From the NCBI GenBank assembly GCA_023247795.1, contig JAHFFT010000008.1:1519-65518 (forward strand): a DNA stretch of 64,000 nt, written 5' to 3'. The stretch is from Candidatus Omnitrophota bacterium. GTDB taxonomy: Bacteria > Omnitrophota > Gorgyraeia > Zapsychrales > JANLHA01. Below are positions 1-64,000 of this stretch, in pieces. Numbering within the stretch: the first letter of the stretch is position 1; the number at the start of each line of letters is the position of its first letter. Both the position numbers and the translations under genes were made by a program. The notes below the pieces were generated by a model. The model did no database searches. It saw only the letters and a program-made list of their open reading frames with translations, and had not been told where the DNA came from.

Positions 1-360
1 GACATCCATGTCGTGAGCATTGTCTTGTCCGTCACCGTCGACATCCGTATCCTGCGCATTAGACGTTCCATCGCCATCGACATCCATGTCGTGAGCATTG
101 TCTTGTCCATCCCCATCAACATCCGTATCCTGCGCATTAGACGTTCCATCGCCATCGACATCCATGTCGTGAGCATTGTCTTGTCCATCACCGTCGACAT
201 CCATGTCATGAGCATTGTCTTGTCCATCACCATCAACATCCGTATCCTGCGCATTAGGAGTACCGTCACCATCGACATCCGTATCAGTCGCGTTAGGGGT
301 ACCATCTCCATCAATATCTGGATCTTGAGAATTGGGGATCCCATCGTTATCTGTATCTAG
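1..360. repeat. 36-bp (and 72-bp higher-order) tandem repeat encoding TSP3-like repeats
   Basis: Directly visible near-identical 36-nt units gacatccatgtcgtgagcattgtcttgtcc / atccccatcaacatccgtatcctgcgcattagacgttcc repeated at least 8 times. Confidence 0.85.
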
Positions 361-486
361 GACTGCAGATGGATTTGCCTGAGCAAAAACATACCTGGGG
401 ACAGAAAAAACAAACAATCTTAACATGAGAACCGAAACTAAAAGCACTTTTTGCCAATACTGCAATTTTTTAAAAGATTTCCACAT
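1..486 (-). CDS. Secreted protein with thrombospondin type-3-like Ca-binding repeats (N-terminal part only; gene runs off window start)
   Basis: Minus-strand ATG at 484-486 preceded by AAGGAGG SD; my translation gives MWKSFKKLQYWQKVLLVSVLMLRLFVFSVPRYVFAQA (signal peptide) then repeated DTDVDGDGQDNAHDMDVDGDGTSNAQ units (DxDxDGxxNAxD, period 12 aa). Not in ORF track because it has no in-window stop; plus-strand ORF 13..360 is its antisense. Confidence 0.6.
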   Translation of the reverse strand, partial: MWKSFKKLQYWQKVLLVSVLMLRLFVFSVPRYVFAQANPSAVLDTDNDGIPNSQDPDIDGDGTPNATDTDVDGDGTPNAQDTDVDGDGQDNAHDMDVDGDGQDNAHDMDVDGDGTSNAQDTDVDGDGQDNAHDMDVDGDGTSNAQDTDVDGDGQDNAHDMDV

Positions 487-878
487 ACAATTTCCTCCTT
501 ATTCACACTGGCTAGTTTCCGGATTTAATGTCTGCCCATCCCCACAAGTTGGTGTCTCAACTTGACTTGGGAACCTTACAAACTTTTCCATCCACATTCG
601 CCGCAAAGATAATCCTCTGTACTGAGAACCAACTTAACCCCTGGATTAACATGCAGATTAAGAATAGGTTTGACCATTTATTTTTTTAAAAATTTATTCT
701 GTAAGTTATTCGCTTTTTTATTGTTAGGTGAATTTATCCACGTATGTTAATTCTTGTAAACTACTCACCTCAAACAAATTTTGAGGGGTATAACACACCT
801 TGTCAAACATTTATTAATATTTTTACAACACACTTCTTTGTGGAAAAACCAATGCCGAGATCACCTTCTCTAATATAA

Positions 879-1709
879 TTATGGCAAATCATAGAGTCCA
901 TATCCGCCGAGAATCCAGCGAATGAGGATTTTCCCCCAAAACAAGCTGATCAATGCCCCAATAATAAGAAAGGGACCATAGGCAATGGCACTGTCTTTGG
1001 TGCGGATTTTCTCCACGATCCCGTAAACCGCCCCAAATAACGGCGCGATAAAAAAACTTAAAACCGCGTATTTCCATCCCAAGAAAGCACCAATCATCGC
1101 CATGAGTTTGACATCCCCTCCACCCATCGACTCCTTTTTAAAAATCAAATCGCCTATCAGCCCCATCAAATAAATCGATCCTCCACCAACAAGTGCCCCT
1201 AACAGCGACTGTCCGATGGAAACCGCGTGCGCCTGCCAGCCGGGATAAACAGCACGGTCTATTTCGTGCATCGCTGGAATGCATACGCTTAAAAACAGCC
1301 CGGCCATTGTCCCACCCATGCTTATCTCATCCGGGATGATCCGATGTTCAAAATCAACAAAGGTCGCCACAATGAACCCGCAGACCATGACCAAGTAGGC
1401 GGCTAGCAAAAGCGACAAATGAAAATGATTGTAAAATCCAACAAAGGTCAGTGCGGTCAAAAGCTCAACAAAAAAGTAGCGAAAGCTGATTGTCTTCCCG
1501 CAGGTAAAGCACCGTCCCTTTAAAAAAAGAAAACTCAACAAAGGAATGTTAAAATACCAGGCAAGTGGATTTTTGCAGTGCGGACAATGCGACGGCGGAT
1601 AAACAATCGATTTCTCAAGCGGCATACGCACGATACAGACATTCAAAAAACTCCCCACCACCGCACCAAGTATAAAAATGGTCGTCACAACAAAATCACT
1701 CTCGGTCAC
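879..1709 (-). CDS. pilD: Prepilin (type IV leader) peptidase, A24 family
   Basis: 276-aa multi-TM protein with N-terminal CxxC...CxxC zinc motif (CPHCKNPLAW...CFTCGKTI) and GGGDVKL catalytic-region motif typical of PilD/GspO. Confidence 0.8.
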   Translation of the reverse strand: MTESDFVVTTIFILGAVVGSFLNVCIVRMPLEKSIVYPPSHCPHCKNPLAWYFNIPLLSFLFLKGRCFTCGKTISFRYFFVELLTALTFVGFYNHFHLSLLLAAYLVMVCGFIVATFVDFEHRIIPDEISMGGTMAGLFLSVCIPAMHEIDRAVYPGWQAHAVSIGQSLLGALVGGGSIYLMGLIGDLIFKKESMGGGDVKLMAMIGAFLGWKYAVLSFFIAPLFGAVYGIVEKIRTKDSAIAYGPFLIIGALISLFWGKILIRWILGGYGLYDLP

Positions 1710-1806
1710 GCAGCGGCTCCTTTTTCTACTGACTTTCCCAAAATTAATGAAACATCATTGTCGTCAGTATCTCGACCTACGCTTTCTAAATAATCAATTC
1801 CATCAT

Positions 1807-2667
1807 TTATGCGTAGGTCAATAAACTGCGGCGCATCTTTTGCTTGATCTTCGTATCCAACGGCATACCAGACCAATGTTGAAAAGATAAAACCCCCTGA
1901 TAAAACAACAATCCCAAACCATTCGCGGTTTTTGCCCCGGCCGCCTGCGCGAGCTTCAACAACGGTGTCAACGCAGGTCGATAGATCACGTCATAAACCA
2001 ACATGTCGGAATGAATGAGCGAATCATCAACCAAACAAGGATCATCAGAATGCAACCCAACCGAGGTCGTATTGATCAAAAGATCAGCCAATTCAATATT
2101 GAGATCATCGATGCTCGCCTCAACAGTAACCAACCCAACGTCCATCCGCTTTCCCAAATCCGCCACCAATCCTTTTGCCTTTTGATGCGTGCGGTTATAA
2201 AGATGGATCGACTCCGGACGTTCTGGCAAAAGGCAAAGTGCGGTGAGGATCGACCGGGCCGTGCCACCAGCACCTAAAACAACAATCCGTTTGCCTTTCA
2301 CATCAAATTGCAATTCCGCCAGATGAGCAAGAAACCCTGCTCCGTCGGTATTATGTCCAGTCAAATGCCGGTCGGGCTCGACCACGATGGTGTTGACCGC
2401 CATGGCCTTCTGCGCGAACGGGCTCAGCGCGTCCAGGAAAGGGATCACTTTTTCTTTATAGGGGACGGTGACGTTTAAACCAAAAATCGGGGAATTTGTC
2501 TTACGAACATCTTTTAGAAAGGACTCAACCTCGTCTTCTTCAAGGGGAAACAATTGATAGACCGCGTCGACGGCCAAGGCCTTGAAAGCCGTGTTATGCA
2601 TGACCGGAGACAACGAATGCTTGACCGGGTTGCCGATGATACCGTACGTTAATTTTTGTTCCGGCAT
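1807..2667 (-). CDS. aroE: Shikimate dehydrogenase
   Basis: GIIGNPVKHSLSPVMHN...NTDGAGF...VLGAGGTARS motifs. ORF track start at 2811 is an N-terminal extension overlapping leuA; ATG at 2665-2667 (MPEQKL) gives a normal-length protein and sits 14 nt after the leuA stop. Confidence 0.85.
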   Translation of the reverse strand: MPEQKLTYGIIGNPVKHSLSPVMHNTAFKALAVDAVYQLFPLEEDEVESFLKDVRKTNSPIFGLNVTVPYKEKVIPFLDALSPFAQKAMAVNTIVVEPDRHLTGHNTDGAGFLAHLAELQFDVKGKRIVVLGAGGTARSILTALCLLPERPESIHLYNRTHQKAKGLVADLGKRMDVGLVTVEASIDDLNIELADLLINTTSVGLHSDDPCLVDDSLIHSDMLVYDVIYRPALTPLLKLAQAAGAKTANGLGLLFYQGVLSFQHWSGMPLDTKIKQKMRRSLLTYA

Positions 2668-2680
2668 AAGAAAGGGACCA

Positions 2681-4195
2681 TTACCCTTCTTGCGCGATGA
2701 CCTTATTGATCGCGTTGATATACGCGTTGGCCGAAGCCACAATGATATCGGTGCTCGTCCCATGCGCGATGACATTCTTGCCGTTGATTTTAACTTTGAT
2801 CGTGACCTCACCTAAGGCGTCTTTACCACGACTCACCGACTGGATGGAATAATCCAGCAGCTCCCCCTTCACCTTTGTCAGCCCATCAATGGCTTTATAA
2901 CAGGCGTCAACCGGGCCGTCTCCGGAAGAGCTCATCTTGTGGACCTTTCCCTTGGACCGCAAAGTCACCTCGACTTGCGGCAGGATCTTTGCGCCACTGG
3001 TTGTCACCAAATCAACCAGCGTCCAAATTTGTTTATCAACCTTGATTTCGTCCTCGACGATCGCGAAAAGGTCTTCATCATAAACGTGCTTTTTTTGATC
3101 GGCCAAATTTTTAAATCGGCCAAAGGCCTGGGCCAATTGTTCTTCACTCACATCAATCCCCAACGCCTTCAGCCGAACTTTAAAGGCATGGCGGCCGGAA
3201 TGTTTGCCCAAAACCAATCCCGTTTCCATAAACCCAACGTCCTCAGGACGCATGATCTCATAGGTCGAACGTTCCTTTAAGACCCCGTCCTGATGGATCC
3301 CAGATTCATGCCGAAAGGCATTGGCTCCGACGATCGCTTTGTTCGGTGGGACGACAAATCCGGTCAAGCGGCTGACCAAACGGGATATTTTATGGATCTC
3401 CTTGGTCTTGATATTAGTTGATACTCCATAAAAATCCTGACGTGTTTTTAACGCCATAACAATTTCTTCCATCGAAGCATTGCCGGCCCGCTCACCAATG
3501 CCGTTCACCGTGCACTCGACCTGCCGAGCACCGTTCTTGACCGCCGACAACGAATTGCCAACCGCGAGGCCCAGATCATCATGACAATGAACAGAAATCA
3601 CGGCCTTGTTGATATTGGGAACGTTATTTTTGATGTCCGCGATCAATTGACCATATTCCTGCGGTGTGCTGTATCCGACGGTGTCTGGGATATTCACGGT
3701 CTTAGCGCCAGCCTTGATCACATTTTCAATAATGCGGTATAAAAAATCCTTTTCGGAACGAGAAGCGTCTTCCGGTGAAAATTCAACATCTGCAATTTTC
3801 TTCTTGGCATACTTGACCGCCTCGACCGCCATCTCCAAAATCTCATCTTTGCTTTTTTTAAGCTTGTGCTCCAGATGGATCTTCGACGTCGCTAAAAACA
3901 CATGGATTCGCCCCTGCTCTGCCACCTTGACCGCGTTATACGCCGCATCAATGTCTTCTTTTTTCGAACGGGCCAGACCGCAGACGATAGAGCGCTTGAT
4001 TTTTTTGGCCACTTGAAGGACTGAGTTAAAATCACCGGTTGAACTGACCGGAAAACCAGCTTCAATGATATCAACGCCCAAACGTTCCAGACAATAGGCG
4101 ATTTCCAGCTTTTCACTTTCGTTCATGCTAGCACCCGGCGCCTGCTCGCCGTCGCGCAGGGTGGTGTCGAAGATATAGACGTGGTCGGGTTTCAT
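2681..4195 (-). CDS. leuA: 2-isopropylmalate synthase
   Basis: 504 aa; [13 protein letters not shown]..., [15 protein letters not shown]-terminal LeuA regulatory domain. Confidence 0.9.
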
Positions 4196-4270
4196 TTTGG
4201 AGTCTCAGGTTGCATGTCTCAGGTCTCAAGTAAATTGTTGACTTGAGACTTGAAACTTGCGACTTGTCAC
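4196..4270. repeat. Intergenic palindromic element, CAAGT-heptad / GTCTCAAGT...ACTTGAGAC family, copy 1
   Basis: Between ilvC stop and leuA start: 9-bp inverted repeat gtctcaagt/acttgagac plus four tandem CAAGTnn heptads (minus-strand gacaagtcgcaagtttcaagtctcaagtca). Confidence 0.6.
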
Positions 4271-5263
4271 TTACTTTTTTATCCAAGAAAACATGTTTCT
4301 CAGCTGCGGTCCGATCTTTTCAATCGAGTGCTGCTCCCCATCTTTGCGCAATTGACTGAATTTGGGCCGGCCCAACTTATTTTCGCGGATCCACTCGCGA
4401 GCAAATTTTCCTGATTGAACTTCTTTTAAGATCTTCTGCATTTCTTTACGCGTGCGTTCGGTGATGATCCGCGGCCCGCGCGTGCAGTCGCCGTATTCGG
4501 CGGTGTCTGAAACGCGTTTGCGCATACCGGTAATGCCATCTTCATAAATCAAATCCACGATCAATTTCAATTCATGCAGACATTCGAAATAAGCGATTTC
4601 CGGCTGATATCCAGCGTCGACCAGGGTTTGGAAACCCGCGCGGATCAGCTCACTGGTCCCACCGCACAGCACGGCCTGCTCGCCAAAAAGATCGGTCTCG
4701 GTTTCTTCTTTAAAAGTGGTTTCAATAACACCGGCACGGGTCCCGCCGATTCCGCGGGCGTAAGCCAACGCGTCTTTTAAGGCATGCCCGCTGGCATCCT
4801 GATGAATCGCCACCAAACAGGGCACTCCCTTACCTTGTTCAAATTCGCGACGGACCAAAGACCCCGGACCTTTGGGGGCGATCATCCACACATCCACATC
4901 CGTCGGTGGAACAATCTGTTTGAAATGGATATTGAACCCATGAGAAAAAACCAACGTCTTTCCCGCTTTCAAATTCCGTCGGATTGCTTTTTTGTAAAGC
5001 TCCGCTTGAACGTGATCCTGGGTTAGAATCTGAATGATGTCGGCTTTCTTTGCTGCTGTGGCGGCATCGACGGGCTTGAAGCCATCTGCCACGGCCCGAT
5101 CATAGTTGGCAGAACCTTCTCTTTGCGCGACAATCACATTGAGACCACTCTCTCGCAAATTGAGCGCCTGACCGCGGCCTTGGATCCCGTAGCCAACAAT
5201 CGCGATGATTCTCCCTTTCAATTGATTCAAGTCCGCGTCTTTGTCGTAATAAATTTTTACCAT
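4271..5263 (-). CDS. ilvC: Ketol-acid reductoisomerase
   Basis: 330 aa; N-terminal [17 protein letters not shown] Rossmann motif and IlvC C-terminal domain. Confidence 0.9.
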
Positions 5264-5273
5264 GACTCCTCCT

Positions 5274-6245
5274 TTATCTCAACAACTCCAATATTCGAAG
5301 ATATTCACCGATATGCTTTTCTGGCATTTTACACGCTTGCACCAAATTGACAATATTAATTTCGTCCTGCAAAACCCCAACCGCCTTCCCATATTCTCCG
5401 TCCAGCAAAAGCTCAACCGCTTGAACACCCAGCCGGGTCGCCAAAATCCGATCTGCCGCAACCGGCGTTCCTCCTCGCTGCACATGCCCTAAAACCACAA
5501 ACCGTGTCTCCAAACCCGATAACTGTTCGATTTTTGCGGCCACGTCAGGGGCCTTGGCCGCCCCTTCCGCCACAATGATGATCCAACTGACTTTTCCTTT
5601 TCGGTGTCCCGCTTTGATCTTCTTGATCATCGACGGATAATCAAAGGAACGCTCCGGGATCAAGACGTCCTCCGCGCCTGCCCCCAAAGCCACTTGCAAG
5701 GCGATATAACCGGATTTATTGCCCATGACCTCGACGACAAAAATCCGTTCCATGCTCTGAATGGTATCACGGATTTTATCGATCGATTCAAGTGCGGTAT
5801 TGACCGCGGTGGCACATCCGATCGTTTGATCGGTCCCGTAAAGATCATTATCGATCGTTCCCGGAAGTGTTACGATGGGGAATTGAAATTTCTCATGCAA
5901 AATTTGCGCGCCGCGATAAGAGCCATCACCGCCAATGACGATCAACCCGTCAATATGATGTTTTTTTAAAGTCGCAACCGCCATCTTTTCCCCTTTGTCG
6001 GTCTTAAACTTCTCGGAACGCGCCGTCTTTAAAATCGTGCCCCCTCGATTGATGATGTTGGAAACATCCCGATGCCCTAACGAAACTACTTCATCGTCGA
6101 TCAATCCCTGATACCCGCGAATAATACCAGCGACTTCCATCCCACGCGAATCGGCGGTACGCACAACGGCACGGATCGCCGCGTTCATCCCCGGCCCATC
6201 CCCGCCAGATGTCAGAACCCCAATTCTTTTCATTTGCTGTGTCAT
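5274..6245 (-). CDS. pfkA: ATP-dependent 6-phosphofructokinase
   Basis: 323 aa; [35 protein letters not shown] motifs. Confidence 0.9.
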
Positions 6246-6289
6246 AATTCACTTGCGATCAAAATTATCAGTCGAGGGCTAAGCCCATG

Positions 6290-6415
6290 AGTTGAATGCG
6301 AACCCCAAGTAGAACGAGGGGTTCGTTGAAATAAATGGGTTTTACCATCGACGAACGACGACGATTAAGGTCACAAAAGTTTATTCAGCAAAAGGTCATT
6401 AACAACAGCCCTATC
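6290..6415. repeat. Left copy of ~110-bp imperfect direct repeat flanking low-GC insertion
   Basis: cgttgaaataaatgggttttaccatcgacgaacgacgacgattaaggtcacaaaagtttattcagcaaaaggtcattaacaacagccct aligns at ~70-75% identity with 8150-8290. Confidence 0.6.
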
Positions 6416-6440
6416 ATATGACAGTTCCGCTTATGAACAT

Positions 6441-7625
6441 TTAAAACACTTTATCCATATCGAAATAATTGAGACACTGACAGCCTTCTCTATAGTTCAG
6501 TATAGTTTCTCCTCGATAAATTAAAATATCGCGAATTTGCATTTTGCGCCGCTGTTTCTGACTTTCTAATTCCTCTACTTTCAAAAGACTCTTAAACATT
6601 GCGGGCTTTGGCGTCTCCGTACTTTTTATTTCAATTAAGCGACTGAAATTTTTCGTCAAATTTTCGATAATGAGATCAACTTCAATGCCTAAATTTGTCC
6701 GAAAATAAAACAGCTGATCCTTCAAGCCGTGATGCAAAATCCATTTCTTTATTTCAGCAACAATATAATTCTCAAAAATCGGTCCGTCGAGCGGGCCTTT
6801 ATGCAACACAGTTTTATCTTCAATACCCGTAAAATAACAGACTAACCCCGTATCATAAAAATACAATTTGGGCCGCTTGACGATTCTCTTTCCTAAATTT
6901 TTATGATAAGAAGGAACAAGGAAAATGATATAGCTGGCTTCCAGAATGGAAATCCAATTTTGCACCGTTCTCACCGTCACGCCGATATCATTGGCCAGGG
7001 CAGCCGTATTCAATTCCTGGGAAACGCGGGCCGCCAATAGCTTGACCAGCCGTTGAAAGTCACTTAAGTTACCGACATTGCTGATATTGCGGACATCTCG
7101 TTCAATATAATGATTGATATACGCCCCATACCATTGATACGTATTTTCATATTTCAGATGAACAAGCTCCGGATAACTCCCTTTAAGAATCTGATCCTTG
7201 CGCCACCTCTCAGGAAGTTCATACAAATGGAACGGCAGTAATGATAATGAGCCAATACGTCCAGCCAAACTTTCTGTGATTTGCTTAATTAATGTGAATT
7301 GGCTGGACCCAGTTAATATAAAATTCCCGTAATTGTGTCGGTCATTATCGATAGCCATTTTTAAATAATTGAATAACAGCGGCGCTTTCTGGGCTTCATC
7401 AAAAATGACTTTATTCCCATACTTATTCATAAATCCTTTTGGGTCCTGGGTCAGATAATCAATTGTCAAAGGATCGTCAAAGGTGACATAGACATATTTA
7501 TCTCCAAACATTTCCTGCAAGGTTGTGGATTTGCCTGATTGTCGCGGGCCGGTTAAACTCACGGCAGGGAATATTTTGAGATATTCACGAAGGGTTTTTT
7601 CTATATGACGAGGAATGTATTCCAT
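6441..7625 (-). CDS. AAA+ ATPase with C-terminal DUF4143-like domain
   Basis: 394 aa; Walker A GPRQSGKST, Walker B VIFDEAQ, typical ~390-aa AAA_14+DUF4143 layout. Markedly AT-rich relative to neighbours. Confidence 0.65.
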   Translation of the reverse strand: MEYIPRHIEKTLREYLKIFPAVSLTGPRQSGKSTTLQEMFGDKYVYVTFDDPLTIDYLTQDPKGFMNKYGNKVIFDEAQKAPLLFNYLKMAIDNDRHNYGNFILTGSSQFTLIKQITESLAGRIGSLSLLPFHLYELPERWRKDQILKGSYPELVHLKYENTYQWYGAYINHYIERDVRNISNVGNLSDFQRLVKLLAARVSQELNTAALANDIGVTVRTVQNWISILEASYIIFLVPSYHKNLGKRIVKRPKLYFYDTGLVCYFTGIEDKTVLHKGPLDGPIFENYIVAEIKKWILHHGLKDQLFYFRTNLGIEVDLIIENLTKNFSRLIEIKSTETPKPAMFKSLLKVEELESQKQRRKMQIRDILIYRGETILNYREGCQCLNYFDMDKVF

Positions 7626-7816
7626 AAATGAAATATACCATACAATTATATACTGTCAATCCATATTTGTATATATTTTATAAAAAAGTCAACCTTACAT
7701 ATTTGCAATAATAAAATTTTTAGACGGTTTTAACCCCGGCATGGCACTTTTAGACGCCACCACCTTATTTCCAAAAAATCACTCGCTACAGCCACTGATG
7801 AACTCCTTAACATCAA

Positions 7817-8053
7817 TTACTTTTTTTCAGGAGCACATGAAATTTGCACTGACTCCCCTGCTAAGGAACTACAATAATACTTTTGGCCATTGCATTCAGC
7901 AGTCCAACTACGCTCCGTCGTCCAAAAATTATATTTTTCATTTGTTATCGTTATTGCTTGTGGTGGGCAACCAACATATCCAGATGATCTTGTTTGCAGA
8001 TTTGCGCAACCAGCAAGAGCAATAAAACTAATGACCCCTAACAATATTTTCAT
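7817..8053 (-). CDS. Small cysteine-rich lipoprotein (hypothetical)
   Basis: MKILLGVISFIALAGC lipobox; strong SD AGGAGG 6 nt upstream of ATG at 8051-8053. ORF-track start 8134 is an unlikely extension. Confidence 0.45.
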   Translation of the reverse strand: MKILLGVISFIALAGCANLQTRSSGYVGCPPQAITITNEKYNFWTTERSWTAECNGQKYYCSSLAGESVQISCAPEKK

Positions 8054-8149
8054 TGATAACCTCCTATGTTGTTCATTATTGATAGAAACAGCGTCTATTT
8101 CGGAATTTCCTCTAACTGGTACCGGTCGAGGCAAAACTTATGAGGGGAA

Positions 8150-8290
8150 TTGGAGCCGCAGGCTCCGTTGACACGAATGAGTTTTGCCTCGACAAACGAT
8201 GGCGACTACGGTCACAAAGGTTTAATCAGCGGCAAGTCAATAACAGTAACCAACTATAATCACTTCTTAGGAACAGCCCTTTAAAAATCA
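8150..8290. repeat. Right copy of ~110-bp imperfect direct repeat flanking low-GC insertion
   Basis: cgttgacacgaatgagttttgcctcgacaaacgatggcgactacggtcacaaaggtttaatcagcggcaagtcaataacag...gaacagccct; homologous to 6290-6415. Confidence 0.6.
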
Positions 8291-8370
8291 GTCTCCAACG
8301 AGCCCCAGAAAAAATCACAAAGCCACAAGAATGATCCTGCGACTTTGTGACTTGTATTCTTGCGACTTAA

Positions 8371-9720
8371 TCAATACCGATAATGTTCTGGCTTATACGG
8401 GCCTTCGGTCTTAACTCCGATATATTTCGCCTGCTTGGGAGTTAACTCGTCGAGATCAACGCCGATTTTCTGCAAATGCAAACGCGCCACCTTCTCATCA
8501 AGCAACTTCGGCATCATATAAACCTTGTTCTCATACTTGGCACTGTTTTTAAACAACTCGATCTGAGCCATCACCTGATTAGTAAACGAATTGCTCATCA
8601 CAAACGACGGATGTCCAGTCGCGCAACCCAAATTGACCAGTCGCCCTTCCGCCAAAACAATGATCCGTTTTCCGTCGGGATAAATATACTGATCCACTTG
8701 CGGCTTGATGTTTTCCTTTTTGATGTCTTTGCGTTTGTTCAAATAAGCGATATCAATTTCCAAATCAAAATGACCAATGTTGCAGACGATAACGTTATCT
8801 TTCATCATGTCCAAATGCCGGCCCAGAATCACATCGCAGCAGCCGGTCGTGGTGACAAAAATGTCGCCCATCTTTGCCGCCTGGTCCATTTTCATGACCT
8901 TATAACCTTCCATAGCCGCCTGCAAAGCACAGATCGGATCGATTTCGGTGATCAAAACCCGGCCGCCCATTCCCTTCAAGGCCTGGCTACATCCCTTCCC
9001 GACGTCACCGTACCCAGCCACGACGCAAACCTTGCCGGCAATCATCACATCGGTCGCCCGTTTGATCCCATCGATCAAAGATTCTCGGCAGCCGTAAAGA
9101 TTATCAAATTTGGACTTAGTCACGGAATCATTGACGTTGATCGCCGGGACTTTCAATGTTCCGGCCTTGACCATCTCCGCCAGCCGATGCACACCGGTCG
9201 TGGTTTCTTCGGAAACTCCGCGGATATCTTTCAACAATTCCGAAAATTTCTCATGCACCAGCTGTGTTAAATCACCGCCGTCATCTAAGAGCATATTCGG
9301 GCCCTTCCCATCCGGCCATTTGAGCGTCTGATCAATGCACCAATAATACTCTTCTTCGGTCTCCCCTTTCCAGGCAAAAACCGGGATCCCTTTGGCCGCT
9401 AAAGCCGCTGCCGCGTGATCCTGGGTGGAAAAAATATTGCACGATGACCAACGCACCTGGGCCCCTAACTCCATCAACGTTTCAATCAAGACCGCGGTCT
9501 GGATGGTCATGTGAATGCAGCCGGTGATGCGCGCCCCCTTCAACGGTTTCTGCGACGCATGATCTTTGCGCAAGGACATCAATCCCGGCATTTCACTCTC
9601 GGCAATTGTGATTTCTTTTCGTCCCCATTCGGCTAAGGACATATCTTTGACTTTATACCCACGGCTCGACGCAGTCGTTGACTTCATCTTTTCCCCTTTA
9701 TTTTTTTTTGAATTGGACAC
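8371..9720 (-). CDS. ahcY: Adenosylhomocysteinase
   Basis: 449 aa; NAD-binding [11 protein letters not shown] hydrolase signatures ([23 protein letters not shown]). True start may be Met12. Confidence 0.9.
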
Positions 9721-9783
9721 GGTGGATGACCACAGCTTTGTTATCTCAAGGGTGTGCCTAACACACCCGAGGTTAATACTTTT

Positions 9784-10947
9784 TTAGGCGACCGCCATGA
9801 TTTCTTTTTCCAGACGCGCGGCCTTATCCGTTTTCTCCCAACTGAATTCACTTCGCCCAAAATGACCATAAGCCGCTGTATTTTGATAAATCGGCCTCAG
9901 CAGATCCAGTTCCTTGATGATCCCGCGGGGAGTTAAATTGAAATTCCGACGGACAACCTCAACCAATTTTTGTTCGGAAACATTGCCAGTGCCAAAGGTA
10001 TCAATCATGACACTGACCGGTTCGGCCTTTCCGATCGCGTAACCCAGTTGGATCCAGCATTTCTTCGCCAACTTAGCAGCGACGATATTCTTCGCGACAT
10101 AGCGGGCCATATAGGTCGCGGAACGATCGACTTTGCTGGGATCTTTTCCAGAAAAAGCGCCCCCACCATGAGAAACCACACCGCCATACGTATCGACAAC
10201 GATCTTGCGTCCGGTGACCCCGGTATCTGACTGCGGGCCGCCAATGACAAATTTTCCGGTTTCATTGACATAAAATTTGGTTTTTTCATCAATAAGGTCT
10301 TTGACGATCGGCATCGCGACCGTATCAATGATCTCGCGCTTTGAATCTTCAGTAATCCGTTTTCCCGACGAGTCAAGGATTTCATCCGTATGCTGACAGG
10401 CCAACACAACCGTATCAACGCGCTGCGGGACATCATCTTCATATTCAACAGTCACCTGACTCTTACAATCCGGGCCTAGATAATGCAATATTTTTTCTTT
10501 ACGAACCTGCTCAACCCGACGAACCAAGCGATGCGCGAGCATGATCGGCAGCGGCATCAATTCCGGAGTTTCATCGCAAGCATATCCGATCATGATCCCT
10601 TGATCACCAGCACCCCCGGCATCCACTCCCTGGGCGATGTCCGGCGACTGCGAATTGATGGCGTTCAAAATGGCCGCGGTATCGGCATTGAATCCGTACT
10701 TTTGGTGGGTATATCCGATGTCGGTTAAAACTTTTCTCACCAATTTATGAACATCCACATAAGACGTAGTAGTGATTTCACCGCCGACAATCACGAGCCC
10801 CATCGAAATGAACGTCTCGCAGGCAACCCTTCCCTTTGGGTCTTCTTTAAAAATCGAATCCAACACCGCGTCGGAAATTTGATCACAGACTTTATCCGGA
10901 TGACCGTTCCCTACTGATTCTGAAGTAAAAAAGTATTGTCCTTTCAC
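9784..10947 (-). CDS. metK: S-adenosylmethionine synthetase
   Basis: 387 aa; [28 protein letters not shown] motifs. Confidence 0.9.
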
Positions 10948-11720
10948 GGGATTTTCCTTTCTTTCTGTTTTTTGAGTTTGAAAACCATCTGGGCGTCTTG
11001 ATATGATTCAATGCTACCGATATCATACCAGGTTCCCTGAAATTTAAAACCATAAACGTCGGTTTGTTCCGACAACCATTTGATATACTCCCCGGCCTTG
11101 TCCGCCTTATTCGTCTGCTGTTGATACCTTTTCACCGTCGCCAAAGATTCCCGAGGCAAAAAATAACAGCACATGGCAATCAAACTGGATTTGGGCTTTT
11201 TTGGCTTTTCTTCAAAGGAAATGATTTTTTTATTGGCATCAACCGCCGCCACCCCAAACTTTGTCGCTTCTGCAATCTGACCGATGTCATAAAGCCCCAA
11301 ACTGACCGAAGGGGACTTGCTTTGGGCGAACGCGACAAACTCTTTCAATCCAAAATCGAAAAGGTTGTCCCCGCCTAAAACCAAGACATCATCAACAATC
11401 TTCTCGGCATCCAAAGCAAAAATGATATCGCCGATTGATCCCAACCGATTTTCAGGAGAAGATGTCCCGTCGCTGATCACCTTGATTTCAAAAGAACGGC
11501 CCTTTTGATCCCGCGCCCAACGGCAAAAATGATCATAAAACTTCTCATTGCTGACAACAGTAACTTTATCGAGATCCGGCAGACCTTGAACATCGGCCAA
11601 AAGATAATCGATGATCGGCTGACCCGCAACGTCTAACAACGGTTTTGGAGTATCTTTGATATACGGATACAAACGGGTGCCGTATCCGGCCGCTAATATC
11701 AAACCTTTCATAAAACTCAA
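10944..11720 (-). CDS. Sugar-phosphate nucleotidyltransferase (NTP_transferase family)
   Basis: 258 aa; [15 protein letters not shown]-terminal nucleotidyltransferase motif. ATGA overlap with metK start and 4-nt overlap with ptsI stop. Confidence 0.6.
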
Positions 11721-13477
11721 TCCCCGCTCTTAAGGACCGCCGGAGCCAATTCCTGCAGTTTGGCTTTGCACAACTCCTCAACATCCTGGCCCGTTGACAA
11801 AGATAACGCCTCCTGGGCAAGCTTCTGCGCGTCGGTAAACCGAACACTTCGTATGAGCTTTTTGATTTGTAAAACATTTAACGGTGTCATACTCAACTCA
11901 TCGATGCCCATCCCCAAAAGCAGCAAGGCAGAGACCGGTTCACTGGCCATCTCGCCGCAAAGACTCACCGGAATGTGCGCCTGATACCCCGCGTCAACAG
12001 CCATCTTGATCAAACGCAGGATCGACGGATGAAACGGTTCATAAAAGGATGCGGTTTGTTCATTCACCCTTCCCACGGCCAGGGCATATTGAATCAAATC
12101 ATTGGTGCCGATGCTGAAAAAATCGCTCTCCTGAGCAAGGCTATCGGCAGTGACAGCTGCCGACGGAACTTCAATCATCGCCCCCACCTGAATGTTTTCA
12201 TCAAAGGCGATCTTTTCTTCGCGCAACTGCATTTTCACTTCTTCTAAAATGGCATTGGCCTGGCGCATTTCACTGACCCCGGAAATCATCGGATACATCA
12301 TTTTGATTTTCCCATGCGCCGACGCCTTCAAGATGGCCCGGATTTGTGTTTTAAAAATGTCTGGCCGGGCCAAACAAAATTTGATCGCCCGCCATCCTAA
12401 AAAGGGGACCATGTCTCTGGGCACCTGCAAACTGGAAATGAATTTATCTCCCCCCAAATCCAGCGTGCGTATGGTGACCGGATGCGGCGCCATGGAGCGC
12501 ACGACGCGCTGATAAGTCTCCAACTGCTCTTCCTCCGACGGAAGATCAACCCGATTCATGTAAAAATATTCCGTGCGAAACAAACCGATCCCCACCGGGC
12601 CTTGGCGCTTGATGAGCGGAATCTCTCCTGGAAGTTCCAGATTGGTCGCCAGGGTGATGATCCTTTTATCCAACGTCTCCGCGGGCAGGTCCTTGATATC
12701 GGCAAAACGGCCGCGGGACGCAAAAATGCGGCCTTTCTCTTTTCGATAGATTTCTCGAGTTTTTTCTTCCGGCCGGATGATGACCAGCCCCATGCGGCCG
12801 TCGACAATCATTTCATCCTGATTGCTGATTCGCATGGTCGCGTCTTTTAACCCCACCACCGCCGGAATTCCCAGCGACTTTGCCATGATCGCGGTATGCG
12901 ACGTCCGACCACCGATATCGGTCACAAATCCCAAAACATTTCTTCCGACCATGCTGGCGGTATCTGACGGTGACAAATCATGCGCGATGAGTATGAATTC
13001 TTCTTTGAATTGGTCGATCTCGCTCAAACGGTCTTCATCGATCAGATTTCTTAACACCCGACGAGCGATATCTTTCAAATCCGCGGTCCGCTCTTTCAAA
13101 TAATCATCTTGAATATTTTTAAACGCCTCCGCGTACCTTTTAAAAACATTGGAAAAAATATACTCCGCCGACTGCTTCTCCCGTTGGATCCGTTTGCTGA
13201 CTTCCTCAATCAGCATCCGGTCTTCCAAAACCAAAAGATGCGCGTCAAAAATCTGCGCGTCCTGGCCGCCCATCTGCTCGCTGATTTTCTTGCGAATGCC
13301 GGCAATCTGTTCCCGGGTTTTGATCAGCGCCTCTTCAAAGCGGGCGATTTCGATCGGCACTTCTTTTTCCATAATCGCCCGGGCCGGGACAACCATTTCC
13401 TGCTTATTGACGATATAAGCCGGCCCCATGGCAATTCCCGGCGCGGCCGGGATCCCTTTTAAAACAATCTCATTCAT
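11717..13477 (-). CDS. ptsI: Phosphoenolpyruvate-protein phosphotransferase (PTS enzyme I)
   Basis: 586 aa; EI N-terminal domain, phosphohistidine region GGRTSHTAIMA, PEP-utilising C-terminal domain. Confidence 0.9.
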   Translation of the reverse strand: MNEIVLKGIPAAPGIAMGPAYIVNKQEMVVPARAIMEKEVPIEIARFEEALIKTREQIAGIRKKISEQMGGQDAQIFDAHLLVLEDRMLIEEVSKRIQREKQSAEYIFSNVFKRYAEAFKNIQDDYLKERTADLKDIARRVLRNLIDEDRLSEIDQFKEEFILIAHDLSPSDTASMVGRNVLGFVTDIGGRTSHTAIMAKSLGIPAVVGLKDATMRISNQDEMIVDGRMGLVIIRPEEKTREIYRKEKGRIFASRGRFADIKDLPAETLDKRIITLATNLELPGEIPLIKRQGPVGIGLFRTEYFYMNRVDLPSEEEQLETYQRVVRSMAPHPVTIRTLDLGGDKFISSLQVPRDMVPFLGWRAIKFCLARPDIFKTQIRAILKASAHGKIKMMYPMISGVSEMRQANAILEEVKMQLREEKIAFDENIQVGAMIEVPSAAVTADSLAQESDFFSIGTNDLIQYALAVGRVNEQTASFYEPFHPSILRLIKMAVDAGYQAHIPVSLCGEMASEPVSALLLLGMGIDELSMTPLNVLQIKKLIRSVRFTDAQKLAQEALSLSTGQDVEELCKAKLQELAPAVLKSGD

Positions 13478-13733
13478 CTTTTTTTAAAAACTCCTCGAGC
13501 TCATTGATCAAGACTTCAGCATCGTCTCCTTCTGCCGTCAAGGTGATGGTACTATTTCGTTCAATTCCCAGCATCAACAATCCCATAATGGATTTCCCAT
13601 TGACCGATTCATTCCCCTTTTTTACCGTCAGCTGGCTATTGTACTTGATCGCGATCTGAACAAAGATGGCGGCCGGACGGGCATGCATTCCCTGTTCGCT
13701 GGTGACTGTACAATCCTTAACAATTTTGGGCAT
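13470..13733 (-). CDS. ptsH: Phosphocarrier protein HPr
   Basis: 87 aa; GMHARPA active-site His motif. Confidence 0.85.
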   Translation of the reverse strand: MPKIVKDCTVTSEQGMHARPAAIFVQIAIKYNSQLTVKKGNESVNGKSIMGLLMLGIERNSTITLTAEGDDAEVLINELEEFLKKDE

Positions 13734-13734
13734 A

Positions 13735-14973
13735 TTACCTCTTGATGACGCGATATTGTTCGATCAATTTGATGAGGGCCTTGTTCAATTTTGCTGAGTC
13801 GTGCCGGACATAATCTTTGACGCTCAAAAGATCGGTCGCGACAACCTTGCACCCCATAGTTTTAACCTGATCAATATCCAATTCAACCGGAAAGGAACCT
13901 TCAACCTTATAACGCCCCAAGGCCTCTAAAGGGATTTGTCCGTCATTCACCAAACAGGCATCAAGCACATCCTTATGGGAATGCTCTGTCAGCACTCTGA
14001 CGTGATCGCTGACTTTGTAACTATCGGTTTCTCCCCGCTGCGTCATCACGTTGCAGATATAAATTTTAAAAGCTTTTGACCCGGCGATCGCGTCCACGAT
14101 TTCTTTAATCAGAAGGTTTGGCAAAATGCTGGTATACAAACTGCCCGGGCCCAGAATGATCACATCCGCTTCGTTGATCGCGTCCAAGGCTTCCTGGGTG
14201 GGGGCGGGATTTTCCGGTTTTAAAAAAACTTTATTGATCTTCGATCGCCGTTCGGGAATTTTGGCTTCTCCCTCGACGATCGATCCGTCTTCATATTCGG
14301 CGGCCAGATGAACGTTGGCCACCGTGGAAGGGACAACCTTTCCGCGGATCGCGAGCACCCGGCTGGATTCCTTGACCGCTTTTTCAAAATCTCCGGTCAA
14401 TTGGACCATGGCGGTTAAAAAAAGATTACCAAAATTATGCCCCTGCAGCTGCGAGCCTTCGGGAAAGCGAAACTGAAACAACTCTCCCATCAGGGCCGGC
14501 GCGTCGGCCAAGGCGACCAGACAGTTTCGAATGTCACCGGGGGCGACAATCTTGAATTCTTCACGCAATCGTCCGGAGGACCCACCGCTATCAGCCACCG
14601 TTACAATCGCCGTGATATTGGCGGTATATTCTTTCAGCCCAAGGATCAGGTGAGAAAGGCCATGCCCTCCCCCCAACGCGACGATTTTCGGTCCGCGCTC
14701 CAAATACCGACGCTGATAAAGGATATTAACAAGTTCTCTTTCCCCTTTCGGCAAAAAGATCGTGATCAGCGAAACAATCATTTTGCCGGTCCCCATGACA
14801 ATGAGAACAACCCCGCAGACAATGATGATCAGTCCGAAAATTCTAACCAAGACATAAGCCGAGGCAAAGCCCACTGCCCCACCGCCGACGATGATAACAC
14901 CCAGCATCGAGGTCAAGAGCCATCGTTTGATTCTCATGCCGGGATACAGCCATTTAACAAAATTATTTGGCAT
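13735..14973 (-). CDS. YvcK/CofD-family (UPF0052) gluconeogenesis-factor-like protein with N-terminal TM segments
   Basis: 412 aa; KIVALGGGHGLS and GPGSLYTSILPNL motifs characteristic of YvcK family. Confidence 0.7.
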   Translation of the reverse strand: MPNNFVKWLYPGMRIKRWLLTSMLGVIIVGGGAVGFASAYVLVRIFGLIIIVCGVVLIVMGTGKMIVSLITIFLPKGERELVNILYQRRYLERGPKIVALGGGHGLSHLILGLKEYTANITAIVTVADSGGSSGRLREEFKIVAPGDIRNCLVALADAPALMGELFQFRFPEGSQLQGHNFGNLFLTAMVQLTGDFEKAVKESSRVLAIRGKVVPSTVANVHLAAEYEDGSIVEGEAKIPERRSKINKVFLKPENPAPTQEALDAINEADVIILGPGSLYTSILPNLLIKEIVDAIAGSKAFKIYICNVMTQRGETDSYKVSDHVRVLTEHSHKDVLDACLVNDGQIPLEALGRYKVEGSFPVELDIDQVKTMGCKVVATDLLSVKDYVRHDSAKLNKALIKLIEQYRVIKR

Positions 14974-14987
14974 TTTTAAACCGTACG

Positions 14988-15461
14988 CTAAGAATTCGAC
15001 TGGCCGTCTTCATGAGCCAAGAGCTCTAAAATGGCCTTGGGGTCTAAAGCGGATTTTAAACTTTCTCTGAAGTATTTGTCTTTCAGCAGGCGTGAAATTT
15101 TTGCTAAGGCTTTGAGGTGGGGACCTGCCGAATCAATGGGGGCGAGCAATAGAAAAAAGATGTAGGCCGGTTCTCCATCGAGTGAATCAAAATCAACTCC
15201 TTTTTTGCTGATTCCGAGCGCGGCGGTTAATTTGCTGACACTTTCCGATTTTCCGTGAGGGATGGCAATACCTTGTCCGACCGCCGTCGAGCCCAAGGCC
15301 TCGCGCGCCATGAGCACCTCGATGATCTTGCTGCGGCTTTTCTTCTCAACCGCGCTGGCTTTAACCAACTGATCAACCATCTCTTCAATGAGCTCAGTTT
15401 TGCTGGTCGCTTGCAGCTGCGCGCTCACAGCTTTGGAACAAAGAAAATCACTTATTTTCAT
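14988..15461 (-). CDS. ptsN: PTS EIIA (nitrogen-regulatory EIIA-Ntr type)
   Basis: 157 aa; GQGIAIPHGK phosphorylation-site motif of PTS EIIA-2 family. Confidence 0.7.
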   Translation of the reverse strand: MKISDFLCSKAVSAQLQATSKTELIEEMVDQLVKASAVEKKSRSKIIEVLMAREALGSTAVGQGIAIPHGKSESVSKLTAALGISKKGVDFDSLDGEPAYIFFLLLAPIDSAGPHLKALAKISRLLKDKYFRESLKSALDPKAILELLAHEDGQSNS

Positions 15462-15589
15462 TTACGACTCCTTCTTCCTGTTCGACTCTTGCTGTTCATG
15501 TGCCATTTCCCCAAATGATTCCTTTTCAAATGATAACAAAACGCAAAACAACATCAGATTTCATTTTCCTCGCCAATATCCGCAGAAAG

Positions 15590-15663
15590 AGCGGCGGATG
15601 GGATTTGAACCCATGACATCCACCTTGGCAAGGTGGCATTCTAGCCAACTGAATTACCGCCGC
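15590..15663 (-). tRNA. tRNA-Gly (GCC)
   Basis: Hand-folded: GCGGCGG acceptor, D-stem ATTC/GAAT, anticodon stem CCACC/GGTGG with loop TTGCCAA, T-stem ATGGG/CCCAT, 74 nt, no encoded CCA. Confidence 0.8.
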
Positions 15664-15696
15664 GGAATTTGCCTATCGTTCCCAAATAGCAGCTTA

Positions 15697-15778
15697 TGGG
15701 CGAGAGAGGACTTGAACCTCCATGGATTGCTCCACTAGTTCCTAAGACTAGCGCGTCTACCAATTCCGCCACCCGCCC
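15697..15778 (-). tRNA. tRNA-Leu (TAG)
   Basis: GGGCGGG/CTCGCCC acceptor, GGCGGAATTGGTAGACGCG D-arm typical of tRNA-Leu, anticodon loop CTTAGGA, long variable arm, T-loop TTCAAGT. Confidence 0.75.
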
Positions 15779-15800
15779 CTATTCACTCTTCCCTAATTCA

Positions 15801-15873
15801 TGACCCACCCGCGACTCGAACGCGGCACGCCTGCCTTAAAAGGGCAGTGCTCTACCAGATGAGCTAGTGGGTC
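15801..15873 (-). tRNA. tRNA-Lys (TTT)
   Basis: GACCCAC/GTGGGTC acceptor, D-arm GCTCATCTGGTAGAGC, anticodon stem CTGCC/GGCAG loop CTTTTAA, T-arm CCGCGTTCGAGTCGCGG; 73 nt. Confidence 0.8.
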
Positions 15874-15886
15874 AAATCCCCACAAT

Positions 15887-16447
15887 CTATTTTTCCAACA
15901 ATTCGCCCTGTTTGTCTTCTAAAATTTTTTCAACGTCTTTGATAAAAATATCCGTTAACTTCTGGATCTCGTCCTGTCCGCGAAACGCCTCATCTTCCGA
16001 AATCAATTTATCGGCCTGGCCCTTTTTAACCCGATCATTGGCTTCCCGACGGATCGTTCTTAAAGAAATCCTTCCATGCTCGGCCATGTCCTTCACGGCC
16101 TTAATCAATTCCTGACGACGTTCACCGGAAAGCTGCGGAATGCTGATCCTCACCATATTCCCGTCGTTGAACGGAGTCAAACCCAATTTCGATCCTTGAA
16201 CGGCCTTTTCGATTTCCGGCAAAGCATTTTTGTCCCAGGGTTGAATGACAATCGTCCGTGGGTCTGCCACCGAAATGGAAGCGACCTGTTTTAACAAGGT
16301 CGGGGTCCCATAATATTCGATATGCATCCCTTCAAACAAACCCGGATGGGCGCGTCCGGTACGGACTTCATTGAACTCCCGTCGGACCGCTTCAACGGCC
16401 TTCTTCATTTTACCTTCCGAATCCTTTTTGATATCTTTGATATTCAT
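15887..16447 (-). CDS. frr: Ribosome recycling factor
   Basis: 186 aa, full-length RRF homology. Confidence 0.9.
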   Translation of the reverse strand: MNIKDIKKDSEGKMKKAVEAVRREFNEVRTGRAHPGLFEGMHIEYYGTPTLLKQVASISVADPRTIVIQPWDKNALPEIEKAVQGSKLGLTPFNDGNMVRISIPQLSGERRQELIKAVKDMAEHGRISLRTIRREANDRVKKGQADKLISEDEAFRGQDEIQKLTDIFIKDVEKILEDKQGELLEK

Positions 16448-16493
16448 GACCCCCCTCGCTATTGCTCCGTCAAATCAATTCTTGGCGGTGTGC

Positions 16494-17210
16494 TTATTGC
16501 ACAATGGTTCCGATATCTTCGCCTAAAATCGCTTTTTTGATGTTGCCTGGTTTGGTAAGATTAAAAACCACAATGGGGATTTGGTTATCCATGCACAAAC
16601 TCACCGCCGTCGCGTCCATGACCTGATAATTCTTTTTCAAAACATCGATGAATTTCAACTTTTTAAAACGCTTGGCTGTCGGGTCCTTGACCGGGTCCGC
16701 CGAATAAATCCCGTCCACTTTCGTTGCCTTAAAAATCACGTCGGCCTTGATCTCCGCGGCACGCAGGGCCGCCGTCGTGTCGGTCGTAAAATAAGGATTG
16801 CCGGTACCGGCGACAAAAATGACCACCCGTCCTTTTTCCATATGACGGATGGCCCGACGACGAATATACGGTTCGGCAATGGCCCGCATTTCGATCGCCG
16901 ACATGACGCGCGACGCCACACCAATCTTTTCCAAGGCATTCTGCAAGGCCAACCCGTTAAGGACCGTTGCCAGCATCCCCATATAATCAGCGACCGCGCG
17001 ATCCAAGCCAAAATGTTTGGAGGCCACTTGACCGCGAAAAATATTTCCTCCGCCGACGACCAAAGATACCGTCGCTCCCAAATCACAAATCTCTTTGATC
17101 TGAGCGGCGATCGAAGCGCACATCTCTGCGTCAATACCGTGCTGCTGAGCGCCCATCATGGCCTCACCGCTCAATTTTAAAACGATCGTCTTATAAACGG
17201 GTTTACTCAA
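16494..17210 (-). CDS. pyrH: UMP kinase
   Basis: 238 aa; KLSGEA...GGGNIFRG motifs. Confidence 0.9.
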
Positions 17211-17736
17211 CCTCTCCTACCTTGTAGCGCTTGAAACGGCTAATGACGATATTCTCGCCAATTTTTCCAATCAAACCGGTCAAAATATCCTGGATCGTCG
17301 TCCCCTGATCTCTAACAAAAGGCTGATTCAGCAGACAACTTTCTTTGATAAAAGATTTTTGGTCCGGTTGTTGATTTAACAGGTCTTGCGGCACGTCGGC
17401 TTCCTTAATATACGCTGGATTCATCCATGCTATATGCATGGCCACATCTTTGCAAAACCGGCAAAAATCTTCGTTTCGGGCCACAAAGTCGGTCTCACAA
17501 TTCACTTCCAAGAGAACCGCGATCTTGTTGCCAGCGTGCACGTAAGAATCAACGCGGCCTTCCTTTGTCACCCGCGAACTCTTCTTGGCTGCCATTTCCC
17601 TGTTCTTCTCCAAGAGGATTGCTTTAGCGCGATTGAAATCCCCCTTAGCCTCTTCCAAGGCCTTCTTACAATCAATCACTCCGCAAGAAGTCAACTCTCG
17701 CAGCTCTTTGATCTGATCCAATGATTCCATCTTCAT
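17203..17736 (-). CDS. tsf: Elongation factor Ts (short form)
   Basis: 177 aa; N-terminal UBA-like [22 protein letters not shown] and [10 protein letters not shown] motifs; sits between rpsB and pyrH as expected. Confidence 0.8.
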
Positions 17737-17822
17737 ACTTATCTCCTGACTATGATTGATGCTGAAAGATTGAAATATTCCGCATCAACTCTCTTCCTAG
17801 AATTGTGATATTGAAATGACGA

Positions 17823-18671
17823 TTATCCCTTAGCGCCATCCGGCGCGGCATGCGCCCGGACGGTTTCCGTTACAGCCGAATTTTTTGCGGATTCTTTTGC
17901 CGCCGACTTTCCCTGAATAGTGGGAATAACGGCCGGAACCTTTTCCACTGCTTCTTTTTTCTTTCTTAAACTTTCAGCGTCGAGGAACTGGGTCCTTCCT
18001 TCCACGATCGCGTCAGCAATCACCGAGGTAATATACCGGACCGCTTTCAGAGCGTCGTCATTGCCCGGTATGGGATAGAGCACCAAGTCCGGATCACAAT
18101 TGGTATCAAGCAGACCAATCACTGGAATTTGCAAACGGTTCGCTTCCTGGACCGCGATCTCTTCGCGTTTGGTATCAACAATAAAAAGCGCTGTTGGCAA
18201 AGTCTTCATTTCCCGCATACCGCCCAGATCGCGCAACAATTTTTCCTTTTCCTTTTTGAGAATACTGACTTCCTTCTTTTTCAAATTTTCAAACACACCA
18301 TCTTTTTCCATTTTTTCGATGCGTTCCAATTTGGCAAATGACAATTTAACGGTTTGAAAATTGGTCATCAGTCCACCCATCCAACGAACACTGACATAAG
18401 GCATGCCGGCCCGCTGAGCTTCCTGTTCGATCACATCCTTGGCCTGCTTTTTTGTCCCGACAAAAAGGATGTGCCCACCTTTGGAGGTGAGGTCACGGGC
18501 ATAATCAAAGGCCCGATCAAGATATTCTTTGGTTTTCTCGAGATCAATGATGTAGATGCCGCTGCGTTCACCAAAAATAAATCGCTGCATCTTCGGATTC
18601 CAGCGACGGGTTTGATGTCCAAAATGAACACCACTTTCAAGCAATTTCTTTAAGACTTCTTCTGCCATCAT
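17823..18671 (-). CDS. rpsB: 30S ribosomal protein S2
   Basis: 282 aa; GVHFGHQTRRWNPKM N-terminal signature. Confidence 0.9.
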   Translation of the reverse strand: MMAEEVLKKLLESGVHFGHQTRRWNPKMQRFIFGERSGIYIIDLEKTKEYLDRAFDYARDLTSKGGHILFVGTKKQAKDVIEQEAQRAGMPYVSVRWMGGLMTNFQTVKLSFAKLERIEKMEKDGVFENLKKKEVSILKKEKEKLLRDLGGMREMKTLPTALFIVDTKREEIAVQEANRLQIPVIGLLDTNCDPDLVLYPIPGNDDALKAVRYITSVIADAIVEGRTQFLDAESLRKKKEAVEKVPAVIPTIQGKSAAKESAKNSAVTETVRAHAAPDGAKG

Positions 18672-18955
18672 AACTCCTTCTCATTTTCACCTATAGGCGG
18701 GAGATCCTAGATTTGACTAGAATACAATCAAGTGAATATAGATGATTACCTGTTATTCGAAATTCCTCAGACGGGTTAAGGCTGCACCAGCAAACCTTAC
18801 CATGGATGCACACAACATCCTCATTCAGACTCTTTCACTTCATGCCAGAGCCTGGTCCGAAGAACATAAAGTATACAAAATAATCATTTTCTTTGCAACT
18901 GTTTATTTGGGAAGGAGTTTTGTGTTTGGTAGATTTGCCGCGAAGACCCTGGGGA

Positions 18956-20752
18956 TCAAACCTGAAAACCGCTCGTCTCATAAAGCCGCTTATACAGCTC
19001 GCTGGTATTCAGCAACTCACTATGTTTGCCCATACCTTCGATACGGCCATTTTTTAGAACCACAATCTTATCCGCTTTTTTGATCGTTGATAGCCGGTGG
19101 GCGATGGCGATGACCGTACGGCCTTGCATCAAGAGATCAAGCGCCTCTTGGACAAATTTTTCTGATTCGGAATCCAGCTGCGAGGTTGCCTCATCCAAAA
19201 TCAAAATGGCAGGGTTTTTCAAAACCGCCCGGGCAATCGTAAGACGCTGTTTCTCACCACCAGACAAACGAAAACCCCGGTCCCCGACAATGGTTTGATA
19301 TTGTTTGGGCAGTTCCATGATGAAAGAATGGGCATAGGCTTTTCTGGCGGCCTCTTCGACTTCCGGCTTGCTTGCCGACCGGGTCCCATAAGCAATGTTG
19401 TTGTACACCGTATCGTTAAATAAAAAGGTGTCTTGCGAAACAATCCCGATCTGCAAACGCAGTGACTGGAACGTGGCTGCCCTGACATCCATTCCGTCGA
19501 TTGTGACCCTTCCCTGAAACGGATCATAAAACCGCGGGATCAGGTTCGCGAGCGTCGATTTTCCGGTCCCGGTGGGCCCAACGATCGCGACCAATTCCCC
19601 GACTTTGATGTCGAGGTCAATATCTTTTAAGACCTCGTCTCCTTGCTTCTCATAACGGAAATGAACATGATCAAAAGAAATCCGGTCATGGATAACGGGG
19701 ATGTCTTTGGCATCTGGCGCTTCTTTGACCGTCGCCTGCTCGTCGAGGATGAGATAAATCCGATCATTCGCGGCCAAGGCCTGCTGGGTCACGGCATTGA
19801 CGTTGCCCAACTTTTTGATCGGACTGATGATCGACATCATCGAGGCAAAAAACAAGACAAAAATCCCAAAGGAAAGCTGGCCGTCCATCACCTGCCGGCC
19901 TAACCAAAAAATGATCGTGATCCCGCAAAGCACACCAAAAATTTCCGTGATCGGTGGCAAAACCAACAGCCGCTTGACCGCCTTCATGCGCAGTTTATAA
20001 AATTCATGATTCTGTTTGCCAAAGCGATCGATCTCTTCTTTTTCCGTGCAGAAAGCCTTGACCACCTTGATTCCGGAAATGGTTTCCAAAAGGATGGAAT
20101 TGATGTCCGCCATGCGCTCCTGCGACTGACGAGCGAGCTTACGCAGCTTACGACCAATCTGGGTCATGGGCCAGATGATCACCGGAAACACTAAAAAGAC
20201 AATAAGTGCTGCCTTGACATGAATCATAAACGCGGTGACCAAAAAACCTATCACCGTAAACGTCTGGACAAATAGGTCGGTGATGCTGTAAGAAACAGCG
20301 TTTTCAATCACCAGCACGTCGTGGGTGATCCGCGACATCAACTCGCCGGTGCGCTTTTCGCTGAAATAATCCAATGACAGAGACTGGATTTTTTCATACA
20401 GCCTTTGCCGGACGTCTCGCAAAATTCGTTGGGCGACATCGTTCATCAAATATTGATAAAGGTAGGTGAAAATGTGCTTAACGATCATGCCGACCAAAAT
20501 AACCAGCGGCATGACTTTCAGCAAGGTTTCCGGAGACTGACTGTTCAAATAGGTAATGGCATGGGTGAGAAAAGCCGGTAGTTTGTTTGGAACCACGATC
20601 GGCTGCTTGTTGAGGATGCGGTCTAAAAGCGGCACCAAAAGCGAAATCTCAAAGACCTTAAACATGCTGGAGACAACCATGGCCGCGACCGCAAAACTGA
20701 ACAGCTTTTTGTAGTCTTTGAGAAAACTGATAAGCCGGGTGTAATTCGTCAT
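18956..20752 (-). CDS. ABC exporter, fused permease/ATPase (MsbA-like lipid exporter)
   Basis: Six-TM N-terminal domain plus NBD with GPTGTGKST, LSGGEKQR, ILILDEATS. ORF-track start 20899 extends through a non-TM leader; ATG at 20750-20752 (MTNYTRLISFLKDYKK) is the more plausible start. Confidence 0.8.
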   Translation of the reverse strand: MTNYTRLISFLKDYKKLFSFAVAAMVVSSMFKVFEISLLVPLLDRILNKQPIVVPNKLPAFLTHAITYLNSQSPETLLKVMPLVILVGMIVKHIFTYLYQYLMNDVAQRILRDVRQRLYEKIQSLSLDYFSEKRTGELMSRITHDVLVIENAVSYSITDLFVQTFTVIGFLVTAFMIHVKAALIVFLVFPVIIWPMTQIGRKLRKLARQSQERMADINSILLETISGIKVVKAFCTEKEEIDRFGKQNHEFYKLRMKAVKRLLVLPPITEIFGVLCGITIIFWLGRQVMDGQLSFGIFVLFFASMMSIISPIKKLGNVNAVTQQALAANDRIYLILDEQATVKEAPDAKDIPVIHDRISFDHVHFRYEKQGDEVLKDIDLDIKVGELVAIVGPTGTGKSTLANLIPRFYDPFQGRVTIDGMDVRAATFQSLRLQIGIVSQDTFLFNDTVYNNIAYGTRSASKPEVEEAARKAYAHSFIMELPKQYQTIVGDRGFRLSGGEKQRLTIARAVLKNPAILILDEATSQLDSESEKFVQEALDLLMQGRTVIAIAHRLSTIKKADKIVVLKNGRIEGMGKHSELLNTSELYKRLYETSGFQV

Positions 20753-20845
20753 ATCTTTATGATTTGTAATAGGTTTGATGTTTTTGGAAGTATCGACTTT
20801 AGCATAGCAATTGACTTTTGTCGAGGTATTTGTTATAGTTGCGGC

Positions 20846-21817
20846 ATGAAAAAACTCAATGTCGCGATCGTCGGTATTGGGCACCTGGGATCGAAACATC
20901 TGAAAGTCTTACACGAACTTTCCGACCGGGTCAATATTGTTGGAATCTGCGATACCAAGGCCGAACGGACCGAACGGCTAGCTAGCCACTACCATATTCC
21001 GGTTTTTGAAGATTACCGCGACCTGGCCGGCAAGATTGACGCGGTCAATATCTGTGTTCCCACGATCCTTCACCACGAAATTGGGAAATTCTTTCTGGAA
21101 CAGGGTGTTCATACCTTCATTGAAAAACCGATCAGCATCACCGTTGAACAGGCCGATGAGTTGATCGCGCTTGCCAAACTGAAAAACCGCAAACTGCAGG
21201 TCGGACATGTCGAACGTTTCAATTCCGCCTTTTTAGCCATCAAGCACTTTGCCAAAGATCCGCTCTTCATTGAGTCGCACCGGTTGAATCAATTTACCCA
21301 GCGATCGTTGGATATTGGTGTCGTCATGGACCTCATGATCCACGACATCGACATCATATTAGGCCTTAACCAGTGCGCGGTTAAAGATGTGCACGCCGTC
21401 GGGATCCATGTTTTAACTGAATTGGAAGATATCGCGAGTGTGCGGATCATTTTTGAAAATGGCTGTGTCTGCAACCTCACCGCCAGCCGGGTCTCCGACG
21501 AGGTCATGCGCAAAATCCGTATCTTTTTGCACAACACTTATATCTCGCTGGATTATGTTCAGCAGGAGGCCTTCATTTATAAAAAAAACGGGGTGCAAAT
21601 CCTCAAGCACGCCCTGCCGATTGAAAAAGAAGAACCGCTTAAAAAAGAACTGGAATCGTTCATTCATTGCATCAACAACGACGAGCAGCCCATTGTCTCA
21701 GGGATCGAAGCTCGCCAGGCCTTGTCCCTCGCCATTCGCATCATTCAAAACATGCAAGAGACCCGCAAACAGATCCTGGCCCGAGTGCCGGTCACCGCGG
21801 ACCCGCTTTCCCTATGA
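20846..21817 (+). CDS. Gfo/Idh/MocA-family NAD(P)-dependent oxidoreductase
   Basis: MKKLNVAIVGIGHLGSKH Rossmann N-terminus, EKP catalytic motif; start taken at Met30 of the ORF-track entry; ATGA overlap with lpxB. Confidence 0.75.
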   Translation: MKKLNVAIVGIGHLGSKHLKVLHELSDRVNIVGICDTKAERTERLASHYHIPVFEDYRDLAGKIDAVNICVPTILHHEIGKFFLEQGVHTFIEKPISITVEQADELIALAKLKNRKLQVGHVERFNSAFLAIKHFAKDPLFIESHRLNQFTQRSLDIGVVMDLMIHDIDIILGLNQCAVKDVHAVGIHVLTELEDIASVRIIFENGCVCNLTASRVSDEVMRKIRIFLHNTYISLDYVQQEAFIYKKNGVQILKHALPIEKEEPLKKELESFIHCINNDEQPIVSGIEARQALSLAIRIIQNMQETRKQILARVPVTADPLSL

Positions 21818-22956
21818 GTTCCACCAAAAATAAACATCTCGTTCTCGTTGCTGGGGAAGCATCCGGCGACTTGCTCGCCGCCCATCTCGTTGAAGAAATC
21901 AAACAACTGGACCCCTCCATCACTTTTTCCGGTATCGGCGGCGAAAAACTGAGTGCTTTAGGCGTTGAGCTCTATGATGACTTGACACGAAAAGCCGTAG
22001 TCGGATTCTGGGAAGTCGTTAAAAATTTTGCGCAGATCAAAAAAGTCTTTGACCGGCTGGTCGTAAAAATCAAAGAAATCCGACCGAGCGCGGTCATCCT
22101 CATCGATTATCCCGGATTTAACCTGCGCCTAGCCAAGGTGCTCCATCAAGCCGGAATCAAAGTGATCTATTACGTGAGTCCCCAGGTCTGGGCCTGGAAG
22201 GCATCACGGGTCGAACAGATCAGAAAATTTACCGATCGGCTGCTGGTTTTGTTCGAATTTGAAAAAGATTTCTACGCCCGTCGAGGCTTGACTGTGGAAT
22301 TTGTTGGACATCCCTTGCTCGAGTCGGTGAAGCCCATTCACTCAAGAGATGATATTGTCGAAGGATTGGATTTGTCGCCGACAAAAACAACCATTGGTCT
22401 TTTACCTGGCTCGCGGGAAAAAGAAATTGACCTGCACCTGCCGATCATGCTCGAGACCGCTGCCATACTTTTCAAAAAAAATCAGGATCTGCAATTTCTG
22501 CTCATCAAAGCACCGACGATCTCATTGGCCATACTGCGGCAACATCTGACCCAACATGATCTACCAATCAAGATTGTTGAAAATAACAGCTATGACGGAA
22601 TTTCCGTCTGCGACCTCTGTGTGGTTGCCTCTGGAACAGCGACGATCGAGACCGCGATCCTTAAAAAACCAATGGTCATCATCTATAAAACATCCCCCTT
22701 CAGTTATTTTCTTGCCAAGCGATTGATCAAAATCCCCTGGATTGGCATGGTCAATGTGGTCAGACAAAAAACCATTGTACCGGAATTGATCCAGAACAAC
22801 GCGTCTCCGGAAAAAATCGCGCTGACGGTTGAAGGACTTTATCGGAATGAAGAAAAGATGCGGGACATGATTTCGGAATTGGAACGGGTGAGACAAGTCT
22901 TAGGCGCTCCCGGCGCCAGCCGTCGGGCCGCCGAGATCATTCTAAAAATCATTTAA
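21814..22956 (+). CDS. lpxB: Lipid-A-disaccharide synthase
   Basis: VLVAGEASGD and YYVSPQVWAWK motifs; start at ATG 21814 (MSSTKNKHLVLVAG) rather than the long ORF-track extension. Confidence 0.85.
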   Translation: MSSTKNKHLVLVAGEASGDLLAAHLVEEIKQLDPSITFSGIGGEKLSALGVELYDDLTRKAVVGFWEVVKNFAQIKKVFDRLVVKIKEIRPSAVILIDYPGFNLRLAKVLHQAGIKVIYYVSPQVWAWKASRVEQIRKFTDRLLVLFEFEKDFYARRGLTVEFVGHPLLESVKPIHSRDDIVEGLDLSPTKTTIGLLPGSREKEIDLHLPIMLETAAILFKKNQDLQFLLIKAPTISLAILRQHLTQHDLPIKIVENNSYDGISVCDLCVVASGTATIETAILKKPMVIIYKTSPFSYFLAKRLIKIPWIGMVNVVRQKTIVPELIQNNASPEKIALTVEGLYRNEEKMRDMISELERVRQVLGAPGASRRAAEIILKII

Positions 22957-23082
22957 CTGAAAATTTATAATGTGCCCCCTCCCCGCCAGCCCCGCCATAG
23001 GCGGGGCAAGGGGGAGGGAATAATTCAATATGTAAATTCCCCTCCACTTGTGGGAGGGGTTAGGGGAGGGGTACAAACAATT
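22957..23082. terminator. GC-rich compound palindrome between convergent lpxB and cysteine-rich gene (bidirectional terminator-like)
   Basis: ccccgcc-ata-ggcgggg hairpin plus cccctccac-ttg-tgggagggg hairpin, flanked by ctgaaaatt / aatttcag inverted arms. Confidence 0.5.
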
Positions 23083-23583
23083 TCAGTGACAATCTTCCGG
23101 ACAATTGCAACGGGTCTCAAACTGGCCGCAAATCCCGTCGCCGCAAGGAATGCAGATAGGGATATTAAAAATCGAATTCTTGCCTTCCATATCGCAGGTG
23201 CCATCTAAAAATTCAATCCCGCAACGTTTGACCAGACCCTTGCAGCATGCCACGTCCTGGCCGGCATAAGCCAAATCACCGCATTCAGCTGGCTCGCCAG
23301 ACATTTTGTAATGACAAATCTTTTCTTTGGAACAACTCTCCATGACCGCGCAAAATTCTTCCGGGCAATATTGCACCGGAATCTGCAGACACTCCACAGG
23401 AGCGCAGAGTTTGACCGAGCAATCCTCGTCGCTGCCAACACAACGCAATTGACAAACCCCCGGAGGGCAGACGTGATTTTTTTCGTACTCTTCAACGCAA
23501 TGATCAAGCATTTTCTGATTGATGGCAAAAGCGGTCGCGCAACATAAAAACAAAAAAAAGCCCGCAATGCTGAACTTTTTCAT
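23083..23583 (-). CDS. Secreted cysteine-rich protein (hypothetical)
   Basis: Signal peptide MKKFSIAGFFLFLCCATAFA, then ~150 aa with ~27 Cys in CxxxC/CC/CxC spacing; no family recognised. Confidence 0.5.
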   Translation of the reverse strand: MKKFSIAGFFLFLCCATAFAINQKMLDHCVEEYEKNHVCPPGVCQLRCVGSDEDCSVKLCAPVECLQIPVQYCPEEFCAVMESCSKEKICHYKMSGEPAECGDLAYAGQDVACCKGLVKRCGIEFLDGTCDMEGKNSIFNIPICIPCGDGICGQFETRCNCPEDCH

Positions 23584-24548
23584 ATTTTCTCCACTGTCGA
23601 AGCTTTGACCCAACCGGATTTACCATCGGAACGAAAGATTTTTAGCCATTCCCCGTCCTGGTCTAAAATCTTGACCTTCCCACCCTCTTGCAAAAGATAG
23701 TGCGTCGTCGCAGCATCGCGCGGCTCAAACCTCGCCGGGGTTTCGACCAAGGACACGGCTTGCTCCTTCTCCATCTGGACTTTTAACAGGAGACCGCCGC
23801 CGTAAATCACAAACAAAATGACAACACCTCCCAACAAAAAAACCTTCCCACGATTTTGCCAGCCCCAAAACAGCGAAGCAAGAATGATCGCCCCTAAAAA
23901 TGCCAACAAAACAAAAGCAATGATGGCCATTTCATCTAAAGAGTAAAATGAAAGATGCGAGGTTAGAACCATTTGCCAAAAATTAGTAGGCATCGATATC
24001 GGAGTCTTCAGCAACGATTGGGCATAAGCATCATTGGCTTTCAAATCCGGGTCACGAGGGATCAAACGTTTGGCCCGTTCATAATTCAAAATCGCTTTGC
24101 CGAGATGGTCGGCCTTAACATAACTGTTGGCCAAATTAAAGTAAAGCGGCCCGCTTACCCATCCATCGCTGATAATCTTTTCATAAGCCTCCGCGGCCTT
24201 GGCATAGTCACCTTGCTGATAAGCGGTATTACCTTGCGCGAAAAGCAAATTTTCCTGAGACAAATTGGTGTCAGCCGCACAAACTGGTCCGATCAGAAAT
24301 AAAACAATGAGTAAAATTTGGCCAAAAATGATTCCTCGTTGATACCTGCTCTGGAGCCGGACGTCGCGAGGACGAGCGGGCACGGTTCCCCCGCCAAGGC
24401 GGGGGAGAGCGAGGACGAGCGTCGAGCGTAGACCAGACACGCTGGGGCTGGGCAAACGTTCCGGCGAATGGCCAGCAGGAATCGACAAAAGCTTCTCACC
24501 AAACAATTTTATGCAAAGCTTTAAAAAATCACATCGTTTCATCGCCAT
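23580..24548 (-). CDS. BatE-like TPR + SH3b protein (Bat operon terminal gene)
   Basis: TPR-like region (AAEAYEKII, ANSYVKADHLGKAILNYERA), TM segment, C-terminal GEWLKIFRSDGKSGWV SH3b-like motif. N-terminal ~70 aa are atypical and contain an embedded hairpin repeat; start codon uncertain. Confidence 0.5.
   Translation of the reverse strand: MAMKRCDFLKLCIKLFGEKLLSIPAGHSPERLPSPSVSGLRSTLVLALPRLGGGTVPARPRDVRLQSRYQRGIIFGQILLIVLFLIGPVCAADTNLSQENLLFAQGNTAYQQGDYAKAAEAYEKIISDGWVSGPLYFNLANSYVKADHLGKAILNYERAKRLIPRDPDLKANDAYAQSLLKTPISMPTNFWQMVLTSHLSFYSLDEMAIIAFVLLAFLGAIILASLFWGWQNRGKVFLLGGVVILFVIYGGGLLLKVQMEKEQAVSLVETPARFEPRDAATTHYLLQEGGKVKILDQDGEWLKIFRSDGKSGWVKASTVEKI
24366..24421. repeat. 13-bp direct repeat (gcgaggacgagcg) flanking a GC hairpin (cccccgcc-aa-ggcggggg) inside the 5' part of the batE-like ORF
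   Basis: Directly visible in sequence. Confidence 0.7.
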
Positions 24549-26380
24549 CGCCTTTCGAAATGATCAATGATCTCTTGGGTCTGTTGAAGACTCTTTTGCA
24601 TTTTTTCTCGATCCGTTTGAGTCGAGGCAAAGCGGACCATCTCACAATCGTTAAAAACCGACCTTAACCCTTCAAAGACATCCTCTTTGATGGCACGCGC
24701 CTGGCCTTGCTGTTTGATGAGATCAACCGTGATCGCTCCGGTCGAGACATGCAAACGATGACTGAAATAATTCTGCAGGGTCTTAAAGAGCGTGTCGTAA
24801 AAATCTTTTTGCTCGCCCTTTTGCATGTGCAACTTCGCCTGCTGAAGACCACTGCGAGCATACCGCGGGGCTTGCAACCGGCGAGCCAGTTTGACGTCTA
24901 GCTTAAGCCGACGCTGGATGAAATGGGTCACCAACAGCGCCGTCCAAATGATGAGATAAAGGATCGCGCCTAAAACAAAAAACACATTCGCGAAAATCGG
25001 TTCCGCGACCTTCCTCCACCGCCCTGGATGCTCTTTGATAAAACGGATGTCCTGCCCCAGGGTTTCCTTCTGTTCAAAAACAGCGGTGGTGGGGACCGGC
25101 AACTGGGCACCAACGACCTTGAGGGCCTCGGCCTCTGAAAGAGGTTCCACCTTAATCGGGAAGGGGCCTTTCGTGATCGTCGCGTAAGCGCCTTTCACGA
25201 CATCAAAATAGGAAAATGTCAGCGCTGGAATCTCGCTGATTTTATCGTTTTTCGGGATATACACTTGCTCGGACACGATCCGGCCGTTTTCTTCTTTGGT
25301 CTGCGGCTCGTAAGTTTTGAAATTTTGTGAATCATTGATCGTCGGCAACTGGACGTTATTGAGGTTTCCTTCTCCGGAAATTTGTAAGCGGACCGTCAAC
25401 GGATCTCCCACCTTTACCGTTGGTGGTGAAACCTGGACGTCAAAATCAAACTGTCCAATGGCACCAGAAAAATCATTTGGTTTTCCCTCATCGGGCAATG
25501 CCCGGACATTCATCTTCAAATCCGTCGATGCCAGTTGCATGGAACGCACATCATAATTGTTAAAAACACTATCAAAAACACTGTCGCCAAAAAATCGGTC
25601 AAATGGGTCCGCGGAACGGTTCGATTTCTTTTGGTCCTGAAAGACAACATTAACCACTTCCTGGGCCGGGCCCAGGCTCAATTCACCGACCCGCGTGGGA
25701 TAAATATTAGTCTTGAACTCAGCGACCCCATAACGGACTCCATCAATGACCTGCTCATACCGTTTGGGTTCCTGCCAGGGATCGACGAGAAATCCCTCAT
25801 GACTAAATTCCGGATAACGGATCTCCTGTAAAGAGACCCCATTGTTCAAAAACTTAATGGTCAACGGAATTTTTTCGTTGAGATACCCTTCCCTTTTCGG
25901 AGTTCCCATCACCAAAAATAGCCGCTCACTCAGACTTGATCCGGCGACACCTTGTCCATTGTTTCCTGCCGCTGGTGTTGACATCTTCACAACATCGACG
26001 GAGATAGGGTCACTGTGAAAGGTCTGTCCGTTAAAAGTCAACTCCAATGAAGGAATGGTGAACTGCCCGACCTTGAGCGCGGCCAAGCTGTACATAAACG
26101 TGATTTGGCTGGTCTGCTGGCCATTGATGAACTGCACTTGTGTCTCCGGCCCTAAATAGCGTGATTCAAAACCATCAATGGGAGGAAGTCTGAGCGGTTC
26201 TGCCGACTGAACACCATGCAAGGTCACATTCAACTGCAAAGCTTGCCCCACCTCGACCTGCTTACTGTCAACGGTAACTTCAAAATCGACATCCTGGCCC
26301 GCCCATGACCGCGAAACATAACAGCACAAGCCCAAAAGGAAAAACATCAAAACACATTTGAAATGAAACTTTCGTAACAT
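24539..26380 (-). CDS. BatD-like protein
   Basis: 613 aa, signal peptide, C-terminal TM helix followed by cytoplasmic tail; position and size match BatD of Bat operons. Confidence 0.65.
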   Translation of the reverse strand: MLRKFHFKCVLMFFLLGLCCYVSRSWAGQDVDFEVTVDSKQVEVGQALQLNVTLHGVQSAEPLRLPPIDGFESRYLGPETQVQFINGQQTSQITFMYSLAALKVGQFTIPSLELTFNGQTFHSDPISVDVVKMSTPAAGNNGQGVAGSSLSERLFLVMGTPKREGYLNEKIPLTIKFLNNGVSLQEIRYPEFSHEGFLVDPWQEPKRYEQVIDGVRYGVAEFKTNIYPTRVGELSLGPAQEVVNVVFQDQKKSNRSADPFDRFFGDSVFDSVFNNYDVRSMQLASTDLKMNVRALPDEGKPNDFSGAIGQFDFDVQVSPPTVKVGDPLTVRLQISGEGNLNNVQLPTINDSQNFKTYEPQTKEENGRIVSEQVYIPKNDKISEIPALTFSYFDVVKGAYATITKGPFPIKVEPLSEAEALKVVGAQLPVPTTAVFEQKETLGQDIRFIKEHPGRWRKVAEPIFANVFFVLGAILYLIIWTALLVTHFIQRRLKLDVKLARRLQAPRYARSGLQQAKLHMQKGEQKDFYDTLFKTLQNYFSHRLHVSTGAITVDLIKQQGQARAIKEDVFEGLRSVFNDCEMVRFASTQTDREKMQKSLQQTQEIIDHFERRWR

Positions 26381-27303
26381 TACCAGTCCTTTGCTACCGG
26401 CTGTTCTCGTCGTAATCCAGGCACAAATTGCAATAACCCAAGTGGTTCTTCCTTTTTTTGATATTGGTTCAGCATCATCTGGGCTTCTTGCGGCGTCAGT
26501 TCCTTTTGATCCTGGGCTTGGCCTTGTCCGGCTGAAGAATTCGAAGAGGAATTCTTTTTTTCTCCCTGCTCTCCCGCGGCCTGCTGACCTTGCTGTTCTT
26601 CCTTATTTTTATTTTCCTCTTGCGCCTGAGAATCAGCAGAAGACTTTTCTTGGGTCTGCTGATCACCGGTGGATGTGTTTTCCGAAGAGCTCTTTTGCCC
26701 CTGCCCTTCTTGCTGCTTTTGTGACGAATTGCCTGATTGCGATTTATCTTGCGGTTCTTGCTGCCCTTGCTTTCCTTGATCTTTATTTTGCTGATTCTGT
26801 TCCGCCTTTTTTTGCTTTTCTTTCAAACGTCGCAATTCTTTTTTAACAAATTCAAGATTGGCTTTGGCATCTTCGTCTTTGCTATCCAAACCAATGGCCT
26901 GCTGATACGCGTCGAGCGATTTTTCCAGATCGCCAACGGCCTGTTCGATATTTTTATCCTCCCGCGCTGTTCCCCGACGGTAATCATTGCTGCCAAGATT
27001 GTAATACGCCTTTTGCCGCAAATGATCATCTCGCGTCAACAGTGATTTTTGCAGATGCTCGTCAGCTTGGTCGTATTGTCCAGCCTTGTGATAAGCGGTT
27101 CCCAAATCAAAATTGATGCGGTCAGATTCCTGATCTTTTTTCAGCGCATCCTGGTAATGCCCGACAGCACCGGTAAAGTCCTGCTTGGCAAAGAGGGCGT
27201 TGCCCGCTTTCACCGCCGCTTCCTTCGAAGCCGCCCAACAAAATTGCGAACATACCAGGTACGATACTATGAGCAAAATGGTTTTACAAATGTTAATCCG
27301 CAT
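26380..27303 (-). CDS. BatC-like TPR protein with Q/E/K-rich low-complexity tail
   Basis: Signal peptide, TPR repeats (AGNALFAKQDFTGAVGHYQDAL, LGTAYHKAGQYDQADEHL), long QGQ/EEQ low-complexity region. Confidence 0.6.
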   Translation of the reverse strand: MRINICKTILLIVSYLVCSQFCWAASKEAAVKAGNALFAKQDFTGAVGHYQDALKKDQESDRINFDLGTAYHKAGQYDQADEHLQKSLLTRDDHLRQKAYYNLGSNDYRRGTAREDKNIEQAVGDLEKSLDAYQQAIGLDSKDEDAKANLEFVKKELRRLKEKQKKAEQNQQNKDQGKQGQQEPQDKSQSGNSSQKQQEGQGQKSSSENTSTGDQQTQEKSSADSQAQEENKNKEEQQGQQAAGEQGEKKNSSSNSSAGQGQAQDQKELTPQEAQMMLNQYQKKEEPLGLLQFVPGLRREQPVAKDW

Positions 27304-28300
27304 CTTTTTTCCGGGTTGCGATGGTGGTTTCCCAAATCAGTAAAATCAGGGCCAGACCTAAGGGCATCTGAAACCGTTCAAAATATTTTTTCTCCTGCTT
27401 GGCTTCGATATCACGCTTCTCGAGCTTTGACAACTCCTGTTCATAAATCAGGTCAAGTCCGAACTTCGCTCCGCTCGCACGGACATAGATCCCTCCGGTC
27501 GTCAGCGCGATCTGCTGCAACAAATTTTCATTCAACCGCGATTTGACAAAATTGCCCTGGCTGTCTTTTAAAAATTCCCATTCTCCCGACGGGTTTTGAA
27601 CACGGATCAGTTCACCTTCTTGGGTTCCGATCCCAACACAGTAAATTTTGATCCCCTTATCCTTGGCCTGTTTGGCCATGGCCAGGGGTTCATTCTCCAA
27701 ATTCTCACCATCGGTCAGGATGATAATGGCTTTATGCTGACTCTCGGTGTTCTGCGTTTGTTTCATGGCCTCCTCAATGGCCAAGGCGATATTCGTTCCT
27801 CCTCGAGGAATCGTGTCCGTGTTCAAATTTTCCAAACTCATCATGACCCCGCTGTAATCCGCGGTCAATGGACAAATCGGAAAAGCCGAGCCGGCAAAGG
27901 CCACAATGCTGATCCGGTCGCCCCGCAATTCTTTCAACAAATCTTTGACCGCGAGCTTGGTGCGCTCAAGCCGGTTGGGTTTGACGTCCTGGGTGAGCAT
28001 ACTCTTTGAGACGTCGACGGCAACCACCAGATCAATCCCATGCCGTTTGACGTCCTGCCACTCATATCCCCACTGAGGCCGCGCCAAAACAATGATACTG
28101 AAAACAAAAACGAGAATGAACAAAACCGCTTTCAAACGGACCGCCTGGCCATGGACACTGCGATTGATTTCCGATAGCATTTGCCCCCGAGCAAAACGTT
28201 CCAGCACCTTCTGCCGGTTCTTCACCGACCAGACCAGCAAGGCAGCCAAAACCGGCAGCAACCAGAGTCCCAATAACATCGATGGATGTTCAAAACGCAT
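27293..28300 (-). CDS. VWA-domain protein (BatB-like)
   Basis: Two N-terminal TM helices and VWA MIDAS motif DLVVAVDVSKSM ... TDGEN. Confidence 0.75.
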   Translation of the reverse strand: MRFEHPSMLLGLWLLPVLAALLVWSVKNRQKVLERFARGQMLSEINRSVHGQAVRLKAVLFILVFVFSIIVLARPQWGYEWQDVKRHGIDLVVAVDVSKSMLTQDVKPNRLERTKLAVKDLLKELRGDRISIVAFAGSAFPICPLTADYSGVMMSLENLNTDTIPRGGTNIALAIEEAMKQTQNTESQHKAIIILTDGENLENEPLAMAKQAKDKGIKIYCVGIGTQEGELIRVQNPSGEWEFLKDSQGNFVKSRLNENLLQQIALTTGGIYVRASGAKFGLDLIYEQELSKLEKRDIEAKQEKKYFERFQMPLGLALILLIWETTIATRKKDAD

Positions 28301-29295
28301 CAGGGCACCTTAAGCAATATTGTTTGTGACAAAATCATCTCGAGCATGAGCAGTACTAAAGCCGCGGATAAAACATAAACAAACAGTTCCTTGTATTCCC
28401 GATAACCGAATTCTTCTATTTTAGTTTTTTCAAGCTGATCGATTTCTTTATAAATCGCTTTGAGCTGGTCGGTATCCTTTGCCCGGAAATAGCGGGCATG
28501 GGTCTGTTGGGCGATTTGCTGCAAGGTCTCCTCATCGATTTCAACCAAGGCCTGACGATAGACTTGCCGGCCCCAGATGTCCTGCCCGGGATAAGGGGCA
28601 TACCCGTCGGTGCCGGCACCGATCGTATAGACTTTAACACCCATGGCCTCGGCGGTCTTGGCGGCAACAAGCGGCTCGGTGTCCCCGGCATTGTTGATCC
28701 CATCGGTTAAAAGCACAATGATTTTACTCTTGGCCTTACTTTGCTTTAACCTTGACAACGATGACATGATCCCGGAACCAATCGCGGTCCCGTCTTCCAG
28801 CGTGTTCAATTCAATGCGATCAAGATTGCTTTTCAGCCAATGATGATCGGTGGTCAGCGGACTCGCGGTATAAGCACGTCCGCCAAAAGCGATCAATCCG
28901 ATACGGTCGTCTTTACGCGCGTCAATAAAATCATCCACCACTTTTTTAATCACATAAAGCCGGTTGAAACGCTTGCCTTCGATTTGAAAATCTTCCGCAG
29001 CCATACTCCCAGAGGCATCAATCGCCAAAACAATGTCAATCCCCTCGACAAAATGCTTGGTTTCTTCCAAGACCTGACGAGGTCCTGCCAAGGCAATCAC
29101 AAAAAGAACAATCGCGACCAGCCGCAGATAAAATGGCACCCCGCTGAACCGCACCTTCCAAGTCAACGGCAAGGCGCTCAAGATTCCAGCGTCAGGAAAA
29201 CGCAAGCTGGGGATCTCTCGACGCTTCTTCTGCCAAAAAAGAAAGACGATGATCAATGGAATCAGAATTAAAAGCCAGGGGGTTTTGAAAATCAT
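28300..29295 (-). CDS. VWA-domain protein (BatA-like)
   Basis: TM N-terminus, MIDAS DIVLAIDASGSM ... LTDGINNAG. Confidence 0.75.
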   Translation of the reverse strand: MIFKTPWLLILIPLIIVFLFWQKKRREIPSLRFPDAGILSALPLTWKVRFSGVPFYLRLVAIVLFVIALAGPRQVLEETKHFVEGIDIVLAIDASGSMAAEDFQIEGKRFNRLYVIKKVVDDFIDARKDDRIGLIAFGGRAYTASPLTTDHHWLKSNLDRIELNTLEDGTAIGSGIMSSLSRLKQSKAKSKIIVLLTDGINNAGDTEPLVAAKTAEAMGVKVYTIGAGTDGYAPYPGQDIWGRQVYRQALVEIDEETLQQIAQQTHARYFRAKDTDQLKAIYKEIDQLEKTKIEEFGYREYKELFVYVLSAALVLLMLEMILSQTILLKVP

Positions 29296-29370
29296 TTTTC
29301 CAGTTGCAAGTTTCAGGTCTCAAGTCTCAAGTTACTTGTGGCTTGAGACCTGTCACTTGAGACTTTACTC
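29296..29370. repeat. Intergenic palindromic element, GTCTCAAG family, copy 2
   Basis: Perfect 11-bp inverted repeat caggtctcaag ... cttgagacctg with tandem ctcaagt units; overlaps the 3' end of the DUF4381 ORF. Confidence 0.6.
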
Positions 29371-29924
29371 GTTTCGTCCACCAGCTGTCTCGCCAGCCGG
29401 TAGCCCTTTTGCATCTCATCCGTATTGGATTGATACGTGGCAAACTTCACCATGTCGCAGCAAATCAAAAATTCCTTCAAAGCAAATTTTTGATTTTCAT
29501 TCAAAGCTTGTGAAGCCCGTAACGAAAATAAAAATTCCTCGGTTGTCATTTCCGGAGCCTGGATTGAAAACCGCCCCTCGATATACCGACGGACAATGTC
29601 AGATAAGCGGATATAGTATTCTTTGATCCTTCCCTGCCGGGGAAGGTCTTCTCTCACCAGCTGCTCGAGTTGTTGATAAGCGACGACCCAAGGCGGCGGT
29701 GGCGGGGCCGCCAGCGGTTTTGATTTTGCTTTCCATGACTTAAAAAAAAGTCGCAACAGAACAATGAGCAATCCCAAAGCCAGCAATCCAACAACACCGT
29801 AAATCCACCAAAGGTTGGCCGGCAGATCCAGCGGCGGTTTGACATCCTTGAGTTCCTCGGCACTCGATAGCACGGGGAAGCAAAAGAAAAGAAAAAGTCC
29901 GAATTTAAAAATTTTTTTATTCAC
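29313..29924 (-). CDS. DUF4381-like membrane protein of Bat operon
   Basis: Signal peptide, TM helix, PPPPPW motif; position between DUF58 and BatA as in canonical Bat operons. C-terminal ~15 aa are read through the palindromic element, so true stop may be earlier. Confidence 0.5.
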   Translation of the reverse strand: MNKKIFKFGLFLFFCFPVLSSAEELKDVKPPLDLPANLWWIYGVVGLLALGLLIVLLRLFFKSWKAKSKPLAAPPPPPWVVAYQQLEQLVREDLPRQGRIKEYYIRLSDIVRRYIEGRFSIQAPEMTTEEFLFSLRASQALNENQKFALKEFLICCDMVKFATYQSNTDEMQKGYRLARQLVDETSKVSSDRSQATSNLRLET

Positions 29925-30882
29925 GACTAACTCGCTTGCGGCGCTTTAAAAAAAATTTCACCAAGGCATCAGCATAAGATTGATCGGTTGAAATATCGAT
30001 ATGATCAACCCCGATCGAATTGAATAAACGGTCCCGATGCAGCAAACGCTGCTCGGATTGCCGTCGATACTCTTCTCTTGTCTTTCGATCCGAGGTATCC
30101 ACAAGTCTTAACTCCGCGGTCTCGGCATCATGAATTTGTAAAAGCCCGCAATCAGGAAGTTCGCGTTCCCTGGGATCGTTCAAAGTGATGGCGATCAGAT
30201 CGTGCCGTTTGTTGGCAATCGCCAAGGCCTTTTTGAATTTCGGTTCTCCTTTTGATCCGGATTCAAAAAAATCCGAAATCAAAAACGACACGGCCCTGCG
30301 GGTCGTGACTTTGCTCAAATATTCGAGGGCCCGGGAAATATCAGTGGCACGGTGACGCGGCTCAAAGTACAAAACTTCCCGGATCACCCTTAAAACATTT
30401 TGATTCCCTTTTCGCGGCGGGATGAATTTTTCAATTTGATCGGTAAAAATGACCAAACCAACTTTATCGTTATTGCGGATGGCTGAAAAAGCCAAGACCG
30501 CCGCGATCTCAGCGGCGAGCTTGCTCTTCAATTCATTGGCCGAGGAAAATCTCGTCGAGTATGAGGCATCGACCAAAAGCATGACCGTCATCTCCCGTTC
30601 CTCAACGTATTTTTTGACGTGGGCGCGGCCGGTGCGGGCGGTCACATTCCAATCGATCGTGCGGATATCATCACCGAATTGATACTCCCTGACCTCATCA
30701 AACTCCATGCCGCGGCCTTTGAAAACGCTCTTGTACTGGCCGGCAAAAACATCACTGACCAGCCGGTTGGTGGTGATCTGAATCCGTCGGACTTTTTGAA
30801 AAAGTTCTTTCTGTAACATACAAAAGTGCCCCTGAGCCCCTGTTACCCGTACTCCAGTTAAAAAATTTTGTAAAACTTCCAT
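29917..30882 (-). CDS. DUF58-domain protein (MoxR partner)
   Basis: 321 aa; EVREYQFGDDIRTIDWNVTAR motif typical of DUF58. Confidence 0.75.
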   Translation of the reverse strand: MEVLQNFLTGVRVTGAQGHFCMLQKELFQKVRRIQITTNRLVSDVFAGQYKSVFKGRGMEFDEVREYQFGDDIRTIDWNVTARTGRAHVKKYVEEREMTVMLLVDASYSTRFSSANELKSKLAAEIAAVLAFSAIRNNDKVGLVIFTDQIEKFIPPRKGNQNVLRVIREVLYFEPRHRATDISRALEYLSKVTTRRAVSFLISDFFESGSKGEPKFKKALAIANKRHDLIAITLNDPRERELPDCGLLQIHDAETAELRLVDTSDRKTREEYRRQSEQRLLHRDRLFNSIGVDHIDISTDQSYADALVKFFLKRRKRVSRE

Positions 30883-31214
30883 AACAAACTTCCCACAGCC
30901 AACCTCGAATCCTGTAATAACTTATGATCATTCTTATCTAAAAACTGAAGCTTTTCCGAAAAATCAATCAAATATTCCGTCTCCGCTAATGACCCTAAAG
31001 CTATTGCCAAAAACTGTTTGAATTCTTTCCGACTCTTACGCGCATACCCCTCAACAATGTTTAAGGGAACTGAAAGCGAATATCTTCTCAGTTGAGAAGT
31101 AATTCCATACACCTCTTCTCTAGGAAACTTCCTTGTTATCAAATAAACCGTTCTTGCTAATTCATCTGCTTTCTGCCAAACAATCAATTTCTTATAACCT
31201 GCCTCTCCCATCAC
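30858..31214 (-). CDS. Four-helix-bundle protein (TIGR02436-like, 23S rRNA intervening-sequence-protein family)
   Basis: 118 aa; KLIVWQKADELARTVY ... NIVEGYARKSRKEFKQFLAIALGSLAETEY pattern. Confidence 0.6.
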   Translation of the reverse strand: MMGEAGYKKLIVWQKADELARTVYLITRKFPREEVYGITSQLRRYSLSVPLNIVEGYARKSRKEFKQFLAIALGSLAETEYLIDFSEKLQFLDKNDHKLLQDSRLAVGSLLWKFYKIF

Positions 31215-31275
31215 AAACCCCTTTCTTTTCTATTACTTTTTCTGGGGGACTTGTAACTGGGGACTTGTTGCTAAA

Positions 31276-32277
31276 TTATGGGACTTCGACCTCGTCAAAA
31301 ATTCGCTTAATCAAATCTTCCGATGTCTTCTCTTCGGCCTCAGCCTCGTAAGTGACAATGACCCGATGACGTAAGACATCCATCCCAATGGTTTTGATAT
31401 CTTGCGGAGTGACATATCCCCGTCCCTGCAAAAAGGCGTAAGCCCTGGCTGCCACCGCCAAATGAATGGTGGCCCGCGGCGAAGCGCCGTATTGGATCAA
31501 ACCTTTGAGTTCATTGAGCTTGTAATCCTGCGGCTGGCGGGTTGCCCCAACCAAATCAACGATATATCTCTCGATCTTCTCATCCATGTAAACTTCATTC
31601 ACCACCTGACGGGCGCGGATGATATCTTTCGGGCTGACGATCGGCCTCACGTCCGTCTTAAAATCGGTCTTAGCCATCCGACGAAGGATCGCCAGTTCTT
31701 CTTCTTTACTTGGATACGTCACCTTCAATTTCAACATAAAGCGGTCAACCTGCGCTTCCGGCAAAGGATAAGTGCCCTCCTGCTCAATGGGATTTTGCGT
31801 TGCCAAAACAAGAAACGGGTCGTCGAGCTTAAGAGTTTCCTCGCCGATCGTGACTTGCCGCTCCTGCATGGCCTCGAGCAGAGCACTCTGCACCTTGGCT
31901 GGTGAACGGTTGATCTCGTCGGCTAAAATGATGTTGGCGAAAATCGGCCCTTTTTTGATATTGAAATTCCCGGTCCGCTGATCATAAATGAGTGTTCCGG
32001 TCAAGTCCGCCGGCAGCATGTCGGGTGTGAACTGCAAACGCTGAAATTTGGTTTGGATCGCCGATGATAAGGTCTTGACCGCCGTGGTTTTGGCAAGCCC
32101 AGGGACCCCTTCGATCAAGATATGGCCGTTGGCCAAAAGACCGACGATGAGCCGCTCCAATAGCTGCTTTTGCCCGACGATGATCTTCTGCGTCTCCAGC
32201 AAAAGCGCCTCAAGAAAACTGCTTTCCTTCCTCACTCTTTCATTGATTGCCGAAATATCGAATTCTGCCATGACCAA
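31276..32277 (-). CDS. MoxR-family AAA+ ATPase
   Basis: 333 aa; Walker A GVPGLAKT, Walker B ILADEINR, LATQNP sensor region. Confidence 0.85.
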   Translation of the reverse strand: MVMAEFDISAINERVRKESSFLEALLLETQKIIVGQKQLLERLIVGLLANGHILIEGVPGLAKTTAVKTLSSAIQTKFQRLQFTPDMLPADLTGTLIYDQRTGNFNIKKGPIFANIILADEINRSPAKVQSALLEAMQERQVTIGEETLKLDDPFLVLATQNPIEQEGTYPLPEAQVDRFMLKLKVTYPSKEEELAILRRMAKTDFKTDVRPIVSPKDIIRARQVVNEVYMDEKIERYIVDLVGATRQPQDYKLNELKGLIQYGASPRATIHLAVAARAYAFLQGRGYVTPQDIKTIGMDVLRHRVIVTYEAEAEEKTSEDLIKRIFDEVEVP

Positions 32278-32340
32278 GCCTCCTCATTTTAGAAATGTAC
32301 TTTAACATTTTAACTTTTGGGAATGAAAAATATTTTAGAT

Positions 32341-32400
32341 AGAAGAAGCCACAGTGTCAAGTTTCAAGACTTGAGACTTAAAACTGGTGATTCTGATAAG
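32341..32400. repeat. Intergenic element, GTCTCAAG/CAAGT family, copy 3
   Basis: gtgtcaagtttcaagacttgagactt between moxR start and giant-1 stop. Confidence 0.5.
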
Positions 32401-32415
32401 CGGAGACCGTTCCCC

Positions 32416-32476
32416 AAGTTAACAATAAGAGGGACTGTCCCCTAAGTTGACAATAAGAGGGACTGTCCCCTACCTA
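32416..32476. repeat. Tandem ~30-bp direct repeat (aagttgacaataagagggactgtcccct x2) carrying degenerate copies of the locus palindrome, immediately after giant-1 TAG stop
   Basis: Directly visible; RC reads TAGGTAGGGGACAGTCCCTCTTATTGTCAACTTAGGGGACAGTCCCTCTTATTG. Confidence 0.75.
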
Positions 32477-35400
32477 GAAAGGCCTAAAAATTGTGGTAGA
32501 TTGGCTACCGGACGTATGCTAAGGATGATTGGGGTGAGGCCGTGAATCTCAATCGATTCCAAGTCCTGCGGACTGACCTGCAAATCTAGGCCTTGCCCAC
32601 GCACATTGAGATTGACATTTTGCGGATTGAAATCAATACCTCCGGTACTGCTGGATGATCCGGGGTTAACCTCTTTTGGTGTATCTGGGTTTCCGGTCTG
32701 TACAGCCTTGTTGCTGCTCTGCAAATTTTCCCAAAAACCAAACGCCTGGGGCGAGATTGTAATATTTGGATTTGTCGGAAGTTCTACTCTGCTCTTATCA
32801 TCTGAAGAAAGAAAAAAATTATCAAATGACTTCGCAATGGGTTCATGTTTTGCCAACATAACAGTGGCCAACAATTGATTGCCTTCGGAAAATTTTCCTC
32901 CCTTAGTATCGTGGGTTGTTTGCATTCCTTTAAGAACAACAAACACCTGATTTTGCTCCATCCTGGTGCCACTTAAGGATAAAGAATACATCCATTCAAA
33001 AAAATGCCCCAATTCATGCACCATGGTCTCAGTGGGTTGATGCAAGTGCCCCCTGCTGATTCCCGATTGTGAATCGATGGCATCAGCCAAGTTGGCGCTG
33101 ATATAAACAGTATTGGTCCCCACAAAGAGACCGGAAAAATAAGGATTCTCCTGGGCAAGCCTGAAGTCGGTAAACCCCACTTTCTGAGCCATACTTGCCA
33201 CCAAAACCATCAGCCTTTTTTCATTATCAGTTTCCGGCTTTTTTTCAATTTGAGTTAAGTCGAGATTTTTGATTGCCTGTAAAATTCTCGCCATATGTTG
33301 ATGCTGCGCGGCATGAGGATCTTCACTGGCACCTTGATAATCAACTCCCCGCTTCTCAGCCTCTCTCCTCGCCCTTTCCGCGTTGATCTTCTCCTGAGTT
33401 TGCAGACGGCGGATATAAAGACTGGTTTTCTCCTCTTTCCCTTCTTTCGTAAACACTTCCAGTTGAGTAAAAAACGATAAAAGCACCCTCTGCTTCAATT
33501 CCTTTTCTCCAGCATCAACGGCATCTACCCCATCAATCATTTGTTTCAGAGAATCCAATTCCCAATGTTGTACAGGGTGTTCCGGGATTTCTTCTTTATC
33601 ATCCACTTTCTCATGGGCCCTATTGATCCGCGAAATCAAATCGGTTAACGTCGTCGTTCTTCCTTCCTCCGAAGTCAAATCAATGTGATCGGCGTAATTA
33701 ACAACGTTCCAATAATTTTCATTCTGCGATGCCTCCCAGTCCTCTGGAAACGACTCAACCGGATAATTCACGTTATTCAATCGTTCAACAGCCAGGGCCT
33801 TATAAAACTCCAAGGCAATATATTTCTGAAGGACCTCTTTAAAATCGTTGTCCTCTTCTTCAAAGGCATCCCGATTCTGATCCACAGTCAAAGGAATTTG
33901 GATCACCAGACGAAGTCGATGAAAATGCCCGGTCCGGCTTTTGTTTTCTTCTCCCTCGTCGGATTTATCATCTGCCAGTAACAACTCAGGAATGAGGGCC
34001 AGCAAATAACTCTCCATTTTAAGGTCATGCACCCTCAAACCATTTTTATCAACGATCTGAATCGGCACCCCCGGATCCTCCGTTGAATAAATGCGCATTT
34101 TCCCCTCATATTTTATCATCTTCTTGGTGCGCGGATGCGGGGCAATGAAATCAGTCTCGGTTAATATCTTTTTTCCTTTAACAGTCAAAGGGCTCAGTTT
34201 GTTCGCGTCATGAATATCGTCCTTGAAAAAAATCTGAAAACTCTCATCCTGTGACATCCCAGCAAACATCTTCCAACTGCGTTTGGCCAGCATCTGATCC
34301 AACTGCGGAATGGTCTTCTTCAAACTCTTAACGCGGCGTACCATGAAGTTAGCTTTCAATTGACTCGCGTCGCAGCGACGCACCCTGGTCAAACGCACCT
34401 GATGGGCTTCCCGATCAAGAACCATCACAAACATAAAGGCCTGTCCGTCACGATCCTTGGCGATGATCTCAATGCGGTCAACGCCGGCAAACGTGGTATA
34501 TTTACCAGTCCCAAAATAACCAGAAATTTTTCCCAACTGAGCAAAGGCCTCTTTGGTGGATTTCGGAATGATCAAAGCGAGCATCTTGCCAGGTACCGGA
34601 CCGTTGCCATCATCACTGATCTCTTCAATCAACTCATTAGCTTCTTCGTCCTTATAAAATTCCACAACCATATTTTTTGCCCCGCCATCCTTGGAATTTT
34701 GTGGCAGCTCGGCCGCGTATCCACCGGCTTCCCTTTGTTTCTGGGTATAATTATCGATTTCTGCTTTCAACCACTCGTCGTCAGGATAAGCCGCGATCAG
34801 GTCCCTTTGCTCCACCAACTCATCAATGGTGTGCATGTCCGCTTCGGTTTCCGGCCTCTGTTTAAGATCAAGATTCCAATTTGTTATTTTCTCAACAGGA
34901 AGACCATAATCATCCTTCAAGACATCCTCTCCTAGCGGGTCAAGGCGTTTCTTGACCCGGACCGGGGGCGCCTGATTGGTCAACAAGACAACATAGTCAG
35001 CCGCGTTGCCCAGATCTTCTAACCGGCGCTCGTCCTTTAAGGCCCGCGCAATTTTGCCTGAATCAACCTCGGAAAACGACTGGTACCATTTTAAAAGATA
35101 TTCCCCGCTGATTTGCGGATCCAAAAATAATTTCAATTGCCCCATCACGATCTCGATCGCCTGATCTTCGGCCCGGCCGGCCTCTTGCAGAAATTCAACC
35201 ATTTTCACGATCGTGTTGATCTCCAAACGATCTCCCCGCAACCTTCTTAACTCTGCCAATAACTGGTAAATCATAGACATCTGCTGCCACTCCCGCAAAG
35301 TCTGCGGCAGCCAGCCCAACATCATCACTTCAACCGCGTGTTCATCAATCGACGTTAAATCGATCTGCAGATTAGGATTCATGGCCAATTCAAATAATCC

Positions 35401-38400
35401 TTCAAATAAACGCTGATAACAATCTTGGCGCGTAAGCGAATTATCAATACCTTTCACCTGCTGGATCAATCGATCAATCAAGGTCTGATTGGTTGCGTCC
35501 GCGTGATTTAACACCTCAACAATCCGCTTCATCCGTCTGCTGAATTCCTCAGACGGCAGACCTCGCGTGTCGACTACACTCGCTTGAGAATCTACGGCAG
35601 ACTTGAAACGCTGATGAATCCCCCGCTCCTGACGTCGGTAAAAATCCTTAAACCGCTCTGAAAATTTATTTTCCGGCGATTCCCGATATTCCCGTGGAAA
35701 AAGGGATAAAAACGGTTCATAGGCCGTTTGCGCCTCGCTGATCCACTGATCGTGTTTGGATAAAACCTGTTCTTCCCAAAACGTACGGATTCGCTTTTGC
35801 CGGGCAAGCTGTTGTGCGCTCACCCTTACCTTACGAACCTTTTCCAGGTAGCGATCGGGATAAAAATAACGAAATTCATTTTCTCCTCGACGAAACTGAA
35901 AGTTATGGCCATAGGCCTGATAGACCTCGAAGCCGGATTCGACTTCATCGGTGATGTCATAGAGATGATCGTCTTGATCCAACAAATAATACCTCTCGTC
36001 ACGGTCTTGAAAAAGAATGAACGTGTTGTCTTCATTGACAAAACCATTTTTTATATCCATCCGCGCCTCAGTCATTGCGTTAGAAAATATATTTTCGATC
36101 TGCCGATTTCCTTTATATTCAAAACCGACTTTATTGCCTTTTAAACTGCCCAAATCATTTGACCAGTTTGATGGAGACTCGAATACTACCTGGGGGTTAT
36201 TTCCAAATTCTTCAATAAACTTTTTCTGCCTTACAGTCCCCTCCCGCCCTAAAGTAATCAAATCATCCTGATCAGTGATTATAAATTTTGTATCACTGTA
36301 AATGTTATCGGTATCTTTATAATGCAAAGTATAATGATCATCTTCATCCTCGGCTGGAAATAGTGCAATCTCCCGCCTAACTAAAGTTAAATTTTTATTT
36401 TCATATTCGATCCAATATCTGGGCAGGTTGTCTTTACCACCATTGATGACTGCCAATTTATTAAATTTATTACGCCCATCCAATTTAATAGGTGCCTGCC
36501 TAGGTTCCGGGCCGATCTTGCCAGTAAGCGGATCCTTAATGAATTCATAAAAATACTCATTTCTTGAGTCATATTCTGCAATGAACAAATAAACCCTTTG
36601 GCCGTCTTCGGCGATCGAGATACTGCCATTACCGAGAAAATCTTTATCGAACTCGGCAACGGATATGATTTCCCCTGTTCCCAAATGAACAATCCGACAA
36701 TTAGCTTTCCCCAGATTAACAATGGCAAAATTTCCAGTGTGATCAATGAGAACGTTTTCCGCTGTTCCCTTAAATATTTTATTACCACTAACCAAATCCA
36801 TAACAAAAAATTCACTCGTTGACTGATCCTTAAGAATGACAACATCGGCGTGATGATCGACATATAATTCATCATAATACATATACCCGCGCGCCTGATG
36901 AGATCCCATTACATGATCAAAAATAAAAGCAGCCTTCCTGCCTTGGCTATCACGTCCTTCATGGATCGAAAAACGGCCGGAATGAGAAAAATAAATTTCT
37001 TGCGTTCCCAGGTATTTAAGTTGATTTCCCTTGCCATCGTCATAATCTCCAGGGTGGACTGTATGAAACATAGGCAGGTTATTCGGTAGATTGCGAATCC
37101 CATCCAGAACACCCCAAACACTGCCCATGGCCTCTGTTCGACGATATTTGATATACTTTCCTTTGACCTCAACTATTTGATACCCCTCAGCATTGAATAA
37201 TGAAATCCGCGCCTCCAACTTTTGCCGATCAACCTCTGGCTCGCCTTCCGGCTTTTCCTTGGTGAACGGCTTTGCCTCCTGATCAATCTTGGTTATGAAT
37301 CCATCATCAACAAAACGCAAGTAAGGATTGACATAGATGACATTTCGAGTTTTTGGATTTTCTAAAACAAAATATTTTCCATCGAATGAGACGACCGGAT
37401 AATCATTTGCGTCGGCAAATTCAGCGCTGGTCGTACCATCGGGCAGATCCAAAACCTTGAGCTGTTGACCTTCTCGGATGACGGCATACTGCCCATCGCT
37501 AGACATGGCGACCAAGTCATACTCAACTGGAGTATCTAGAACTTGGTCATCCAAAAAATCACGATAAGACAATAGCTTTCCGTTAGCAACGGTATAAAAG
37601 GCCACTCCTTCGCGATAATAAACGATATCGCCTTTAAACCGAACTTTTTCACCTGTTTTCATCTCTGTTGCTTCCTGTGCTTCGACTTGTTGTTCTATCA
37701 ACAATGGAAATTTGGGATGAATACTCGATAAAACATAAAGGAAGTTAAACAGCTTATTTTCTCCCCTATAAACTCTGCCAAGCAAAAGCTCCGTTAATTC
37801 AATTCGATTCGCGAATATTGAGGACATTGATTGACCAGTCGTATCCAACATAATCTCCCCATCTTGATCGACAAAAAACCGTCTCCCCTCCAAGGTCTCG
37901 ATGACACAAAATTTATCCTGATCGTCAGCGTCATTAAAGGAGCCGAAATTAACGGCTGTAATGTGATTAGCATTAGCGATGATATATGGATTTTGAAAAG
38001 GATGTTCCCATGTTAGTTCCGGGGTCGCTGCGGTACTAATCAGCTTATGCGCCGCGTGAATGTATATTTGGAGCTGACCAGAATCAGTCTTAAAAACCGA
38101 AAACCGCTGCTGCGGGTCAGTGTAAACATTCCGGCCGGTAACGACATTCCCATTTTCTAAATCCATCCAGTAGAACTTACCGTCCGCGGCTTTGAGTTTA
38201 GCCATATGTTCAATCTCGCCATATTCGTAACTTACAGCCTCAAAGACAACATTCTGATGAAATTGCAAATCCCAGCTATAAAATTTCCTTATTCCGTTCG
38301 TCTCCTCCAGCCACATCACAAAGAGGCCGTTTTTACTCATGCGGACATCGTGCGCGCGACGGTCCGGCTCATATTTAAGAACTTCGGCAAAATCATCGAC

Positions 38401-41400
38401 CTGTTTTTCGGTTTCGGTATCGAGCATCGTGATTAAATTTTGAGTCGATATCACTGTTTCCGGCACATAAGCATACCTGCCGTCTGGACTAATTAATACT
38501 TCTTGACCACGCACTCCCAATTCTCTCACATAATTACTGTCTAAAATTTTAAAGAGTATTTTCTTTTCTTTAATGAAAAGAACTTCCAACAAATAAAAAT
38601 TATTTCTTAGAGGAATGATTGATTTAAACCGATACCCTTCACGATTCTTGACCACCTGCCCAGAGTTGATATCAATCAATTGACCTTTGTCATCAATCAT
38701 ATACCGTTTCCGCGCTCCTTCCGGAACCCGTTGATTTGATGGAATCAGCTCCGGCGGGTCTTTGGTCAAAAATTGATTGATCGCCTCAGAATCAATCCCT
38801 CCGGTCGACCTGGCAAACCGATAAGTCAATCTTTCTAACAGTTCCACTGTCTTTTGCGGTGTTTCCACTTCATAAGACGTCACCACCGTCTCATCGGTTA
38901 AAAGTTTGATCAACTGGGCTTGCTGGTAAAGCTCGATCTGCTCGCCCATCGTTAACTTTTGCCGTTTCCTACGTTCAACCAAAGCATTGAAGCGGGCCAC
39001 AAATTTTTTCGGGATCGCCACATACCCATCACCCTTAATCCGCGGAAGGGGGTGCTTCTTTAAAAAATCAAAGGTGTTGATATCAAAATTTTCAAATTCG
39101 TTGATAGTGTCCTCTTTGAAATCCACGGCCACCAAAGGAATTTCCCGGTCTTTTCCGTCGATGTTTCGAATCAAACGAAAAACAGCGGTGTCAACAACCT
39201 CAGCGCCTAAGGCCTTCAAACTGATCTGATCGTTCCAGTCAAAAAGGTGTTTGTCCAAATAAATGGTGGGATGTCCTGTTTCCACCTGGGCGAACTGCCG
39301 ATCATGCGGCAAAAAAACATACCCTTGGCTTTGCAGGTCCGCGACCACAGCCGCGATTCTATTTTTGACCGCATCGGTGATCTTACGGACGATATACTGA
39401 TTGTCCTCATTGTTTCCAGCCAAGGCCTGTAACCCGATGATCATCATGTTGATATATTTCAGCAGCCCGACAGGATCAGCATCGAGTTCAGGATTGGCTA
39501 GCAAGCCTTCCACCATCCGCTCAACGGCAAGTTTGATCGGCCAGCGCTGCCGCGGATCGTGTTCAGAAGGAAAAATGATCCCGCTCCTTGCCTGGTTGAT
39601 CTCAACCATGATCCCAAATTCCAGCACCAGTTTCCCCGGCACAATCGCGTCTGGATTGATCTTTTCGCCGACGGGGATTGTGGTGATGACCTCCTCGCGC
39701 CGGGCGATCGCGATCTCTGACTTTTGCTTTTTCGTGTCATGGATCACCATCAATTCCTTTAACTCGTCCTCTAAATTCTGTTCGGTCACGTAAGCGGGCC
39801 TTTTCTCCCCGCCCGCGGGCACCATCATCCGACTGACAGGTGAAGCCCCCATCCCTTTACCGTTATCAATGACCTTAATTTCGCGATCATCAAAAATGAG
39901 ATTGATTTCCTTACCCGTCGACTGTTTATCTTCGATGGTCGCGGCCCTTTGACCTGCCGGCATCAGGATACGGCGATGCTCTGCGCCGTTGACGACTTCC
40001 TCTATCCCACGCAATCTGGTTTTAATGGCGATATCCTTAACATAAGCGAATCGGTCATGGATTTCTTCTTTGATGCTCGTCAAGGAATTGAGGGATTTAT
40101 GTTCGTAAGGAATTTTTCCTTTGAGCTTTACACGTATAACCGTGCCGTTTTCATAAGCATTGTTTTCGGCGGCGGCCCGAAAATCATTCCTGGAAACCGC
40201 TTTGATCTGGATATACCATTGCCCGGTTGGGACGCGCAGGATCGTGAGCTGATATGGTGTACCACCTTTCTGTAGAGTATGCACATCAATCCGGTCCTCG
40301 CCGGTCGCCTCCAGCCAGCGGATGATCTGTTTGACCCCTTTTCCAAACTGTCCGAGCCGGCCGCCCAAAGCGTCAATGCTGTTTGAGGCCGCCTCAATGA
40401 TCCCTTGTTTGCGGGCGTTGCTCCCTTGCTTAAAAACTGTCTTTTCCAGCAAGTCCGACGGTTTATAAGTACCGGCGTTGATGGCATCGATTGATTCACC
40501 GTCGTAACCGCTCAAAGATAGGTGTTGAAGGATCTGCTGATAATAATTTTTCCTTTTCCTTGGATTGTATTCGCTTTCATCCGTGATGATGTTTAATTTT
40601 TTCAAAACCGCCTTGAGTTCATCTCCCTTCAAGCTGCCCTTTTCCATCCGCTCTTGAGCACGAATGAAATGCCAAATGCTGACACCATGGAACCCCTTGC
40701 CGTCGTCGTATTCCTTGGTGGTTGGACTGTTTTTAATTTCGTCGGTGGAACTCAACATCAACTTATCCATGCTGGACGCTGGCGCGGCATCCATTTGACC
40801 CGACGCTGGTCCGACAATGTCTTGCGTCAGCGTGTCAACAATCTCGACCTCGCCGTGGGAGAGCAACGCGGCAGCACTCACAGAAGAAACTTGCCGGAAA
40901 ACCCTTTCTGTTTCAACTCCGGCATTGGTCCCGCCGCCAAAATACTTGCGCGGGATCGCGCTTTTCGAAACAGGATCGGATTCTTCCCGAATCAAGTTAT
41001 AAACCCCCTTGCGGTAAGCCTCGATATACCGTTCATAAATCTTCTGGTTCACACGCTCATCCTCAACTTGAACACCGTTGGTCTTATTCTGATTCACGTA
41101 CTTTTGGCCCAGCAAACTTGACTTAAGAGCGCGCTTGTACCACGTCGCCAAGATAAGCGCGTCATAGATCTGGCGCAGTTGACCAAAATGCGATCCCTCG
41201 TTGATTTCCTTTTCTAAGGCCGGCAAAACGATTTCGCGCATGACGGTGTTCGACAATTCATTCAATGGTTCCGCATCCTTTGCCGCTGTTGAGTCCGGTC
41301 CCTTTTGATCCTTTTGCCGATTGGCGTCAGCAGCCAAATAGTCCGCATCCAGCATGACCTTAAGGTGACTCTTGACGATATACGCGGTATTTTCGTGGGT

Positions 41401-41985
41401 ATAAACATCGGCGCTATCGGGCACGATCCAGACCTTATTAAAAGTGTTGATCGGAATATTGGTTGTTCCGTATTGCGCGAGGGCCCGCTCATAAACCTTT
41501 TTCCAAAAAATTTGGCCGAACTCATCTTCGGGATACAACAAAGAAGCGGTGATTTGTTTCAAAAGATAATCTTGCGCCAAAAGGTCGCGGCCCATGTCGG
41601 TCCGGCCGAATTCGTCCGGGACAACGCGCTCTTTCTCGTAGGGCGAAAGGTTCACCCACTGGTCTTCGGCGCGGGTGGTGAGTGAAGCTAAAAAATATTT
41701 GATCAATTGGGTCGAGGATTTTTCTTTCTCGTCCTTGTTCAATTTCTGATCACCGAAATCAATAATGAATTCAAATCGAAAAGGCTCTTGAGGATGTACG
41801 CGCATTCCCTTAATGACCGGTGGATGAAAAGCTGTACTTAACCGCACCAATTCCCCGGGAACGGGAAGATTTAACAGTGCGGCCGTTGACTGGGCATAGA
41901 CCGGCGGCGGCAGGATCAATAAAAGAATTAAGAGAGGGGACAGTCCCCTGTGCAAAACCTGTGTAAAACTAGCGTATTTTTTCAT
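32470..41985 (-). CDS. Giant secreted/surface protein 1 (~3,171 aa): N-terminal giant-family domain, two GHKL/Hsp90-like ATPase modules, beta-propeller-like repeats, HExxH motif, conserved C-terminal domain
   Basis: Uninterrupted 9.6-kb ORF. Listed ORF start 42108 is a TTG; ATG at 41983-41985 (MKKYASFTQVLHRGLSPLLILLLILPPPVYAQS) gives a classic signal peptide and is preceded by TTGTTA-N17-TATACT. GHKL N-box IIEAASNSIDALGG (~40360-40395) and G1 box VIDNGKGMG (~39850). Second GHKL-like ELPQNSKDGGA / DDGNGPVPG / GYFGTGKYTTFAG (~34400-34750). SxDGxY-type repeats ~36500-38500. TMVHELGHFFEW at ~33005-33040. Confidence 0.85.
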   Translation of the reverse strand: MKKYASFTQVLHRGLSPLLILLLILPPPVYAQSTAALLNLPVPGELVRLSTAFHPPVIKGMRVHPQEPFRFEFIIDFGDQKLNKDEKEKSSTQLIKYFLASLTTRAEDQWVNLSPYEKERVVPDEFGRTDMGRDLLAQDYLLKQITASLLYPEDEFGQIFWKKVYERALAQYGTTNIPINTFNKVWIVPDSADVYTHENTAYIVKSHLKVMLDADYLAADANRQKDQKGPDSTAAKDAEPLNELSNTVMREIVLPALEKEINEGSHFGQLRQIYDALILATWYKRALKSSLLGQKYVNQNKTNGVQVEDERVNQKIYERYIEAYRKGVYNLIREESDPVSKSAIPRKYFGGGTNAGVETERVFRQVSSVSAAALLSHGEVEIVDTLTQDIVGPASGQMDAAPASSMDKLMLSSTDEIKNSPTTKEYDDGKGFHGVSIWHFIRAQERMEKGSLKGDELKAVLKKLNIITDESEYNPRKRKNYYQQILQHLSLSGYDGESIDAINAGTYKPSDLLEKTVFKQGSNARKQGIIEAASNSIDALGGRLGQFGKGVKQIIRWLEATGEDRIDVHTLQKGGTPYQLTILRVPTGQWYIQIKAVSRNDFRAAAENNAYENGTVIRVKLKGKIPYEHKSLNSLTSIKEEIHDRFAYVKDIAIKTRLRGIEEVVNGAEHRRILMPAGQRAATIEDKQSTGKEINLIFDDREIKVIDNGKGMGASPVSRMMVPAGGEKRPAYVTEQNLEDELKELMVIHDTKKQKSEIAIARREEVITTIPVGEKINPDAIVPGKLVLEFGIMVEINQARSGIIFPSEHDPRQRWPIKLAVERMVEGLLANPELDADPVGLLKYINMMIIGLQALAGNNEDNQYIVRKITDAVKNRIAAVVADLQSQGYVFLPHDRQFAQVETGHPTIYLDKHLFDWNDQISLKALGAEVVDTAVFRLIRNIDGKDREIPLVAVDFKEDTINEFENFDINTFDFLKKHPLPRIKGDGYVAIPKKFVARFNALVERRKRQKLTMGEQIELYQQAQLIKLLTDETVVTSYEVETPQKTVELLERLTYRFARSTGGIDSEAINQFLTKDPPELIPSNQRVPEGARKRYMIDDKGQLIDINSGQVVKNREGYRFKSIIPLRNNFYLLEVLFIKEKKILFKILDSNYVRELGVRGQEVLISPDGRYAYVPETVISTQNLITMLDTETEKQVDDFAEVLKYEPDRRAHDVRMSKNGLFVMWLEETNGIRKFYSWDLQFHQNVVFEAVSYEYGEIEHMAKLKAADGKFYWMDLENGNVVTGRNVYTDPQQRFSVFKTDSGQLQIYIHAAHKLISTAATPELTWEHPFQNPYIIANANHITAVNFGSFNDADDQDKFCVIETLEGRRFFVDQDGEIMLDTTGQSMSSIFANRIELTELLLGRVYRGENKLFNFLYVLSSIHPKFPLLIEQQVEAQEATEMKTGEKVRFKGDIVYYREGVAFYTVANGKLLSYRDFLDDQVLDTPVEYDLVAMSSDGQYAVIREGQQLKVLDLPDGTTSAEFADANDYPVVSFDGKYFVLENPKTRNVIYVNPYLRFVDDGFITKIDQEAKPFTKEKPEGEPEVDRQKLEARISLFNAEGYQIVEVKGKYIKYRRTEAMGSVWGVLDGIRNLPNNLPMFHTVHPGDYDDGKGNQLKYLGTQEIYFSHSGRFSIHEGRDSQGRKAAFIFDHVMGSHQARGYMYYDELYVDHHADVVILKDQSTSEFFVMDLVSGNKIFKGTAENVLIDHTGNFAIVNLGKANCRIVHLGTGEIISVAEFDKDFLGNGSISIAEDGQRVYLFIAEYDSRNEYFYEFIKDPLTGKIGPEPRQAPIKLDGRNKFNKLAVINGGKDNLPRYWIEYENKNLTLVRREIALFPAEDEDDHYTLHYKDTDNIYSDTKFIITDQDDLITLGREGTVRQKKFIEEFGNNPQVVFESPSNWSNDLGSLKGNKVGFEYKGNRQIENIFSNAMTEARMDIKNGFVNEDNTFILFQDRDERYYLLDQDDHLYDITDEVESGFEVYQAYGHNFQFRRGENEFRYFYPDRYLEKVRKVRVSAQQLARQKRIRTFWEEQVLSKHDQWISEAQTAYEPFLSLFPREYRESPENKFSERFKDFYRRQERGIHQRFKSAVDSQASVVDTRGLPSEEFSRRMKRIVEVLNHADATNQTLIDRLIQQVKGIDNSLTRQDCYQRLFEGLFELAMNPNLQIDLTSIDEHAVEVMMLGWLPQTLREWQQMSMIYQLLAELRRLRGDRLEINTIVKMVEFLQEAGRAEDQAIEIVMGQLKLFLDPQISGEYLLKWYQSFSEVDSGKIARALKDERRLEDLGNAADYVVLLTNQAPPVRVKKRLDPLGEDVLKDDYGLPVEKITNWNLDLKQRPETEADMHTIDELVEQRDLIAAYPDDEWLKAEIDNYTQKQREAGGYAAELPQNSKDGGAKNMVVEFYKDEEANELIEEISDDGNGPVPGKMLALIIPKSTKEAFAQLGKISGYFGTGKYTTFAGVDRIEIIAKDRDGQAFMFVMVLDREAHQVRLTRVRRCDASQLKANFMVRRVKSLKKTIPQLDQMLAKRSWKMFAGMSQDESFQIFFKDDIHDANKLSPLTVKGKKILTETDFIAPHPRTKKMIKYEGKMRIYSTEDPGVPIQIVDKNGLRVHDLKMESYLLALIPELLLADDKSDEGEENKSRTGHFHRLRLVIQIPLTVDQNRDAFEEEDNDFKEVLQKYIALEFYKALAVERLNNVNYPVESFPEDWEASQNENYWNVVNYADHIDLTSEEGRTTTLTDLISRINRAHEKVDDKEEIPEHPVQHWELDSLKQMIDGVDAVDAGEKELKQRVLLSFFTQLEVFTKEGKEEKTSLYIRRLQTQEKINAERARREAEKRGVDYQGASEDPHAAQHQHMARILQAIKNLDLTQIEKKPETDNEKRLMVLVASMAQKVGFTDFRLAQENPYFSGLFVGTNTVYISANLADAIDSQSGISRGHLHQPTETMVHELGHFFEWMYSLSLSGTRMEQNQVFVVLKGMQTTHDTKGGKFSEGNQLLATVMLAKHEPIAKSFDNFFLSSDDKSRVELPTNPNITISPQAFGFWENLQSSNKAVQTGNPDTPKEVNPGSSSSTGGIDFNPQNVNLNVRGQGLDLQVSPQDLESIEIHGLTPIILSIRPVANLPQFLGLSR
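41932..41951. repeat. Locus palindrome gcACAGGGGACAGTCCCCT inside giant-1 signal-peptide coding region (part of 34-bp segment shared with giant-2 upstream region)
   Basis: aggggacagtcccct at 41935-41949; extended match gttttacacaggttttgcacaggggactgtcccc (minus strand) vs gtttttaacaggttttgcacaggggactgtcccc upstream of giant 2. Confidence 0.8.
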
Positions 41986-42001
41986 AGTAAATGATATAAA
42001 G

Positions 42002-42030
42002 AGTATAAAACATAATACTATAAATAACAA
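42002..42030 (-). promoter_or_regulatory. Putative sigma70-like promoter of giant gene 1 (TTGTTA-N17-TATACT)
   Basis: Minus-strand TTGTTA tttatagtattatgttt TATACT, 16 nt upstream of ATG 41985; same TATACT -10 as giant 2. Confidence 0.35.
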
Positions 42031-42127
42031 AACATTAGAGGAATAATGGTCCGCTAGATCAGAATGGACATTTCCTAAAAATTGTAAATTTGTAACTATT
42101 TTAATCAAAACGATTTACGCACTTATT

Positions 42128-42145
42128 AACAGGGGACTGTCCCCT
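42128..42145. repeat. Locus palindrome AACAGGGGACTGTCCCCT overlapping giant-2 TAG stop
   Basis: RC reads ...CAT CAA TAG GGGACAGTCCCCTGTTAATAAG; perfect 15-bp palindrome. Confidence 0.85.
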
Positions 42146-45100
42146 ATTGATGAAGGGCAACTTCTTCGGGTGTGACAGGTTGCGGTGAAATTCCTAAAAA
42201 TAGCGGGAGGTTGGTGATGGGGACGGTATGCGTAATGACCGGGGTAAAGCCTTCGATGGGGATCTGCGAAAGCCCTTCGGCACTGTCCGTGACTTGCAGA
42301 TCAATGCCTTCCCCTTCAACCTGCATTTGAATCAACGATGGGTCCAAATCAATCCCGCCCGGGATCTGAGCTTCGGGAGAATTTTGCCAGCCAGGATGAA
42401 GCATGACGCTCGGAATGATCTCTACAGAAGTGTTTAGGTTCATTGGTTCTGACTCAGTTTTTGACAGGAAAAAAGCATCATTTCTCAACATCTTATTATA
42501 CATCTTACCTGCACCAGCTTGAACTCTGGCATCTATTCCTCGGGCGTCCATCAAACCCATTAAAACCCTATGAAAAATCTTCTCCTCGCCCTCGTCTTTA
42601 AATTGCTCTCTGACCTGTTGCAACGTTAACTCTACATCAACTAACGAGTTCAGCAAGTTGACGAGAAAAGCATTGACCTCGATCGGTTCGGCCGCTTCCT
42701 CTTGTTGGATCACTACTGGTGCGGCCGCAACCCCCAAAAATTCCGGAGTCATGTCGGCCCTGGTAAGGGGCTTTTGTCCGTCGATCCTCAATTCCAAATC
42801 AGCTCGGTCGATCCGTTTAAACAATTCCGCGATGCTTTGACGCATCTCGGGAATGAGCTCACCAGATGTCATCTCAATGACCTGTAAATTCGGTAATGCT
42901 TCTAAAATACTGATCAACCGATCATTGAATTTCATAAATGGCAACCTCAGCGTTTTGATTCGTTTGATTTGTCTCAGGAATTCAATCCGCAAATCTTTTG
43001 GGTTGACCTGACTCAAATCCAAGGAAAACGTATCATCTGGTCCACGAATAAAATGATTAGAAACGTTATGAACTATACCAATATGCTTTAAGAAAGATAA
43101 TTGATGGTCTAAGGAGAACCCTGATCCAATTTCTCCAATCACCTGCTTAGATACATCCTCATACGTTATCGCAGCTTTATTTCCATTTTTGATCGTTAAT
43201 TCCTTTCCTCGCGGATGAATGGCAATAATGAGGTAGGCCACAAATCCAAAGTCCCAACCAACAGTCTGGTCTTCCGTCAGTATTAATTCTTTCAACCTTG
43301 GCCATTCGCACGTATGTATGACCAATCTCAAATAATTCCCAACCATTGTTGGCAACGCCACCGAAGCAAGATTCCTTAATTTATGCAAATCTTTTAAGTA
43401 CAAACTTTCGCCTGAAGGTTTACTTTTTGTAAGATCAAGCTTAATTACGGTGGTCCCATCTGTATCCTTGAACGTTGAAAGTGTCTCATCGGTCAAAGGC
43501 ATGTGACTGCGTTGCAAAATTTCTTTTGCCAATGCAATCTGTTCTGGAAGGCTCAATTCCTTCAGCTCCGGCAGTTCACTCGAAAATGGTTTGACCTCTG
43601 CTGACAACTCTTCCTCGCCAGTTTTCTTATACTCATCCGGCACATCGTCGTAAGTAACGGTAAACTTGTCATTAACAAAAACAACCATATTCCTGCCATT
43701 GGGATGTTGGGCCATAAAACGATAAAGATCATCTCGGCCGGACATCGAATCCTCTAAATGAATACCCAAATAGGTCAAATTTGGCATGCTGTTCAAAGAA
43801 TTGAGGTTGCCGTCCACAGCATCAAATTCTAAATTAAGATAAATGATATTTTCCATTGGCGGGATGGTTTTCAATGTTAGGGTGCCATTCCCTTTGAGTT
43901 CAAAATGACGAAGACTCACCAAATCTTCAAACCCAAGCTGACCGGTTGAAAAAATGCTGGCATTAACTTTCAGCGAATACAAATTGGGGAGTCCCTTTAA
44001 CTTGTCCATATTCGTTAGCGAATGCTTTATTGCTTGACCATTTTTATCATGCTGCAGATCTAAATCAATCCGCTTAGTTTGTTCAATTGCTGGCACATTG
44101 ATACTCATAAACTTTTCTTTTGAAAAATTTGCCCCCATAAAGTAACCGACTTTCGCGACTTGCCCATAAAGTGTATTTTTCCCGCTTGACGGAAAATTCG
44201 GCATTTGCCCGCCACGTGTATACATGAGTCCATTGAGAATCACGATCATATGCTCGCCGTTAGGATGCGTTTCCAATAATTGTTTTACTTGCTCGATCGT
44301 ACAGTACGCACTAGTAATTTTAACCACTTGCAATTTCTTTAAGTCATTCAATAGCTCAAGATCGATTTGCTCATCGCTTGTGAAAACAAGATGTCTTAAT
44401 TCTTGCAGTGGAGACAAGAATTCAAGGCCGCCAGCTTCAAGTCCATAAATGGTTAACTCCCTTAACTGTGGAACATGACGTAGTTCTTTTAAATTTTCTT
44501 CGTCCCATATCATAAACATTTTCTTTAAATCCGGAATTTGCGAAAGCGGCTGCAAACTTGGAACCTGACCGTCAAAATGAAGACCAATGGTTTGAAACGG
44601 TTGGCTCAATTCCATAAAACCCTTGATCATTTGATCGGGACCGAAAAAGGCCCTTACCGCGGCCGCTTGCTTTGTAAACGACTCCATTTGCGCGTTCATA
44701 TCTGCCAACCTCTGCAACGCACGAGCTTGTTCATCTTGCGGCGCTGGGCTCAATAGCGCGGGACTCAATTCTTGTTCCTCCCTCTTCATCGCATCAATCC
44801 GTTCGCGGACATCAGTGACCACTCCGCCCGAATCAAATGTTTTCAATTGGAAAACTTCTGGATAAGGATGGTCAACAAGCGCTTTGAGGGCATTGGTCAA
44901 TGTCAAAGTTTTGGTTGAAGGAATCTTTGAGAAATCCACAACAATGCTTCCTGCGACATGGGTCAACGTTCCCTTAACATCACCGCTGGGAATCGAATAA
45001 AGCCTCCCTAGATTTTCCACATAATGTTTTAGAGCGGACTGTAAATCAATAACAACCTGAATTTCTCTCTCAAAAAATTTTTCTATCTCGTCTACTCCCT

Positions 45101-48100
45101 TTAACACCCATTTCTTGCGTGGAGGCTGTAAAGTAAAATCCTTTCGAAGGGGATGAGCCCGGCATAAATGCAAAATTTGATGGGAAGGCACATTCGTATT
45201 TTGCAAATCAAGAATACGAATAACGTTACCATTAAGATGATACAGGCTTTGCAATTTGGGGGTGTTCAATTCGAGCTCAAAAACATCGACACCTTGCAAA
45301 CAGGGAAGTTCAGTGGCTTGCGGATCATCCACCGTCAAGATTTTCAATTGTTGGAATTCATTAAGGTCGCGCAAATGACCATAATCGACGATCAGCGAGG
45401 CATTGCGCAAGATCACCTGCTTTAAAAAACTCAAATGATTCAGCTTGCTCAAATCAGGAATGGTAGTCACATTCTTAAGGACAAGCGCCAGATACGGCAA
45501 TTCCTTTTTGCCGGATTTTTTTCCGGGCTGAATATGAACGTCCGCTTGATCAGGTCTTAAACCCAATTCTTTCAAAATTTCTTTAGCAGTGATCGACTGG
45601 AAAGCAATCACCTTATCAACAGCACTATCAACGATACCCTCTATGCCAAATTCCATTCCTGCGGCAGGGACTATTATTAAGTTGTCCTGATTAACATGCC
45701 ATAACAAAAGATCGCTAGTCGCAAAATCTCTAGAATTATCGACAGTATTCATCCGCGAAAGATCAAGATACCGCAAATGACGCGCACCCAATAAAGGCCG
45801 GAAGTCACCGTCTTTACTAAACGTAGAAGTCCCCATATCAATACGTTTCAAAAAAGTCAGTCTTTCAAAAGGCAGTTCACTGAATTTTTTATAATTTTCC
45901 GGAGTGATCTTAAATTCAGCCGCGATATACGGACGATTGTCGTCATCAAAATGGATGGCTGTGGGAGTCACGAGACCGGAATCGAAAAGATAATCCGCCT
46001 GATCATCGATCGTTTCCAGCCAGTTTGTTGGTTGGGTCTCTTCCAACCCAGCCGCACTGACAGTTGACGGCTGAGACTTCTCTTCAACTTTGGCCGGAGA
46101 TTTTTGTCCCGACAGTTGATTCTGATTTGCTTTAAGGAAAGACTCGTAACTTCCGTAAAAATATTTGAAACCACTGTGGTCTGTCTCATCCCTCAGATTG
46201 ATATTTAAATTCGGACGCTGTTGATAAAACTCATTGATTTGCTCTATGGTCAGGCTCCCATCCCAGGGTAATGTCAATGTTCGCAAATTGGCACATCTCA
46301 AAATAGGTGATAAATCTCGGATCCCGGATTTCGCTAAATCCAGGCTAATGATGGCATCGAAATCCTCTAAAAAACTAAAATCACCGGTCAGGACCGGCGC
46401 AGAAAATGTTAAAAAGCCGACATTTTTATTGGTCGCTAACGCTCGTAACGACTGATAATCCTTAGCGTCGACAGAAGAAAATTCAACAATGACCTGATCC
46501 AATCTCAAGTCATCCGACAAGACGCCCAAATCCACATTCGCTGATCCGTCAGTTGTGACAGGAGGCTTCTTAATTTTTAATATCACATATCCACCAAGCC
46601 CTGATTCCGCGGTGATGCTAAAATTTTGGTCAAACACTAACGAGCTTCCCTCTGTCAACTTTTGCCTAATATTTTGCATCGCCTCTTGTCTTACCTCTTC
46701 AACGAACGATGGATCTAGATTCGCGAGTTTCCATTCTCGACCATCCGGCATCTTGACTTTTAGCATCATACGATTAGGATGATGGGCCAGAAACCGCCGG
46801 ATGTCCTCCTCAGTCACGGAGCCCGGTAATAAATTGGAAAGATCAACAGCGGTCAAATTATAAGCACCATAAAGAAAATCGAGATCATTGAGCGCGGAGG
46901 CGCTCAAATCCACCTTGGTCAATGCCGGACTATTTATCAACGCCCTTCTCTTGATTTTCCCCAAATCTCTAGCACTCATTCCGCTCAAATCCAAAAGTAA
47001 TTCTTTGTTTCCCTCCCCTACGTCCTCCCTAAAACGAATCCTATACGAATCAAATCCCCCAATCGCAGCTGCTAATAAACCAATGAGATAATATTTTTGC
47101 GGATTATTATCATTCACGGCCTGTTCGGCCGATTCCGGATTAAGGTTCGAAGCCTCTTCAGGTTTTATCCGATCACCATACTCGGCCATGAATCGATCAT
47201 AACTTTCCATTGTAAATTCGTCTCCTGATGGAAGAAAAAATGTTAATTGAAGATTTGGCCGCTGTTGATAAAATTGAGCAATGTCTTCTAAAGATAAACC
47301 CTGCCCCAAATAAACACTCAAAGATTTAAGATATTTCAACCGCAGGCAAGGCGATAAGTCATTGGCGGCTTTATGCAACACCAAATCATAAAGGTTGGGG
47401 AAGAATTCAACGATCTGGTTCAAATCCAATGGATTAGGATTGGATGCGTCATCAATCTGAATATCTCTAATATTTCTATTTAATCCTAACGAAGATAACG
47501 CTCTCTTCCCTCTTTCTGTGGACGCATCAAAATTGATTTTCACTTCATCTAACCTTAAGACATCTTGCAAAACCGACAAACTTGCTCTTAACGATACGCC
47601 AGTCAATGAACCCGTCAAATCTTTATTAGATGGAGGGGATTTCAACACTAAAACCACTGAACCCTCATCGGTTTCATCAACCGAAAAATCAGTGCCTTCT
47701 TGCATTCCTTGTCCTTTTAACTTATCAACGATGTCTTTTTTAGCTTCTTTGACAGCTTCCGTTTTATAGTCTTCCTCTAAAGATCCAAAATTCAATTCAC
47801 TCCCATCCGGCAAAAATATCTGCAGAAACTGTCGATTGGGATGGTGGGCCAGGAAATATTTAATATTTTTAAGCGAAGCTCGCGAAGGTAAGGAACCTTT
47901 AAAACTAATGACCCGTAGGTTATGAGCACTGTAAAACGTGGCAAGTACTGTAGGATCCACATTTGCCGTTGCTAGCCCAACCCACTCCAAGTCTGGAAAA
48001 TCGACAAACGCATTACTTTCAATTTGACGCAGAACCGCGACCGGTTGATCGAACAAATCTACTGCCAAACTTTGACTCCTATCTATTCTAGGGAGTGGCG

Positions 48101-51100
48101 CAACATTGCCTTTATCAAAACCCGGAATCACGCTTGCCAAATAATCCGCCAACCGCTGTTTTTGCGAAGAAATCTCTTCAGCCGGCGAGCTATCTAATGC
48201 CTTTCCCAATGGAAGCTCATCCTGCGTCCCGGCCAGCTCGCTTAACTGTCCCTCATTTTTTGCAATGAAATCTTGATAATCTTTATAATCGACCAGCCCT
48301 GAGTTCCAGCTGGAAGGAAGCAGACACAACTTCATATCCGGCCGCTGCCGATAAAAATCATCCATGCCCTGCAAACTTAAAGCCTCACCACGATATAGCA
48401 ATAACTGTCGAAGATATTTCAACTGCAAGCAAGGGGACAGGTCATTTGCGGTTTTCGGCAAACCCAAAACATAAAGGTTGGGAAAATCTTCAACGATTTG
48501 CTGCAAATCCAATGAATTAGGATTTGCCTTTGAATCAAACTGGACATTTCTAATGTTCTTATTTTTACCTATTTGTCGTAAGGCTAACTTCCCTCTTTCT
48601 GAAGAAGCGTCAAAATTGATTTTAATTTTATCTAGCGGAATAATGTCATTCAACACCGACAAATCTGCTGCAGACGGAATCCTTTTCAACACTAAGACCA
48701 CTGAACCCTCGGTTTCATGAACTGAAAAATCAGCGAGTTCGACCATTCCTTGATTCCTCAGCCTGGCAACGATGTTTCTCTCAGCTTCTTTACAGACGCC
48801 TGCTTTACTTTTTTGGTCTAAAGATTTAAAATCCAATTCACTCTCATCCGGCATAACAACCTTGAGAAACCAGCGGTTAGGATGGCGGGCGAGAAATTTC
48901 TTGATATCCTCCTCACCTATTGAACTAGACGTTTTTTTCAATCCTTTAAAACTGATCTCCTTCAAGTTGCGGGCGCTGTAAAGAAAATTCAAATCCATGG
49001 GTTCTGCCTCGGATAAATCCACGGCCTCCAAAGCTGGATAATCAGAAAACGCGCGATCTTCTATTTGATGCAAATCGTAATTGGAAAGCCCGTGCAAATC
49101 CAGAACCAAATATGACCCATTCCACAAGGCAACCCGATGAGGATCAAACCCTATAATCCTTCCTGCCAAATATACGGCCAGCCGCTCTCTTTGCAAGAAA
49201 TTATTCGTGCTTTCTTCTTCTGACGGCTGCGCTCTCTTGGCCGACGTTTCAGTTTGCTGAGCGGCCTGATTCTTACTGGATGTGGCCACGGGCCACCAAA
49301 TTTTTCTACCATCAGATAGCTCGATTTCTAATTTTTCCCGATTTTTATGCCTCATCAACAAATTCACGAGGAATTCATTCGGCATCTCTTGCCTCAATTT
49401 CAACCTTGTCAAATTCTCCAAACTCAACAAAGGATCGAGCCGGTCAGCTTGTTCAACTTTAATTTTGATATCGACCTCTGTAAGCAAAGAAAGTTTGGCA
49501 AACTCATTTTGAGCGAATGTAGCGAATGTATCATAATTCTCTTCCGTGACATCCACCTGCAAAGAAAAATAAGGCTCACCAGTACTGATATGTTTAAGAC
49601 TGGGCACAAAAAGCGCAAATTCCGAACCATGCTCCTTACTGAAATCTGACAAAATATTGAATTGGGCAATGCCTTCCGGGCCCGTAGCCGATATTTTTTC
49701 CTCCGCCGGCATTTGCACTTCAACTTGCGCCTCTACCACCTGCCCCTCCCGCTCCAAGTCCGCTAATGTCAATTGCTTGTCGTCCGGCATCAATATTCGT
49801 AAATTCTTTCGGTTGGAGTGAACGCGTAAAAAGGCCTTGATCTGATCCACGGAAACGGCTCCGGGGAGCAAATTCTTCAAAGACAATAATTTTAGGTTCT
49901 TAAAATTTAATAAACCATCGAGATATTCGACATCCGTATTATCCAATTCAACGATCCCGACATTATGAAAAGAGGTCGAACGTATTGCCTGGCTAGCCTT
50001 CGATGACGGATGAAAGATATCTCCAACCCCCTTCAAGTGCATCAATGACAAGACAATCCCCGCCCCTTTGGGAAAAGTATCATCTTGAAAGTCGACAACC
50101 CGATCCGAACCAAACCCGTTTAGAATACCGCTAAACAACTCAAACAACTGATTTTTCTGCTCCTCGACAGATAATTCCGGTTTCTGGTTTGGCGCAGAAA
50201 CTTGCGTCGTTACCTCCTCCTGTGCCAACGCCTTCAAACACTCCCGATAATCGGCAAAGACCCTGCCGTCGGGCATGATGATGCGCAGACTGGCAGCGAT
50301 AGACGGGGGTAAAAGCCTAATGATCCTGGTGATCTCCTGATTGGTCAAAGGTTTTATTTTGGGAAGTGTCATATCCACAAAACCATCTTTATCGGAACGA
50401 ACGTTAATTCCCCTTGCACTTGGCGTGTTTCCTTCGTCTATGATACTAATCAATAACAAATCGAGTTCTGCCGCATCCAACCTCATTCCCTTTGCGATCT
50501 CTTGACTGTGCTGCTTTGTATACTTAGCCATGCTTTCTTCGTCAGCAATCTTGATTTCTTGATTAGGAAAGCTAATATGTAAAATAAATTTGTCTACAAA
50601 ACTAAACATTAAATTAAATTGCGATCTACCAATATCGGGATAACGTGTCCATAACTGAAGCACCTGCTTTGCGCTGACCTGTGAATCGATAAAAAGCTCC
50701 TGAATGGGACACCCAAATAAGGGGGCGATATTCGTTACCCCCGTACCGCTGAGTGAAATCGTCGCCTGATCCAAATCCACCCTTTCAAGAAAAGAAATAT
50801 CCGTCAACTGCGGATCATTGCTTAAGAGCAATGTCTTGTTTCCCCTATGCACATTCCATTTTGAAATTTCAGAAAGGTCCAGCCGACTAGGATATTCAAC
50901 ATTAAGAATTCCGAAGTAACCCAATCGATAAATCGCTGATAAATCCGGTAGACGGCCTTCGGTCAATTCGACATTGATTTGTATCATTTCTTTATTCACT
51001 TGCAGACGCACGGAGCCGTCAGGTAACCCTGGGATTTTAGCAAGTTCTCGCTGAGCAATTTTCAACTGATGATTAACCGCCTCCTCGATCTGCTCATGAA

Positions 51101-54100
51101 CCCACTCTTGGGACGGATATCTCTGGTCAGAGTGCAATTTCAATCCTAAAAATGTGTATGTAAAACTTCCCGGCAAATCAATTCGCAGTCTTTCATGATT
51201 GTTATGATTGATCAGAAATTTGGCGACGGCCTTTTCATCAATCGGATTGTTGGAAATCAATGTGAGCTTGGTTAGATTATCGAGTTTTACCAGCGCATAA
51301 ACAGCATCCAGGTCGTCAAAGGCGATCTCGACTTCTTTAAGCAATGTGAGTTTGGCAAAATCAAGTTGACGGAAGATATCGATATTCTTACTCGTGACTT
51401 TGACCCTTAAGCGTAGATATCCATCCTCAGGAGAAGTTGCGATAAGGTCCGGCGTAAAATATTCAAAATCTTTGCGAAATTTCTCTCGAAATTCCATCAG
51501 AATTTCAAATTGCTTGATTATCGGCAATTCTGCTCCTGCAACCTCTGATATTGGTGGTTCCACGGGAGCGACCGGTTCTTCCGTCTCCGATCTCTGCTCC
51601 GCAACTGGCCCCGTTGCCGCCCCTTGTTCTATCGCCTTCAAACACTCCCGATAATCTGTAAAGACCGTGCCATCGGGCATGGTGATGCGCAGACTGGGAG
51701 CATCGGTCGGGTTTAAACCATTGATAAATCCTTTGATCTCCTGCTCAGCTAAAGGAGATCCTGATTGAAAGGCCACATCAACATAACCTTCACTCGGAGA
51801 AGCAAAAATTCTAACATTTTCTACGTTTTTCATACCGCCACCATCTTTTTTCCCCTTAAAATACCACTTCACTGCCTGAGTATCCTGCTGAAATTCTTCT
51901 TCGATCTCTTTCTTGTGTTCTTCATAATAGGTGGACATTTCTTCCTTCATAATGTGCCTACTCTTGCTAGTGCCGATTATTGCTTCGGTAATAACTATAA
52001 TTGGCCTATGGAATGCCGGATAACGGGTCCATAACTGCCAGACCTGTTTTACCGGCACATCTGAATTGATTCTAAGGGCTTTTATCGGATGTCCAAATAA
52101 TGGGGTGATATTTGTAACCCCCGTTCCCAAAATATCCACGCTTGCATCGTTAAGATTTAAATTTTCTAAAATGGAAATATCATTAAAATCAGGATCTTTC
52201 CCAAAATATAACCTGACCCCACCTTTATGCGCATTCAGCTTTGCAAGCTCAGTAAGGTCCAATTTGCTGGGATAACGAATATCGATCGCGCTGACATAAC
52301 TTAATCGATAGAGTGGCGTCAAATCCGGCAAACTGCCCTTTTCTAAATCAACTTGAATCTTTATGCCTTTCAGATCATGTTCAACCTTAATCGCGCCGCG
52401 AGGAAATCCAGATATTTTATCAAGCTCTTCTTGAGCAATTTTGAATTGTTGGTCTATGGCTTTAACGATCTCATCATCAACCCACGTTGGTAATACGTGT
52501 TGAAATGGACCATCTAATTTACTCAATCCCTCATGTTTAATTTCTTGCCCCCCATTCAATACGATTCCCAATGCCTCATGATTGTTATGGTTAACAAGCA
52601 GATTAACGACAGCCTTCTCAGCCGACTCATCAAGTGGATTCGCTGTCCTTAATCCAACTTTGGTTAAATTCTCCAATTTTAAAAATCTATCCACCACATC
52701 TTGAAAATTGTCGCAGCCAATCTTGACATGGGTCAACAATGTCAATTTTTCGAATTCCAAGTCTCGGAAAAGAGCTAAATTTTGTGGGGTCACTGTTGTG
52801 GCCAAATAAATCCCTTCCTCGTTGCTGACCCTAGCAACCATAGCATCCGGAAAGTCATTCTTGTGTTTCGTAATAAAGGACTGAAGATATGCCAACTGCC
52901 CTTCTCTCGTTGAAAAATCCCATGTGACTAGCGGGCTCACCGACTTCTTGGCTGACTCTTCCTTAACAGTCCCTAGCCCAGCTTCTCGTTCAATCGCCTT
53001 CAAACACTCCCGATAATCCGTAAACTCCCTGAGCTCGGTTATGGTCTCGAACTCGAGACGCAGGCTCGCCGCCACTGCCGGCCGCAGCCCCTTGATAAAA
53101 TTTTTAATGTTTGGATCATCTACGGGTAAAGAGCCAAAATATACGTCAACAAAAGCCTCATTTTCATTTAGCGAAACAGCGGTCAATGCTATGCCCCCGA
53201 GATGATTTTGTTCCAAAGCCATGTTCACTTCCAACCTATCATCCTCCAACTGTTGAGAAATCTTGTCCCGATAAGTATTAAGAAAACTAGAAAATTCACT
53301 CGAGCCGAAAGATAAATTCAATACTTGATTTAAAACCCGCATGGCCTGATCAGGGTGACGTATGTAGAATTGATAAACCTGTTTTTCCGAAATACCCGAC
53401 ACTTGATTCAGGTCAAGTACGGCTACCCAAGCCTTGCCAAACAAAGGAGAGATATCGGTCACTCCAGTACCGCTCAAATTGATACTGCTAAAGTCTTTTA
53501 AATCAAATTCGCTTAAAAAAGAAATATCCTGTAAATTTTTATCATAATCAAAATCCAACTGCATGGATTTTTTTGACCCGCTCAACTTTTGAAAATTGGC
53601 AAGATCCGTAAACCGGCTGATCTCGCTAAAAACTATGGTCTTGACATAATTCACCCGACAAATCGCGCTGAGATCCGGTAAAGGACCGGTAAAAGAATTG
53701 ACTGTTATGGCAATGCTGTTGCCATTATCGGTTAGTCTGGGAACGATTGTCCCGGCCGGCAGCTCCGTCATCCTGCTGATTATTTTTTTTACCTTTTCAA
53801 AATCCTCATTGACCGCGTCTTTAATCATGTCGTGAAACTCTTCATAATGAAGCAGTTCGGAAAAAATCAATTCCTCTCCAGAAGGTAAAATAATCTTGAG
53901 ATCTTCGTGATTCAAATGCCTGAATAAAAACCTTATCAGACCGCGCTTAATCCCTGGATCTAATTGAACAATAGGCTTAAATGTAAACTCCGTTAAATTT
54001 TCCAGTTTGAATAATTCAAAAAGTCCAACAAGTCCCTCACCCTCAAGTTCGACCTCTGTCACCATGGTGAGCTTTGCTAGATCTAATTTATTAAATGCTT

Positions 54101-57100
54101 TAAGGTGGTTATCTGTCGTTACTTTGATTTTCAAAAAAATAGAGTATCCAACGGGTTGGAAAACACGACCGTATTCAAAAATATCAAATATACTCTCACC
54201 AGATTTATCTTTATGCTGTTCATCAAAACGTTCTAAGAGATCGAGCTGTTGATTGAGGTCCAATTCCCCTTCAACGCTTTTCTGCTCAACACTCGTTTCC
54301 GCCGCCGTCACCGCTGGCGTTGGAATGGCCTCCTCTTCTCTAACCTCGACTGGGGCTTGCGCTTGTTTCTTTTCTTCTGACTCGCGGGCGGTTTCTTTAA
54401 AAGCAGCGGCGGTATACGCCGACGCCACTTGTTTTTGCAATTCCACAATATCAACCGCCTCATACGTTTTGTCGGGATTAGCGTCGCTCAAATTCTTTTC
54501 GATTTCTTCTTTGCTCTGTGCCGCCCCTTCCACAAACTCAATGCTGAATCCAAACTCCTGCAAGAGATAGATAAATTCCTTGCATATCGGACTGTTTTTG
54601 TATTTTTCAATTTCACCAAAAATCACGATTGTCTTTTTGATTTCCTGCGATTGCGGGGCCGATTTGATAAAGCATTGCGCGAAAGGAAAACCTTGTAAGA
54701 GCCGCTCAAGACTGGGCCTCCCATCCGCGCCGAACTCATCTGATTGCTGTGGGCGTCGATCAACATAGGAACTCTCTAAAATGGCCTGCAGCTCGCGGAC
54801 AATGTTATGGGACAACTGCTGCATTTTGGGATCACGCTGACTCGATTCCTGCTGCCCCCTCCGGTATGAAACCTTTTTGGTCACGATCACGGGGGATTTG
54901 GGTTTGACAATTTGGGGGTTAGCTTTTACTGGATCTGGATTAAATTGATAGACGTTGTGATAAGGAGTTTGAGGGGGTTTTATTTTTTCTGACTCAGCAT
55001 CCTCTCCATTATTTCCAAACCCTTTCTTAAATCGAAGACCCGCTGGCAAATTATGCAAAAACTCCAAATCTTCCTCAGTCAAAGGCTCTCTATTCTCGAC
55101 CTTCTTTTCCAATTTTATTAATTTCCTTCTTCTTCGCTGTCTTTCATTAGCTTTCTCCCGAAAATCCGCCTTCTTTTCGTCTGGAGTCATTTGCTTAAGC
55201 TCTGTCCTTCGCTCCTTTCTTAACTGCTTTCGAATTTCCTTCACAGTCTGCGGATCTTGAGCAAGTGCAAATCTTACCATCGCCAATCTCATTGACAATG
55301 CCTTTACCCAACTTTGAACAAATGCCTTTTCTACATTTTCCGTGACCCTGTCCTCATTAACCCTGCAAAACTTATTGATGAGCGGCACCAAGGATCGATA
55401 AGCCAATTGATCTTTTAAACGATGCTCCATAATCATAAGGTCTTTCTTAGTAACTCTTGTGTCTCTTGACATGAGATAGGCCCACATCTCTTCAAGCTGA
55501 TCAATGAGATACTCCATATCAGCCTTTCTAACCCATTCCTCCTCTTGTCTTATCTCAGTTTTCATCTGCTCACGCTTTTCTGGCGTTAAATCAGGGTCCC
55601 TGGTTATCGGTGTTTCCTCTTCGGTAAAGGTTGGATTTTCATGACCGCTTTCCAGACTGACTTCCAAATTCGCCATGGCGCGATCTCTTTCCTGTTGTTC
55701 CCTTTCAGGAGAGATAGGCAGTTTCGGCGGATCAGGGACCCGGTCCCCTTCAATCATCAACATCGTTTCCTGAATTTCTCTGATCAGATTTTCCGCCCGG
55801 TACGTCTGGAATTGGATTTCCTCTTCATCCAATTCACCCTCAAATGAGCCGCGCGGAAATGTCAGTTTTAATTCTGTCATGGTCTCAAAATGGTCGATCG
55901 CGAGACGAATGGGGTTGGATTCTTCGCCATAGATATGGGCTCCACCATCTTTGAATTCTAAATCTTTGGCAAAAATCAGGAACAGATCTTTAACGCTCAT
56001 AGGTTCACCGTGCTCATCATCCAAACCCTCCAGCAATCCTCGGGAAAAGACAAGCAGACAGAGTTGAAAAATCCGGCGATGATTAAGTGAATCATGAGGC
56101 CGAGTCATCCACTCCTTCAATTGCTTGGTATTACGATTGTAAACCATTGCCGCGAATTCTTTTTCAGCAGCCGATGGCTTTCCCAAATTCGTCCTTGGCA
56201 AATAATGACGCAACGCTTCTTCATAACGCACATCTTCGATATTTTTCAATAAAGGAACGACTTCCAGGCCAGCCTGGTACGGAGCCCACGGCTGGACATC
56301 GCGGTGTAGCAATCCTCTCATCGTTTCATACATAAATTTCTCAGTGAAATAAGGATCGCCAAACATATTGGCATACATGGCAATCTGAGAAGAAACTTCC
56401 CCATCTTCATCCTCCGAGACCAAAAATTCCCCGCCGGGGTGATCGGGTTTATTCGCGATGATCGCGAATTTCGGTTGTCCCAAAGCCGTAGGAATGAAAA
56501 ATCCAGCCAATCTTTCCAAAAATTCAGTATCATTGTATTCCTTCTCTTGGAATCGCGTTCGCTCTCGTTTAGGGGCGAGCGGAATTTTAAGAAATTTGGC
56601 GATATAGAGCGGACCGTAGGTATGGGCAATGAGACTTTCCGTTAGCGAATTACTTTGCCGGGCGAATTCAGCACTGCCCAAATTTTTATACTGCTCCAAA
56701 AGACTAGCCATGATGTAATCCAGTTCCCGAAACGTCGGGCGGTGCTTGACATCGGCGATGTTCGCCCGCAGCCAGACATACGTTTGTATGACATAATTGC
56801 AGGCCTCAAGCATGACCGGTCGATCTTTAGTCTCGCTGATTGAGTAATTGACCCAGCGTTCGGCCAATACCTTAAGTTCTTTTTGCGTGTAATCATAGAC
56901 CCGTCGATAAACTATGCGGTTCAATAATGCCGTTGAGAGCTGTTGGCGGCCGCTGAAATCCATGGAATTGATCGTGGCGAATACTAAAAAACCGGCGCCG
57001 GCTTCCCTGGTCACCTCATTGAGTTTTCCTTCCAAAAAATCCGTGGGCAATAAATTCATCTCGCGGATGATCACCACCGCCCCCTCTTGCCGGGCGCGCT

Positions 57101-60100
57101 CAATGACCTTGACCAAATAATCCGCGTTATCCGGCTGGGCGTTGATCACGTAAAACCGCTTTTGATTGATATCAGCGAGATTGATTGGGGTATTCGAATA
57201 TTGCACTTCCTGATATCCCTTCAACCTTAAGGCCTTGATCAGAGCAACGTCTTTAGCCCGGCCCGGCGCTCCGTCGGTAATCATCCCCATCTTGCCTTGA
57301 AGAACTTTTTGATTATTACTGACCGCATCGATGCGAACTTCCCGCAAATCAAGCATCGTCATCTCATCATGAATCATCAACGCGGTTGAGTCGGTCATGA
57401 TCAAGGGCTTGTCGCTATCATCGATCTTTAAAACCTCTCCGGTCTGGCGCATGACTTTCTCGATCATGGCCCCTTCTTGTTTTGTCAACATCTCAACCCC
57501 GTACTTTTGCGCCAAGATGTGATGCAGTGCCTCTCGCTCTTCCCTATTAAAACTTCCACCATAAATCTGCCAGGCCAGATCAATGACCTCATTTTCCGTC
57601 CACCCATTGGGATAAAGAAAATTGACCCGTTGGGCCAGGTCCTGGACTTCCCGCAAAGCGAAACCCAAATTAGGGTTCATTCGGTTGAACAAAAAATGCA
57701 GGTCTAAAATGAGTGTTTCCAATTGATCTTTCCAAAAAGTTTTTTCCGGAAGATACTCTTGTTCCCGCATAATTCTCTCAATATCAGAACGCTTAAACGG
57801 TTTAAAAAAAATCGTGACCATGTACTCATCAATCAACTCCTGAAGTTTTCTTCCGACGAGCGAATCCTGGTTTCCGGTAAAGATGATTTTTTTATCCTTC
57901 AGATCTTGGTACCGGCCGTCAAGATACATATGCGGATTTTTACTGAAAAAACCTCTCAGAAAATTCCAAAAATACGGTTCAGTCAAATTCGCTTCATCAA
58001 CGATCAGAATCCCTTTTTCTGATTTGGCCCACTTAGCAATGGCCTCGTCCACAATCGGATTCGATTCGTTATTCTTTTCGTCCTGCTGATAAACGCGGCG
58101 GCTGATCACGTGTTCTTCTTTGGCATCATTCCCAACCGTTAAACGAAATATTTCATTCGGCTGATAATTCTTTGCCGCCAAAATCTGGGCCAGATGACTC
58201 TTACCCGATGCTGGAGGACCTTGAAACATGACCGCGTTGTTGATGAATAAAGCAGCGCCGGCCATGCGCTCCCGGTATTCCCAGGTGTCTTCCCCCGCGT
58301 TGGTTTCGAAATCAATAGAAGGGACGACGGTTGCGCCAATGACTTCCTGCTCCCATTCATCTGTAGCCGCGTAAAGCGCGAATTTCTTTCGATAAAAATC
58401 AGCGTGCTCAGTATCGTTCCTATCATCAAAATGCTTGATCAAAGCGGTCCGGATCATTTTATGGACGGCCGCGCCAGTCGCCATTTGTGAATCGGTCCCT
58501 AACATTTTTTTAAATCCTCGCAAAAACTGCTCTATCTCGTCTGGATTTTGCGCGTCAAATTTCGGTGCCCTAAAATCGGTCCCAAGTTTTGCCTGGATTT
58601 GATTCAACAAATCGAGACTCAAGGTATCCACGAATTCCCAAAAATACCGGTCCCAGCGGACCGGATAAACGGTCTTTTGCAAAATCCGTTTGAGCCGTTT
58701 GCCGTGGAGGCTCTTTTCATTTCGCTTTTTGTCTCCATCCAAAGTGAACTCCCGCTCCTCAACGTCAAAAATCAAGCGGACCATGACCCGCATGTAAGAA
58801 ACAAGCTCTTGGTCCTCGGCAAATTTGGAAATGACCACTTGTTCAAAGGCTTCAAGCCAGGTATAACCTAGACCGACATATTTAAAAAGCAAACGAAGAC
58901 GGTAAAGATTGAAATTCACTTCTTCCCGGTTGATCCCATCCAGCTGGTTGAACATATCACGCAGTTTGATAATTTTCTGATAATCGCCTCGATTAAACGA
59001 TGCTTTTATTTCTTCGTCATCCTGCAGCATCATCTCCATCAGAGCGTCGTTGGGATTCATACTGACCTGATTGACCGCGGTTGAAGATTCCTGGGCCAGC
59101 GGCTTTTGCAGCACGATCAATCGACCAGGCAAATCCACCCTCATGCCATTGACCATGATATATGGATCTTCCTGCAAGGCTGATTCCAATCCCTGACAAA
59201 GCACTTTATTGTGCTCGGTACCGACCAAGACCACTGTTTTCCCTTGCAACAATTTTTCATAAATTTCTTGAGAGCTTGACGTGTACTTGCGTTTTCCCTC
59301 GGTCGAAGAAAAATCTGGAAACTCAAAGAGTTGATTAACGGTTGTCTCCGCCGTGACCGGATAAACCACAAATTCATCAGGATCATAGGAGGACTCAATC
59401 GTACGCAGCGCGAACTCCAGATCTTTTGATTCCACCAAAATCGATTTCTTTTCTTTCACGTCTTCCCATTCGCTCAATTTACGTTCATTGCTTTGGGTCT
59501 TAAGGGCCTTGGAACGAAGCTTGAGATACGCCTTCGGCACCGGCACCCAGGGCGCTACTTCGATGATTATATTCCCATCAGTGTGCATGATCGCGTGCCA
59601 GACCCAATCGTCGAGATGGCTGGTCACGGCCAAACGCACCCGCTGATTTTTTAACTGTTTCGGAGTCTTCAACAGATCCAAAATTCCGGCTTGACGGGTC
59701 AGTTGATTCTCTTCTCTGACGTTATCAATGTGATTGCGTTTAAAAAGAAAATCCTGCGTTTGCTTGTTGATGATCCAGACCTGATCTCCTTCGTCTGGCA
59801 TTTCTTTCCAGGCGACAAGCTTTTTTTGACTGACACCTTTACTAAAATCAACATCCTCACGGTAAATCTTTACCCCATCTGGGATCACAATCGTTTCCAT
59901 GTTGAATTCCTGCGCCGGATTTTCAATGAATTGCCGGATCAAGTCCCGGAACGAAGGATCTTTAAAATCACCACCCCGCAAAACAATCGCGGTGTCCTTC
60001 TTCGCGTTATTGAGCTGCCCTGGGATGACTAGAATTTCGCCGTTGGGACCAATATCATAAGTCCCGAGCAAAAGTTCACGGGCAAAAGGGGTTTCATTCA

Positions 60101-62300
60101 AATCAACCTTGACGGCGTTTTGCGGAATATTTTTGATTGGCAATCGATCGACCGGATCCTGATAATCCATCTTAAGGGCCCGATGCCGCAGACGTGAAGT
60201 GAACGAACTGTCAAAACGATCGACCTGACGGTCGCTGACGACCCCGTAAACTTTAATATTCTTGTTCAATTTCAGGTCGGCATAACCAGGATCGTCGTCG
60301 AACATCCTATGAAACCCGCCGGCCAAATTCGGAGCAGAACCGTTATAATCGATCAAAATAATGGCCTCTTTCGAATCCTTCAAAGTCCTGCGCAAAGGAC
60401 CGTCAACATGTTCATAACTTCCGTCGGGATTGACCCGAATCGCTGATTTCAAACGGTCCAAATCGGTCTTGTTTCTCGGTCTGATGAGTAAAAAATCCCT
60501 CCCCTGCGCTTTCGCGGCTTGTGACAATTCATGAGCAACCGCGTCAGAATTGTCGGCGATGACCAGCCCCTTATTTTCTTTTAAAAGCTCTTCGGTTGTG
60601 ATGTGAAAATCATAGGCCGCGCTGCCACCAGCGGCGATGTTGATGGATTTTTCTGTTTGGGCTAGCTCCAACTCTTCAGGATAAAGTTCTTCAACAGCGG
60701 TCCTTGAAGGAAGCATTCCCTGCCGTCGGGCTTCCACAAAAAGCGGATCAATGTTACGCGAATTGTTATGAAAGGTGTCACGCAGCTGCTCAGCGTAAAC
60801 GAAATTTTCTTGAATCCAGCGGCTCATCTCCTGAGGCTGTTTGCCTAACATTCTGCGCAGCGCCTCCCACTGAGTTATTTCATCCAACTCGTGTAGGCGC
60901 ACCGCCTCATCACTCGCGTAATCCTCGTCGATATAAATGACCGGAATTCCGTAAGTCTGCCCCAACCCGATATGGGCAAATTGCCCAGTCGCCTTGAGCA
61001 ATCCTGGGATCGGGACCAGCCTGCTCTGAACTTGCCCATTTTGGACCAAGGCATATTGACTGATCTTGGCTTTGTCTTGCTTAAGCCCTTCTGGCAGATG
61101 ATCAAAAATATATTTATTCACAACACGGTGCGGGACCAGGGTAACCTCATTGCTGATCAACTTGCCCCTTGCCGTGATTCCAGTCTCGCTCCCGACTTTA
61201 GCAATGATGTCTTTGATATTCATAAGATTCATCCCACCGGAAAAATACTTGCGCGGTAGGGACGAGTCACTGCCAGGAGAGACCTCTTCCTTAATATAGC
61301 TGTAAACTCCTTTTTGAAACGCTTCCAAATACTGCTCATAAATTTTTTGTTTAACTTCTCTATCATCGACAGCAATCCCTTTCACCTTGGCCTTATCGAT
61401 GTAAAGCGACTGCATAATGCTTTGCCGCATGTTCTGCTTATACCAGACAGCCAAAATCAAAGAATGATAAACCTGTCTGAGCTGGGCGAAATTCTGGCCT
61501 TCATTGACCTCTTTTTCAATCACCGGGATGATCAATTCACGGATCACCTGCGAAGACATCTGGTTAACTTCTTGGACATCTCCAGCTGGCAAATCTTTTG
61601 TTTTGAATTCTTCACTGCTCAGGTTCTTTTGCAGCGACAGATAATCTTCATCAAGCATGACCTTGAGGTCACAGCCCACAACGTAGGCGGTGTTGTCCTT
61701 GGTAAAAATCTTGGCGGATTTGGGAACGATCCAGACTTTATTGAAGGTATTGATCGGGATATCGGTGGTGCCAAATTTTTCATAGGCTGTTTTATAAATT
61801 TTCTGCCAGAATTGCCGACCCAATTCCGATTCTGGATAGAGCAATGAGGCTGAAAGCTGTTTGAGCAGATAATCCTGGCCCAAAAGGTCCCGGCCCATTT
61901 CCGTAATGCCAAATTCATTCGGGACAATGCGGTCTTTTTCATAAGGGGACAAATTGACCCAAAGGTCTTTTTCCGGGGTTGTTAAGGCCGCCAAAAAATA
62001 CTTGATCAACTTCTGCGATTCCGCGTTAAGAGGAGCACCTTCCAGCCCGGATTCACCGGTATCGACAATGAAATCGAACCGAAAGGGTTCTGTAGGATAG
62101 ACTTTAATCCCTTTGAGGACCGCTGGGACAAGCCCGTTACTCACGGGAACCATGGTCCCAGGAACCGGCAAGTTCAGGCCAACTTTAGCATAAGTTGTTG
62201 TTGGGCATAGAATTATGGATAGAATCAGTGCCGAAATAATGGCATTATTCCCCAAACGCATAATTCCGCGGTGAGATTTTTTAAGATAAGATTGAAACAT
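42144..62300 (-). CDS. Giant secreted/surface protein 2 (6,718 aa): N-terminal giant-family domain, two MoxR/midasin-like AAA+ domains, ~11 kb of LRR-like tandem modules, conserved C-terminal domain
   Basis: Uninterrupted 20.2-kb ORF starting at ATG 62298-62300 (in-frame TAA three codons upstream). Signal peptide MRLGNNAIISALILSIILCPTTTYA. N-domain ~65% identical to giant 1 (LNLPVPG...WVNLSPYEK...GTTxIPINTFNKVWIVP). AAA#1 Walker A GPPASGKS (~58200-58225), Walker B ILIVDEANL. AAA#2 GAPGRAKD (~57255-57285), VIIREMNLLP (~57050). Repeated LSGTGVT(D/N)I(S/T/A)PLFG, LENLTK...HNNHE, DYRECLKA and FLAxHPNR modules. C-terminus GGIDLDPS...IDLQV...GFTPVI...NLPLFLGIS matches giant 1. Confidence 0.85.
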   Translation of the reverse strand: MFQSYLKKSHRGIMRLGNNAIISALILSIILCPTTTYAKVGLNLPVPGTMVPVSNGLVPAVLKGIKVYPTEPFRFDFIVDTGESGLEGAPLNAESQKLIKYFLAALTTPEKDLWVNLSPYEKDRIVPNEFGITEMGRDLLGQDYLLKQLSASLLYPESELGRQFWQKIYKTAYEKFGTTDIPINTFNKVWIVPKSAKIFTKDNTAYVVGCDLKVMLDEDYLSLQKNLSSEEFKTKDLPAGDVQEVNQMSSQVIRELIIPVIEKEVNEGQNFAQLRQVYHSLILAVWYKQNMRQSIMQSLYIDKAKVKGIAVDDREVKQKIYEQYLEAFQKGVYSYIKEEVSPGSDSSLPRKYFSGGMNLMNIKDIIAKVGSETGITARGKLISNEVTLVPHRVVNKYIFDHLPEGLKQDKAKISQYALVQNGQVQSRLVPIPGLLKATGQFAHIGLGQTYGIPVIYIDEDYASDEAVRLHELDEITQWEALRRMLGKQPQEMSRWIQENFVYAEQLRDTFHNNSRNIDPLFVEARRQGMLPSRTAVEELYPEELELAQTEKSINIAAGGSAAYDFHITTEELLKENKGLVIADNSDAVAHELSQAAKAQGRDFLLIRPRNKTDLDRLKSAIRVNPDGSYEHVDGPLRRTLKDSKEAIILIDYNGSAPNLAGGFHRMFDDDPGYADLKLNKNIKVYGVVSDRQVDRFDSSFTSRLRHRALKMDYQDPVDRLPIKNIPQNAVKVDLNETPFARELLLGTYDIGPNGEILVIPGQLNNAKKDTAIVLRGGDFKDPSFRDLIRQFIENPAQEFNMETIVIPDGVKIYREDVDFSKGVSQKKLVAWKEMPDEGDQVWIINKQTQDFLFKRNHIDNVREENQLTRQAGILDLLKTPKQLKNQRVRLAVTSHLDDWVWHAIMHTDGNIIIEVAPWVPVPKAYLKLRSKALKTQSNERKLSEWEDVKEKKSILVESKDLEFALRTIESSYDPDEFVVYPVTAETTVNQLFEFPDFSSTEGKRKYTSSSQEIYEKLLQGKTVVLVGTEHNKVLCQGLESALQEDPYIMVNGMRVDLPGRLIVLQKPLAQESSTAVNQVSMNPNDALMEMMLQDDEEIKASFNRGDYQKIIKLRDMFNQLDGINREEVNFNLYRLRLLFKYVGLGYTWLEAFEQVVISKFAEDQELVSYMRVMVRLIFDVEEREFTLDGDKKRNEKSLHGKRLKRILQKTVYPVRWDRYFWEFVDTLSLDLLNQIQAKLGTDFRAPKFDAQNPDEIEQFLRGFKKMLGTDSQMATGAAVHKMIRTALIKHFDDRNDTEHADFYRKKFALYAATDEWEQEVIGATVVPSIDFETNAGEDTWEYRERMAGAALFINNAVMFQGPPASGKSHLAQILAAKNYQPNEIFRLTVGNDAKEEHVISRRVYQQDEKNNESNPIVDEAIAKWAKSEKGILIVDEANLTEPYFWNFLRGFFSKNPHMYLDGRYQDLKDKKIIFTGNQDSLVGRKLQELIDEYMVTIFFKPFKRSDIERIMREQEYLPEKTFWKDQLETLILDLHFLFNRMNPNLGFALREVQDLAQRVNFLYPNGWTENEVIDLAWQIYGGSFNREEREALHHILAQKYGVEMLTKQEGAMIEKVMRQTGEVLKIDDSDKPLIMTDSTALMIHDEMTMLDLREVRIDAVSNNQKVLQGKMGMITDGAPGRAKDVALIKALRLKGYQEVQYSNTPINLADINQKRFYVINAQPDNADYLVKVIERARQEGAVVIIREMNLLPTDFLEGKLNEVTREAGAGFLVFATINSMDFSGRQQLSTALLNRIVYRRVYDYTQKELKVLAERWVNYSISETKDRPVMLEACNYVIQTYVWLRANIADVKHRPTFRELDYIMASLLEQYKNLGSAEFARQSNSLTESLIAHTYGPLYIAKFLKIPLAPKRERTRFQEKEYNDTEFLERLAGFFIPTALGQPKFAIIANKPDHPGGEFLVSEDEDGEVSSQIAMYANMFGDPYFTEKFMYETMRGLLHRDVQPWAPYQAGLEVVPLLKNIEDVRYEEALRHYLPRTNLGKPSAAEKEFAAMVYNRNTKQLKEWMTRPHDSLNHRRIFQLCLLVFSRGLLEGLDDEHGEPMSVKDLFLIFAKDLEFKDGGAHIYGEESNPIRLAIDHFETMTELKLTFPRGSFEGELDEEEIQFQTYRAENLIREIQETMLMIEGDRVPDPPKLPISPEREQQERDRAMANLEVSLESGHENPTFTEEETPITRDPDLTPEKREQMKTEIRQEEEWVRKADMEYLIDQLEEMWAYLMSRDTRVTKKDLMIMEHRLKDQLAYRSLVPLINKFCRVNEDRVTENVEKAFVQSWVKALSMRLAMVRFALAQDPQTVKEIRKQLRKERRTELKQMTPDEKKADFREKANERQRRRRKLIKLEKKVENREPLTEEDLEFLHNLPAGLRFKKGFGNNGEDAESEKIKPPQTPYHNVYQFNPDPVKANPQIVKPKSPVIVTKKVSYRRGQQESSQRDPKMQQLSHNIVRELQAILESSYVDRRPQQSDEFGADGRPSLERLLQGFPFAQCFIKSAPQSQEIKKTIVIFGEIEKYKNSPICKEFIYLLQEFGFSIEFVEGAAQSKEEIEKNLSDANPDKTYEAVDIVELQKQVASAYTAAAFKETARESEEKKQAQAPVEVREEEAIPTPAVTAAETSVEQKSVEGELDLNQQLDLLERFDEQHKDKSGESIFDIFEYGRVFQPVGYSIFLKIKVTTDNHLKAFNKLDLAKLTMVTEVELEGEGLVGLFELFKLENLTEFTFKPIVQLDPGIKRGLIRFLFRHLNHEDLKIILPSGEELIFSELLHYEEFHDMIKDAVNEDFEKVKKIISRMTELPAGTIVPRLTDNGNSIAITVNSFTGPLPDLSAICRVNYVKTIVFSEISRFTDLANFQKLSGSKKSMQLDFDYDKNLQDISFLSEFDLKDFSSINLSGTGVTDISPLFGKAWVAVLDLNQVSGISEKQVYQFYIRHPDQAMRVLNQVLNLSFGSSEFSSFLNTYRDKISQQLEDDRLEVNMALEQNHLGGIALTAVSLNENEAFVDVYFGSLPVDDPNIKNFIKGLRPAVAASLRLEFETITELREFTDYRECLKAIEREAGLGTVKEESAKKSVSPLVTWDFSTREGQLAYLQSFITKHKNDFPDAMVARVSNEEGIYLATTVTPQNLALFRDLEFEKLTLLTHVKIGCDNFQDVVDRFLKLENLTKVGLRTANPLDESAEKAVVNLLVNHNNHEALGIVLNGGQEIKHEGLSKLDGPFQHVLPTWVDDEIVKAIDQQFKIAQEELDKISGFPRGAIKVEHDLKGIKIQVDLEKGSLPDLTPLYRLSYVSAIDIRYPSKLDLTELAKLNAHKGGVRLYFGKDPDFNDISILENLNLNDASVDILGTGVTNITPLFGHPIKALRINSDVPVKQVWQLWTRYPAFHRPIIVITEAIIGTSKSRHIMKEEMSTYYEEHKKEIEEEFQQDTQAVKWYFKGKKDGGGMKNVENVRIFASPSEGYVDVAFQSGSPLAEQEIKGFINGLNPTDAPSLRITMPDGTVFTDYRECLKAIEQGAATGPVAEQRSETEEPVAPVEPPISEVAGAELPIIKQFEILMEFREKFRKDFEYFTPDLIATSPEDGYLRLRVKVTSKNIDIFRQLDFAKLTLLKEVEIAFDDLDAVYALVKLDNLTKLTLISNNPIDEKAVAKFLINHNNHERLRIDLPGSFTYTFLGLKLHSDQRYPSQEWVHEQIEEAVNHQLKIAQRELAKIPGLPDGSVRLQVNKEMIQINVELTEGRLPDLSAIYRLGYFGILNVEYPSRLDLSEISKWNVHRGNKTLLLSNDPQLTDISFLERVDLDQATISLSGTGVTNIAPLFGCPIQELFIDSQVSAKQVLQLWTRYPDIGRSQFNLMFSFVDKFILHISFPNQEIKIADEESMAKYTKQHSQEIAKGMRLDAAELDLLLISIIDEGNTPSARGINVRSDKDGFVDMTLPKIKPLTNQEITRIIRLLPPSIAASLRIIMPDGRVFADYRECLKALAQEEVTTQVSAPNQKPELSVEEQKNQLFELFSGILNGFGSDRVVDFQDDTFPKGAGIVLSLMHLKGVGDIFHPSSKASQAIRSTSFHNVGIVELDNTDVEYLDGLLNFKNLKLLSLKNLLPGAVSVDQIKAFLRVHSNRKNLRILMPDDKQLTLADLEREGQVVEAQVEVQMPAEEKISATGPEGIAQFNILSDFSKEHGSEFALFVPSLKHISTGEPYFSLQVDVTEENYDTFATFAQNEFAKLSLLTEVDIKIKVEQADRLDPLLSLENLTRLKLRQEMPNEFLVNLLMRHKNREKLEIELSDGRKIWWPVATSSKNQAAQQTETSAKRAQPSEEESTNNFLQRERLAVYLAGRIIGFDPHRVALWNGSYLVLDLHGLSNYDLHQIEDRAFSDYPALEAVDLSEAEPMDLNFLYSARNLKEISFKGLKKTSSSIGEEDIKKFLARHPNRWFLKVVMPDESELDFKSLDQKSKAGVCKEAERNIVARLRNQGMVELADFSVHETEGSVVLVLKRIPSAADLSVLNDIIPLDKIKINFDASSERGKLALRQIGKNKNIRNVQFDSKANPNSLDLQQIVEDFPNLYVLGLPKTANDLSPCLQLKYLRQLLLYRGEALSLQGMDDFYRQRPDMKLCLLPSSWNSGLVDYKDYQDFIAKNEGQLSELAGTQDELPLGKALDSSPAEEISSQKQRLADYLASVIPGFDKGNVAPLPRIDRSQSLAVDLFDQPVAVLRQIESNAFVDFPDLEWVGLATANVDPTVLATFYSAHNLRVISFKGSLPSRASLKNIKYFLAHHPNRQFLQIFLPDGSELNFGSLEEDYKTEAVKEAKKDIVDKLKGQGMQEGTDFSVDETDEGSVVLVLKSPPSNKDLTGSLTGVSLRASLSVLQDVLRLDEVKINFDASTERGKRALSSLGLNRNIRDIQIDDASNPNPLDLNQIVEFFPNLYDLVLHKAANDLSPCLRLKYLKSLSVYLGQGLSLEDIAQFYQQRPNLQLTFFLPSGDEFTMESYDRFMAEYGDRIKPEEASNLNPESAEQAVNDNNPQKYYLIGLLAAAIGGFDSYRIRFREDVGEGNKELLLDLSGMSARDLGKIKRRALINSPALTKVDLSASALNDLDFLYGAYNLTAVDLSNLLPGSVTEEDIRRFLAHHPNRMMLKVKMPDGREWKLANLDPSFVEEVRQEAMQNIRQKLTEGSSLVFDQNFSITAESGLGGYVILKIKKPPVTTDGSANVDLGVLSDDLRLDQVIVEFSSVDAKDYQSLRALATNKNVGFLTFSAPVLTGDFSFLEDFDAIISLDLAKSGIRDLSPILRCANLRTLTLPWDGSLTIEQINEFYQQRPNLNINLRDETDHSGFKYFYGSYESFLKANQNQLSGQKSPAKVEEKSQPSTVSAAGLEETQPTNWLETIDDQADYLFDSGLVTPTAIHFDDDNRPYIAAEFKITPENYKKFSELPFERLTFLKRIDMGTSTFSKDGDFRPLLGARHLRYLDLSRMNTVDNSRDFATSDLLLWHVNQDNLIIVPAAGMEFGIEGIVDSAVDKVIAFQSITAKEILKELGLRPDQADVHIQPGKKSGKKELPYLALVLKNVTTIPDLSKLNHLSFLKQVILRNASLIVDYGHLRDLNEFQQLKILTVDDPQATELPCLQGVDVFELELNTPKLQSLYHLNGNVIRILDLQNTNVPSHQILHLCRAHPLRKDFTLQPPRKKWVLKGVDEIEKFFEREIQVVIDLQSALKHYVENLGRLYSIPSGDVKGTLTHVAGSIVVDFSKIPSTKTLTLTNALKALVDHPYPEVFQLKTFDSGGVVTDVRERIDAMKREEQELSPALLSPAPQDEQARALQRLADMNAQMESFTKQAAAVRAFFGPDQMIKGFMELSQPFQTIGLHFDGQVPSLQPLSQIPDLKKMFMIWDEENLKELRHVPQLRELTIYGLEAGGLEFLSPLQELRHLVFTSDEQIDLELLNDLKKLQVVKITSAYCTIEQVKQLLETHPNGEHMIVILNGLMYTRGGQMPNFPSSGKNTLYGQVAKVGYFMGANFSKEKFMSINVPAIEQTKRIDLDLQHDKNGQAIKHSLTNMDKLKGLPNLYSLKVNASIFSTGQLGFEDLVSLRHFELKGNGTLTLKTIPPMENIIYLNLEFDAVDGNLNSLNSMPNLTYLGIHLEDSMSGRDDLYRFMAQHPNGRNMVVFVNDKFTVTYDDVPDEYKKTGEEELSAEVKPFSSELPELKELSLPEQIALAKEILQRSHMPLTDETLSTFKDTDGTTVIKLDLTKSKPSGESLYLKDLHKLRNLASVALPTMVGNYLRLVIHTCEWPRLKELILTEDQTVGWDFGFVAYLIIAIHPRGKELTIKNGNKAAITYEDVSKQVIGEIGSGFSLDHQLSFLKHIGIVHNVSNHFIRGPDDTFSLDLSQVNPKDLRIEFLRQIKRIKTLRLPFMKFNDRLISILEALPNLQVIEMTSGELIPEMRQSIAELFKRIDRADLELRIDGQKPLTRADMTPEFLGVAAAPVVIQQEEAAEPIEVNAFLVNLLNSLVDVELTLQQVREQFKDEGEEKIFHRVLMGLMDARGIDARVQAGAGKMYNKMLRNDAFFLSKTESEPMNLNTSVEIIPSVMLHPGWQNSPEAQIPGGIDLDPSLIQMQVEGEGIDLQVTDSAEGLSQIPIEGFTPVITHTVPITNLPLFLGISPQPVTPEEVALHQ
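45900..54300. repeat. Intragenic tandem repeats within giant gene 2 (three ~1.1-kb units and at least three ~1.4-kb units, ~70-75% nt identity)
   Basis: For example 47290-47420 vs 48390-48520 (period ~1100 bp), and gccttcaaacactcccgataatc at 50228, 51636 and 52998 (period ~1.36-1.41 kb). Confidence 0.8.
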
Positions 62301-62326
62301 AAAGAGTTATCTATGGTTTAAAGTAA

Positions 62327-62354
62327 AGTATACACTATTCTTTGCAATTATCAA
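62327..62354 (-). promoter_or_regulatory. Putative sigma70-like promoter of giant gene 2 (TTGATA-N16-TATACT)
   Basis: Minus strand: ...GGGGACTGTCCCCCCC TATG TTGATA attgcaaagaatagtg TATACT ttactttaaaccatagataactcttt ATG. Confidence 0.35.
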
Positions 62355-62357
62355 CAT

Positions 62358-62391
62358 AGGGGGGGACAGTCCCCTGTGCAAAACCTGTTAA
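62358..62391. repeat. Locus palindrome plus 34-bp segment near-identical to the giant-1 5' coding region, upstream of giant-2 promoter
   Basis: ggggggacagtcccctgtgcaaaacctgttaaaaac, 32/34 identical to 41935-41970. In the giant-2 reading frame it translates *QVLHRGLPPPMLIIAKNSVYFTLNHR*, a stop-interrupted relic of giant 1's FTQVLHRGLSPLL. Confidence 0.75.
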
Positions 62392-62443
62392 AAACACAAA
62401 TTCATACAAAATAACAAGTTAACCGATTTATCCACAAGATATA

Positions 62444-62461
62444 AACAGGGGACTGTCCCCT
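62444..62461. repeat. Locus palindrome AACAGGGGACTGTCCCCT overlapping TAG stop of the upstream partial gene
   Basis: Plus-strand ataaacaggggactgtcccctaaaag; stop codon cta at 62460-62462. Confidence 0.85.
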
Positions 62462-64000
62462 AAAAGAAGGCTTCAATTCGGTCGACTTTGTGACTGCGGA
62501 TGTCTTCAGCGTGGCGGGAAGGGATCACCGATCCCTCAATTTTGACAGGCTGTCTGCGGTTGGTATAGGTAAGCTCAATCCTTTGAATTGTTGCTTTATT
62601 CGGCCCAAACGTATTCTTACCAGAAGGGTTATGATAAACAGTTAAAACTGAACCCAAAAAATTAAAGGCGTAGGAACGTTTTGGTAACGTCAAATTCTGC
62701 CATCCCTTGTCCTTGTGGCGATAGCGGATAATTTCTTCCTTCACCGTAAATAGGCTGCTATCCAAGGCCGGCTTCAATTCCAAAGCAAGCTTTCCTTTTT
62801 GATCGATGAAAAATGGCTGTAGACCGACATTCATCAAGATCCAAATGTGCATGAACTCCGCCGTACTCCCGGAAAGACGGGCAACAAATCCCTGGCCATG
62901 CAGTTTTTCATCCTCGTGGGCACTGCTGACGATGAACGAAGAATTTTCCAAAATACTGCGGCCATAGGTCTGCGGATCCGAAAATGGAACCAGACAATCA
63001 CGGAACGTCTCATAAAATTCTGGATAAAGCCCAGAGCGCAACAACTCCAACAAGTACTTGTATTCCATATGCAACCAGATGGATTCATTCTCCAGCCACC
63101 CTCGTGGAAAATTGCGGGAGCGGCCGATTTCTTCGGACTGTTTAGAAACGTCAGCATTGACTTTATACATCCGCAATTTCTGATCAAACAACAGACTCTT
63201 TTTGATTCTTTGATACAACACCCGCTTCTGTTCTTGATCGTCTATCACCTTGAATGCGTGCACAAACCCCTCGAGAAAATAAGGAAGCCGGTGGGTCTTA
63301 AATTCCTGCGGCCAAACGTGAACAGGTTTTTCCTGGACCGGGTCCAAACACTTGTGTTTCGTGACCTCCTGATAAACATACGTCGGGAATAACCCCTTAT
63401 CATCCTCAACACTCTTAACCCCGGCATTGGTCTTGGTCACCACCCATTGCAAAAATTCAATGATCTCATTCATCGTTAAAGGCTGCTCGGCCCCATCAAT
63501 CCCCTTACGGACCTGCTCCCGGTACTTTTCTTTTACGTCGCTGGCCTGGCTCCAATAAGGAAACGGTTCCCGCTCTTCAATCAATATTTTGGTCAACGCT
63601 TTGATAAAGACCGCCAATTCGGAGAAAACCAAGACCTCTCGATTTTGGATCGGCAGTTTCGCGAAGCTCTGCAAAAGAAATTGGCAAATGCGCTGCAATT
63701 CCAATGACTCACAGATCGAGGCCCCCAACAATCCAGGCAGCCCGTTGAGCGAATCACACCATCCTGGTTTATCCGCTTCCATCTCGATCCCAACCCCGCT
63801 CGGATCAAAACTAGCCGCTTTATTCGCGATCAAACACAGCAGCTTAGTCATCAAGGTTGTTTCATAAACTTCGCCTTCTCCTAGCCTGGTCCGCAGCTTG
63901 CTTCCCCTTTCCTCAGCGAGAATCTCCTTACGTCCATCTTTCACCGAATGGTATTGACGCACCCCCTTCGGCGTCAATTGATAACGCTGCTCGCGCGGCA
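62460..64000 (-). CDS. Hypothetical protein, 3' portion (gene continues beyond window end); possibly (alpha/alpha)6-barrel glycoside hydrolase/phosphorylase-like
   Basis: At least 513 aa in frame with no stop to the window edge (frame continues REQRYQL upstream of the listed Met). DKPGWCDSLNGLPG and WLENESIWLHMEYKYLLELL motifs resemble catalytic-loop regions of (alpha/alpha)6 glycosidase/phosphorylase families, but I cannot assign a family confidently. Confidence 0.3.
   Translation of the reverse strand, partial: PREQRYQLTPKGVRQYHSVKDGRKEILAEERGSKLRTRLGEGEVYETTLMTKLLCLIANKAASFDPSGVGIEMEADKPGWCDSLNGLPGLLGASICESLELQRICQFLLQSFAKLPIQNREVLVFSELAVFIKALTKILIEEREPFPYWSQASDVKEKYREQVRKGIDGAEQPLTMNEIIEFLQWVVTKTNAGVKSVEDDKGLFPTYVYQEVTKHKCLDPVQEKPVHVWPQEFKTHRLPYFLEGFVHAFKVIDDQEQKRVLYQRIKKSLLFDQKLRMYKVNADVSKQSEEIGRSRNFPRGWLENESIWLHMEYKYLLELLRSGLYPEFYETFRDCLVPFSDPQTYGRSILENSSFIVSSAHEDEKLHGQGFVARLSGSTAEFMHIWILMNVGLQPFFIDQKGKLALELKPALDSSLFTVKEEIIRYRHKDKGWQNLTLPKRSYAFNFLGSVLTVYHNPSGKNTFGPNKATIQRIELTYTNRRQPVKIEGSVIPSRHAEDIRSHKVDRIEAFF

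Follow-up and report, generated by a model that had tools for sequence, protein, structure and literature searches.

Two adjacent giant genes in a 64,000-nucleotide stretch of DNA from a Candidatus Omnitrophota bacterium (the window) encode proteins that resemble each other at both ends and have unrelated cores. They are members of a very large, apparently undescribed family seen almost only in Omnitrophota. The members share a frame made up of a putatively cleavable Sec signal peptide, an alpha/beta N-domain of about 340 aa, a C-terminal module (the tail) of about 60 aa and a hydrophilic extension of 0-80 aa, and the cargo held between N-domain and tail is nearly always unique. We lean toward the view that this frame is a Sec-exported bipartite handle that would direct its inserted cargo to a common envelope or surface destination.

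The two genes lie head-to-tail on the minus strand in the ORF list (Table 1). The reading frame of giant 1 is open as far as a TTG at 42108 (32470-42108), but its start is most plausibly the ATG at 41985 because the signal peptide then fits the family pattern. A BLASTP comparison of giant 1 with giant 2 returned exactly two HSPs, one at the N terminus (50.8% identity over 362 columns, E 5e-110) and one at the C terminus (34.7% identity over 118 columns, E 1.5e-12), and no other alignment at E<1e-3. Since the two ends alone align, the cores are unrelated. These comparisons bear out the original prediction of two neighboring minus-strand giants that are paralogous at both termini, with a homologous C-terminal segment and different cores; the N-domain identity of roughly 65% that it gave was too high. 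The N-domain of giant 1 is up to 56% and that of giant 2 up to 59% identical to relatives in the fetched loci, and a word-index search placed the giant 2 N-domain at 53-60% identity to database relatives. Because their mutual identity is 51%, against up to 56-59% elsewhere, the giants are old paralogues and not the products of a recent duplication.

Table 1. Parts of the two giant genes, in positions of the window.
Feature	Positions	Strand	Extent or sequence	Basis
Giant 2, complete frame-family gene	42144..62300	-	6718 aa, ATG	ORF list; N-domain and tail homology
Giant 2 signal peptide	62187..62300	-	aa 1-38, ...TTTYA/K	Sole hydrophobic segment of the protein; translation checked
Giant 2 conserved N-terminal domain	61134..62186	-	aa 39-389	50.8% identity to giant 1
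Giant 2 variable core	42369..61133	-	~6255 aa	Non-repetitive, mostly unannotatable
Giant 2 AAA_5 P-loop ATPase domain	57861..58232	-	aa 1357-1480, Walker A GPPASGKS	Pfam
Giant 2 C-terminal tail module	42189..42368	-	QIPGGIDLDP...GFTPVITHTVPITNLPLFLGI	Tail HMM, 75.3 bits; translation checked
Giant 2 post-tail extension	42147..42188	-	14 aa, hydrophilic	Compare family extensions
Giant 1, complete frame-family gene	32470..41985	-	3171 aa	ORF list
Giant 1 signal peptide	41893..41985	-	aa 1-31, ...PPVYA/Q	Sole hydrophobic segment; translation checked
Giant 1 conserved N-terminal domain	40837..41892	-	aa 32-383	BLASTP against giant 2 and fetched loci
Giant 1 variable core	32656..40836	-	~2727 aa	Non-repetitive (self-BLAST, core clustering)
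Giant 1 weak GHKL match, HATPase_c_3	34402-34713	-	aa 2425-2528	19.4 bits against a Pfam cut-off of 25
Giant 1 HELGH (HExxH) motif	33004-33018	-	aa 2990	Motif scan, one copy
Giant 1 tail module	32479..32655	-	SSSTGGIDFNP...GLTPIILSIRPVANLPQFLGL, then SR and stop	Tail HMM, 75.5 bits; translation checked

The cores themselves yielded little to annotation. Sensitive self-BLAST detected no internal repeats in either giant. The core of giant 1 had no match in an 80-core comparison, and that of giant 2 resembled neither giant 1 nor any of 80 other cores at E<1e-10. Searches by phmmer with the whole of giant 1 and with two halves of giant 2 gave nothing useful, an NCBIfam scan of the giants returned 0 families, and PADLOC reported no defence-system match. 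AAA_5 alone exceeded a Pfam cut-off in the giant 2 core (E 4.1e-9, 37 bits against a cut-off of 22), and this domain qualifies as AAA+. The second AAA+ domain that had been proposed was not recovered, as giant 2 contains one canonical G....GK[ST] Walker A motif and a looser [GA]....GK[STN] scan added a single match, ALRQIGKN at aa 4573, where there is no AAA match. The thousands of LRR-like residues ascribed to giant 2 likewise dissolved into traces below threshold (LRR_14 at E 4e-4, PDB 4r58 at E 0.002), with 13 matches to an LRR regular expression against 9.7±3.2 in shuffled sequences, which is no enrichment, and with no self-hits. For giant 1, two GHKL ATPases had been suggested. One survives as a sub-threshold match whose region carries the motifs ELPQNSKDG and DDGNG (aa 2426-2462); in the other, the first in the chain, the N-box and DxGxG lie 176 residues apart and Pfam gives no match. 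The HExxH motif is present as proposed, and no propeller match was found for the supposed beta-propeller-like region.

We then turn from the cores to the shared ends. An exhaustive profile search with the N-domain over 1.84 billion cluster representatives gave 8382 matches at E<=1e-3, 6765 of them at E<=1e-30. The best 150 of the 8382 are proteins of 420-4969 aa, each with a single copy of the N-domain whose start falls no further than roughly residue 50 and whose end lies no further than roughly residue 440. A word-index search with the giant 2 N-domain returned 1349 proteins, whose source names are nearly all Candidatus Omnitrophica/Omnitrophota; word-index matches have about the length of the query (340-570 aa here, and fragments of 39-128 aa in a further listing), and these lengths are not family sizes. 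Nearly all named matches come from Omnitrophota MAGs, which bears out the resemblance noted earlier to the giant genes of uncultivated and possibly predatory bacteria. By title, the fetched loci are Omnitrophota or, for one set of ENA MAGs, 'uncultured Planctomycetales'. In a profile scan of one genome per GTDB species we counted at least 579 N-domain copies, several per genome. Frame genes often stand in tandem, with three each at loci L044, L032, L036 and L070, and the giant pair is one more such array. The description 'huge' does not hold for the family as a whole: of 147 sampled representatives, those with the tail measure about 1500 aa at the median, and a 438-aa member has no cargo.

The N-domain, about 340 aa long, is recognizable by the motifs LPxPG, WVNLSPYE, GRDLLxQDYxLKQ, FNKVWIVP, LRQxYxSLILAxWYK and PRKYFSGG, and 49 columns are invariant in 36 sequences. 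The AF2 model of the giant 2 N-domain is alpha/beta with long helices (pLDDT 72). Neither end matches Pfam or NCBIfam, and searches of the PDB with the N-domain gave no sequence match, profiles included, and no fold match, which agrees with the earlier remark that neither shared end was recognized as a named family.

The tail was defined by an HMM built from the fetched loci (consensus ETPGGIDLNPANLNLQIKGDGEGIPLPLDPQQLENLNIEGFVPVIINITPVTNLPLLLGL) and follows the pattern GGIDxxP...GFxPVIINIxPxxNLPxLLG over about 60 aa; a single-sequence search with the giant 2 tail produced no matches. In 80 loci, 62 of 67 complete N-domain ORFs (753-3349 aa) carry the tail. Among independent representatives it was found in 117 of 147, ending a median of 14 and at most 78 aa before the C terminus, and those lacking it are mostly short and possibly truncated. 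The reverse also holds: the N-domain is present in 65 of the 72 ORFs that carry the tail and are intact at the 5' end, the exceptions being mostly genes split by frameshifts or N-runs. The coupling of N-domain and tail is therefore close to strict in both directions. The sole candidate for a tail outside the frame is a 351-aa protein (L081:580-1635) that has a weak GDPGP1_N match and a weak C-terminal match to the tail HMM (27.6 bits) and lacks the N-domain. Across the family the post-tail extension is 0-80 aa long, hydrophilic and often acidic, and no hydrophobic stretch was seen on reading. The divergence of the N-domain correlates with that of the tail (Mantel r 0.50, permutation maximum 0.33), a result compatible with interaction between the ends or with shared descent alone.

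Set against this constancy is the variety of what the frame holds. Eighty cores fell into 71 clusters at a lenient threshold. The cargo is nearly always unique, and it may be as small as a 15-residue linker or exceed 6300 aa. Pfam analysis of 50 cores identified phosphoglycerate kinase (PGK), enolase, glutamate dehydrogenase, alanine dehydrogenase and transketolase, as well as RmlD, PPDK_N, CofD, PP2C, methyltransferase and receiver domains and HEAT/TPR. The cargo is thus largely of cytoplasmic type, resembling what has been reported for Omnitrophota giants. The label 'adhesin-like' given to the giants fits poorly, given that adhesin repeats are absent and many cargos elsewhere in the family are cytoplasm-type enzymes. 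A natural empty frame also exists. This 438-aa protein (P0078), encoded on five contigs and followed there by a 1110-aa frame gene, consists of the leader, the N-domain up to PRKYFSGG, a 15-aa linker and the GGID-type tail. The site of insertion is therefore fixed: cargo enters between PRKYFSGG and GGID. That cores are replaced while the slot stays the same is directly evident at two loci syntenic with the window (L002 and L012), where a 505-aa upstream ORF, one frame gene of about 2000 aa and MoxR/DUF58/BatA/BatB genes follow each other; the core of this frame gene has no relation to the core of either giant, and its middle differs between the two loci. The cargo is freely replaced in evolution, and the frame is under strong constraint. 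The original prediction, that one N/C frame is shared by proteins with exchangeable cores, is strongly supported by the profile searches, the coupled ends, the core clusters and the syntenic loci, and the family is far larger than the sequence alone could show.

How might such a frame work? Its architecture and its export, for which the evidence is given below, are well supported. According to the reading that we lean toward, a frame protein would pass the inner membrane via Sec, after which N-domain and tail would function jointly as a single handle. The handle would then dock either to an export route or to some component or lattice of the envelope that is conserved, and many unlike cargos would arrive at the same extracytoplasmic destination, which may be the periplasm, a surface coat or prey. 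AF2 models the tail of the empty frame as a short helix plus a strand (residues 405-411 by DSSP). Because DSSP calls this strand though the tail has no other, the model suggests that it pairs with the sheet of the N-domain; the predicted docking is of low confidence (pLDDT 57-65), and this counts against joint action of the two ends. Within ±10 kb of frame genes we found no conserved partner, secretion system or processing enzyme, and the recurrent neighbors belong to generic two-component and ABC families only.

The same observations bear on a second reading, which we consider rather unlikely, in which the ends act separately. The C-terminal module would be a linear sorting signal for a dedicated envelope machine that recognizes it and perhaps cuts after LLG, by analogy with the T9SS C-terminal domain and PorU or with sortase substrates, and the N-domain would be an independent retention or anchor module like that of LapA-type adhesins. 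The tail is indeed short and strongly patterned, the variable and often acidic stretch after it could be a propeptide that is removed, the docking predicted by AF2 is weak, and giant-gene papers report T2SS/Tad-like loci near giant genes of Omnitrophota. However, up to 80 aa follow the tail, unlike in most C-terminal signals, and the tail has neither a transmembrane segment nor a basic end. No sorting-domain match was obtained in NCBIfam or Pfam, the ±10 kb around frame genes contain no recurrent processing enzyme or secretion gene, and the empty frame shows the two ends 15 residues apart in a compact protein.

Polymerization offers a different role for the tail strand. The PVIINI strand of one subunit could enter the N-domain sheet of the next by donor-strand exchange, as in chaperone-usher and type V pili, and the resulting coat or fibre would display the cargos and contain empty frames as plain lattice subunits. 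Several features would suit such an assembly: prolines flank the tail strand and beta-hairpins are exposed on the N-domain, paralogues are many per genome and often in tandem arrays, empty frames exist, the degree of N-domain conservation fits lattice contacts, and a cultured relative has been described as 'coated'. No chaperone-like or usher-like gene neighbors the frame genes, though, and we regard this explanation as unlikely.

The case for export comes from the leader and from amino acid composition. In each giant the one hydrophobic segment is the N-terminal leader, which has a basic n-region and a predicted cleavage site (VYA/Q in giant 1, TYA/K in giant 2). Of the full-length family members sampled, 94% have a hydrophobic leader, whose n-region contains a median of 3 K/R, and most of the sampled leaders end in AQ- or PQ-type sequences a few residues before the conserved LPxPG. 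Exported bacterial proteins typically exclude cysteine, and the cysteine-poor cores are consistent with export for this reason: the median cysteine content of the cores is 0.0% compared to 1.03% in neighboring ORFs (Mann-Whitney p 6e-32), and giant 1 and giant 2 contain 0.13% and 0.34%, respectively, compared to 1.09% in the other proteins of the window. The family-wide signal-peptide features and the extreme cysteine depletion agree with the earlier description of the giants as secreted. Additional hydrophobic segments occur in 59 of 147 sampled members, and topology may therefore be mixed. Export of PGK, enolase and AAA+/GHKL-type ATPases is unexpected because they need cytoplasmic substrates such as ATP. 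It is conceivable, if improbable, that there is no export at all, and that an uncleaved leader instead anchors the protein in the inner membrane, with the core on the cytoplasmic side as a multi-enzyme scaffold. Cytoplasmic-type domains (PGK, enolase, AAA+, GHKL, receiver) that require ATP or phosphorelay partners would then be in their usual compartment, and a 2026 preprint takes many Omnitrophota giants as membrane-anchored. But basic residues precede the hydrophobic core, so that by the positive-inside rule everything after it should be outside, conserved AxA-like sites come just ahead of the mature LPxPG motif, and the near absence of cysteine from the cores is hard to explain for cytoplasmic enzymes.

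The chance that the shared termini are an artefact of assembly or annotation, such as collapsed repeats or chimeric contigs, is negligible, even though the window seems metagenome-derived (MAG-only relatives, an ENA metagenome contig) and another assembly breaks inside giant 1: repeat-driven misassembly, raised alongside the original prediction, is not credible because the only DNA match between the giants spans 379 nt at 69% identity and their longest common exact word is 15 nt, open frames of 6718 and 3171 codons cannot be chance, the same architecture recurs in hundreds of independent assemblies, and an independent ENA contig repeats the 3' 7.2 kb of giant 1, its last 2391 codons, beside the same MoxR/DUF58/Bat genes. 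This contig (ERZ27297570, 16.7 kb) matches the window at about 23.0-39.6 kb, encodes an identical DUF58 protein and ends inside giant 1, 7177 nt upstream of the stop, from which we conclude that giant-type genes fragment short-read assemblies. Many database relatives are flagged 'partial'.

Several features of the surroundings deserve description in their own right. Directly downstream of giant 1 is a complete Bat-type operon (23580-32277, minus strand) with genes for a MoxR AAA+ protein, DUF58, a 203-aa ORF, BatA, BatB, a TPR protein, BatD and a TPR-SH3 protein. Bat genes adjoin the frame gene at L002 and L012 as well and lie 5 kb upstream of the frame genes at L070; the other loci are without them. 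As the association is confined to four loci including the window, we rejected the operon as a general frame partner and treat it as lineage synteny. Between MoxR and DUF58 is a 118-aa ORF (30858-31214, minus strand), whose counterpart on the ENA contig is annotated 23S_rRNA_IVP with weak bAvd matches. Accessory proteins of diversity-generating retroelements are among the members of bAvd, a four-helix-bundle family; in the window no reverse transcriptase was seen. The 505-aa ORF upstream of giant 2 (62460-63977, minus strand) has no Pfam match and is kept at the same position in L002 and L012 at 52-53% identity. The first 23,000 nucleotides of the window (1-23000) are ordinary chromosome, with genes for a prepilin peptidase, aroE, leuA, ilvC, pfk, ahcY, metK, PTS enzyme I/EIIA, CofD, frr, pyrH, tsf, rpsB, an ABC exporter and lpxB, the last of which implies a lipid A-containing outer membrane.

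A palindrome, GGGACAGTCCC, occurs at six sites in the window (62449-62459, 62363-62373, 42133-42143, 41937-41947, 32459-32469 and 32431-32441), that is, 12 matches counting both strands where 0.58 are expected. All six border the giant genes: the palindrome directly follows the stops of the upstream ORF, of giant 2 and, twice, of giant 1, and it is also found upstream of the giant 2 start and within the giant 1 leader. A longer unit, GGGACAGTCCCCTGTT[TA]ATA..TAAATCG, is common to two of the post-stop sites. The palindrome is absent from the 80 related loci (1.25 Mb) and could be a terminator-like hairpin, a REP-like element or an operator. A general hairpin after frame genes was considered and rejected, since 27 of 71 have one.

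Omnitrophota giant genes have been published before, as Archaeovorins and Dockerin-type proteins (West-Roberts et al., 2023 preprint), in a catalogue of long proteins (Nielsen and Lui, 2026 preprint) and as giant ORFs of more than 20 kb (Seymour et al., 2023). These papers describe N-terminal regions without identifiable domains apart from C39/S8 peptidases, and a conserved frame of N-domain and C-tail is unreported in them. Giant 2, from the same phylum and 20.2 kb long, falls under the definition of a giant ORF of more than 20 kb, and like Archaeovorins both giants have a signal peptide, sequence that largely defies annotation and a scattering of cytoplasm-type domains (AAA_5, HATPase, PPDK_N and HEAT as listed for Archaeovorins). 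Archaeovorins and Dockerin-type proteins are distinguished by extracellular HEAT repeats with many transmembrane helices or by dockerin together with arrays of TSP3 repeats. In contrast, giants 1 and 2 have no Pfam match to HEAT, dockerin or TSP3, no transmembrane helix beyond the leader and no repeats. Moreover, size is not the defining trait of the frame family, which lies mostly at 0.4-5 kaa.

Among systems in other bacteria, the T9SS cargo of Bacteroidota is similar in combining a Sec leader and a conserved C-terminal module on diverse proteins, with many paralogues per genome. It differs in that the frame tail, about 60 aa, is not terminal and is accompanied by a 340-aa N-domain that is also needed, and in the phylum concerned; the frame proteins gave no TIGR04183 or TIGR04131 match in NCBIfam, the tail gave no Pfam match, and no T9SS genes were seen. 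LapA/RTX giant adhesins, with their N-terminal retention module and C-terminal T1SS signal, likewise have conserved terminal modules around a large variable middle, and retention at the surface is plausible for the frame proteins. Substrates of T1SS lack a Sec leader and have RTX repeats, whereas the frame proteins have a Sec leader, non-repetitive cores and no RTX match. Polymorphic toxins and effectors share with the frame family a constant trafficking part, payloads swapped by recombination and different payloads at the same locus. The frame payload, however, is internal with both ends conserved, includes housekeeping-type enzymes and is not followed by an immunity-like small gene. Signals of the PEP-CTERM, LPXTG and GlyGly-CTERM kinds were excluded, as the giants have no C-terminal hydrophobic segment and the extensions are hydrophilic. 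Type V secretion (autotransporter barrel or TPS) was also rejected: only AIDA appeared in Pfam, at E 0.31, and the N-domain is modeled as alpha/beta with long helices.

What is new here is not the giant ORFs but the frame, neither end of which is covered by a curated family; it follows a familiar pattern, conserved trafficking ends on polymorphic exported cargo. Omnitrophota giants have been described as poorly conserved and difficult to compare, and a searchable frame is a handle on thousands of proteins, including smaller relatives. The 438-aa empty frame is a testable unit and a candidate for expression and structure solution. The frame points to a common destination for highly diverse cargo and raises the question of why cytoplasm-type enzymes sit behind a signal peptide, stripped of cysteine. 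We propose only tentatively that it is the recognition or anchoring module of an undescribed, Omnitrophota-specific pathway of surface display or delivery. Such a pathway would place hundreds of cysteine-free cargos outside the cytoplasm, in the cell coat or in or on prey cells, from glycolytic and other cytoplasm-type enzymes to multi-kilodalton giants, and would be a new protein-sorting system with a scope comparable to that of the T9SS C-terminal-domain system. HMMs of the frame would bring annotation to a large body of metagenomic dark matter. The frame has a fair chance of marking a new sorting or display route, and if it does, it would explain the surface equipment of these ultra-small, host-dependent bacteria.

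What the first reader, a model, noticed from the sequence alone, without database searches (positions are those of the whole stretch)
32473..32700. Shared roughly 70-aa C-terminal domain of both giants may be a sorting, anchoring or secretion signal
Giant 1 ends ...STGGIDFNPQNVNLNVRGQGLDLQVSPQDLESIEIHGLTPIILSIRPVANLPQFLGLSR. Giant 2 ends, at 42147-42400, ...IPGGIDLDPSLIQMQVEGEGIDLQVTDSAEGLSQIPIEGFTPVITHTVPITNLPLFLGISPQPVTPEEVALHQ. Conserved C-terminal tails on otherwise unrelated large secreted proteins are the hallmark of C-terminal secretion or sorting domains such as T9SS CTDs, T1SS signals or PEP-CTERM-like signals. This one does not match any I recognise, so it could mark a dedicated export or attachment pathway for giant proteins.
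Basis: partly seen in the sequence, partly recalled or inferred. Interest (0 to 1): 0.6.

Follow-up and report, generated by a model that had tools for sequence, protein, structure and literature searches.

The report
Omnitrophota cargo proteins' conserved C-terminal tail
The shared tail is real and ends thousands of proteins of the uncultured phylum Omnitrophota, but it is usually one of two conserved "bookends" (a signal peptide plus a 320-residue N-terminal domain at the start, the tail at the end) around freely swapped cargo, and neither bookend matches any described family.

Summary
Both giants lie on the minus strand (G1 32470-41982, G2 42144-62300). They end in a homologous 57-58-residue core, GGID(L/F)(N/D)P ... 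G(L/F)TP(V/I)I ... NLPxFLG.

A profile of the tail finds 3,908 protein clusters (709 at E<=1e-10), almost always within a few residues of the C-terminus. Named sources are nearly all Candidatus Omnitrophota.

The giants are not "otherwise unrelated". They also share a Sec signal peptide and a ~315-residue N-terminal domain (51% identity).
- In 80 genome loci, every tail with a visible 5' end belongs to an N-domain gene.
- In a tail-first metagenome sample, 33 of 47 do.
- Exceptions include a complete enolase with no signal peptide fused to the tail, and small tail-only ORFs.

Cargo between the ends is essentially never homologous. It consists of cytoplasm-type enzymes and repeats.

No Pfam, NCBIfam, PDB-sequence or Foldseek match exists for either end. 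AlphaFold finds the tail unstructured alone (pLDDT 65) but ordered (71-93) in a full-length member.

Best reading: the tail is an extended docking peptide that packs on the N-domain, and the two form a chassis for swappable cargo. A stand-alone export signal is not excluded. The function is untested.

The parts
32470..41982 (-). Giant 1 (G1) coding sequence, 3171 aa from the ATG at 41982 (the stop-to-stop ORF reaches a TTG at 42108); stop codon 32470-32472
   Evidence: An identical 3171-aa protein, P0002, is in the public collection.
41893..41982 (-). G1 Sec-type signal peptide MKKYASFTQVLHRGLSPLLILLLILPPPVYA|Q
   Evidence: Read. Family-wide statistics come from 149 N-termini: 93% have a hydrophobic h-region, the n-region carries about +3 net charge, and 89% have an A|Q site with a small or aliphatic residue at -3.
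40930..41874 (-). G1 conserved N-terminal domain (LNLPVPG ... RKYFGGG, ~315 aa)
   Evidence: 51% identical to G2. The profile A4 hits 1710 proteins at E<=1e-20. No Pfam or NCBIfam match.
32473..32643 (-). G1 C-terminal tail GGIDFNPQNVNLNVRGQGLDLQVSPQDLESIEIHGLTPIILSIRPVANLPQFLGLSR
42144..62300 (-). Giant 2 (G2) coding sequence, 6718 aa; stop codon 42144-42146
   Evidence: The exact sequence is in the public collection on a 65,915-bp NCBI contig.
62187..62300 (-). G2 signal peptide (... ILCPTTTYA|K)
61236..62177 (-). G2 conserved N-terminal domain (LNLPVPG ... RKYFSGG)
42186..42359 (-). G2 tail core GGIDLDPSLIQMQVEGEGIDLQVTDSAEGLSQIPIEGFTPVITHTVPITNLPLFLG
42147..42185 (-). G2 post-tail extension ISPQPVTPEEVALHQ. 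Family-wide this extension has a median of 15 aa, is net acidic, and in ~47% of tails ends in an (L/I/V/M)(S/T)x1-3 motif such as LSxxR. G1 has only LSR.
57861..58232 (-). Example of cargo: AAA_5 (dynein/MoxR-type) ATPase domain inside G2
   Evidence: E=1.1e-8. G2 also has weak LRR matches and G1 a sub-threshold GHKL ATPase match.

Best explanation
The tail is the C-terminal half of a two-part scaffold that defines a very large, apparently Omnitrophota-specific family of exported proteins. The architecture is: Sec signal peptide (cleaved to leave Gln), a conserved ~315-aa N-terminal domain, 160 to more than 6,000 aa of swappable cargo, a ~60-aa tail, and a short acidic extension. SHOWN: the architecture, its abundance, the coupling of the two ends, cargo swapping between near-identical ends, and the absence of relatives in curated libraries. 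INFERRED: the tail has no fold of its own. It is an extended, proline-punctuated peptide that becomes ordered by packing onto the N-terminal domain. In cis this would tie the two ends of a giant polypeptide together. In trans it would link molecules head-to-tail, or recruit other tail-tagged proteins such as the enolase-tail fusion and the small tail-only ORFs. On this reading N-domain plus tail act like a receptor/ligand clasp (cohesin-dockerin-like in logic) that anchors, assembles or presents variable cargo outside the cytoplasmic membrane. Those cargoes are kinases, ATPases, methyltransferases, GNAT, Fic, HEAT/LRR/ankyrin repeats and glycolysis-type enzymes, in a host-dependent or predatory bacterium.
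For: Coupling, N-domain-first sample of 80 Omnitrophota genome loci plus the window: 63 intact ORFs carry both ends. All 6 'tail-only' ORFs with a closed or near-closed 5' end abut an 'N-domain-only' ORF (frameshift or in-frame stop). 5 complete N-domain ORFs lack a tail, but no complete tail ORF lacks an N-domain. Coupling, tail-first metagenome sample: of 47 tails with a resolved 5' end, 31 are in N-domain ORFs and 2 abut one. At least 2 more (L124, L130) are fragments of N-domain genes. Among five long N-domain-less database hits checked, one was the 3' half of a frameshifted N-domain gene, two started at contig edges and two were ambiguous. Structure: the tail alone (63-sequence alignment) gives pLDDT 65.5, pTM 0.21 and no strands. 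In full-length P0044 (744 aa, 43-sequence alignment) tail residues 671-730 reach pLDDT 71-93, with strands 670-672 and 679-684 and helix 695-703. The N-domain scores 80-97 and the cargo below 30. A pTM of 0.57 exceeds what the N-domain alone (42% of residues) could give. Swappable cargo: only 26 of 6,670 pairs have homologous cargo (cov>0.3). P0103 and P0119 have N-domains 93% identical and no detectable cargo similarity. Export: canonical signal peptides in 149 N-termini. Trans candidates: the enolase-tail fusion and small tail-only ORFs.
Against: No contact map or PAE could be read, so docking on the N-domain is inferred from pLDDT and pTM only. The tail might instead pack on the adjacent helical region (pLDDT 55-69), or gain confidence merely from the different alignment. 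The enolase-tail fusion has no signal peptide, while N-domains are predicted to be exported, so trans docking would need both in one compartment. N-domain and tail identities correlate only weakly (r=0.34). No covariation analysis was possible with ~150 pairs. The function of the N-domain itself is unknown (no fold relative).
Confidence: 0.42

Rival explanations
1. The tail is a stand-alone C-terminal export, sorting or anchoring signal. Machinery encoded elsewhere in Omnitrophota genomes recognises it, as the T9SS recognises its CTD or a T1SS its C-terminal signal. The N-terminal domain has a separate role, for example as a secretion or retention domain.
For: The tail sits at the extreme C-terminus in thousands of proteins, with unrelated cargo upstream. 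It also occurs on proteins without the N-domain: a complete enolase without a signal peptide, and small ORFs. This is how a portable signal behaves. The tail is intrinsically unstructured when alone, as T1SS signals are. The family is restricted to one phylum, as lineage-specific sorting systems are.
Against: No recurring neighbour gene (sortase, peptidase or transporter) was found in 80 loci. There is no match to any curated sorting-domain model. There is no transmembrane helix or basic cluster after the motif; the extension is acidic. Most carriers already have a Sec signal peptide, while the enolase fusion has none, so one pathway cannot easily serve both. Such strong sequence conservation is unlike T1SS signals. 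The tail gains order only in the full-length context.
Confidence: 0.3
2. N-domain and tail together form a membrane-active translocation device that delivers the central cargo into a prey or host cell. This is analogous to MARTX toxins, whose conserved N- and C-terminal arms bracket variable effector domains. Boundary motifs (invariant Gly-Gly at both borders, DxAM) would serve as processing sites.
For: Cargo domains need cytosolic cofactors (ATP, SAM, acetyl-CoA) yet sit behind a signal peptide: Pkinase, Fic, GNAT, methyltransferases, HATPase_c, AAA, HEAT/LRR/ankyrin. That is typical of injected effectors. The DxAM motif is ~7-fold enriched in cargo regions. It also lies within 80 aa after the N-domain in 37% of members and within 40 aa before the tail in 29%. 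The top Foldseek PDB hits to the model are ClyA-family alpha-pore-forming toxins (MakE, MakB, NheA, ClyA). Published work regards Omnitrophota as predatory or host-dependent (10.1101/2023.11.21.568195).
Against: The Foldseek hits are not significant (E>=0.28, probability <=0.05, TM ~0.1). No repeats, protease domain or hydrophobic helices typical of translocators were found in either end. G1 and G2 lack DxAM at their borders. Metabolic enzymes such as enolase, PPDK_N and PfkB are odd effectors.
Confidence: 0.13
3. The conserved ends matter mainly at the DNA level. They act as homology arms or attachment sites that let cargo cassettes be exchanged among paralogues, as with orphan C-terminal modules in CDI and Rhs loci. 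The tail peptide itself would have little function.
For: Cargo is swapped between near-identical N-domains. Family genes lie in tandem arrays: 19 of 81 loci hold 2-3 copies, and the window holds 2. Orphan tail fragments are interleaved with PIN and MNT/HEPN toxin-antitoxin genes 3' of family genes in L098 and L089.
Against: Tails of paralogues are only 40-50% identical in protein and diverged in DNA. G1 and G2 tails were matched only by protein-level searches, which is far too divergent for homologous recombination. Conservation follows an amino-acid pattern with invariant G, P, I and N positions across 63 diverse tails, indicating selection on the peptide.
Confidence: 0.07

Closest known systems
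Type IX secretion C-terminal domains (T9SS CTD; TIGR04183 / TIGR04131)
   Same: A ~60-100-aa module at the extreme C-terminus of many otherwise different, Sec-exported, often very large proteins within one phylum.
   Different: No sequence match. Not predicted to be an autonomous beta-sandwich. Found in Omnitrophota, not Bacteroidota. Coupled to a conserved N-terminal domain, which T9SS cargo lacks.
T1SS giant adhesins of the LapA/MpIBP type (N-terminal retention module plus C-terminal secretion signal)
   Same: Giant proteins with a conserved N-terminal module, a variable middle and an unstructured C-terminal signal. Short alanine-containing motifs lie near the N-terminal module (dialanine LapG site there, DxAM here).
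   Different: T1SS substrates have no Sec signal peptide and have RTX GGxGxD repeats. This family has canonical signal peptides and no RTX repeats, and its tail is far more conserved in sequence than T1SS signals.
MARTX toxins
   Same: Conserved N- and C-terminal regions bracket an array of swappable effector domains.
   Different: MARTX arms are long glycine-rich repeat regions with an internal cysteine protease domain, and secretion is by T1SS. None of these was detected here.
Two-partner secretion exoproteins (TpsA / CdiA, TPS domain) and Rhs/CDI polymorphic toxins
   Same: A signal peptide followed at once by a conserved ~300-aa N-terminal domain on very large, polymorphic proteins. There are tandem and orphan modules, and cargo is exchanged.
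   Different: The N-domain is a helix-rich alpha/beta fold, not a beta-helix, and has no Pfam TPS match. Variability is in the middle, not at the C-terminus. No TpsB/Omp85 partner gene is adjacent.
Cohesin-dockerin assembly (cellulosomes)
   Same: In the favoured model, a short C-terminal module on diverse enzymes docks onto a conserved receptor domain to build a surface assembly.
   Different: There is no sequence or fold similarity. Here receptor and ligand are usually in the same polypeptide. Dockerins are folded Ca-binding domains, whereas this tail is an extended peptide.

Membership tests
T9SS C-terminal sorting domain | Match to the Por_Secre_tail / type A or type B CTD models | tested here: not met
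   NCBIfam scans of the last ~240-250 aa of G1 and G2 and of 63 tails gave no such hit. Pfam gave none.
T9SS C-terminal sorting domain | Autonomous ~7-stranded beta-sandwich fold | tested here: not met
   AF2 on a 63-sequence tail alignment: pLDDT 65.5, pTM 0.21, no strands.
T9SS C-terminal sorting domain | Co-occurrence with T9SS machinery (PorK/L/M/N, SprA, PorU/V) | not testable with these tools
   Only a 64-kb window and 20-kb loci were available. None of these genes was seen among recurrent neighbours.
Sortase / exosortase / rhombosortase tripartite signals (LPXTG, PEP-CTERM, GlyGly-CTERM) | Short motif followed by a transmembrane helix and a basic C-terminal cluster | tested here: not met
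   After NLPLLLG comes a net-acidic extension of median 15 aa with no hydrophobic helix. There are no NCBIfam hits.
Sortase / exosortase / rhombosortase tripartite signals (LPXTG, PEP-CTERM, GlyGly-CTERM) | Dedicated sorting enzyme encoded nearby or co-occurring | tested here: inconclusive
   No recurrent peptidase or sortase neighbour in 80 loci. Genome-wide co-occurrence could not be tested.
Type I secretion substrates | No N-terminal Sec signal peptide | tested here: not met
   93% of 149 family N-termini have a canonical n/h/c signal peptide with an A|Q site. The enolase-tail fusion is an exception.
Type I secretion substrates | RTX nonapeptide repeats upstream of the signal | tested here: not met
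   No RTX/HemolysinCabind Pfam hits in G1, G2 or 30 members. The tail has a single GGID, not GGxGxD.
Two-partner secretion TpsA | N-terminal TPS (haemagglutination activity) beta-helix domain | tested here: not met
   No Pfam hit to the N-domain. The AF2 model is a helix-rich alpha/beta fold.
MARTX toxins | Glycine-rich A/B/C repeats and a cysteine protease domain | tested here: not met
   Neither was detected by Pfam in G1, G2 or 30 members.
New Omnitrophota N-domain/tail family (defined here) | Signal peptide + LNLPxPG...WVNLSPYE...RKYFSGG domain at the start, and GGIDLNP...GFTPVI...TNLPLLLG at the end | tested here: met
   Both window giants have all the elements. 63 further intact examples are in genome loci and 31 in metagenome loci.

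The most novel reading that the evidence does not exclude
Omnitrophota have a previously undescribed, phylum-specific protein assembly or delivery chassis. An exported ~315-aa receptor domain and a ~60-aa C-terminal docking peptide clasp giant, freely swappable cargo proteins into closed loops or head-to-tail chains. The same peptide also recruits tail-tagged proteins in trans, such as enolase and small tail-only proteins. The result would be a cohesin-dockerin-like 'effector-some' on the surface of ultrasmall predatory or parasitic bacteria.
Probability: 0.25. Interest if true: 0.85.

Novelty: new variant of a known kind. Interest (0 to 1): 0.68.

Why it matters
Omnitrophota are uncultured, ultrasmall, probably predatory or host-dependent bacteria known for the longest predicted proteins in biology. 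How those proteins are exported, anchored or used is an open question. The two preprints that catalogue them do not mention this N-domain/tail pair, and no paper in the searched library contains its motifs.

A two-part signature that marks thousands of signal-peptide-bearing, cargo-variable proteins gives three things:
- a simple handle for finding the phylum's candidate surface or effector repertoire in any metagenome;
- two small, conserved and experimentally tractable modules to test for binding, localisation and processing;
- a rationale for why cytoplasm-type enzymes sit behind signal peptides.

If the clasp model holds, it would be a new protein-assembly principle. If the tail is a sorting signal, it would point to an undiscovered secretion or anchoring pathway.

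Tried and rejected
- **Word-indexed searches.** The first search with the two tails found only one fragment. The exhaustive HMMER search was needed. The two later word-indexed searches were biased to short ORFs and gave little domain information.
- **Scan that failed.** The search for related loci with the 63-tail alignment failed for lack of a conserved stretch. I used the N-domain alignment on genomes and a 7-tail alignment on metagenomes instead.
- **AF2 alignment rejected.** Concatenated N-domain+tail rows were rejected, so I used full-length natural sequences.
- **PDB sequence profiles.** No real hit for either end.
- **Conserved neighbours.** None found. The only broad cluster is generic PAS/two-component proteins, and the ABC exporter is MsbA-like, next to lpxB.
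- **MoxR/Bat operon.** A link to the operon downstream of G1 was rejected, because Bat genes occur in only 2-3 of 81 loci.
- **N-domain-less class from database hits.** Most turned out to be 3' fragments or split genes. The enolase fusion and small ORFs from the tail-first sample are the only clean exceptions.
- **Source organism.** An exact look-up of G1 found no record name.
- **Covariation.** Not attempted, because ~150 pairs are too few.
Full report
**1. What is at the coordinates**

The window holds two adjacent giant ORFs on the minus strand:
- G1: 32470..42108 stop-to-stop, most likely starting at the ATG at 41982 (3171 aa).
- G2: 42144..62300 (6718 aa).

BLASTP of G1 against G2 aligns the ends at E=2e-12. 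tblastn of either tail against the whole window finds only the other tail (48% identity over 58 residues, E~1e-14) and nothing else better than E~0.02.

The homologous core runs from GGID(F/L)(N/D)P to NLPxFLG. In G1 it is 32473-32643. In G2 it is 42186-42359, followed by a 13-residue extension.

The two giants share their first ~360 residues at 51% identity (E=5e-110). These comprise a hydrophobic leader and a domain running from LNLPVPG to RKYF(S/G)GG. Nothing in between is similar.

**2. The tail is widespread**

A word-indexed search with the two tails found one fragment, P0001. Its tail follows a PPDK_N-like 'LQVRPIT'.

A three-tail profile searched exhaustively against 1.84 billion representatives gave 3,908 proteins at E<=0.001 and 709 at E<=1e-10. 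In the best 150, which range from 76 to 4,743 aa, the match ends a median of 3 residues from the C-terminus and never more than 58.

The consensus is GGIDLNPxxLxLxTxGxGIxxxxPxDxxxLxxxxIxGFTPVIxxIxPxTNLPLLLG. In a 63-tail alignment:
- G17, G18, I19, G53, P56 and I58 are invariant.
- D20, G32, P63, N66, P68 and G72 are at least 90% conserved.

After LLLG comes a net-acidic extension with a median of 15 aa. In ~47% of tails it ends in an (L/I/V/M)(S/T)x1-3 motif such as LSxxR.

No Pfam or NCBIfam model matches the tails of G1 or G2, or any of 63 tails. No PDB sequence matches either.

**3. The tail is one of two bookends**

Of the best 150 tail hits, 50 also carry the N-terminal domain at phmmer E~1e-100 to 1e-130. 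That is essentially every long, complete one.

A 10-sequence N-domain profile located at least 585 stretches in species-representative genomes. Almost all the kept loci are titled Candidatus Omnitrophota/Omnitrophica or carry an 'uncultured Planctomycetales' MAG label. Several loci often come from one MAG. The same profile hits 1,710 proteins at E<=1e-20, named almost exclusively Omnitrophota.

Six-frame scanning of the 80 genome loci plus the window gave these counts:

| Class | Count |
|---|---|
| Intact ORFs with both ends (759-6,720 aa) | 63 |
| N-domain ORFs running off the locus | 29 |
| Complete N-domain ORFs without a tail | 5 |
| Tail-only ORFs directly abutting an N-domain-only ORF (frameshift or in-frame stop) | 6 |

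No complete tail ORF lacked the N-domain.

Because that sample was chosen by the N-domain, I repeated the test tail-first on metagenome contigs. Of 88 tail ORFs, 41 ran off the 5' end. Of the 47 that were resolved:
- 31 had the N-domain in the same ORF.
- 2 abutted an N-domain ORF.
- At least 2 more (L124, L130) were fragments of N-domain genes.

Five long N-domain-less database hits were checked individually. One was the 3' half of a frameshifted N-domain gene. Two started at contig edges. Two were ambiguous.

**4. Clean exceptions exist**

L146:3705-5543 encodes a complete enolase: Enolase_N plus Enolase_C, starting at residue 3. It has no signal peptide, and unrelated glycosyltransferase genes lie upstream. 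The enolase is followed by a ~120-aa linker and the tail.

Small ORFs of ~130-180 aa consist of little more than a tail and sit among housekeeping genes (L112, L129, L166). Tail-only ORFs of 67-121 aa occur on contigs of 70-190 kb.

So the tail is portable, although usually coupled to the N-domain.

**5. The N-terminus is a Sec signal peptide**

The figures below come from 149 family proteins that start with Met:
- 93% have a strongly hydrophobic 12-residue window.
- The preceding n-region carries about +3 net charge.
- 89% have Ala-Gln between the h-region and the N-domain, with V/S/A/G at -3. This is a canonical SPase I site that leaves N-terminal Gln.

G1 (…PPPVYA|Q) and G2 (…TTTYA|K) fit this pattern.

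**6. The cargo**

Among 6,670 pairs of family members, cargo regions are homologous (cov>0.3) in only 26. P0103 and P0119 have N-domains 93% identical, tails 69% identical, and no detectable cargo similarity.

Pfam on 30 members finds HATPase_c, HEAT, GNAT, several methyltransferases, Pkinase, Response_reg, PfkB, Fic, HD, AAA and peptidase M48. Other members carry ankyrin repeats or HAD, and PPDK_N or PEP-utilizers. In the window, G2 carries AAA_5 and weak LRR matches, and G1 a sub-threshold GHKL match.

These are cytoplasm-type, cofactor-dependent domains behind a signal peptide. The paradox is already noted for Omnitrophota giants (10.64898/2026.06.07.730766).

Family genes often lie in tandem. 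19 of 81 loci hold 2-3 copies, and the window holds 2.

**7. Structure**

AF2 on the tail alone (63 sequences) gives pLDDT 65.5, pTM 0.21 and no regular secondary structure. It is therefore not an autonomous beta-sandwich.

AF2 on a natural 744-aa member (P0044) with 43 full-length homologues gives the following:

| Region | Result |
|---|---|
| N-domain | pLDDT 80-97; helix-rich, with three beta-hairpins |
| Cargo (residues 370-576) | pLDDT below 30 |
| Tail (residues 671-730) | pLDDT 71-93; strands 670-672 and 679-684; helix 695-703; the GFTPFI...NFPLLLG stretch is confident but extended |
| Whole protein | pTM 0.57 |

The tool returns no contacts. That the tail packs on the N-domain is therefore an inference from three points:
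- The tail gains order only in the full-length context.
- Its confidence exceeds that of the neighbouring helices (55-69).
- The pTM is larger than the N-domain's share of the chain.

Foldseek against PDB and BFVD gave nothing significant. The best hits were ClyA-family pore-forming toxins at E>=0.28 and probability <=0.05. The other fold libraries were unavailable. The N-domain profile has no PDB sequence relative.

**8. Context**

No gene recurs next to family genes. In particular there is no sortase, peptidase, Omp85 or dedicated transporter.

The MoxR-DUF58-BatA/B/C/D/E operon downstream of G1 recurs in only 2-3 loci, so I take the adjacency to be incidental. The rest of the window is housekeeping: ilvC, pfk, metK, ahcY, ptsI, rpsB-tsf-pyrH-frr, lpxB and an msbA-like gene.

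**9. Interpretation**

- **Secure.** The tail is a real, ancient, selected peptide module of a very large Omnitrophota family, and it has no described relatives. It is normally paired in cis with a signal peptide and a conserved N-domain around swappable cargo.
- **Favoured, about 0.4.** The tail is an extended docking peptide for the N-domain, acting in cis or in trans, and the pair forms a chassis for anchoring, assembling or presenting cargo.
- **Not excluded, about 0.3.** It is a portable export or sorting signal read by machinery encoded elsewhere. The enolase fusion and the tail-only ORFs fit this reading at least as well.
- **Less likely.** A MARTX-like self-delivery device (~0.13), and a mainly DNA-level role in cassette exchange (~0.07).

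Known C-terminal systems were tested feature by feature and none fits. These were the T9SS CTD, the sortase, exosortase and rhombosortase signals, T1SS/RTX, TPS and MARTX.

**10. Novelty and literature**

Neither Omnitrophota giant-protein preprint mentions these modules. A full-text search for the motif strings found no paper. The lipocone paper mentions Omnitrophota giants only in general terms.

I rate this a new variant of a known kind: terminal targeting or docking modules on polymorphic secreted proteins. There is a real chance that the mechanism is new.

Noticed in passing
window 41935-41949, 42131-42145, 62361-62375, 62447-62461; degenerate copies 32430-32443 and 32458-32471: A 15-nt palindrome, AGGGGACNGTCCCCT, occurs four times where none is expected by chance. 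It brackets both giants: upstream of G2, across G2's stop codon, inside G1's signal-peptide codons, and twice in degenerate form just after G1's stop. It may be a REP-like element or a terminator.
   Followed up: partly
L146:3705-5543 (metagenome contig Ga0209515_10024286): A complete enolase (Enolase_N+Enolase_C) with no signal peptide is fused through a ~120-aa linker to the tail. The tail can therefore tag a housekeeping glycolytic enzyme.
   Followed up: partly
L098:9624-11936 and L089:6762-8889: Immediately 3' of a family gene, orphan tail fragments (49-108 aa ORFs) alternate with toxin-antitoxin genes (PIN; MNT nucleotidyltransferase + HEPN). It looks as if mobile cassettes insert into the tail-coding end and duplicate it.
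   Followed up: partly
L051:18662-18664, L098:4644-4646, L103:5344-5346, L124:427-429 (TAG); L063:4692-4694 (TAA); L074:7697-7699 (TGA): Several family genes are split by a single in-frame stop codon between the N-domain part and the tail-bearing part. Four of the six are TAG. These could be errors, pseudogenes, read-through, or deliberate two-protein (receptor plus ligand) arrangements.
   Followed up: partly
family-wide; absent at G1 and G2 borders (G2 has internal DRAM at aa 2206 and DQAM at aa 2984): A short DxAM motif (often DAAM, DKAM or DSAM) is enriched. It lies within 80 aa after the N-domain in 37% of members and within 40 aa before GGID in 29%. In cargo it occurs at 0.73 per 1000 aa against 0.10 expected. 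An (A/S/G)SSP(V/I/L/M/A) motif plays a similar linker role far less often (4-5% at either border). Both module borders are also marked by invariant Gly-Gly (RKYFSGG, GGIDLNP). These may be processing or linker sites.
   Followed up: partly
tails in L098, L089, L129, L116 and in P0022, P0043, P0055: A tail subfamily carries a longer C-terminal extension that ends in a conserved PE(V/I)S(Y/F)xKSP(V/A)IKE(S/P)EY(E/A)L motif.
   Followed up: no
window 23083-32277 (minus strand): A complete MoxR AAA - DUF58 - (unknown) - BatA - BatB - BatC(TPR) - BatD - BatE(TPR/SH3) aerotolerance-type operon lies directly downstream of G1. The adjacency is not conserved in other loci.
   Followed up: yes
window 62460-63977 (minus strand): A 505-aa ORF just upstream of G2 has no Pfam match and neither family module.
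   Followed up: no
P0162, P0195 and other hits: Some complete N-domain proteins lack the tail and instead end in hydrophobic, transmembrane-like segments. They could be membrane-anchored versions of the N-domain. P0195's stop, however, is one of the in-frame TAGs followed by a tail-bearing ORF (L103).
   Followed up: partly

Follow-up and report, generated by a model that had tools for sequence, protein, structure and literature searches.

The repeating regions of sacsin, a very large eukaryotic protein, are built on Hsp90-like ATPase and S5-fold modules. ATP-closed dimers are established for GyrB, MutL, Hsp90 and MORC, and a third histidine instead of a glutamate is the zinc ligand pattern of Wss1/SprT. 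The whole sacsin chain is composed of a UBL domain, three SRR modules, a DnaJ domain and a HEPN domain (PMC3710099). As for Omnitrophota, published reports already describe large and giant multi-enzyme proteins (10.1101/2023.11.21.568195; 10.64898/2026.06.07.730766; PMC10066038), with a mixed enzyme cargo that includes HATPase-type domains (10.1101/2023.11.21.568195; 10.64898/2026.06.07.730766); those studied have at least 10 kaa (2026 preprint, 10.64898/2026.06.07.730766) or come from ORFs longer than 20 kb, and they contain numerous TM helices as well as HEAT repeats and dockerins.

Architecture and Distribution of Giant 1

The window, that is, the whole stretch of 64,000 nucleotides of Omnitrophota DNA that was analyzed, encodes a large protein here called Giant 1. 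All the motifs quoted in a first-pass annotation of this DNA are conserved and lie where it had placed them, within a single ORF (32470..42108, minus strand), in which the ATG at 41985 is the probable start codon. The extent assigned to the gene, 33000-40450, was correct in location but too short on both sides (Table 1). The architecture very probably includes the parts named at that time: two Hsp90/MORC-like ATPase modules and a beta-propeller, together with a zinc-protease domain of small size. In the core, a rearranged GHKL module is followed by one or two propellers, a conserved spacer, a canonical GHKL module with its middle module and the zincin; in Omnitrophota, this core sits between a signal plus N-module and a C-module. 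Giant 1 represents, in Omnitrophota, a conserved but uncharacterized family of multidomain proteins, for which Pfam and NCBIfam have no model.

Table 1. Features of the Giant 1 gene; positions are those of the window.
Feature	Residues	Position	Strand	Remarks
Giant 1 gene	1-3171	32470..41985	(-)	3,171 aa + stop; identical to database protein P0001
Sec-type signal-like segment	1-33	41887..41985	(-)	MKKY..., Leu-rich core, VYA-QS
N-module	41-360 (320 aa)	40906..41865	(-)	common to >100 large Omnitrophota proteins and Giant 2
Conserved block A	481-1045	38851..40545	(-)	rearranged GHKL + transducer-like domain + helical/alpha-beta domain; AF2 model, pLDDT 82.7
GHKL module 1	510-810	39556..40458	(-)	N-box, G2, sheet strands, G1 + lid
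Module 1 N-box motif IIEAASNSIDALGGR		40357-40401	(-)	
Module 1 QFGKGVKQ		40327-40350	(-)	
Module 1 G1 box IKVIDNGKGMG		39847-39879	(-)	
Beta-propeller-like region	1090-1560	37306..38718	(-)	profile match ~1145-1350
Variable beta-rich region	1561-2080	35746..37305	(-)	WD40 matches weak, E 0.06-0.8
Conserved spacer	2081-2394	34804..35745	(-)	precedes module 2; no family match
GHKL module 2 + middle/transducer-like domain	2415-2740	33766..34743	(-)	order canonical
Module 2 motif AELPQNSKDGGAKN		34672-34713	(-)	
Module 2 ISDDGNGPVPG		34588-34620	(-)	
Module 2 motif GYFGTGKYTTFAG		34483-34521	(-)	
Minimal zincin-like domain	2914-3045	32851..33246	(-)	HExxH + H3025 (THD)
HExxH motif TETMVHELGHFFEW		32992-33033	(-)	
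C-module	3086-3171 (~80 aa)	32473..32730	(-)	GGIDFNP...LPQFLGLS

Module 1 was matched by at least 298 protein clusters, nearly all of which show the order N, G2, G1 and then a canonical N, G1, G2 module downstream. The profile of module 2 and the zincin also matched 71 of 139 representatives, most of them with an HExxH near the end of the match. Relatives of ~1,900 aa that lack a signal are found among these core clusters, and distant relatives in the scanned genomes were assigned to Patescibacteria, one of them with its two modules separated by a WD40 propeller that scores strongly (E 6e-35). The core is mostly found in episymbiotic lineages, Omnitrophota and Patescibacteria, and no conserved gene neighbors hinting at a function were detected.

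GHKL Modules

In module 2, which adopts a Bergerat fold, the boxes ExxxNxxD, DxGxG and GxxGxG follow the order N-G1-G2, with E2426/N2430/D2433 in the N-box, D2458/G2462 in G1, S2476/K2478 in the lid and G2489/G2492/G2494 in G2; the residues of the three boxes are invariant in 16-17 orthologues. The HATPase-type matches that the annotation had proposed as a check were found: HATPase_c_3 gave E 1e-3 with the query and 1e-6 with the orthologues (7 of 16 matched), the scores of the query itself being below the Pfam threshold, and the module 2 profile matched the Hsp90 N-domain with E 3e-5. This bears out the second ATPase module; its nearest neighbors by both profile and fold are Hsp90-family chaperones and sacsin.

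Module 1 also has a Bergerat fold, and its N-box (E531/N535/D538), G2 (G545-QFG-K-G550) and G1 (D707-NGKGM, then the lid) are present; E531, N535, D538, G545, F547, G550, D707, G709, G711 and M712 are invariant in 17 orthologues. By contrast, the canonical order N-G1-G2 is not followed. The G2-like box lies 14 residues past the N-box and the G1 box ~160 residues further on (~175 past the N-box), in such a way that the segment with the hairpin, G1 and the ATP lid is located behind the sheet instead of between N-box and G2. The boxes of the first ATPase module had been correctly recognized in the annotation, but their transposed order had been overlooked. The alignment with GyrB is non-colinear (query 98-185 with GyrB 137-221, query 210-239 with GyrB 64-94), and in hhalign the GQFGxG after the module 1 N-box pairs with the G2 box of module 2.

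When the segment 205-257 of the block was returned in silico to a place between the N-box and G2, the HMM matches of module 1 became colinear. HATPase_c was then matched by 10/10 orthologues (best E 2.8e-6), three of them above a Pfam gathering score (HATPase_c or HATPase_c_3), compared with only 6/17 and a best E of 0.0086 in the native order, and the hhalign probability against module 2 rose from 12% over 43 columns to 92% over 101 columns, although this construct was designed around the canonical order, and this alone favors a higher score. We know of no GHKL fold in which G1 and the lid have moved behind the sheet, and a full-text literature search on permuted GHKL domains found no precedent. 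Such an arrangement would represent an unusual natural rearrangement of a much-studied ATPase fold. As judged from the alignments, both modules keep all the Mg-ATP-binding residues and the catalytic Glu, and both probably bind ATP.

Propeller Region and Zincin-like Domain

The orthologue profile of residues 1090-1560 matched hydrazine synthase beta (E 2.7e-9), the WD40 domain of ATG16L1 (1.3e-6) and TolB (1.7e-5), as expected of repeated four-stranded blades, with blade-like motifs at residues 1166, 1217, 1300, 1495 and 1533; the query sequence alone had no Pfam match in this region. The propeller proposed in the annotation is then significant at the profile level, but the SxDGxY repeats on which it was based are scarce, with three strict occurrences (six with a looser pattern) and no repeats in a self-BLAST of Giant 1. 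Residues 1561-2080, which overlap a low-GC interval of the window (36001-38000, GC 0.40) and show an orthologue occupancy of ~50%, are possibly a second propeller.

In the C-terminal domain, H2990, E2991, H2994 and H3025 are invariant across orthologues, with the HExxH at an equivalent place in most representatives. H3025, the last of three invariant His, sits at +31 residues from the HExxH and is a candidate third zinc ligand. The region, predicted as a folded helix-strand domain and not as a linker, agrees with the zincin-like domain first proposed there. No curated peptidase HMM reached its threshold, and Wss1 scores no better than HtpX and jannalysin.

The third His, being a His and not a Glu, would fit a nucleic-acid machine, in which the GHKL-transducer modules would clamp DNA or RNA in the way of MORC, MutL or topoisomerase VI-B, and the zincin would act as a Wss1/SprT (Spartan) DNA-dependent protease, for example, in protein-adduct removal or nucleoprotein remodeling. 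The short signal-less relatives, which look cytoplasmic, are also consistent with it. However, we consider this quite improbable: H3025 is farther from the HExxH than in Wss1 or Spartan, the zincin subtype is ambiguous, module 2 is nearest to Hsp90-family chaperones and sacsin, the Pfam search detected no DNA-binding, nuclease or topoisomerase partner domains in Giant 1, and the Omnitrophota form has a predicted export signal.

It could also be argued that the GHKL-like and HExxH motifs are degenerate relics in a structural or adhesive scaffold that binds neither ATP nor zinc, given the sub-threshold Pfam scores of the query, the non-canonical order of module 1, and a predicted export that would leave the ATPases with no ATP available. 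Against this, the ATP/Mg ligands, both catalytic Glu and the HExxH plus His are invariant in 16-17 orthologues of only 25-43% identity, well beyond chance, and the motifs of both GHKL modules and the zincin are found again in most of the ~140 distant cluster representatives. Such invariance indicates that the active sites are under selection, which makes relics very improbable.

The Omnitrophota Frame

The signal-like segment is the sole hydrophobic segment of Giant 1, and its paralogues keep [YF]AQ immediately ahead of LNLPxPG, pointing to signal cleavage and export. Such export would lead to a place free of ATP, in conflict with an ATPase mechanism unless the cytoplasm of another cell is reached. 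The N-module is ~50% identical to those of large Omnitrophota proteins with unrelated cargo, more than 100 of which were inspected, and has no match in Pfam, NCBIfam or PDB sequences. Of 119 related large proteins, 115 carry the C-module, at 74 residues or less from their C-terminus; it matched no Pfam or NCBIfam model and no known sorting signal. The proteins with this frame, of which more than 100 were inspected from at least 1,349 search matches, are a group defined in this analysis and not a curated family. Giant 1 has its three features (signal-like N-terminus, N-module and C-module), and the neighboring Giant 2 carries both modules as well. A frame common to unrelated cargo points to a shared localization or assembly mechanism, and makes it more pressing to explain the ATP-dependent enzymes found in exported proteins.

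In an exported effector or surface protein for a host-dependent or predatory life, the signal peptide and the N/C modules would carry Giant 1 out, perhaps into a host or prey cell, where the core would act on host proteins with host ATP. The Sec-type N-terminus, the conserved [YF]AQ site and the lack of any further hydrophobic segment are in line with this, as are the presence of only 4 Cys among the 3,171 residues and the cytoplasm-type ATP- or SAM-dependent enzymes of the more than 100 inspected framed paralogues. In addition, the family is mostly episymbiotic, and Omnitrophota have been reported as ultra-small and either host-dependent or predatory, and their giant proteins have been proposed to act on target cells (PMC10066038; 10.1101/2023.11.21.568195). 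Even so, we regard this role as rather unlikely. Secretion-system genes adjoin neither the Giant 1 gene nor those of two orthologues, no known sorting signal was matched by the C-module, and the core does not seem an intrinsically exported effector, since no signal is present in the short distant relatives that were inspected. The term "secreted" used in the annotation has to be read accordingly: its one basis, the signal-like segment, is there, but distant core relatives do without it. In any case, an effector role concerns location and not mechanism, and is compatible with a clamp coupled to a protease.

Putative Mechanism

We tentatively favor an ATP-gated chaperone-protease in which a clamp is coupled to the protease, a possibility that falls somewhat short of an even chance. 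A clamp is proposed because all the ATP residues and the catalytic Glu are kept and because, to our knowledge, all the characterized GHL ATPases act as dimeric clamps driven by ATP. By analogy with them, the two unlike modules, within one chain or across two, might dimerize upon ATP binding and close the clamp, a step that we see as doubtful. The propeller would serve to bind a protein client, which the zincin could cut or process within the clamp, the coupling of proteolysis to the clamp being equally doubtful. The role of the N/C frame would lie in export, anchoring or delivery, and not in catalysis.

A broader reading would join all these elements in an obligatory heterodimeric single-chain ATP clamp with propeller and zincin, that is, a new chaperone-protease class that would include the first GHKL whose G1/lid segment is transposed, largely limited to ultra-small host-dependent bacteria (Omnitrophota and Patescibacteria), with the N/C modules marking a new route of export or delivery by which hundreds of cytoplasm-type enzymes, Giant 1 included, leave the cell or enter a host. 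Taken as a whole, this is unlikely. Most large Omnitrophota and Patescibacteria proteins have no assigned function, and the conserved core of this family, with its clear active-site residues, lends itself to expression and assays.

Comparison with Known Systems

Giant 1 shares the phylum, a signal peptide and a mixed enzyme cargo with the Omnitrophota giants (Archaeovorins, dockerin-type and multi-enzyme "long proteins"). An assignment to the Archaeovorin or dockerin-type giants was rejected: with its 3,171 aa and a single hydrophobic segment, Giant 1 gave no Pfam match to HEAT or dockerin/TSP3 domains. The annotation knew of no described class with this combination; the accessible parts of the Omnitrophota giant-protein papers indeed contain neither the GHKL-propeller-GHKL-zincin core nor the shared N/C frame (10.1101/2023.11.21.568195; 10.64898/2026.06.07.730766), and no account of this architecture was found in PMC10066038, but giant proteins as such were already known.

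Regarding the minimal zincins (Wss1/SprT (Spartan), HtpX/M48 and minigluzincins (projannalysin)), the three-His pattern is shared with Wss1/SprT, whereas the spacing of the putative third ligand differs and the domain of Giant 1 is fused to the end of a GHKL module. In the GHL clamps (MORC, SMCHD1, MutL, GyrB/ParE and TopoVI-B), the GHKL is followed by a transducer or middle domain that provides a basic residue to the gamma-phosphate, and the transducer-like domains of Giant 1 are candidate counterparts; the GHL clamps are homodimers, whereas Giant 1 has two unlike modules in a single chain and lacks CW, coiled-coil, endonuclease, Toprim and DNA-binding domains.

The boxes ExxxNxxDA, DxGxG and GxFGxG of Giant 1 are Hsp90-like, and module 2 resembles the Hsp90 family (Hsp82, HtpG, TRAP1 and GRP94) in its N-domain profile. 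The resemblance is confined to the N-domain and, by fold, part of the M-domain: membership was rejected, as there was no match to PF00183 (the Pfam HSP90 middle/C-terminal model), and no C-terminal dimerization domain was detectable. The modules of Giant 1 are, in contrast, part of a 3-kaa chain that also contains a protease, and G1 and the lid are transposed in module 1.

Finally, the likeness to sacsin noted in the annotation holds for the very large size of the chain and for the repetition of a Hsp90-like GHKL module in it, and weak matches point in the same direction (Pfam SACS in 3/16 orthologues, E >= 0.05; NCBIfam P_loop_sacsin, E 0.04). It does not extend to the UBL, DnaJ and HEPN domains, for which Pfam gave no match at E <= 1, and sacsin family membership was rejected on these grounds and on the number of modules: Giant 1 has two instead of three, one of them rearranged, with a propeller and a zincin added.

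Domain Organization of Giant 1

As listed in the table below, Giant 1 is encoded by a single open reading frame, and an identical protein (P0001) is held in a public collection. All the motifs named for it in the first-pass annotation were found at their positions, but the gene is longer than was proposed there, reaching around 0.5 kb more downstream and 1.5 kb more upstream. A whole-protein homologue search gave no fewer than 1,349 relatives, annotated as Omnitrophota or Omnitrophica wherever named, and mapping the listed relatives onto Giant 1 separated two layers: orthologues, and proteins with only the ends in common. The 16 orthologues (P0002-P0017, 2.3-4.6 kaa) have in common residues around 481-1045 and 2081-3045, with 25-43% identity.

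Coordinates of the features of Giant 1 and its neighborhood
Feature	Location	Strand	Basis or remark
Giant 1	ORF 32470..42108, likely start ATG at 41985	-	single ORF, 3,171 aa
Putative signal segment	41887-41985	-	hydrophobic residues 7-25 and VYA-QS
N-module	Giant 1 40906-41865; Giant 2 61227-62177	-	sequence match
Module 1	Giant 1 residues ~510-810	-	profile, motifs
Module 2	Giant 1 residues ~2415-2740	-	profile, motifs, model
C-module	Giant 1 32473-32730; Giant 2 42186-42359	-	sequence match
Giant 2	42144..62300	-	6,718 aa; upstream of Giant 1, 158 bp gap
505-aa ORF	62460-63977	-	upstream of Giant 2; zero Pfam matches
Bat/aerotolerance-type operon, complete	23580-32277	-	directly downstream of Giant 1, same strand
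118-aa gene, 23S rRNA intervening-sequence protein family (bAvd-like four-helix bundle)	30858-31214	-	between MoxR and DUF58

The Two GHKL Modules

Module 2 is a canonical GHKL domain of the Hsp90/sacsin/MORC kind. With the query alone, sub-threshold Pfam HATPase_c_3 (E 1e-3) and NCBIfam P_loop_sacsin (E 0.04) matches were obtained, and among the 16 orthologues HATPase_c_3 matched seven (best 1e-6) and the SACS domain, weakly, three. A profile of the 16 orthologues aligned with Hsp90 N-domains colinearly from the N-box to past G2 (E 3e-5), and the orthologue alignment has as invariant residues the Glu, Asn and Asp of the N-box, the Asp and Gly of G1 and the glycines of G2. The AlphaFold2 model of residues 2395-3045 (pLDDT 76, pTM 0.74) has a low-confidence stretch that is exactly the ATP lid.

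Module 1 gave zero Pfam matches with the query alone and a weak HATPase_c match in only 6/17 orthologues; the orthologue profile matched GyrB and HtpG at E 2e-3. Its elements are in an unusual order. The first is an N-box helix with E531, N535 and D538, directly followed by a G2-type loop and helix (G545-QFGKG-550) and then by the strands normally found after G2; the last is a hairpin with the G1 box (D707-NGKGM) at its end, and a lid-like stretch (RMxVPxGGxK). Four comparisons support that this hairpin/G1/lid segment would be transposed relative to the canonical order N-G1-G2. The HMMER alignment with GyrB was non-colinear (query 98-185 with GyrB 137-221, and query 210-239 with GyrB 64-94), and in hhalign the GQFGxG following the N-box paired with the G2 box of module 2. 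When block residues 205-257 were put back in silico between the N-box and G2, a re-ordering chosen to fit the canonical order, HATPase_c matched 10/10 orthologues and HATPase_c_3 9/10, colinearly from the N-box to beyond G2, with a best E of 2.8e-6 and three matches above a Pfam gathering score. The same re-ordering raised the hhalign match between modules 1 and 2 from Prob 12% (43 columns) in the native order to Prob 92% (101 columns, E 7e-7). A full-text search for 'GHKL' and 'permuted', over literature of incomplete coverage, gave no description of such a variant.

The Middle Region and the HExxH Domain

The middle region had been read as a propeller from repeated SxDGxY motifs; few strict copies exist (three, with a looser blade-like motif occurring six times), and the propeller itself is supported by the orthologue profile. 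The query alone gave no Pfam match, and self-BLAST of residues 1046-2080 showed no internal repeats. The eight-orthologue profile of residues 1090-1560, searched against the PDB, matched hydrazine synthase beta (2.7e-9), the ATG16L1 WD40 domain (1.3e-6) and TolB (1.7e-5), and a profile of residues 1560-2080 gave weak WD40 matches only. PQQ_2 or WD40 matches were found in the middle regions of orthologues, and in a distant relative from Patescibacteria a strong WD40 propeller (E 6e-35) separates the two GHKL modules. The middle region is the least conserved part of Giant 1 and the least common to orthologues. It corresponds to window positions 36001-38000, with a GC of 0.40; GC is 0.40-0.43 there and at 42001-54000, versus 0.47-0.49 elsewhere. 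Low GC together with low sharing among orthologues would fit module replacement.

The zincin-like HExxH motif proposed near the C-terminus is borne out, being invariant in orthologues and lying in a region predicted to be folded, with helices at 498-540, three strands at 546-569, a helix at 589-611, a strand, and a helix at 637-650 (model numbering). H2990, E2991, H2994 and H3025, the latter in a THD motif, are invariant, so the domain is proposed to be zincin-like, probably with a site of three His. Curated peptidase HMMs gave none at threshold. The figures listed for this domain were 5.7 for both projannalysin and Wss1, 5.5 for Spartan, 5.0 for TTHA0227, and 4.9 each for CapP and BepA.

These data show the domain composition of Giant 1, the conservation of its catalytic and ligand residues, and the conserved co-occurrence and order of its four parts. 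Characterised GHL ATPases (GyrB, MutL, Hsp90, MORC) are dimers that close on ATP binding, and for this reason the presence of two unlike modules in one chain suggests a clamp. We infer that both modules may form an ATP-closed heterodimer, in which the propeller would be the client platform and the zincin the effector. A nucleic-acid-directed role, with a MORC/MutL-like clamp coupled to a Wss1/SprT-like protease, is considered improbable.

Distribution of the Four-Part Core

Among clusters at the 50% identity level, the module 1 profile matched 298 with E <= 1e-3, and 89 of these with E <= 1e-30. Nearly all full-length representatives have the motif order N, G2 (+14-20), G1 (+135-180), with a canonical N, G1, G2 module downstream, and the module 2-to-zincin profile matched 71 of 139 representatives, in most of them with HExxH near the match end. 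A set of relatives of around 1,850-2,150 aa have the same core, end right after the zincin and carry no signal or TM segment. In a scan of species-representative genomes, the close relatives were placed in Omnitrophota, with a few bins labelled Ratteibacteria, Elusimicrobiota, Auribacterota or FCPU426 and some automatically labelled otherwise, and the distant ones in Patescibacteria (Roizmanbacteria, Levyibacteria, Moraniibacteria and Microgenomates). As the core is found beyond Omnitrophota in signal-less form, it is older than the N- and C-modules, which frame it in Omnitrophota specifically.

The relative in a Moraniibacteria genome appears to be split into four consecutive overlapping ORFs (L061:9578-15102), which could be due to frameshifts, a pseudogene or assembly errors. 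The Omnitrophota genome MAG_AAO_H125.54 has two module 1-bearing copies on different contigs (L004 and L006), and thus the family can be paralogous within one genome.

The Terminal Frame and the Putative Signal

More than 100 of the large Omnitrophota proteins inspected (1.7-5.4 kaa), among at least 1,349 matches, resemble Giant 1 only at residues around 25-370 (about 50% identity) and at the last ~80. Between these ends they carry unrelated Pfam domains as cargo, such as glucose-6-phosphate isomerase, phosphoglycerate kinase (PGK), UbiB, M48, methyltransferases, response regulators and helicases. The C-module lies 74 residues or fewer from the C-terminus in 115 of 119 listed proteins, and 77 columns of the N-module are invariant across an alignment of 15 paralogues. 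Neither module had a match in Pfam or NCBIfam, the N-module profile was also empty against PDB sequences, and the spacer of Giant 1 (query alone) gave nothing useful from Pfam. The two modules look like a system for framing or targeting that is specific to this lineage.

Giant 2, the neighboring giant protein, has the same N-module (51% identity, ~320 aa) and C-module (~60-80 aa). It is without GHKL, the sole domain that Pfam detects in it is a dynein/MoxR-like ATPase (AAA_5, residues 1357-1480), and its C-terminal 3,400 residues had zero Pfam matches.

Giant 1 has four cysteines only and a single hydrophobic segment, followed by VYA-QS, where [YF]AQ is kept in paralogues; from its sequence, the N-terminus is a putative Sec-type signal. 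Distantly related proteins with the GHKL core, probably from Patescibacteria, carry no such signal. A paradox is apparent here: the conserved signal would send out of the cell proteins whose cargo domains depend on ATP or SAM, namely GHKL in Giant 1, AAA_5 in Giant 2 and, among the paralogues, PGK, kinases, helicases and radical SAM enzymes. Because predicted export and ATP-dependent cargo coexist in Giant 1 and its paralogues, it was considered that Giant 1 could be an exported or delivered effector, a location we regard as a minority possibility.

Genomic Context

The operon downstream of Giant 1 encodes MoxR AAA_3, a 23S-IVP/bAvd-like protein, DUF58, one unknown protein, two BatA-VWA proteins, TPR, BatD and TPR-SH3; the 23S-IVP/bAvd-like gene is in an unusual location there. 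This MoxR-DUF58-BatA/B-TPR-BatD operon was ruled out as a functional partner because two orthologues of Giant 1 sit in housekeeping neighborhoods unrelated to it, and the adjacency is treated as fortuitous.

Comparison with Known Systems

The likeness to sacsin noticed in the first-pass annotation holds in that a giant chain contains more than one Hsp90-like module, but does not extend to sacsin's defining UBL, DnaJ and HEPN domains (PMC3710099); with none of them found by Pfam, sacsin membership was ruled out. The Hsp90 family was discarded for having no Pfam HSP90 middle/C-terminal match, and an Archaeovorin-type protein because Giant 1, with 3,171 aa and one hydrophobic segment, is without the Pfam domains of that type. 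No description of the architecture was found in a literature search of incomplete coverage. The components of Giant 1 are known folds, and what appear to be new are the putatively transposed GHKL, the fixed four-part architecture common to Omnitrophota and Patescibacteria, and the common N/C frame. Compared with the Omnitrophota giant-protein types described in the available parts of three sources (10.1101/2023.11.21.568195; 10.64898/2026.06.07.730766; PMC10066038), Giant 1 falls outside these types and belongs to the same general phenomenon.

Follow-up and report, generated by a model that had tools for sequence, protein, structure and literature searches.

A giant Omnitrophota protein that joins a midasin-type AAA+ array to a long series of leucine-rich-repeat domains

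The giant gene g2 of an uncultured Omnitrophota bacterium encodes a single polypeptide in which an array of midasin-type AAA+ units is joined to about 18 small leucine-rich-repeat (LRR) domains, between termini that recur in other Omnitrophota giant proteins. It lies in a window of 64,000 nt, the whole stretch analysed here, taken from a metagenome-assembled genome, where it occupies 42144..62300 on the minus strand (as do all g2 features and flanking sites given below) as one uninterrupted frame of 6,718 aa; its product is 100% identical to the NCBI protein P0001, which sits on a 65.9-kb contig. The original prediction had treated 42400-58300 as a separate unit, a reading that the frame does not bear out: that segment lies inside the single ORF, and the prediction had overlooked the first 1,360 aa, where three degenerate AAA units follow a signal peptide and a conserved N-domain. 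What might such a protein do? With about even confidence, we propose that it is an exported, single-chain AAA+ array of the dynein/midasin type that is followed, within an Omnitrophota frame, by a zincin-like domain in decayed form, a charged spacer and the mini-LRRs, and that it would remodel the targets it binds.

Five AAA units are supported by profile and hhalign comparisons, among which AAA1 (aa 1341-1510, 57771..58280) is likely the catalytic site. It carries the Walker A motif GPPASGKS, the Walker B motif IVDEAN, the sensor-1 motif TGN and an invariant GR, and is followed by a helical lid (aa 1511-1660, 57321..57770) with the invariant arginine of SLRDIQ; GKS, DE, TGN, GR and SLRD are invariant in all nine homologues (9/9). 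A loss of arginine and sensor residues had been named as grounds for doubting the AAA+ assignment, but Walker A, Walker B, sensor-1 and the arginine are all intact in AAA1. AAA2 (aa 1661-1825, 56826..57320) resembles AAA1 in hhalign (95.5%), scores 36.7 bits against midasin and has its own helical lid in the structural model (aa 1826-1960, 56421..56825). In its Walker A, GAPGRAKD, the lysine is invariant and followed by D, and in its Walker B the aspartate is replaced by R with the glutamate kept; FATINS and NR are conserved. AAA2 is atypical and probably regulatory.

Upstream of these two units the array continues in degenerate, AAA_5-like form. Unit d1 (aa 570-715, 60156..60593) matches Mdn1 913-989 at 25 bits and AAA1 in hhalign (80%), lacks a Walker A and has ILIDYN as its Walker-B-like strand; d2 (aa 716-825, 59826..60155) matches Mdn1 181-246 and has an alpha/beta fold in the model, with a weak hhalign comparison to AAA1 (25-38%); and d3 (aa 951-1085, 59046..59450) matches AAA1 in hhalign at 93% (E 3e-7). 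Between d2 and d3, a possible sixth alpha/beta unit, x (aa 826-950, 59451..59825), appears in the secondary structure of the model only and gave no significant hhalign match. The 255 aa between d3 and AAA1 (aa 1086-1340, 58281..59045) form a helical insert in the model, and aa 1101-1333 of it, used as a homologue-search query, returned no matches. The two AAA+ units of the original prediction are therefore both present but belong to an array of five detectable ones, and the protein motifs quoted for the region all occur on the minus strand (GPPASGKS at aa 1361, nt 58220; ILIVDEANL at aa 1431; GAPGRAKD at aa 1677; VVIIREMNLLPTDF at aa 1742; FATINSMDFSGRQQLSTALLNRI at aa 1774). Pfam detection, proposed as a check, succeeds for the first of the two, where AAA_5 (PF07728) scores 36.8 bits on aa 1357-1480 against a cut-off of 22 (E 4.8e-9), and fails for the second and for the LRRs, which are visible only with profile-level methods; d1-d3 likewise fall below Pfam detection, and scans of the full-length protein with Pfam, NCBIfam and PADLOC found no domain family other than AAA_5.

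Which branch of the AAA+ proteins does the array belong to? It had been assigned broadly to an AAA_5/MoxR/midasin type; the midasin part of that assignment stands, and the MoxR part does not in the strict sense. In a profile search of the PDB with the family core, midasin was the sole strong match (E 1.2e-27) and no dynein sequence appeared at E<=1, and every unit profile favours midasin AAA domains, with up to 36.7 bits, over the genome's own MoxR, with at most 4.5, which is encoded in the Bat operon of the window at 31276-32277. Members of the MoxR family (RavA, CbbQ, NorQ) are single AAA modules that form homohexamers with VWA partners, whereas the modules of g2 are concatenated, its sequence has no match to the MoxR profile AAA_3, and it contains no VWA domain; we rejected membership of that family. 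Like midasin (Rea1/Mdn1), g2 is a giant single chain of several concatenated AAA_5-type modules, only some of them catalytic, with an acidic region after the ring and a substrate-binding region, putative in g2, at the far end. Superposed on Rea1, the AlphaFold model fits over 654 residues at 4.1 A, and it matches dynein and Rea1 rings in alignments over 650-810 residues, a ring geometry that comes from one model built from 13 sequences with d1 left out. Unlike midasin, g2 is bacterial and bears a signal peptide, and three of its five detectable units lack a P-loop; a sixth, which would complete the six modules of the midasin ring, is indicated only by predicted secondary structure. About 18 LRR domains take the place of the C-terminal MIDAS/VWA of midasin, Pfam scans, including relaxed ones, found neither that element nor another known substrate-gripping element, and nothing in g2 points to the ribosome link of midasin. 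The dynein heavy chain has an N-terminal linker and, between AAA4 and AAA5, a coiled-coil stalk with a microtubule-binding domain; neither stalk nor binding domain is recognised in g2, whose model has only the 255-aa helical insert between d3 and AAA1.

The AAA array is followed by a conserved domain (aa 1961-2150, 55851..56420) that carries an HExxH motif in homologues (HEASHGLFTR), decayed in g2 to YETMRGLLHR, then by a charged, probably extended region (aa 2151-2500, 54801..55850) that is first acidic (39 D/E in the 150 aa of aa 2151-2300) and then basic (21 K/R in 50 aa), and by a small family-conserved domain (aa 2501-2650, 54351..54800) without a Pfam match. In relaxed scans, too, Pfam offered no match for the linker, the post-AAA domain, this small domain or the C-tail. 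Could these parts together form a conflict or immunity sensor, with the LRRs sensing, the AAA units switching and a peptidase as effector, by analogy with NLR/STAND or MoxR-vWA-TGL systems? Distant relatives do join the core to a transglutaminase-like peptidase and LRRs, close relatives keep the HExxH, and a degradative role has been put forward for MoxR-vWA-TGL operons (PMC3495828). We nevertheless consider such a role improbable for g2, in which the HExxH has decayed, a signal peptide and the Omnitrophota export frame are present, and the surroundings are housekeeping genes with no defence-island context. No PADLOC model fits; the only match, at the level of the Walker A, is to IetA (E 0.0024), and on this result g2 was also rejected as a known anti-phage defence NTPase.

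The LRR array comprises 18 mini-LRR domains of ~150-170 aa each (aa 2652-6222, 43635..54347). Further degenerate LRR-like units, recognised by eye, follow below the HMM threshold (aa 6223-6510, 42771..43634), and tile BLASTP pairs aa 4436-4586 with aa 6165-6314; the array extends over about 10.7-11.6 kb, in agreement with the ~11 kb of repeat modules first proposed. The internalin-like character suggested for it is borne out by the 18-unit profile, which matches the CtRoco LRR (E 4e-18), internalin A (E 3e-13) and LGR4 (E 5e-9), and with which the LxxLxLxxNxIxDIxPL repeats of internalin A and CtRoco align. The g2 units differ from internalin and Roco LRRs in that each consists of about 3-4 repeats and ends in its own helical HPN cap (phi-x-x-F-phi-x-x-H-P-N-x-x-x-L-x-phi). 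Scanned singly against Pfam, they match LRR_4 in 4 of 18 cases (best E 0.017) and LRR_14 (6e-4), all below gathering scores.

Superimposed on the units are two classes of super-repeat, both recovered by tile BLASTP (E 1e-10 to 1e-57). Class A has three copies of ~455-468 aa (aa 2640-4024, 50229..54383), each ending in DYRECLKA, and class B three copies of ~345-355 aa (aa 4345-5400, 46101..49268) that carry HPNR. Both classes had been foreseen, at about 465 and 370 aa respectively: DYRECLKA does occur three times (aa 3095, 3549 and 4017; spacing 454 and 468), but the accompanying NHNNHE only twice, and HPNR likewise occurs three times (aa 4473, 4820 and 5174), but at a spacing of 347 and 354 aa. 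A 23-mer cited as a DNA-level marker is present in three copies, at 50230, 51634 and 52996, each 2 nt from where it had been placed. The 70-75% DNA identity ascribed to the repeats is reached only in islands of 90-190 nt (70-82%); overall identity is 44-63%, and that of third codon positions 34-57%, near saturation. Tandem Repeats Finder detected no long-period array, and no exact repeat is longer than 26 nt.

Judged from this divergence, the LRR array appears to owe its length to internal duplications that took place long ago in this lineage, and not to be varying rapidly. A recent tandem expansion was rejected on the 44-63% identity and the lack of a Tandem Repeats Finder array, and a phase-variable repeat protein on the absence of near-identical tandem DNA repeats; the suggested phase or size variation by repeat recombination is not supported, given copies this diverged and the 26-nt limit on exact repeats. 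Assembly collapse, also raised at the outset, is unlikely because the copies are so dissimilar and the longest exact repeat so short. The window does come from a metagenome-assembled genome, and a 96%-identical orthologue, in MAG nzgw298, lies on a 7.5-kb contig that stops before the LRR array, but a frame open across 20 kb, repeat copies that are all distinct and an exact repeat shorter than usual assembly k-mers make an artefact of repeat expansion or collapse very improbable. Queried against metagenome contigs for copy-number variation, neither the 24-mer nor the class A module retrieved any relatives. The same divergence weighs against a surface adhesin whose LRR stalk changes length by repeat recombination and in which the AAA part is minor or vestigial, a role we think improbable even though g2 combines a long LRR array with a signal peptide, the number of LRR units ranges widely (18 in g2 versus 1-7 in relatives) and an adhesin role has been proposed for Omnitrophota giant ORFs (PMC10066038). 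A vestigial AAA part also sits poorly with the catalytic residues of AAA1, which stay invariant in homologues with 27-46% identity and so indicate that the ATPase function is under selection.

By the sequence of its termini, g2 is a member of an Omnitrophota superfamily with conserved ends and variable middles. A Sec-type signal peptide (aa 1-37, 62190..62300), judged by eye, has the positive start KKSHRGIMR, a hydrophobic core at aa 13-31 and then TYA-K. It precedes a conserved N-domain (aa 38-360, 61221..62189, with WVNLSPYE) that is found in Omnitrophota giant proteins and belongs to no Pfam family and resembles no solved structure, and a linker domain (aa 361-569, 60594..61220) common only to the paralogue P0002. 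At the other end, a conserved region and tail (aa 6511-6718, 42147..42770, GGIDL...GFTPVI...NLPLFLG) recurs in g1, the adjacent giant gene, and in 114 of 120 relatives, all 120 of which have the N motif; g2 and g1 are 51% identical over 362 aa at the N-terminus and 35% at the C-terminus. The frame, a category defined in this analysis by a signal peptide, a ~320-aa WVNLSPYE domain and a GGIDL...GFxPVI...LG tail, all of which g2 has, is common to hundreds of Omnitrophota giant proteins with completely different middles, among them enzymes of cytoplasmic type, for example glycolytic enzymes, kinases and methyltransferases.

Giant ORFs of Omnitrophota have been described before (West-Roberts 2023 bioRxiv 10.1101/2023.11.21.568195; Seymour 2023 PMC10066038; Nielsen and Lui 2026 bioRxiv 10.64898/2026.06.07.730766). 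In the parts of these texts available to us, they are ORFs of more than 20 kb or at least 10 kaa, in dockerin/Archaeovorin, multi-enzyme and tandem-repeat classes, and share with g2 great length, signal peptides, multiple domains and old, diverged internal repeats; one supplementary legend lists AAA_5 among their domains, and those parts contain no description of the N-domain/C-tail frame, the midasin-like core or the capped mini-LRR. Pfam finds no dockerin, TSP3, C39 or SecA domain in g2, and we rejected the dockerin/Archaeovorin class on the absence of these domains, a single hydrophobic segment where that class has many TM helices, and a length of 6.7 kaa versus more than 10 kaa. MARTX toxins resemble the frame by analogy, with conserved terminal regions around variable, cytosol-active modules; they differ in having a type I secretion signal and a cysteine protease domain, neither present in g2, which showed no similarity to them in sequence or structure.

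Where would such an ATPase work? The periplasm and the cell exterior hold no ATP for a Sec-exported AAA+ protein, which counts against export. A less probable reading keeps g2 in the cytoplasm as a membrane-tethered chaperone or scaffold, with an uncleaved anchor, MoxR-like assembly or quality control of the cell's own complexes and the LRRs as client adaptors. It would account for the ATP that g2 requires and for the cytoplasm-type enzymes of the frame family, and core relatives outside the frame mostly lack a hydrophobic N-terminus, which is present in only 27 of 143 newly retrieved core relatives and suggests that the core normally works in the cytoplasm; a prediction in the preprint 10.64898/2026.06.07.730766, that 46% of Omnitrophota proteins of at least 10 kaa are TM-only, points the same way. 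However, four positive charges ahead of the hydrophobic core and a family-conserved (V/T)YA-(Q/K) site, followed by the mature start LNLPxPG, make up a cleaved Sec layout with the body outside, and aa 13-31 is the only hydrophobic stretch in g2, leaving no internal TM segments to return the body inside.

In the flanks of the gene, a promoter-like site, TTGATA-16-TATACT (62327..62354), lies 27 nt upstream of the ATG as a consensus match only; the palindrome GGGGACTGTCCCC (62362..62374) falls within a 27-mer that also occurs at the 5' end of g1, and a second palindrome, GGGGACAGTCCCC (42132..42144), overlaps the stop codon and looks like a terminator. The Bat operon adjoins the pair of giant genes, after g1, and not g2 directly. 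This adjacency is absent from six homologue loci (in L006 the Bat operon is ~8 kb off), leaving a functional link between g2 and the Bat/MoxR operon unsupported, and no conserved neighbourhood that might give a functional clue was seen across those loci.

Beyond the architecture, homologies and repeat age described above, we infer a mechanism for the exported array in which AAA1 would be competent, AAA2 regulatory and the three or four degenerate units structural. The LRR array would bind one or more protein or surface targets, and ATP turnover at AAA1 would drive movements of the ring and linker that pull on or remodel the bound target, much as midasin acts on its substrates. Export and anchoring or delivery are probably the task of the conserved termini, and the place of action would most likely be the interface with, or the interior of, a host or prey cell, where ATP is present. 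One frame around such unlike middles suggests that the tiny, host-dependent Omnitrophota export or deliver large machines by a shared route, and raises the puzzle of where an exported ATPase or an exported glycolytic enzyme obtains its substrate.

Dynein and midasin have been described as eukaryotic, arising from a six-fold multiplication of a MoxR-like module at an early stage of eukaryote evolution (PMC3495828). We put forward, tentatively, that g2 and at least 868 relatives form an undescribed bacterial family of single-chain, dynein/midasin-type AAA+ rings, possibly a sister or source lineage of midasin and dynein, and that Omnitrophota captured this module into a dedicated export frame by which machines of cytosolic type reach or enter host or prey cells. 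If this is true, the concatenation of MoxR-clade modules into one polypeptide would not be a eukaryotic invention. With hundreds of relatives of its core spread over several bacterial phyla, this bacterial chain of at least five midasin-like modules could allow the origin of these motors to be tested directly through phylogeny and structure.

The interval 42400-58300, which the original prediction read as tandem MoxR/midasin-like AAA+ domains fused to LRR repeats, is an internal part of a single uninterrupted minus-strand ORF, g2 (42144-62300), encoding 6,718 aa. A protein identical to g2 has already been deposited at NCBI, from a 65.9-kb contig (P0001). All of the motifs quoted in that prediction are found in g2, and its 23-mer is present in three copies, at 50230, 51634 and 52996. 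The protein begins with a predicted Sec-type signal peptide (aa 1-37), in which four positive charges and a hydrophobic core are followed by TYA|K; no second hydrophobic segment exists anywhere in the protein. Outside the ATPase core and the repeats, we recognize a conserved N-domain (aa 38-360), a conserved domain (aa 1961-2150) that carries HExxH in relatives and is decayed in g2, a charged region (aa 2151-2500) that is strongly acidic first and basic after, a small conserved domain (aa 2501-2650), and a conserved C-terminal region (aa 6511-6718) ending GGIDL...GFTPVI...NLPLFLG.

What kind of ATPase does g2 contain? Pfam reports a single AAA_5 domain (aa 1357-1480), and an alignment of nine homologues at 27-46% identity resolves five AAA_5-like units within a core (aa 570-2100, about 1,500 aa) that is conserved and collinear among them. 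Three of them, d1 (aa 570-715), d2 (aa 716-825) and d3 (aa 951-1085), are without a P-loop; AAA1 (aa 1341-1510) has GKS, DE, TGN, GR and a lid arginine, all invariant, and AAA2 (aa 1661-1825) has GKD, with the Walker B aspartate replaced and the glutamate invariant. Comparison of the unit sub-alignments with hhalign gave 95.5% for AAA1-AAA2, 93% for d3-AAA1, 80% for d1-AAA1 and 25-38% for d2. When the whole-core profile was searched against the PDB, the sole strong match was S. pombe midasin (E 1.2e-27), with d1, d2, AAA1 and AAA2 each aligned by separate stretches; the next matches, Cdc48, Lon, RuvBL and CbbQ, had E>0.004 and covered the P-loop only. With every unit profile, midasin AAA domains likewise outscored the MoxR encoded in the same genome as g2 (up to 36.7 bits versus at most 4.5 bits). 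g2 belongs to the MoxR/dynein-midasin clade of AAA_5 proteins, but it could be placed in neither MoxR nor midasin proper, having no VWA/MIDAS domain and just five proven units.

An AlphaFold2 model of aa 690-1889, a range that leaves d1 outside, was built from 13 sequences (pLDDT 77, pTM 0.70), and Foldseek ranked dynein motor domains as its top matches (E 1e-24, query TM 0.45, about 1,100-1,400 aligned columns). From the model, these matches and the unit comparisons, the modules of g2 are thus predicted to pack like dynein/midasin rings. The secondary structure of the model also contains a candidate sixth alpha/beta unit at aa 826-950, for which hhalign gave no support as an AAA unit. The six-fold tandem AAA form has been traced to an early-eukaryote origin from a MoxR-like ancestor (PMC3495828), and our literature search turned up no paper describing concatenated AAA_5 cores in bacteria or a midasin-like protein in Omnitrophota.

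The ends of g2 belong to a wider family. A second giant ORF, g1 (32470-42108, minus strand, 3,171-3,212 aa), lies directly downstream and resembles g2 at the ends only (N-terminal identity 51% over 362 aa, C-terminal identity 35% over 118 aa). It has a signal peptide, N-domain and C-tail of the g2 type around an unrelated middle, in which we see by eye a pair of GHKL/HATPase-like motifs, extended beta-rich regions and, near the C-terminus, a HELGH zincin motif; Pfam finds no domains in g1. A homologue search returned 420 proteins, and those with a named source come from Candidatus Omnitrophica or Omnitrophota. Among the 120 matches listed, every one is at least 2,751 aa long and carries the WVNLSP motif of the N-domain, 114 have the C-tail (51-109 residues before the end), and most have the N-domain alone in common with g2, at 50-57% identity. 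Their middles, according to Pfam, hold unrelated domains, among them glycolytic enzymes, ABC1 kinases, M48 peptidases, methyltransferases, receiver domains, WD40 repeats and AAA_5. One homologue locus (L003, 14258-17905) encodes a 1,215-aa protein with this N-domain (50% identity over 331 aa), and the frame therefore extends below 2,700 aa. The papers we read on Omnitrophota giants describe adhesins, cell-wall degraders, or multi-enzyme, tandem-repeat and dockerin classes at least 10 kaa long; none of them describes the N-domain/C-tail frame.

An exhaustive profile search with aa 740-1830 over 1.84 billion representative proteins recovered 2,410 clusters of core relatives at E<=1e-3 and 868 at E<=1e-30; for the best 150 of the 2,410, the median length is 2,362 aa. 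Just 4 of 143 new core representatives have the N-domain motif and just 27 a hydrophobic N-terminus. Judged by these sequences, the ATPase core is a module independent of the Omnitrophota frame. Pfam on four core representatives gave AAA_5 in all four, a transglutaminase-like core in two and LRR_4 in one. In the distant relatives P0121-P0123 and P0125, the same five-unit core occurs together with leucine-rich regions at the N-terminus and a transglutaminase-like cysteine motif (by eye), and precomputed Pfam LRR matches are on record for P0122 and P0123. A genome scan located the core in Omnitrophota, among them the single-cell genome of O. fodinae, and also in three MAGs labelled Elusimicrobiota, FCPU426, one unclassified MAG and one gammaproteobacterial MAG. 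The MAG nzgw298 encodes a 96%-identical g2 orthologue (L007) and, on a separate contig, P0002, whose identity to g2 is 40% overall and 44-47% within the core; this near-identical relative therefore carries two or more paralogues. The L007 contig (JAHFFS010000068.1, 7.5 kb) ends at about aa 2250, just before the LRR array, where the assembly of this low-coverage MAG breaks.

Tile BLASTP bears out the two predicted classes of super-repeat: class A, three copies of about 455-468 aa (aa 2640-4024), and class B, three copies of about 345-355 aa (aa 4345-5400). In codon-aware alignments the copies are 32-54% identical in amino acids and 44-63% in nucleotides, with third codon positions 34-57% identical versus 27% for unrelated in-frame background, and Tandem Repeats Finder detects no long-period array in g2. 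Because identities of 70-82% are confined to islands of 90-190 nt, the proposed 70-75% DNA identity is valid for conserved patches only and does not describe the copies overall. By this divergence, the duplications are old. The longest exact direct repeat within g2 is 26 nt, and the repeats are poorly suited to slippage or homologous recombination, as the suggested variation in repeat number would need, and give a short-read assembler no reason to collapse or expand them. All three class A copies encode DYRECLKA with exactly the same codons (50230-50253, 51634-51657, 52996-53019), so that even synonymous sites agree over a stretch of 24 nt (26 nt between two copies). The repeats around it are just 49-56% identical, and synonymous conservation confined in this way suggests gene conversion acting locally or nucleotide-level constraint. 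G+C is 41-44% across the array (window 42000-56000) versus 46-50% in most flanking genes, and g1 likewise has a low-G+C block (40%, at 36-38 kb).

Beneath the super-repeats lies a basic unit, a domain of about 150-170 aa with a C-terminal helical cap, phi-x-x-F-phi-x-x-H-P-N-x-x-x-L-x-phi. An HMM trained on 17 units recovered 18 at aa 2652-6222, the one outside the training set with iE 8e-9. The 18-unit profile matched the solved structures of the LRR proteins CtRoco (E 4e-18), internalin A (E 3e-13) and LGR4 (E 5e-9), in alignments spanning the LxxLxLxxNxIxDIxPL register. On this profile evidence the repeats of g2 are LRR domains; a plain Pfam scan is blank for LRR because individual units score under the gathering thresholds. 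The identical HMM counts 1-7 units in relatives versus 18 in g2, and the array therefore expanded in the g2 lineage.

Directly downstream of g1, on the strand shared by both giant genes, is a complete Bat-type operon (23580-32277, minus strand: MoxR/AAA_3, DUF58, an unknown protein, BatA, BatB, TPR, BatD, TPR-SH3). This adjacency is not kept in the homologue loci, where g2 homologues have no conserved neighbours and sit among housekeeping genes. The backbone at window 15887-23000 is common to L006 (1-9829) and L003 (9955-14077) and comprises the Bat operon (BatD, TPR), LpxB, GFO, an MsbA-like ABC transporter, S2, Ts, PyrH and RRF; within it the AAA-LRR giant gene occupies a different position in each of the three, which suggests gene relocation or independent paralogues. 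The proximity to MoxR/VWA genes in the window is therefore probably incidental.

The palindrome GGGGAC(N)GTCCCC occurs in six copies in the window versus 0.08 expected, all at giant-gene borders (32430-32470, 41936-41948, 42132-42144, 62362-62374, 62448-62460). The upstream ORF, g2 and g1 each end in a stop codon overlapped by the form TAGGGGACAGTCCCC, and g1 is followed by 2-3 tandem copies of 28 nt. The inverse form lies within a shared 27-mer, ACAGGTTTTGCACAGGGGACTGTCCCC, found upstream of the promoter-like site of g2 and in the first 20 codons of g1. The upstream ORF (62460-64000, minus strand) runs off the window end; its 505 visible aa have no Pfam match, and it ends in the same TAG-palindrome as g1 and g2. 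The palindrome pair upstream of g2 recurs, with its 86-nt spacing, upstream of the 96%-identical orthologue (L007 616-628, 702-714) and is absent in the remaining 19 loci. The palindromes could be terminators plus a shared leader/operator, or cassette borders, and the GGGGACNGTCCCC elements may be candidate terminators, operators or RNA-pairing sites.

Given the architecture and homologies of g2, the conserved catalytic residues of AAA1 and the age of the repeats, how might the protein work? By analogy with midasin, the ring would be a single chain of mostly degenerate units, in which ATP turnover at one active site would shift a linker and so exert a pull on whatever is bound at the distal binding region; in midasin that region is the MIDAS domain, whereas in g2 the long LRR array would replace it. 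The signal peptide and shared termini point to export, which creates an ATP-supply problem; the main rival reading is a cytoplasmic, membrane-tethered protein. If g2 is exported, we speculate that the simplest way round this problem would be for it to act at a host or prey cell or within one, which would fit both the host-dependent lifestyle that has been proposed for Omnitrophota (PMC10066038) and the presence of cytosol-type enzymes in sister giants. Drawn from sequence comparison and two AlphaFold models, our conclusions on g2 may bear on the origins of dynein and midasin and on how Omnitrophota handle giant proteins.
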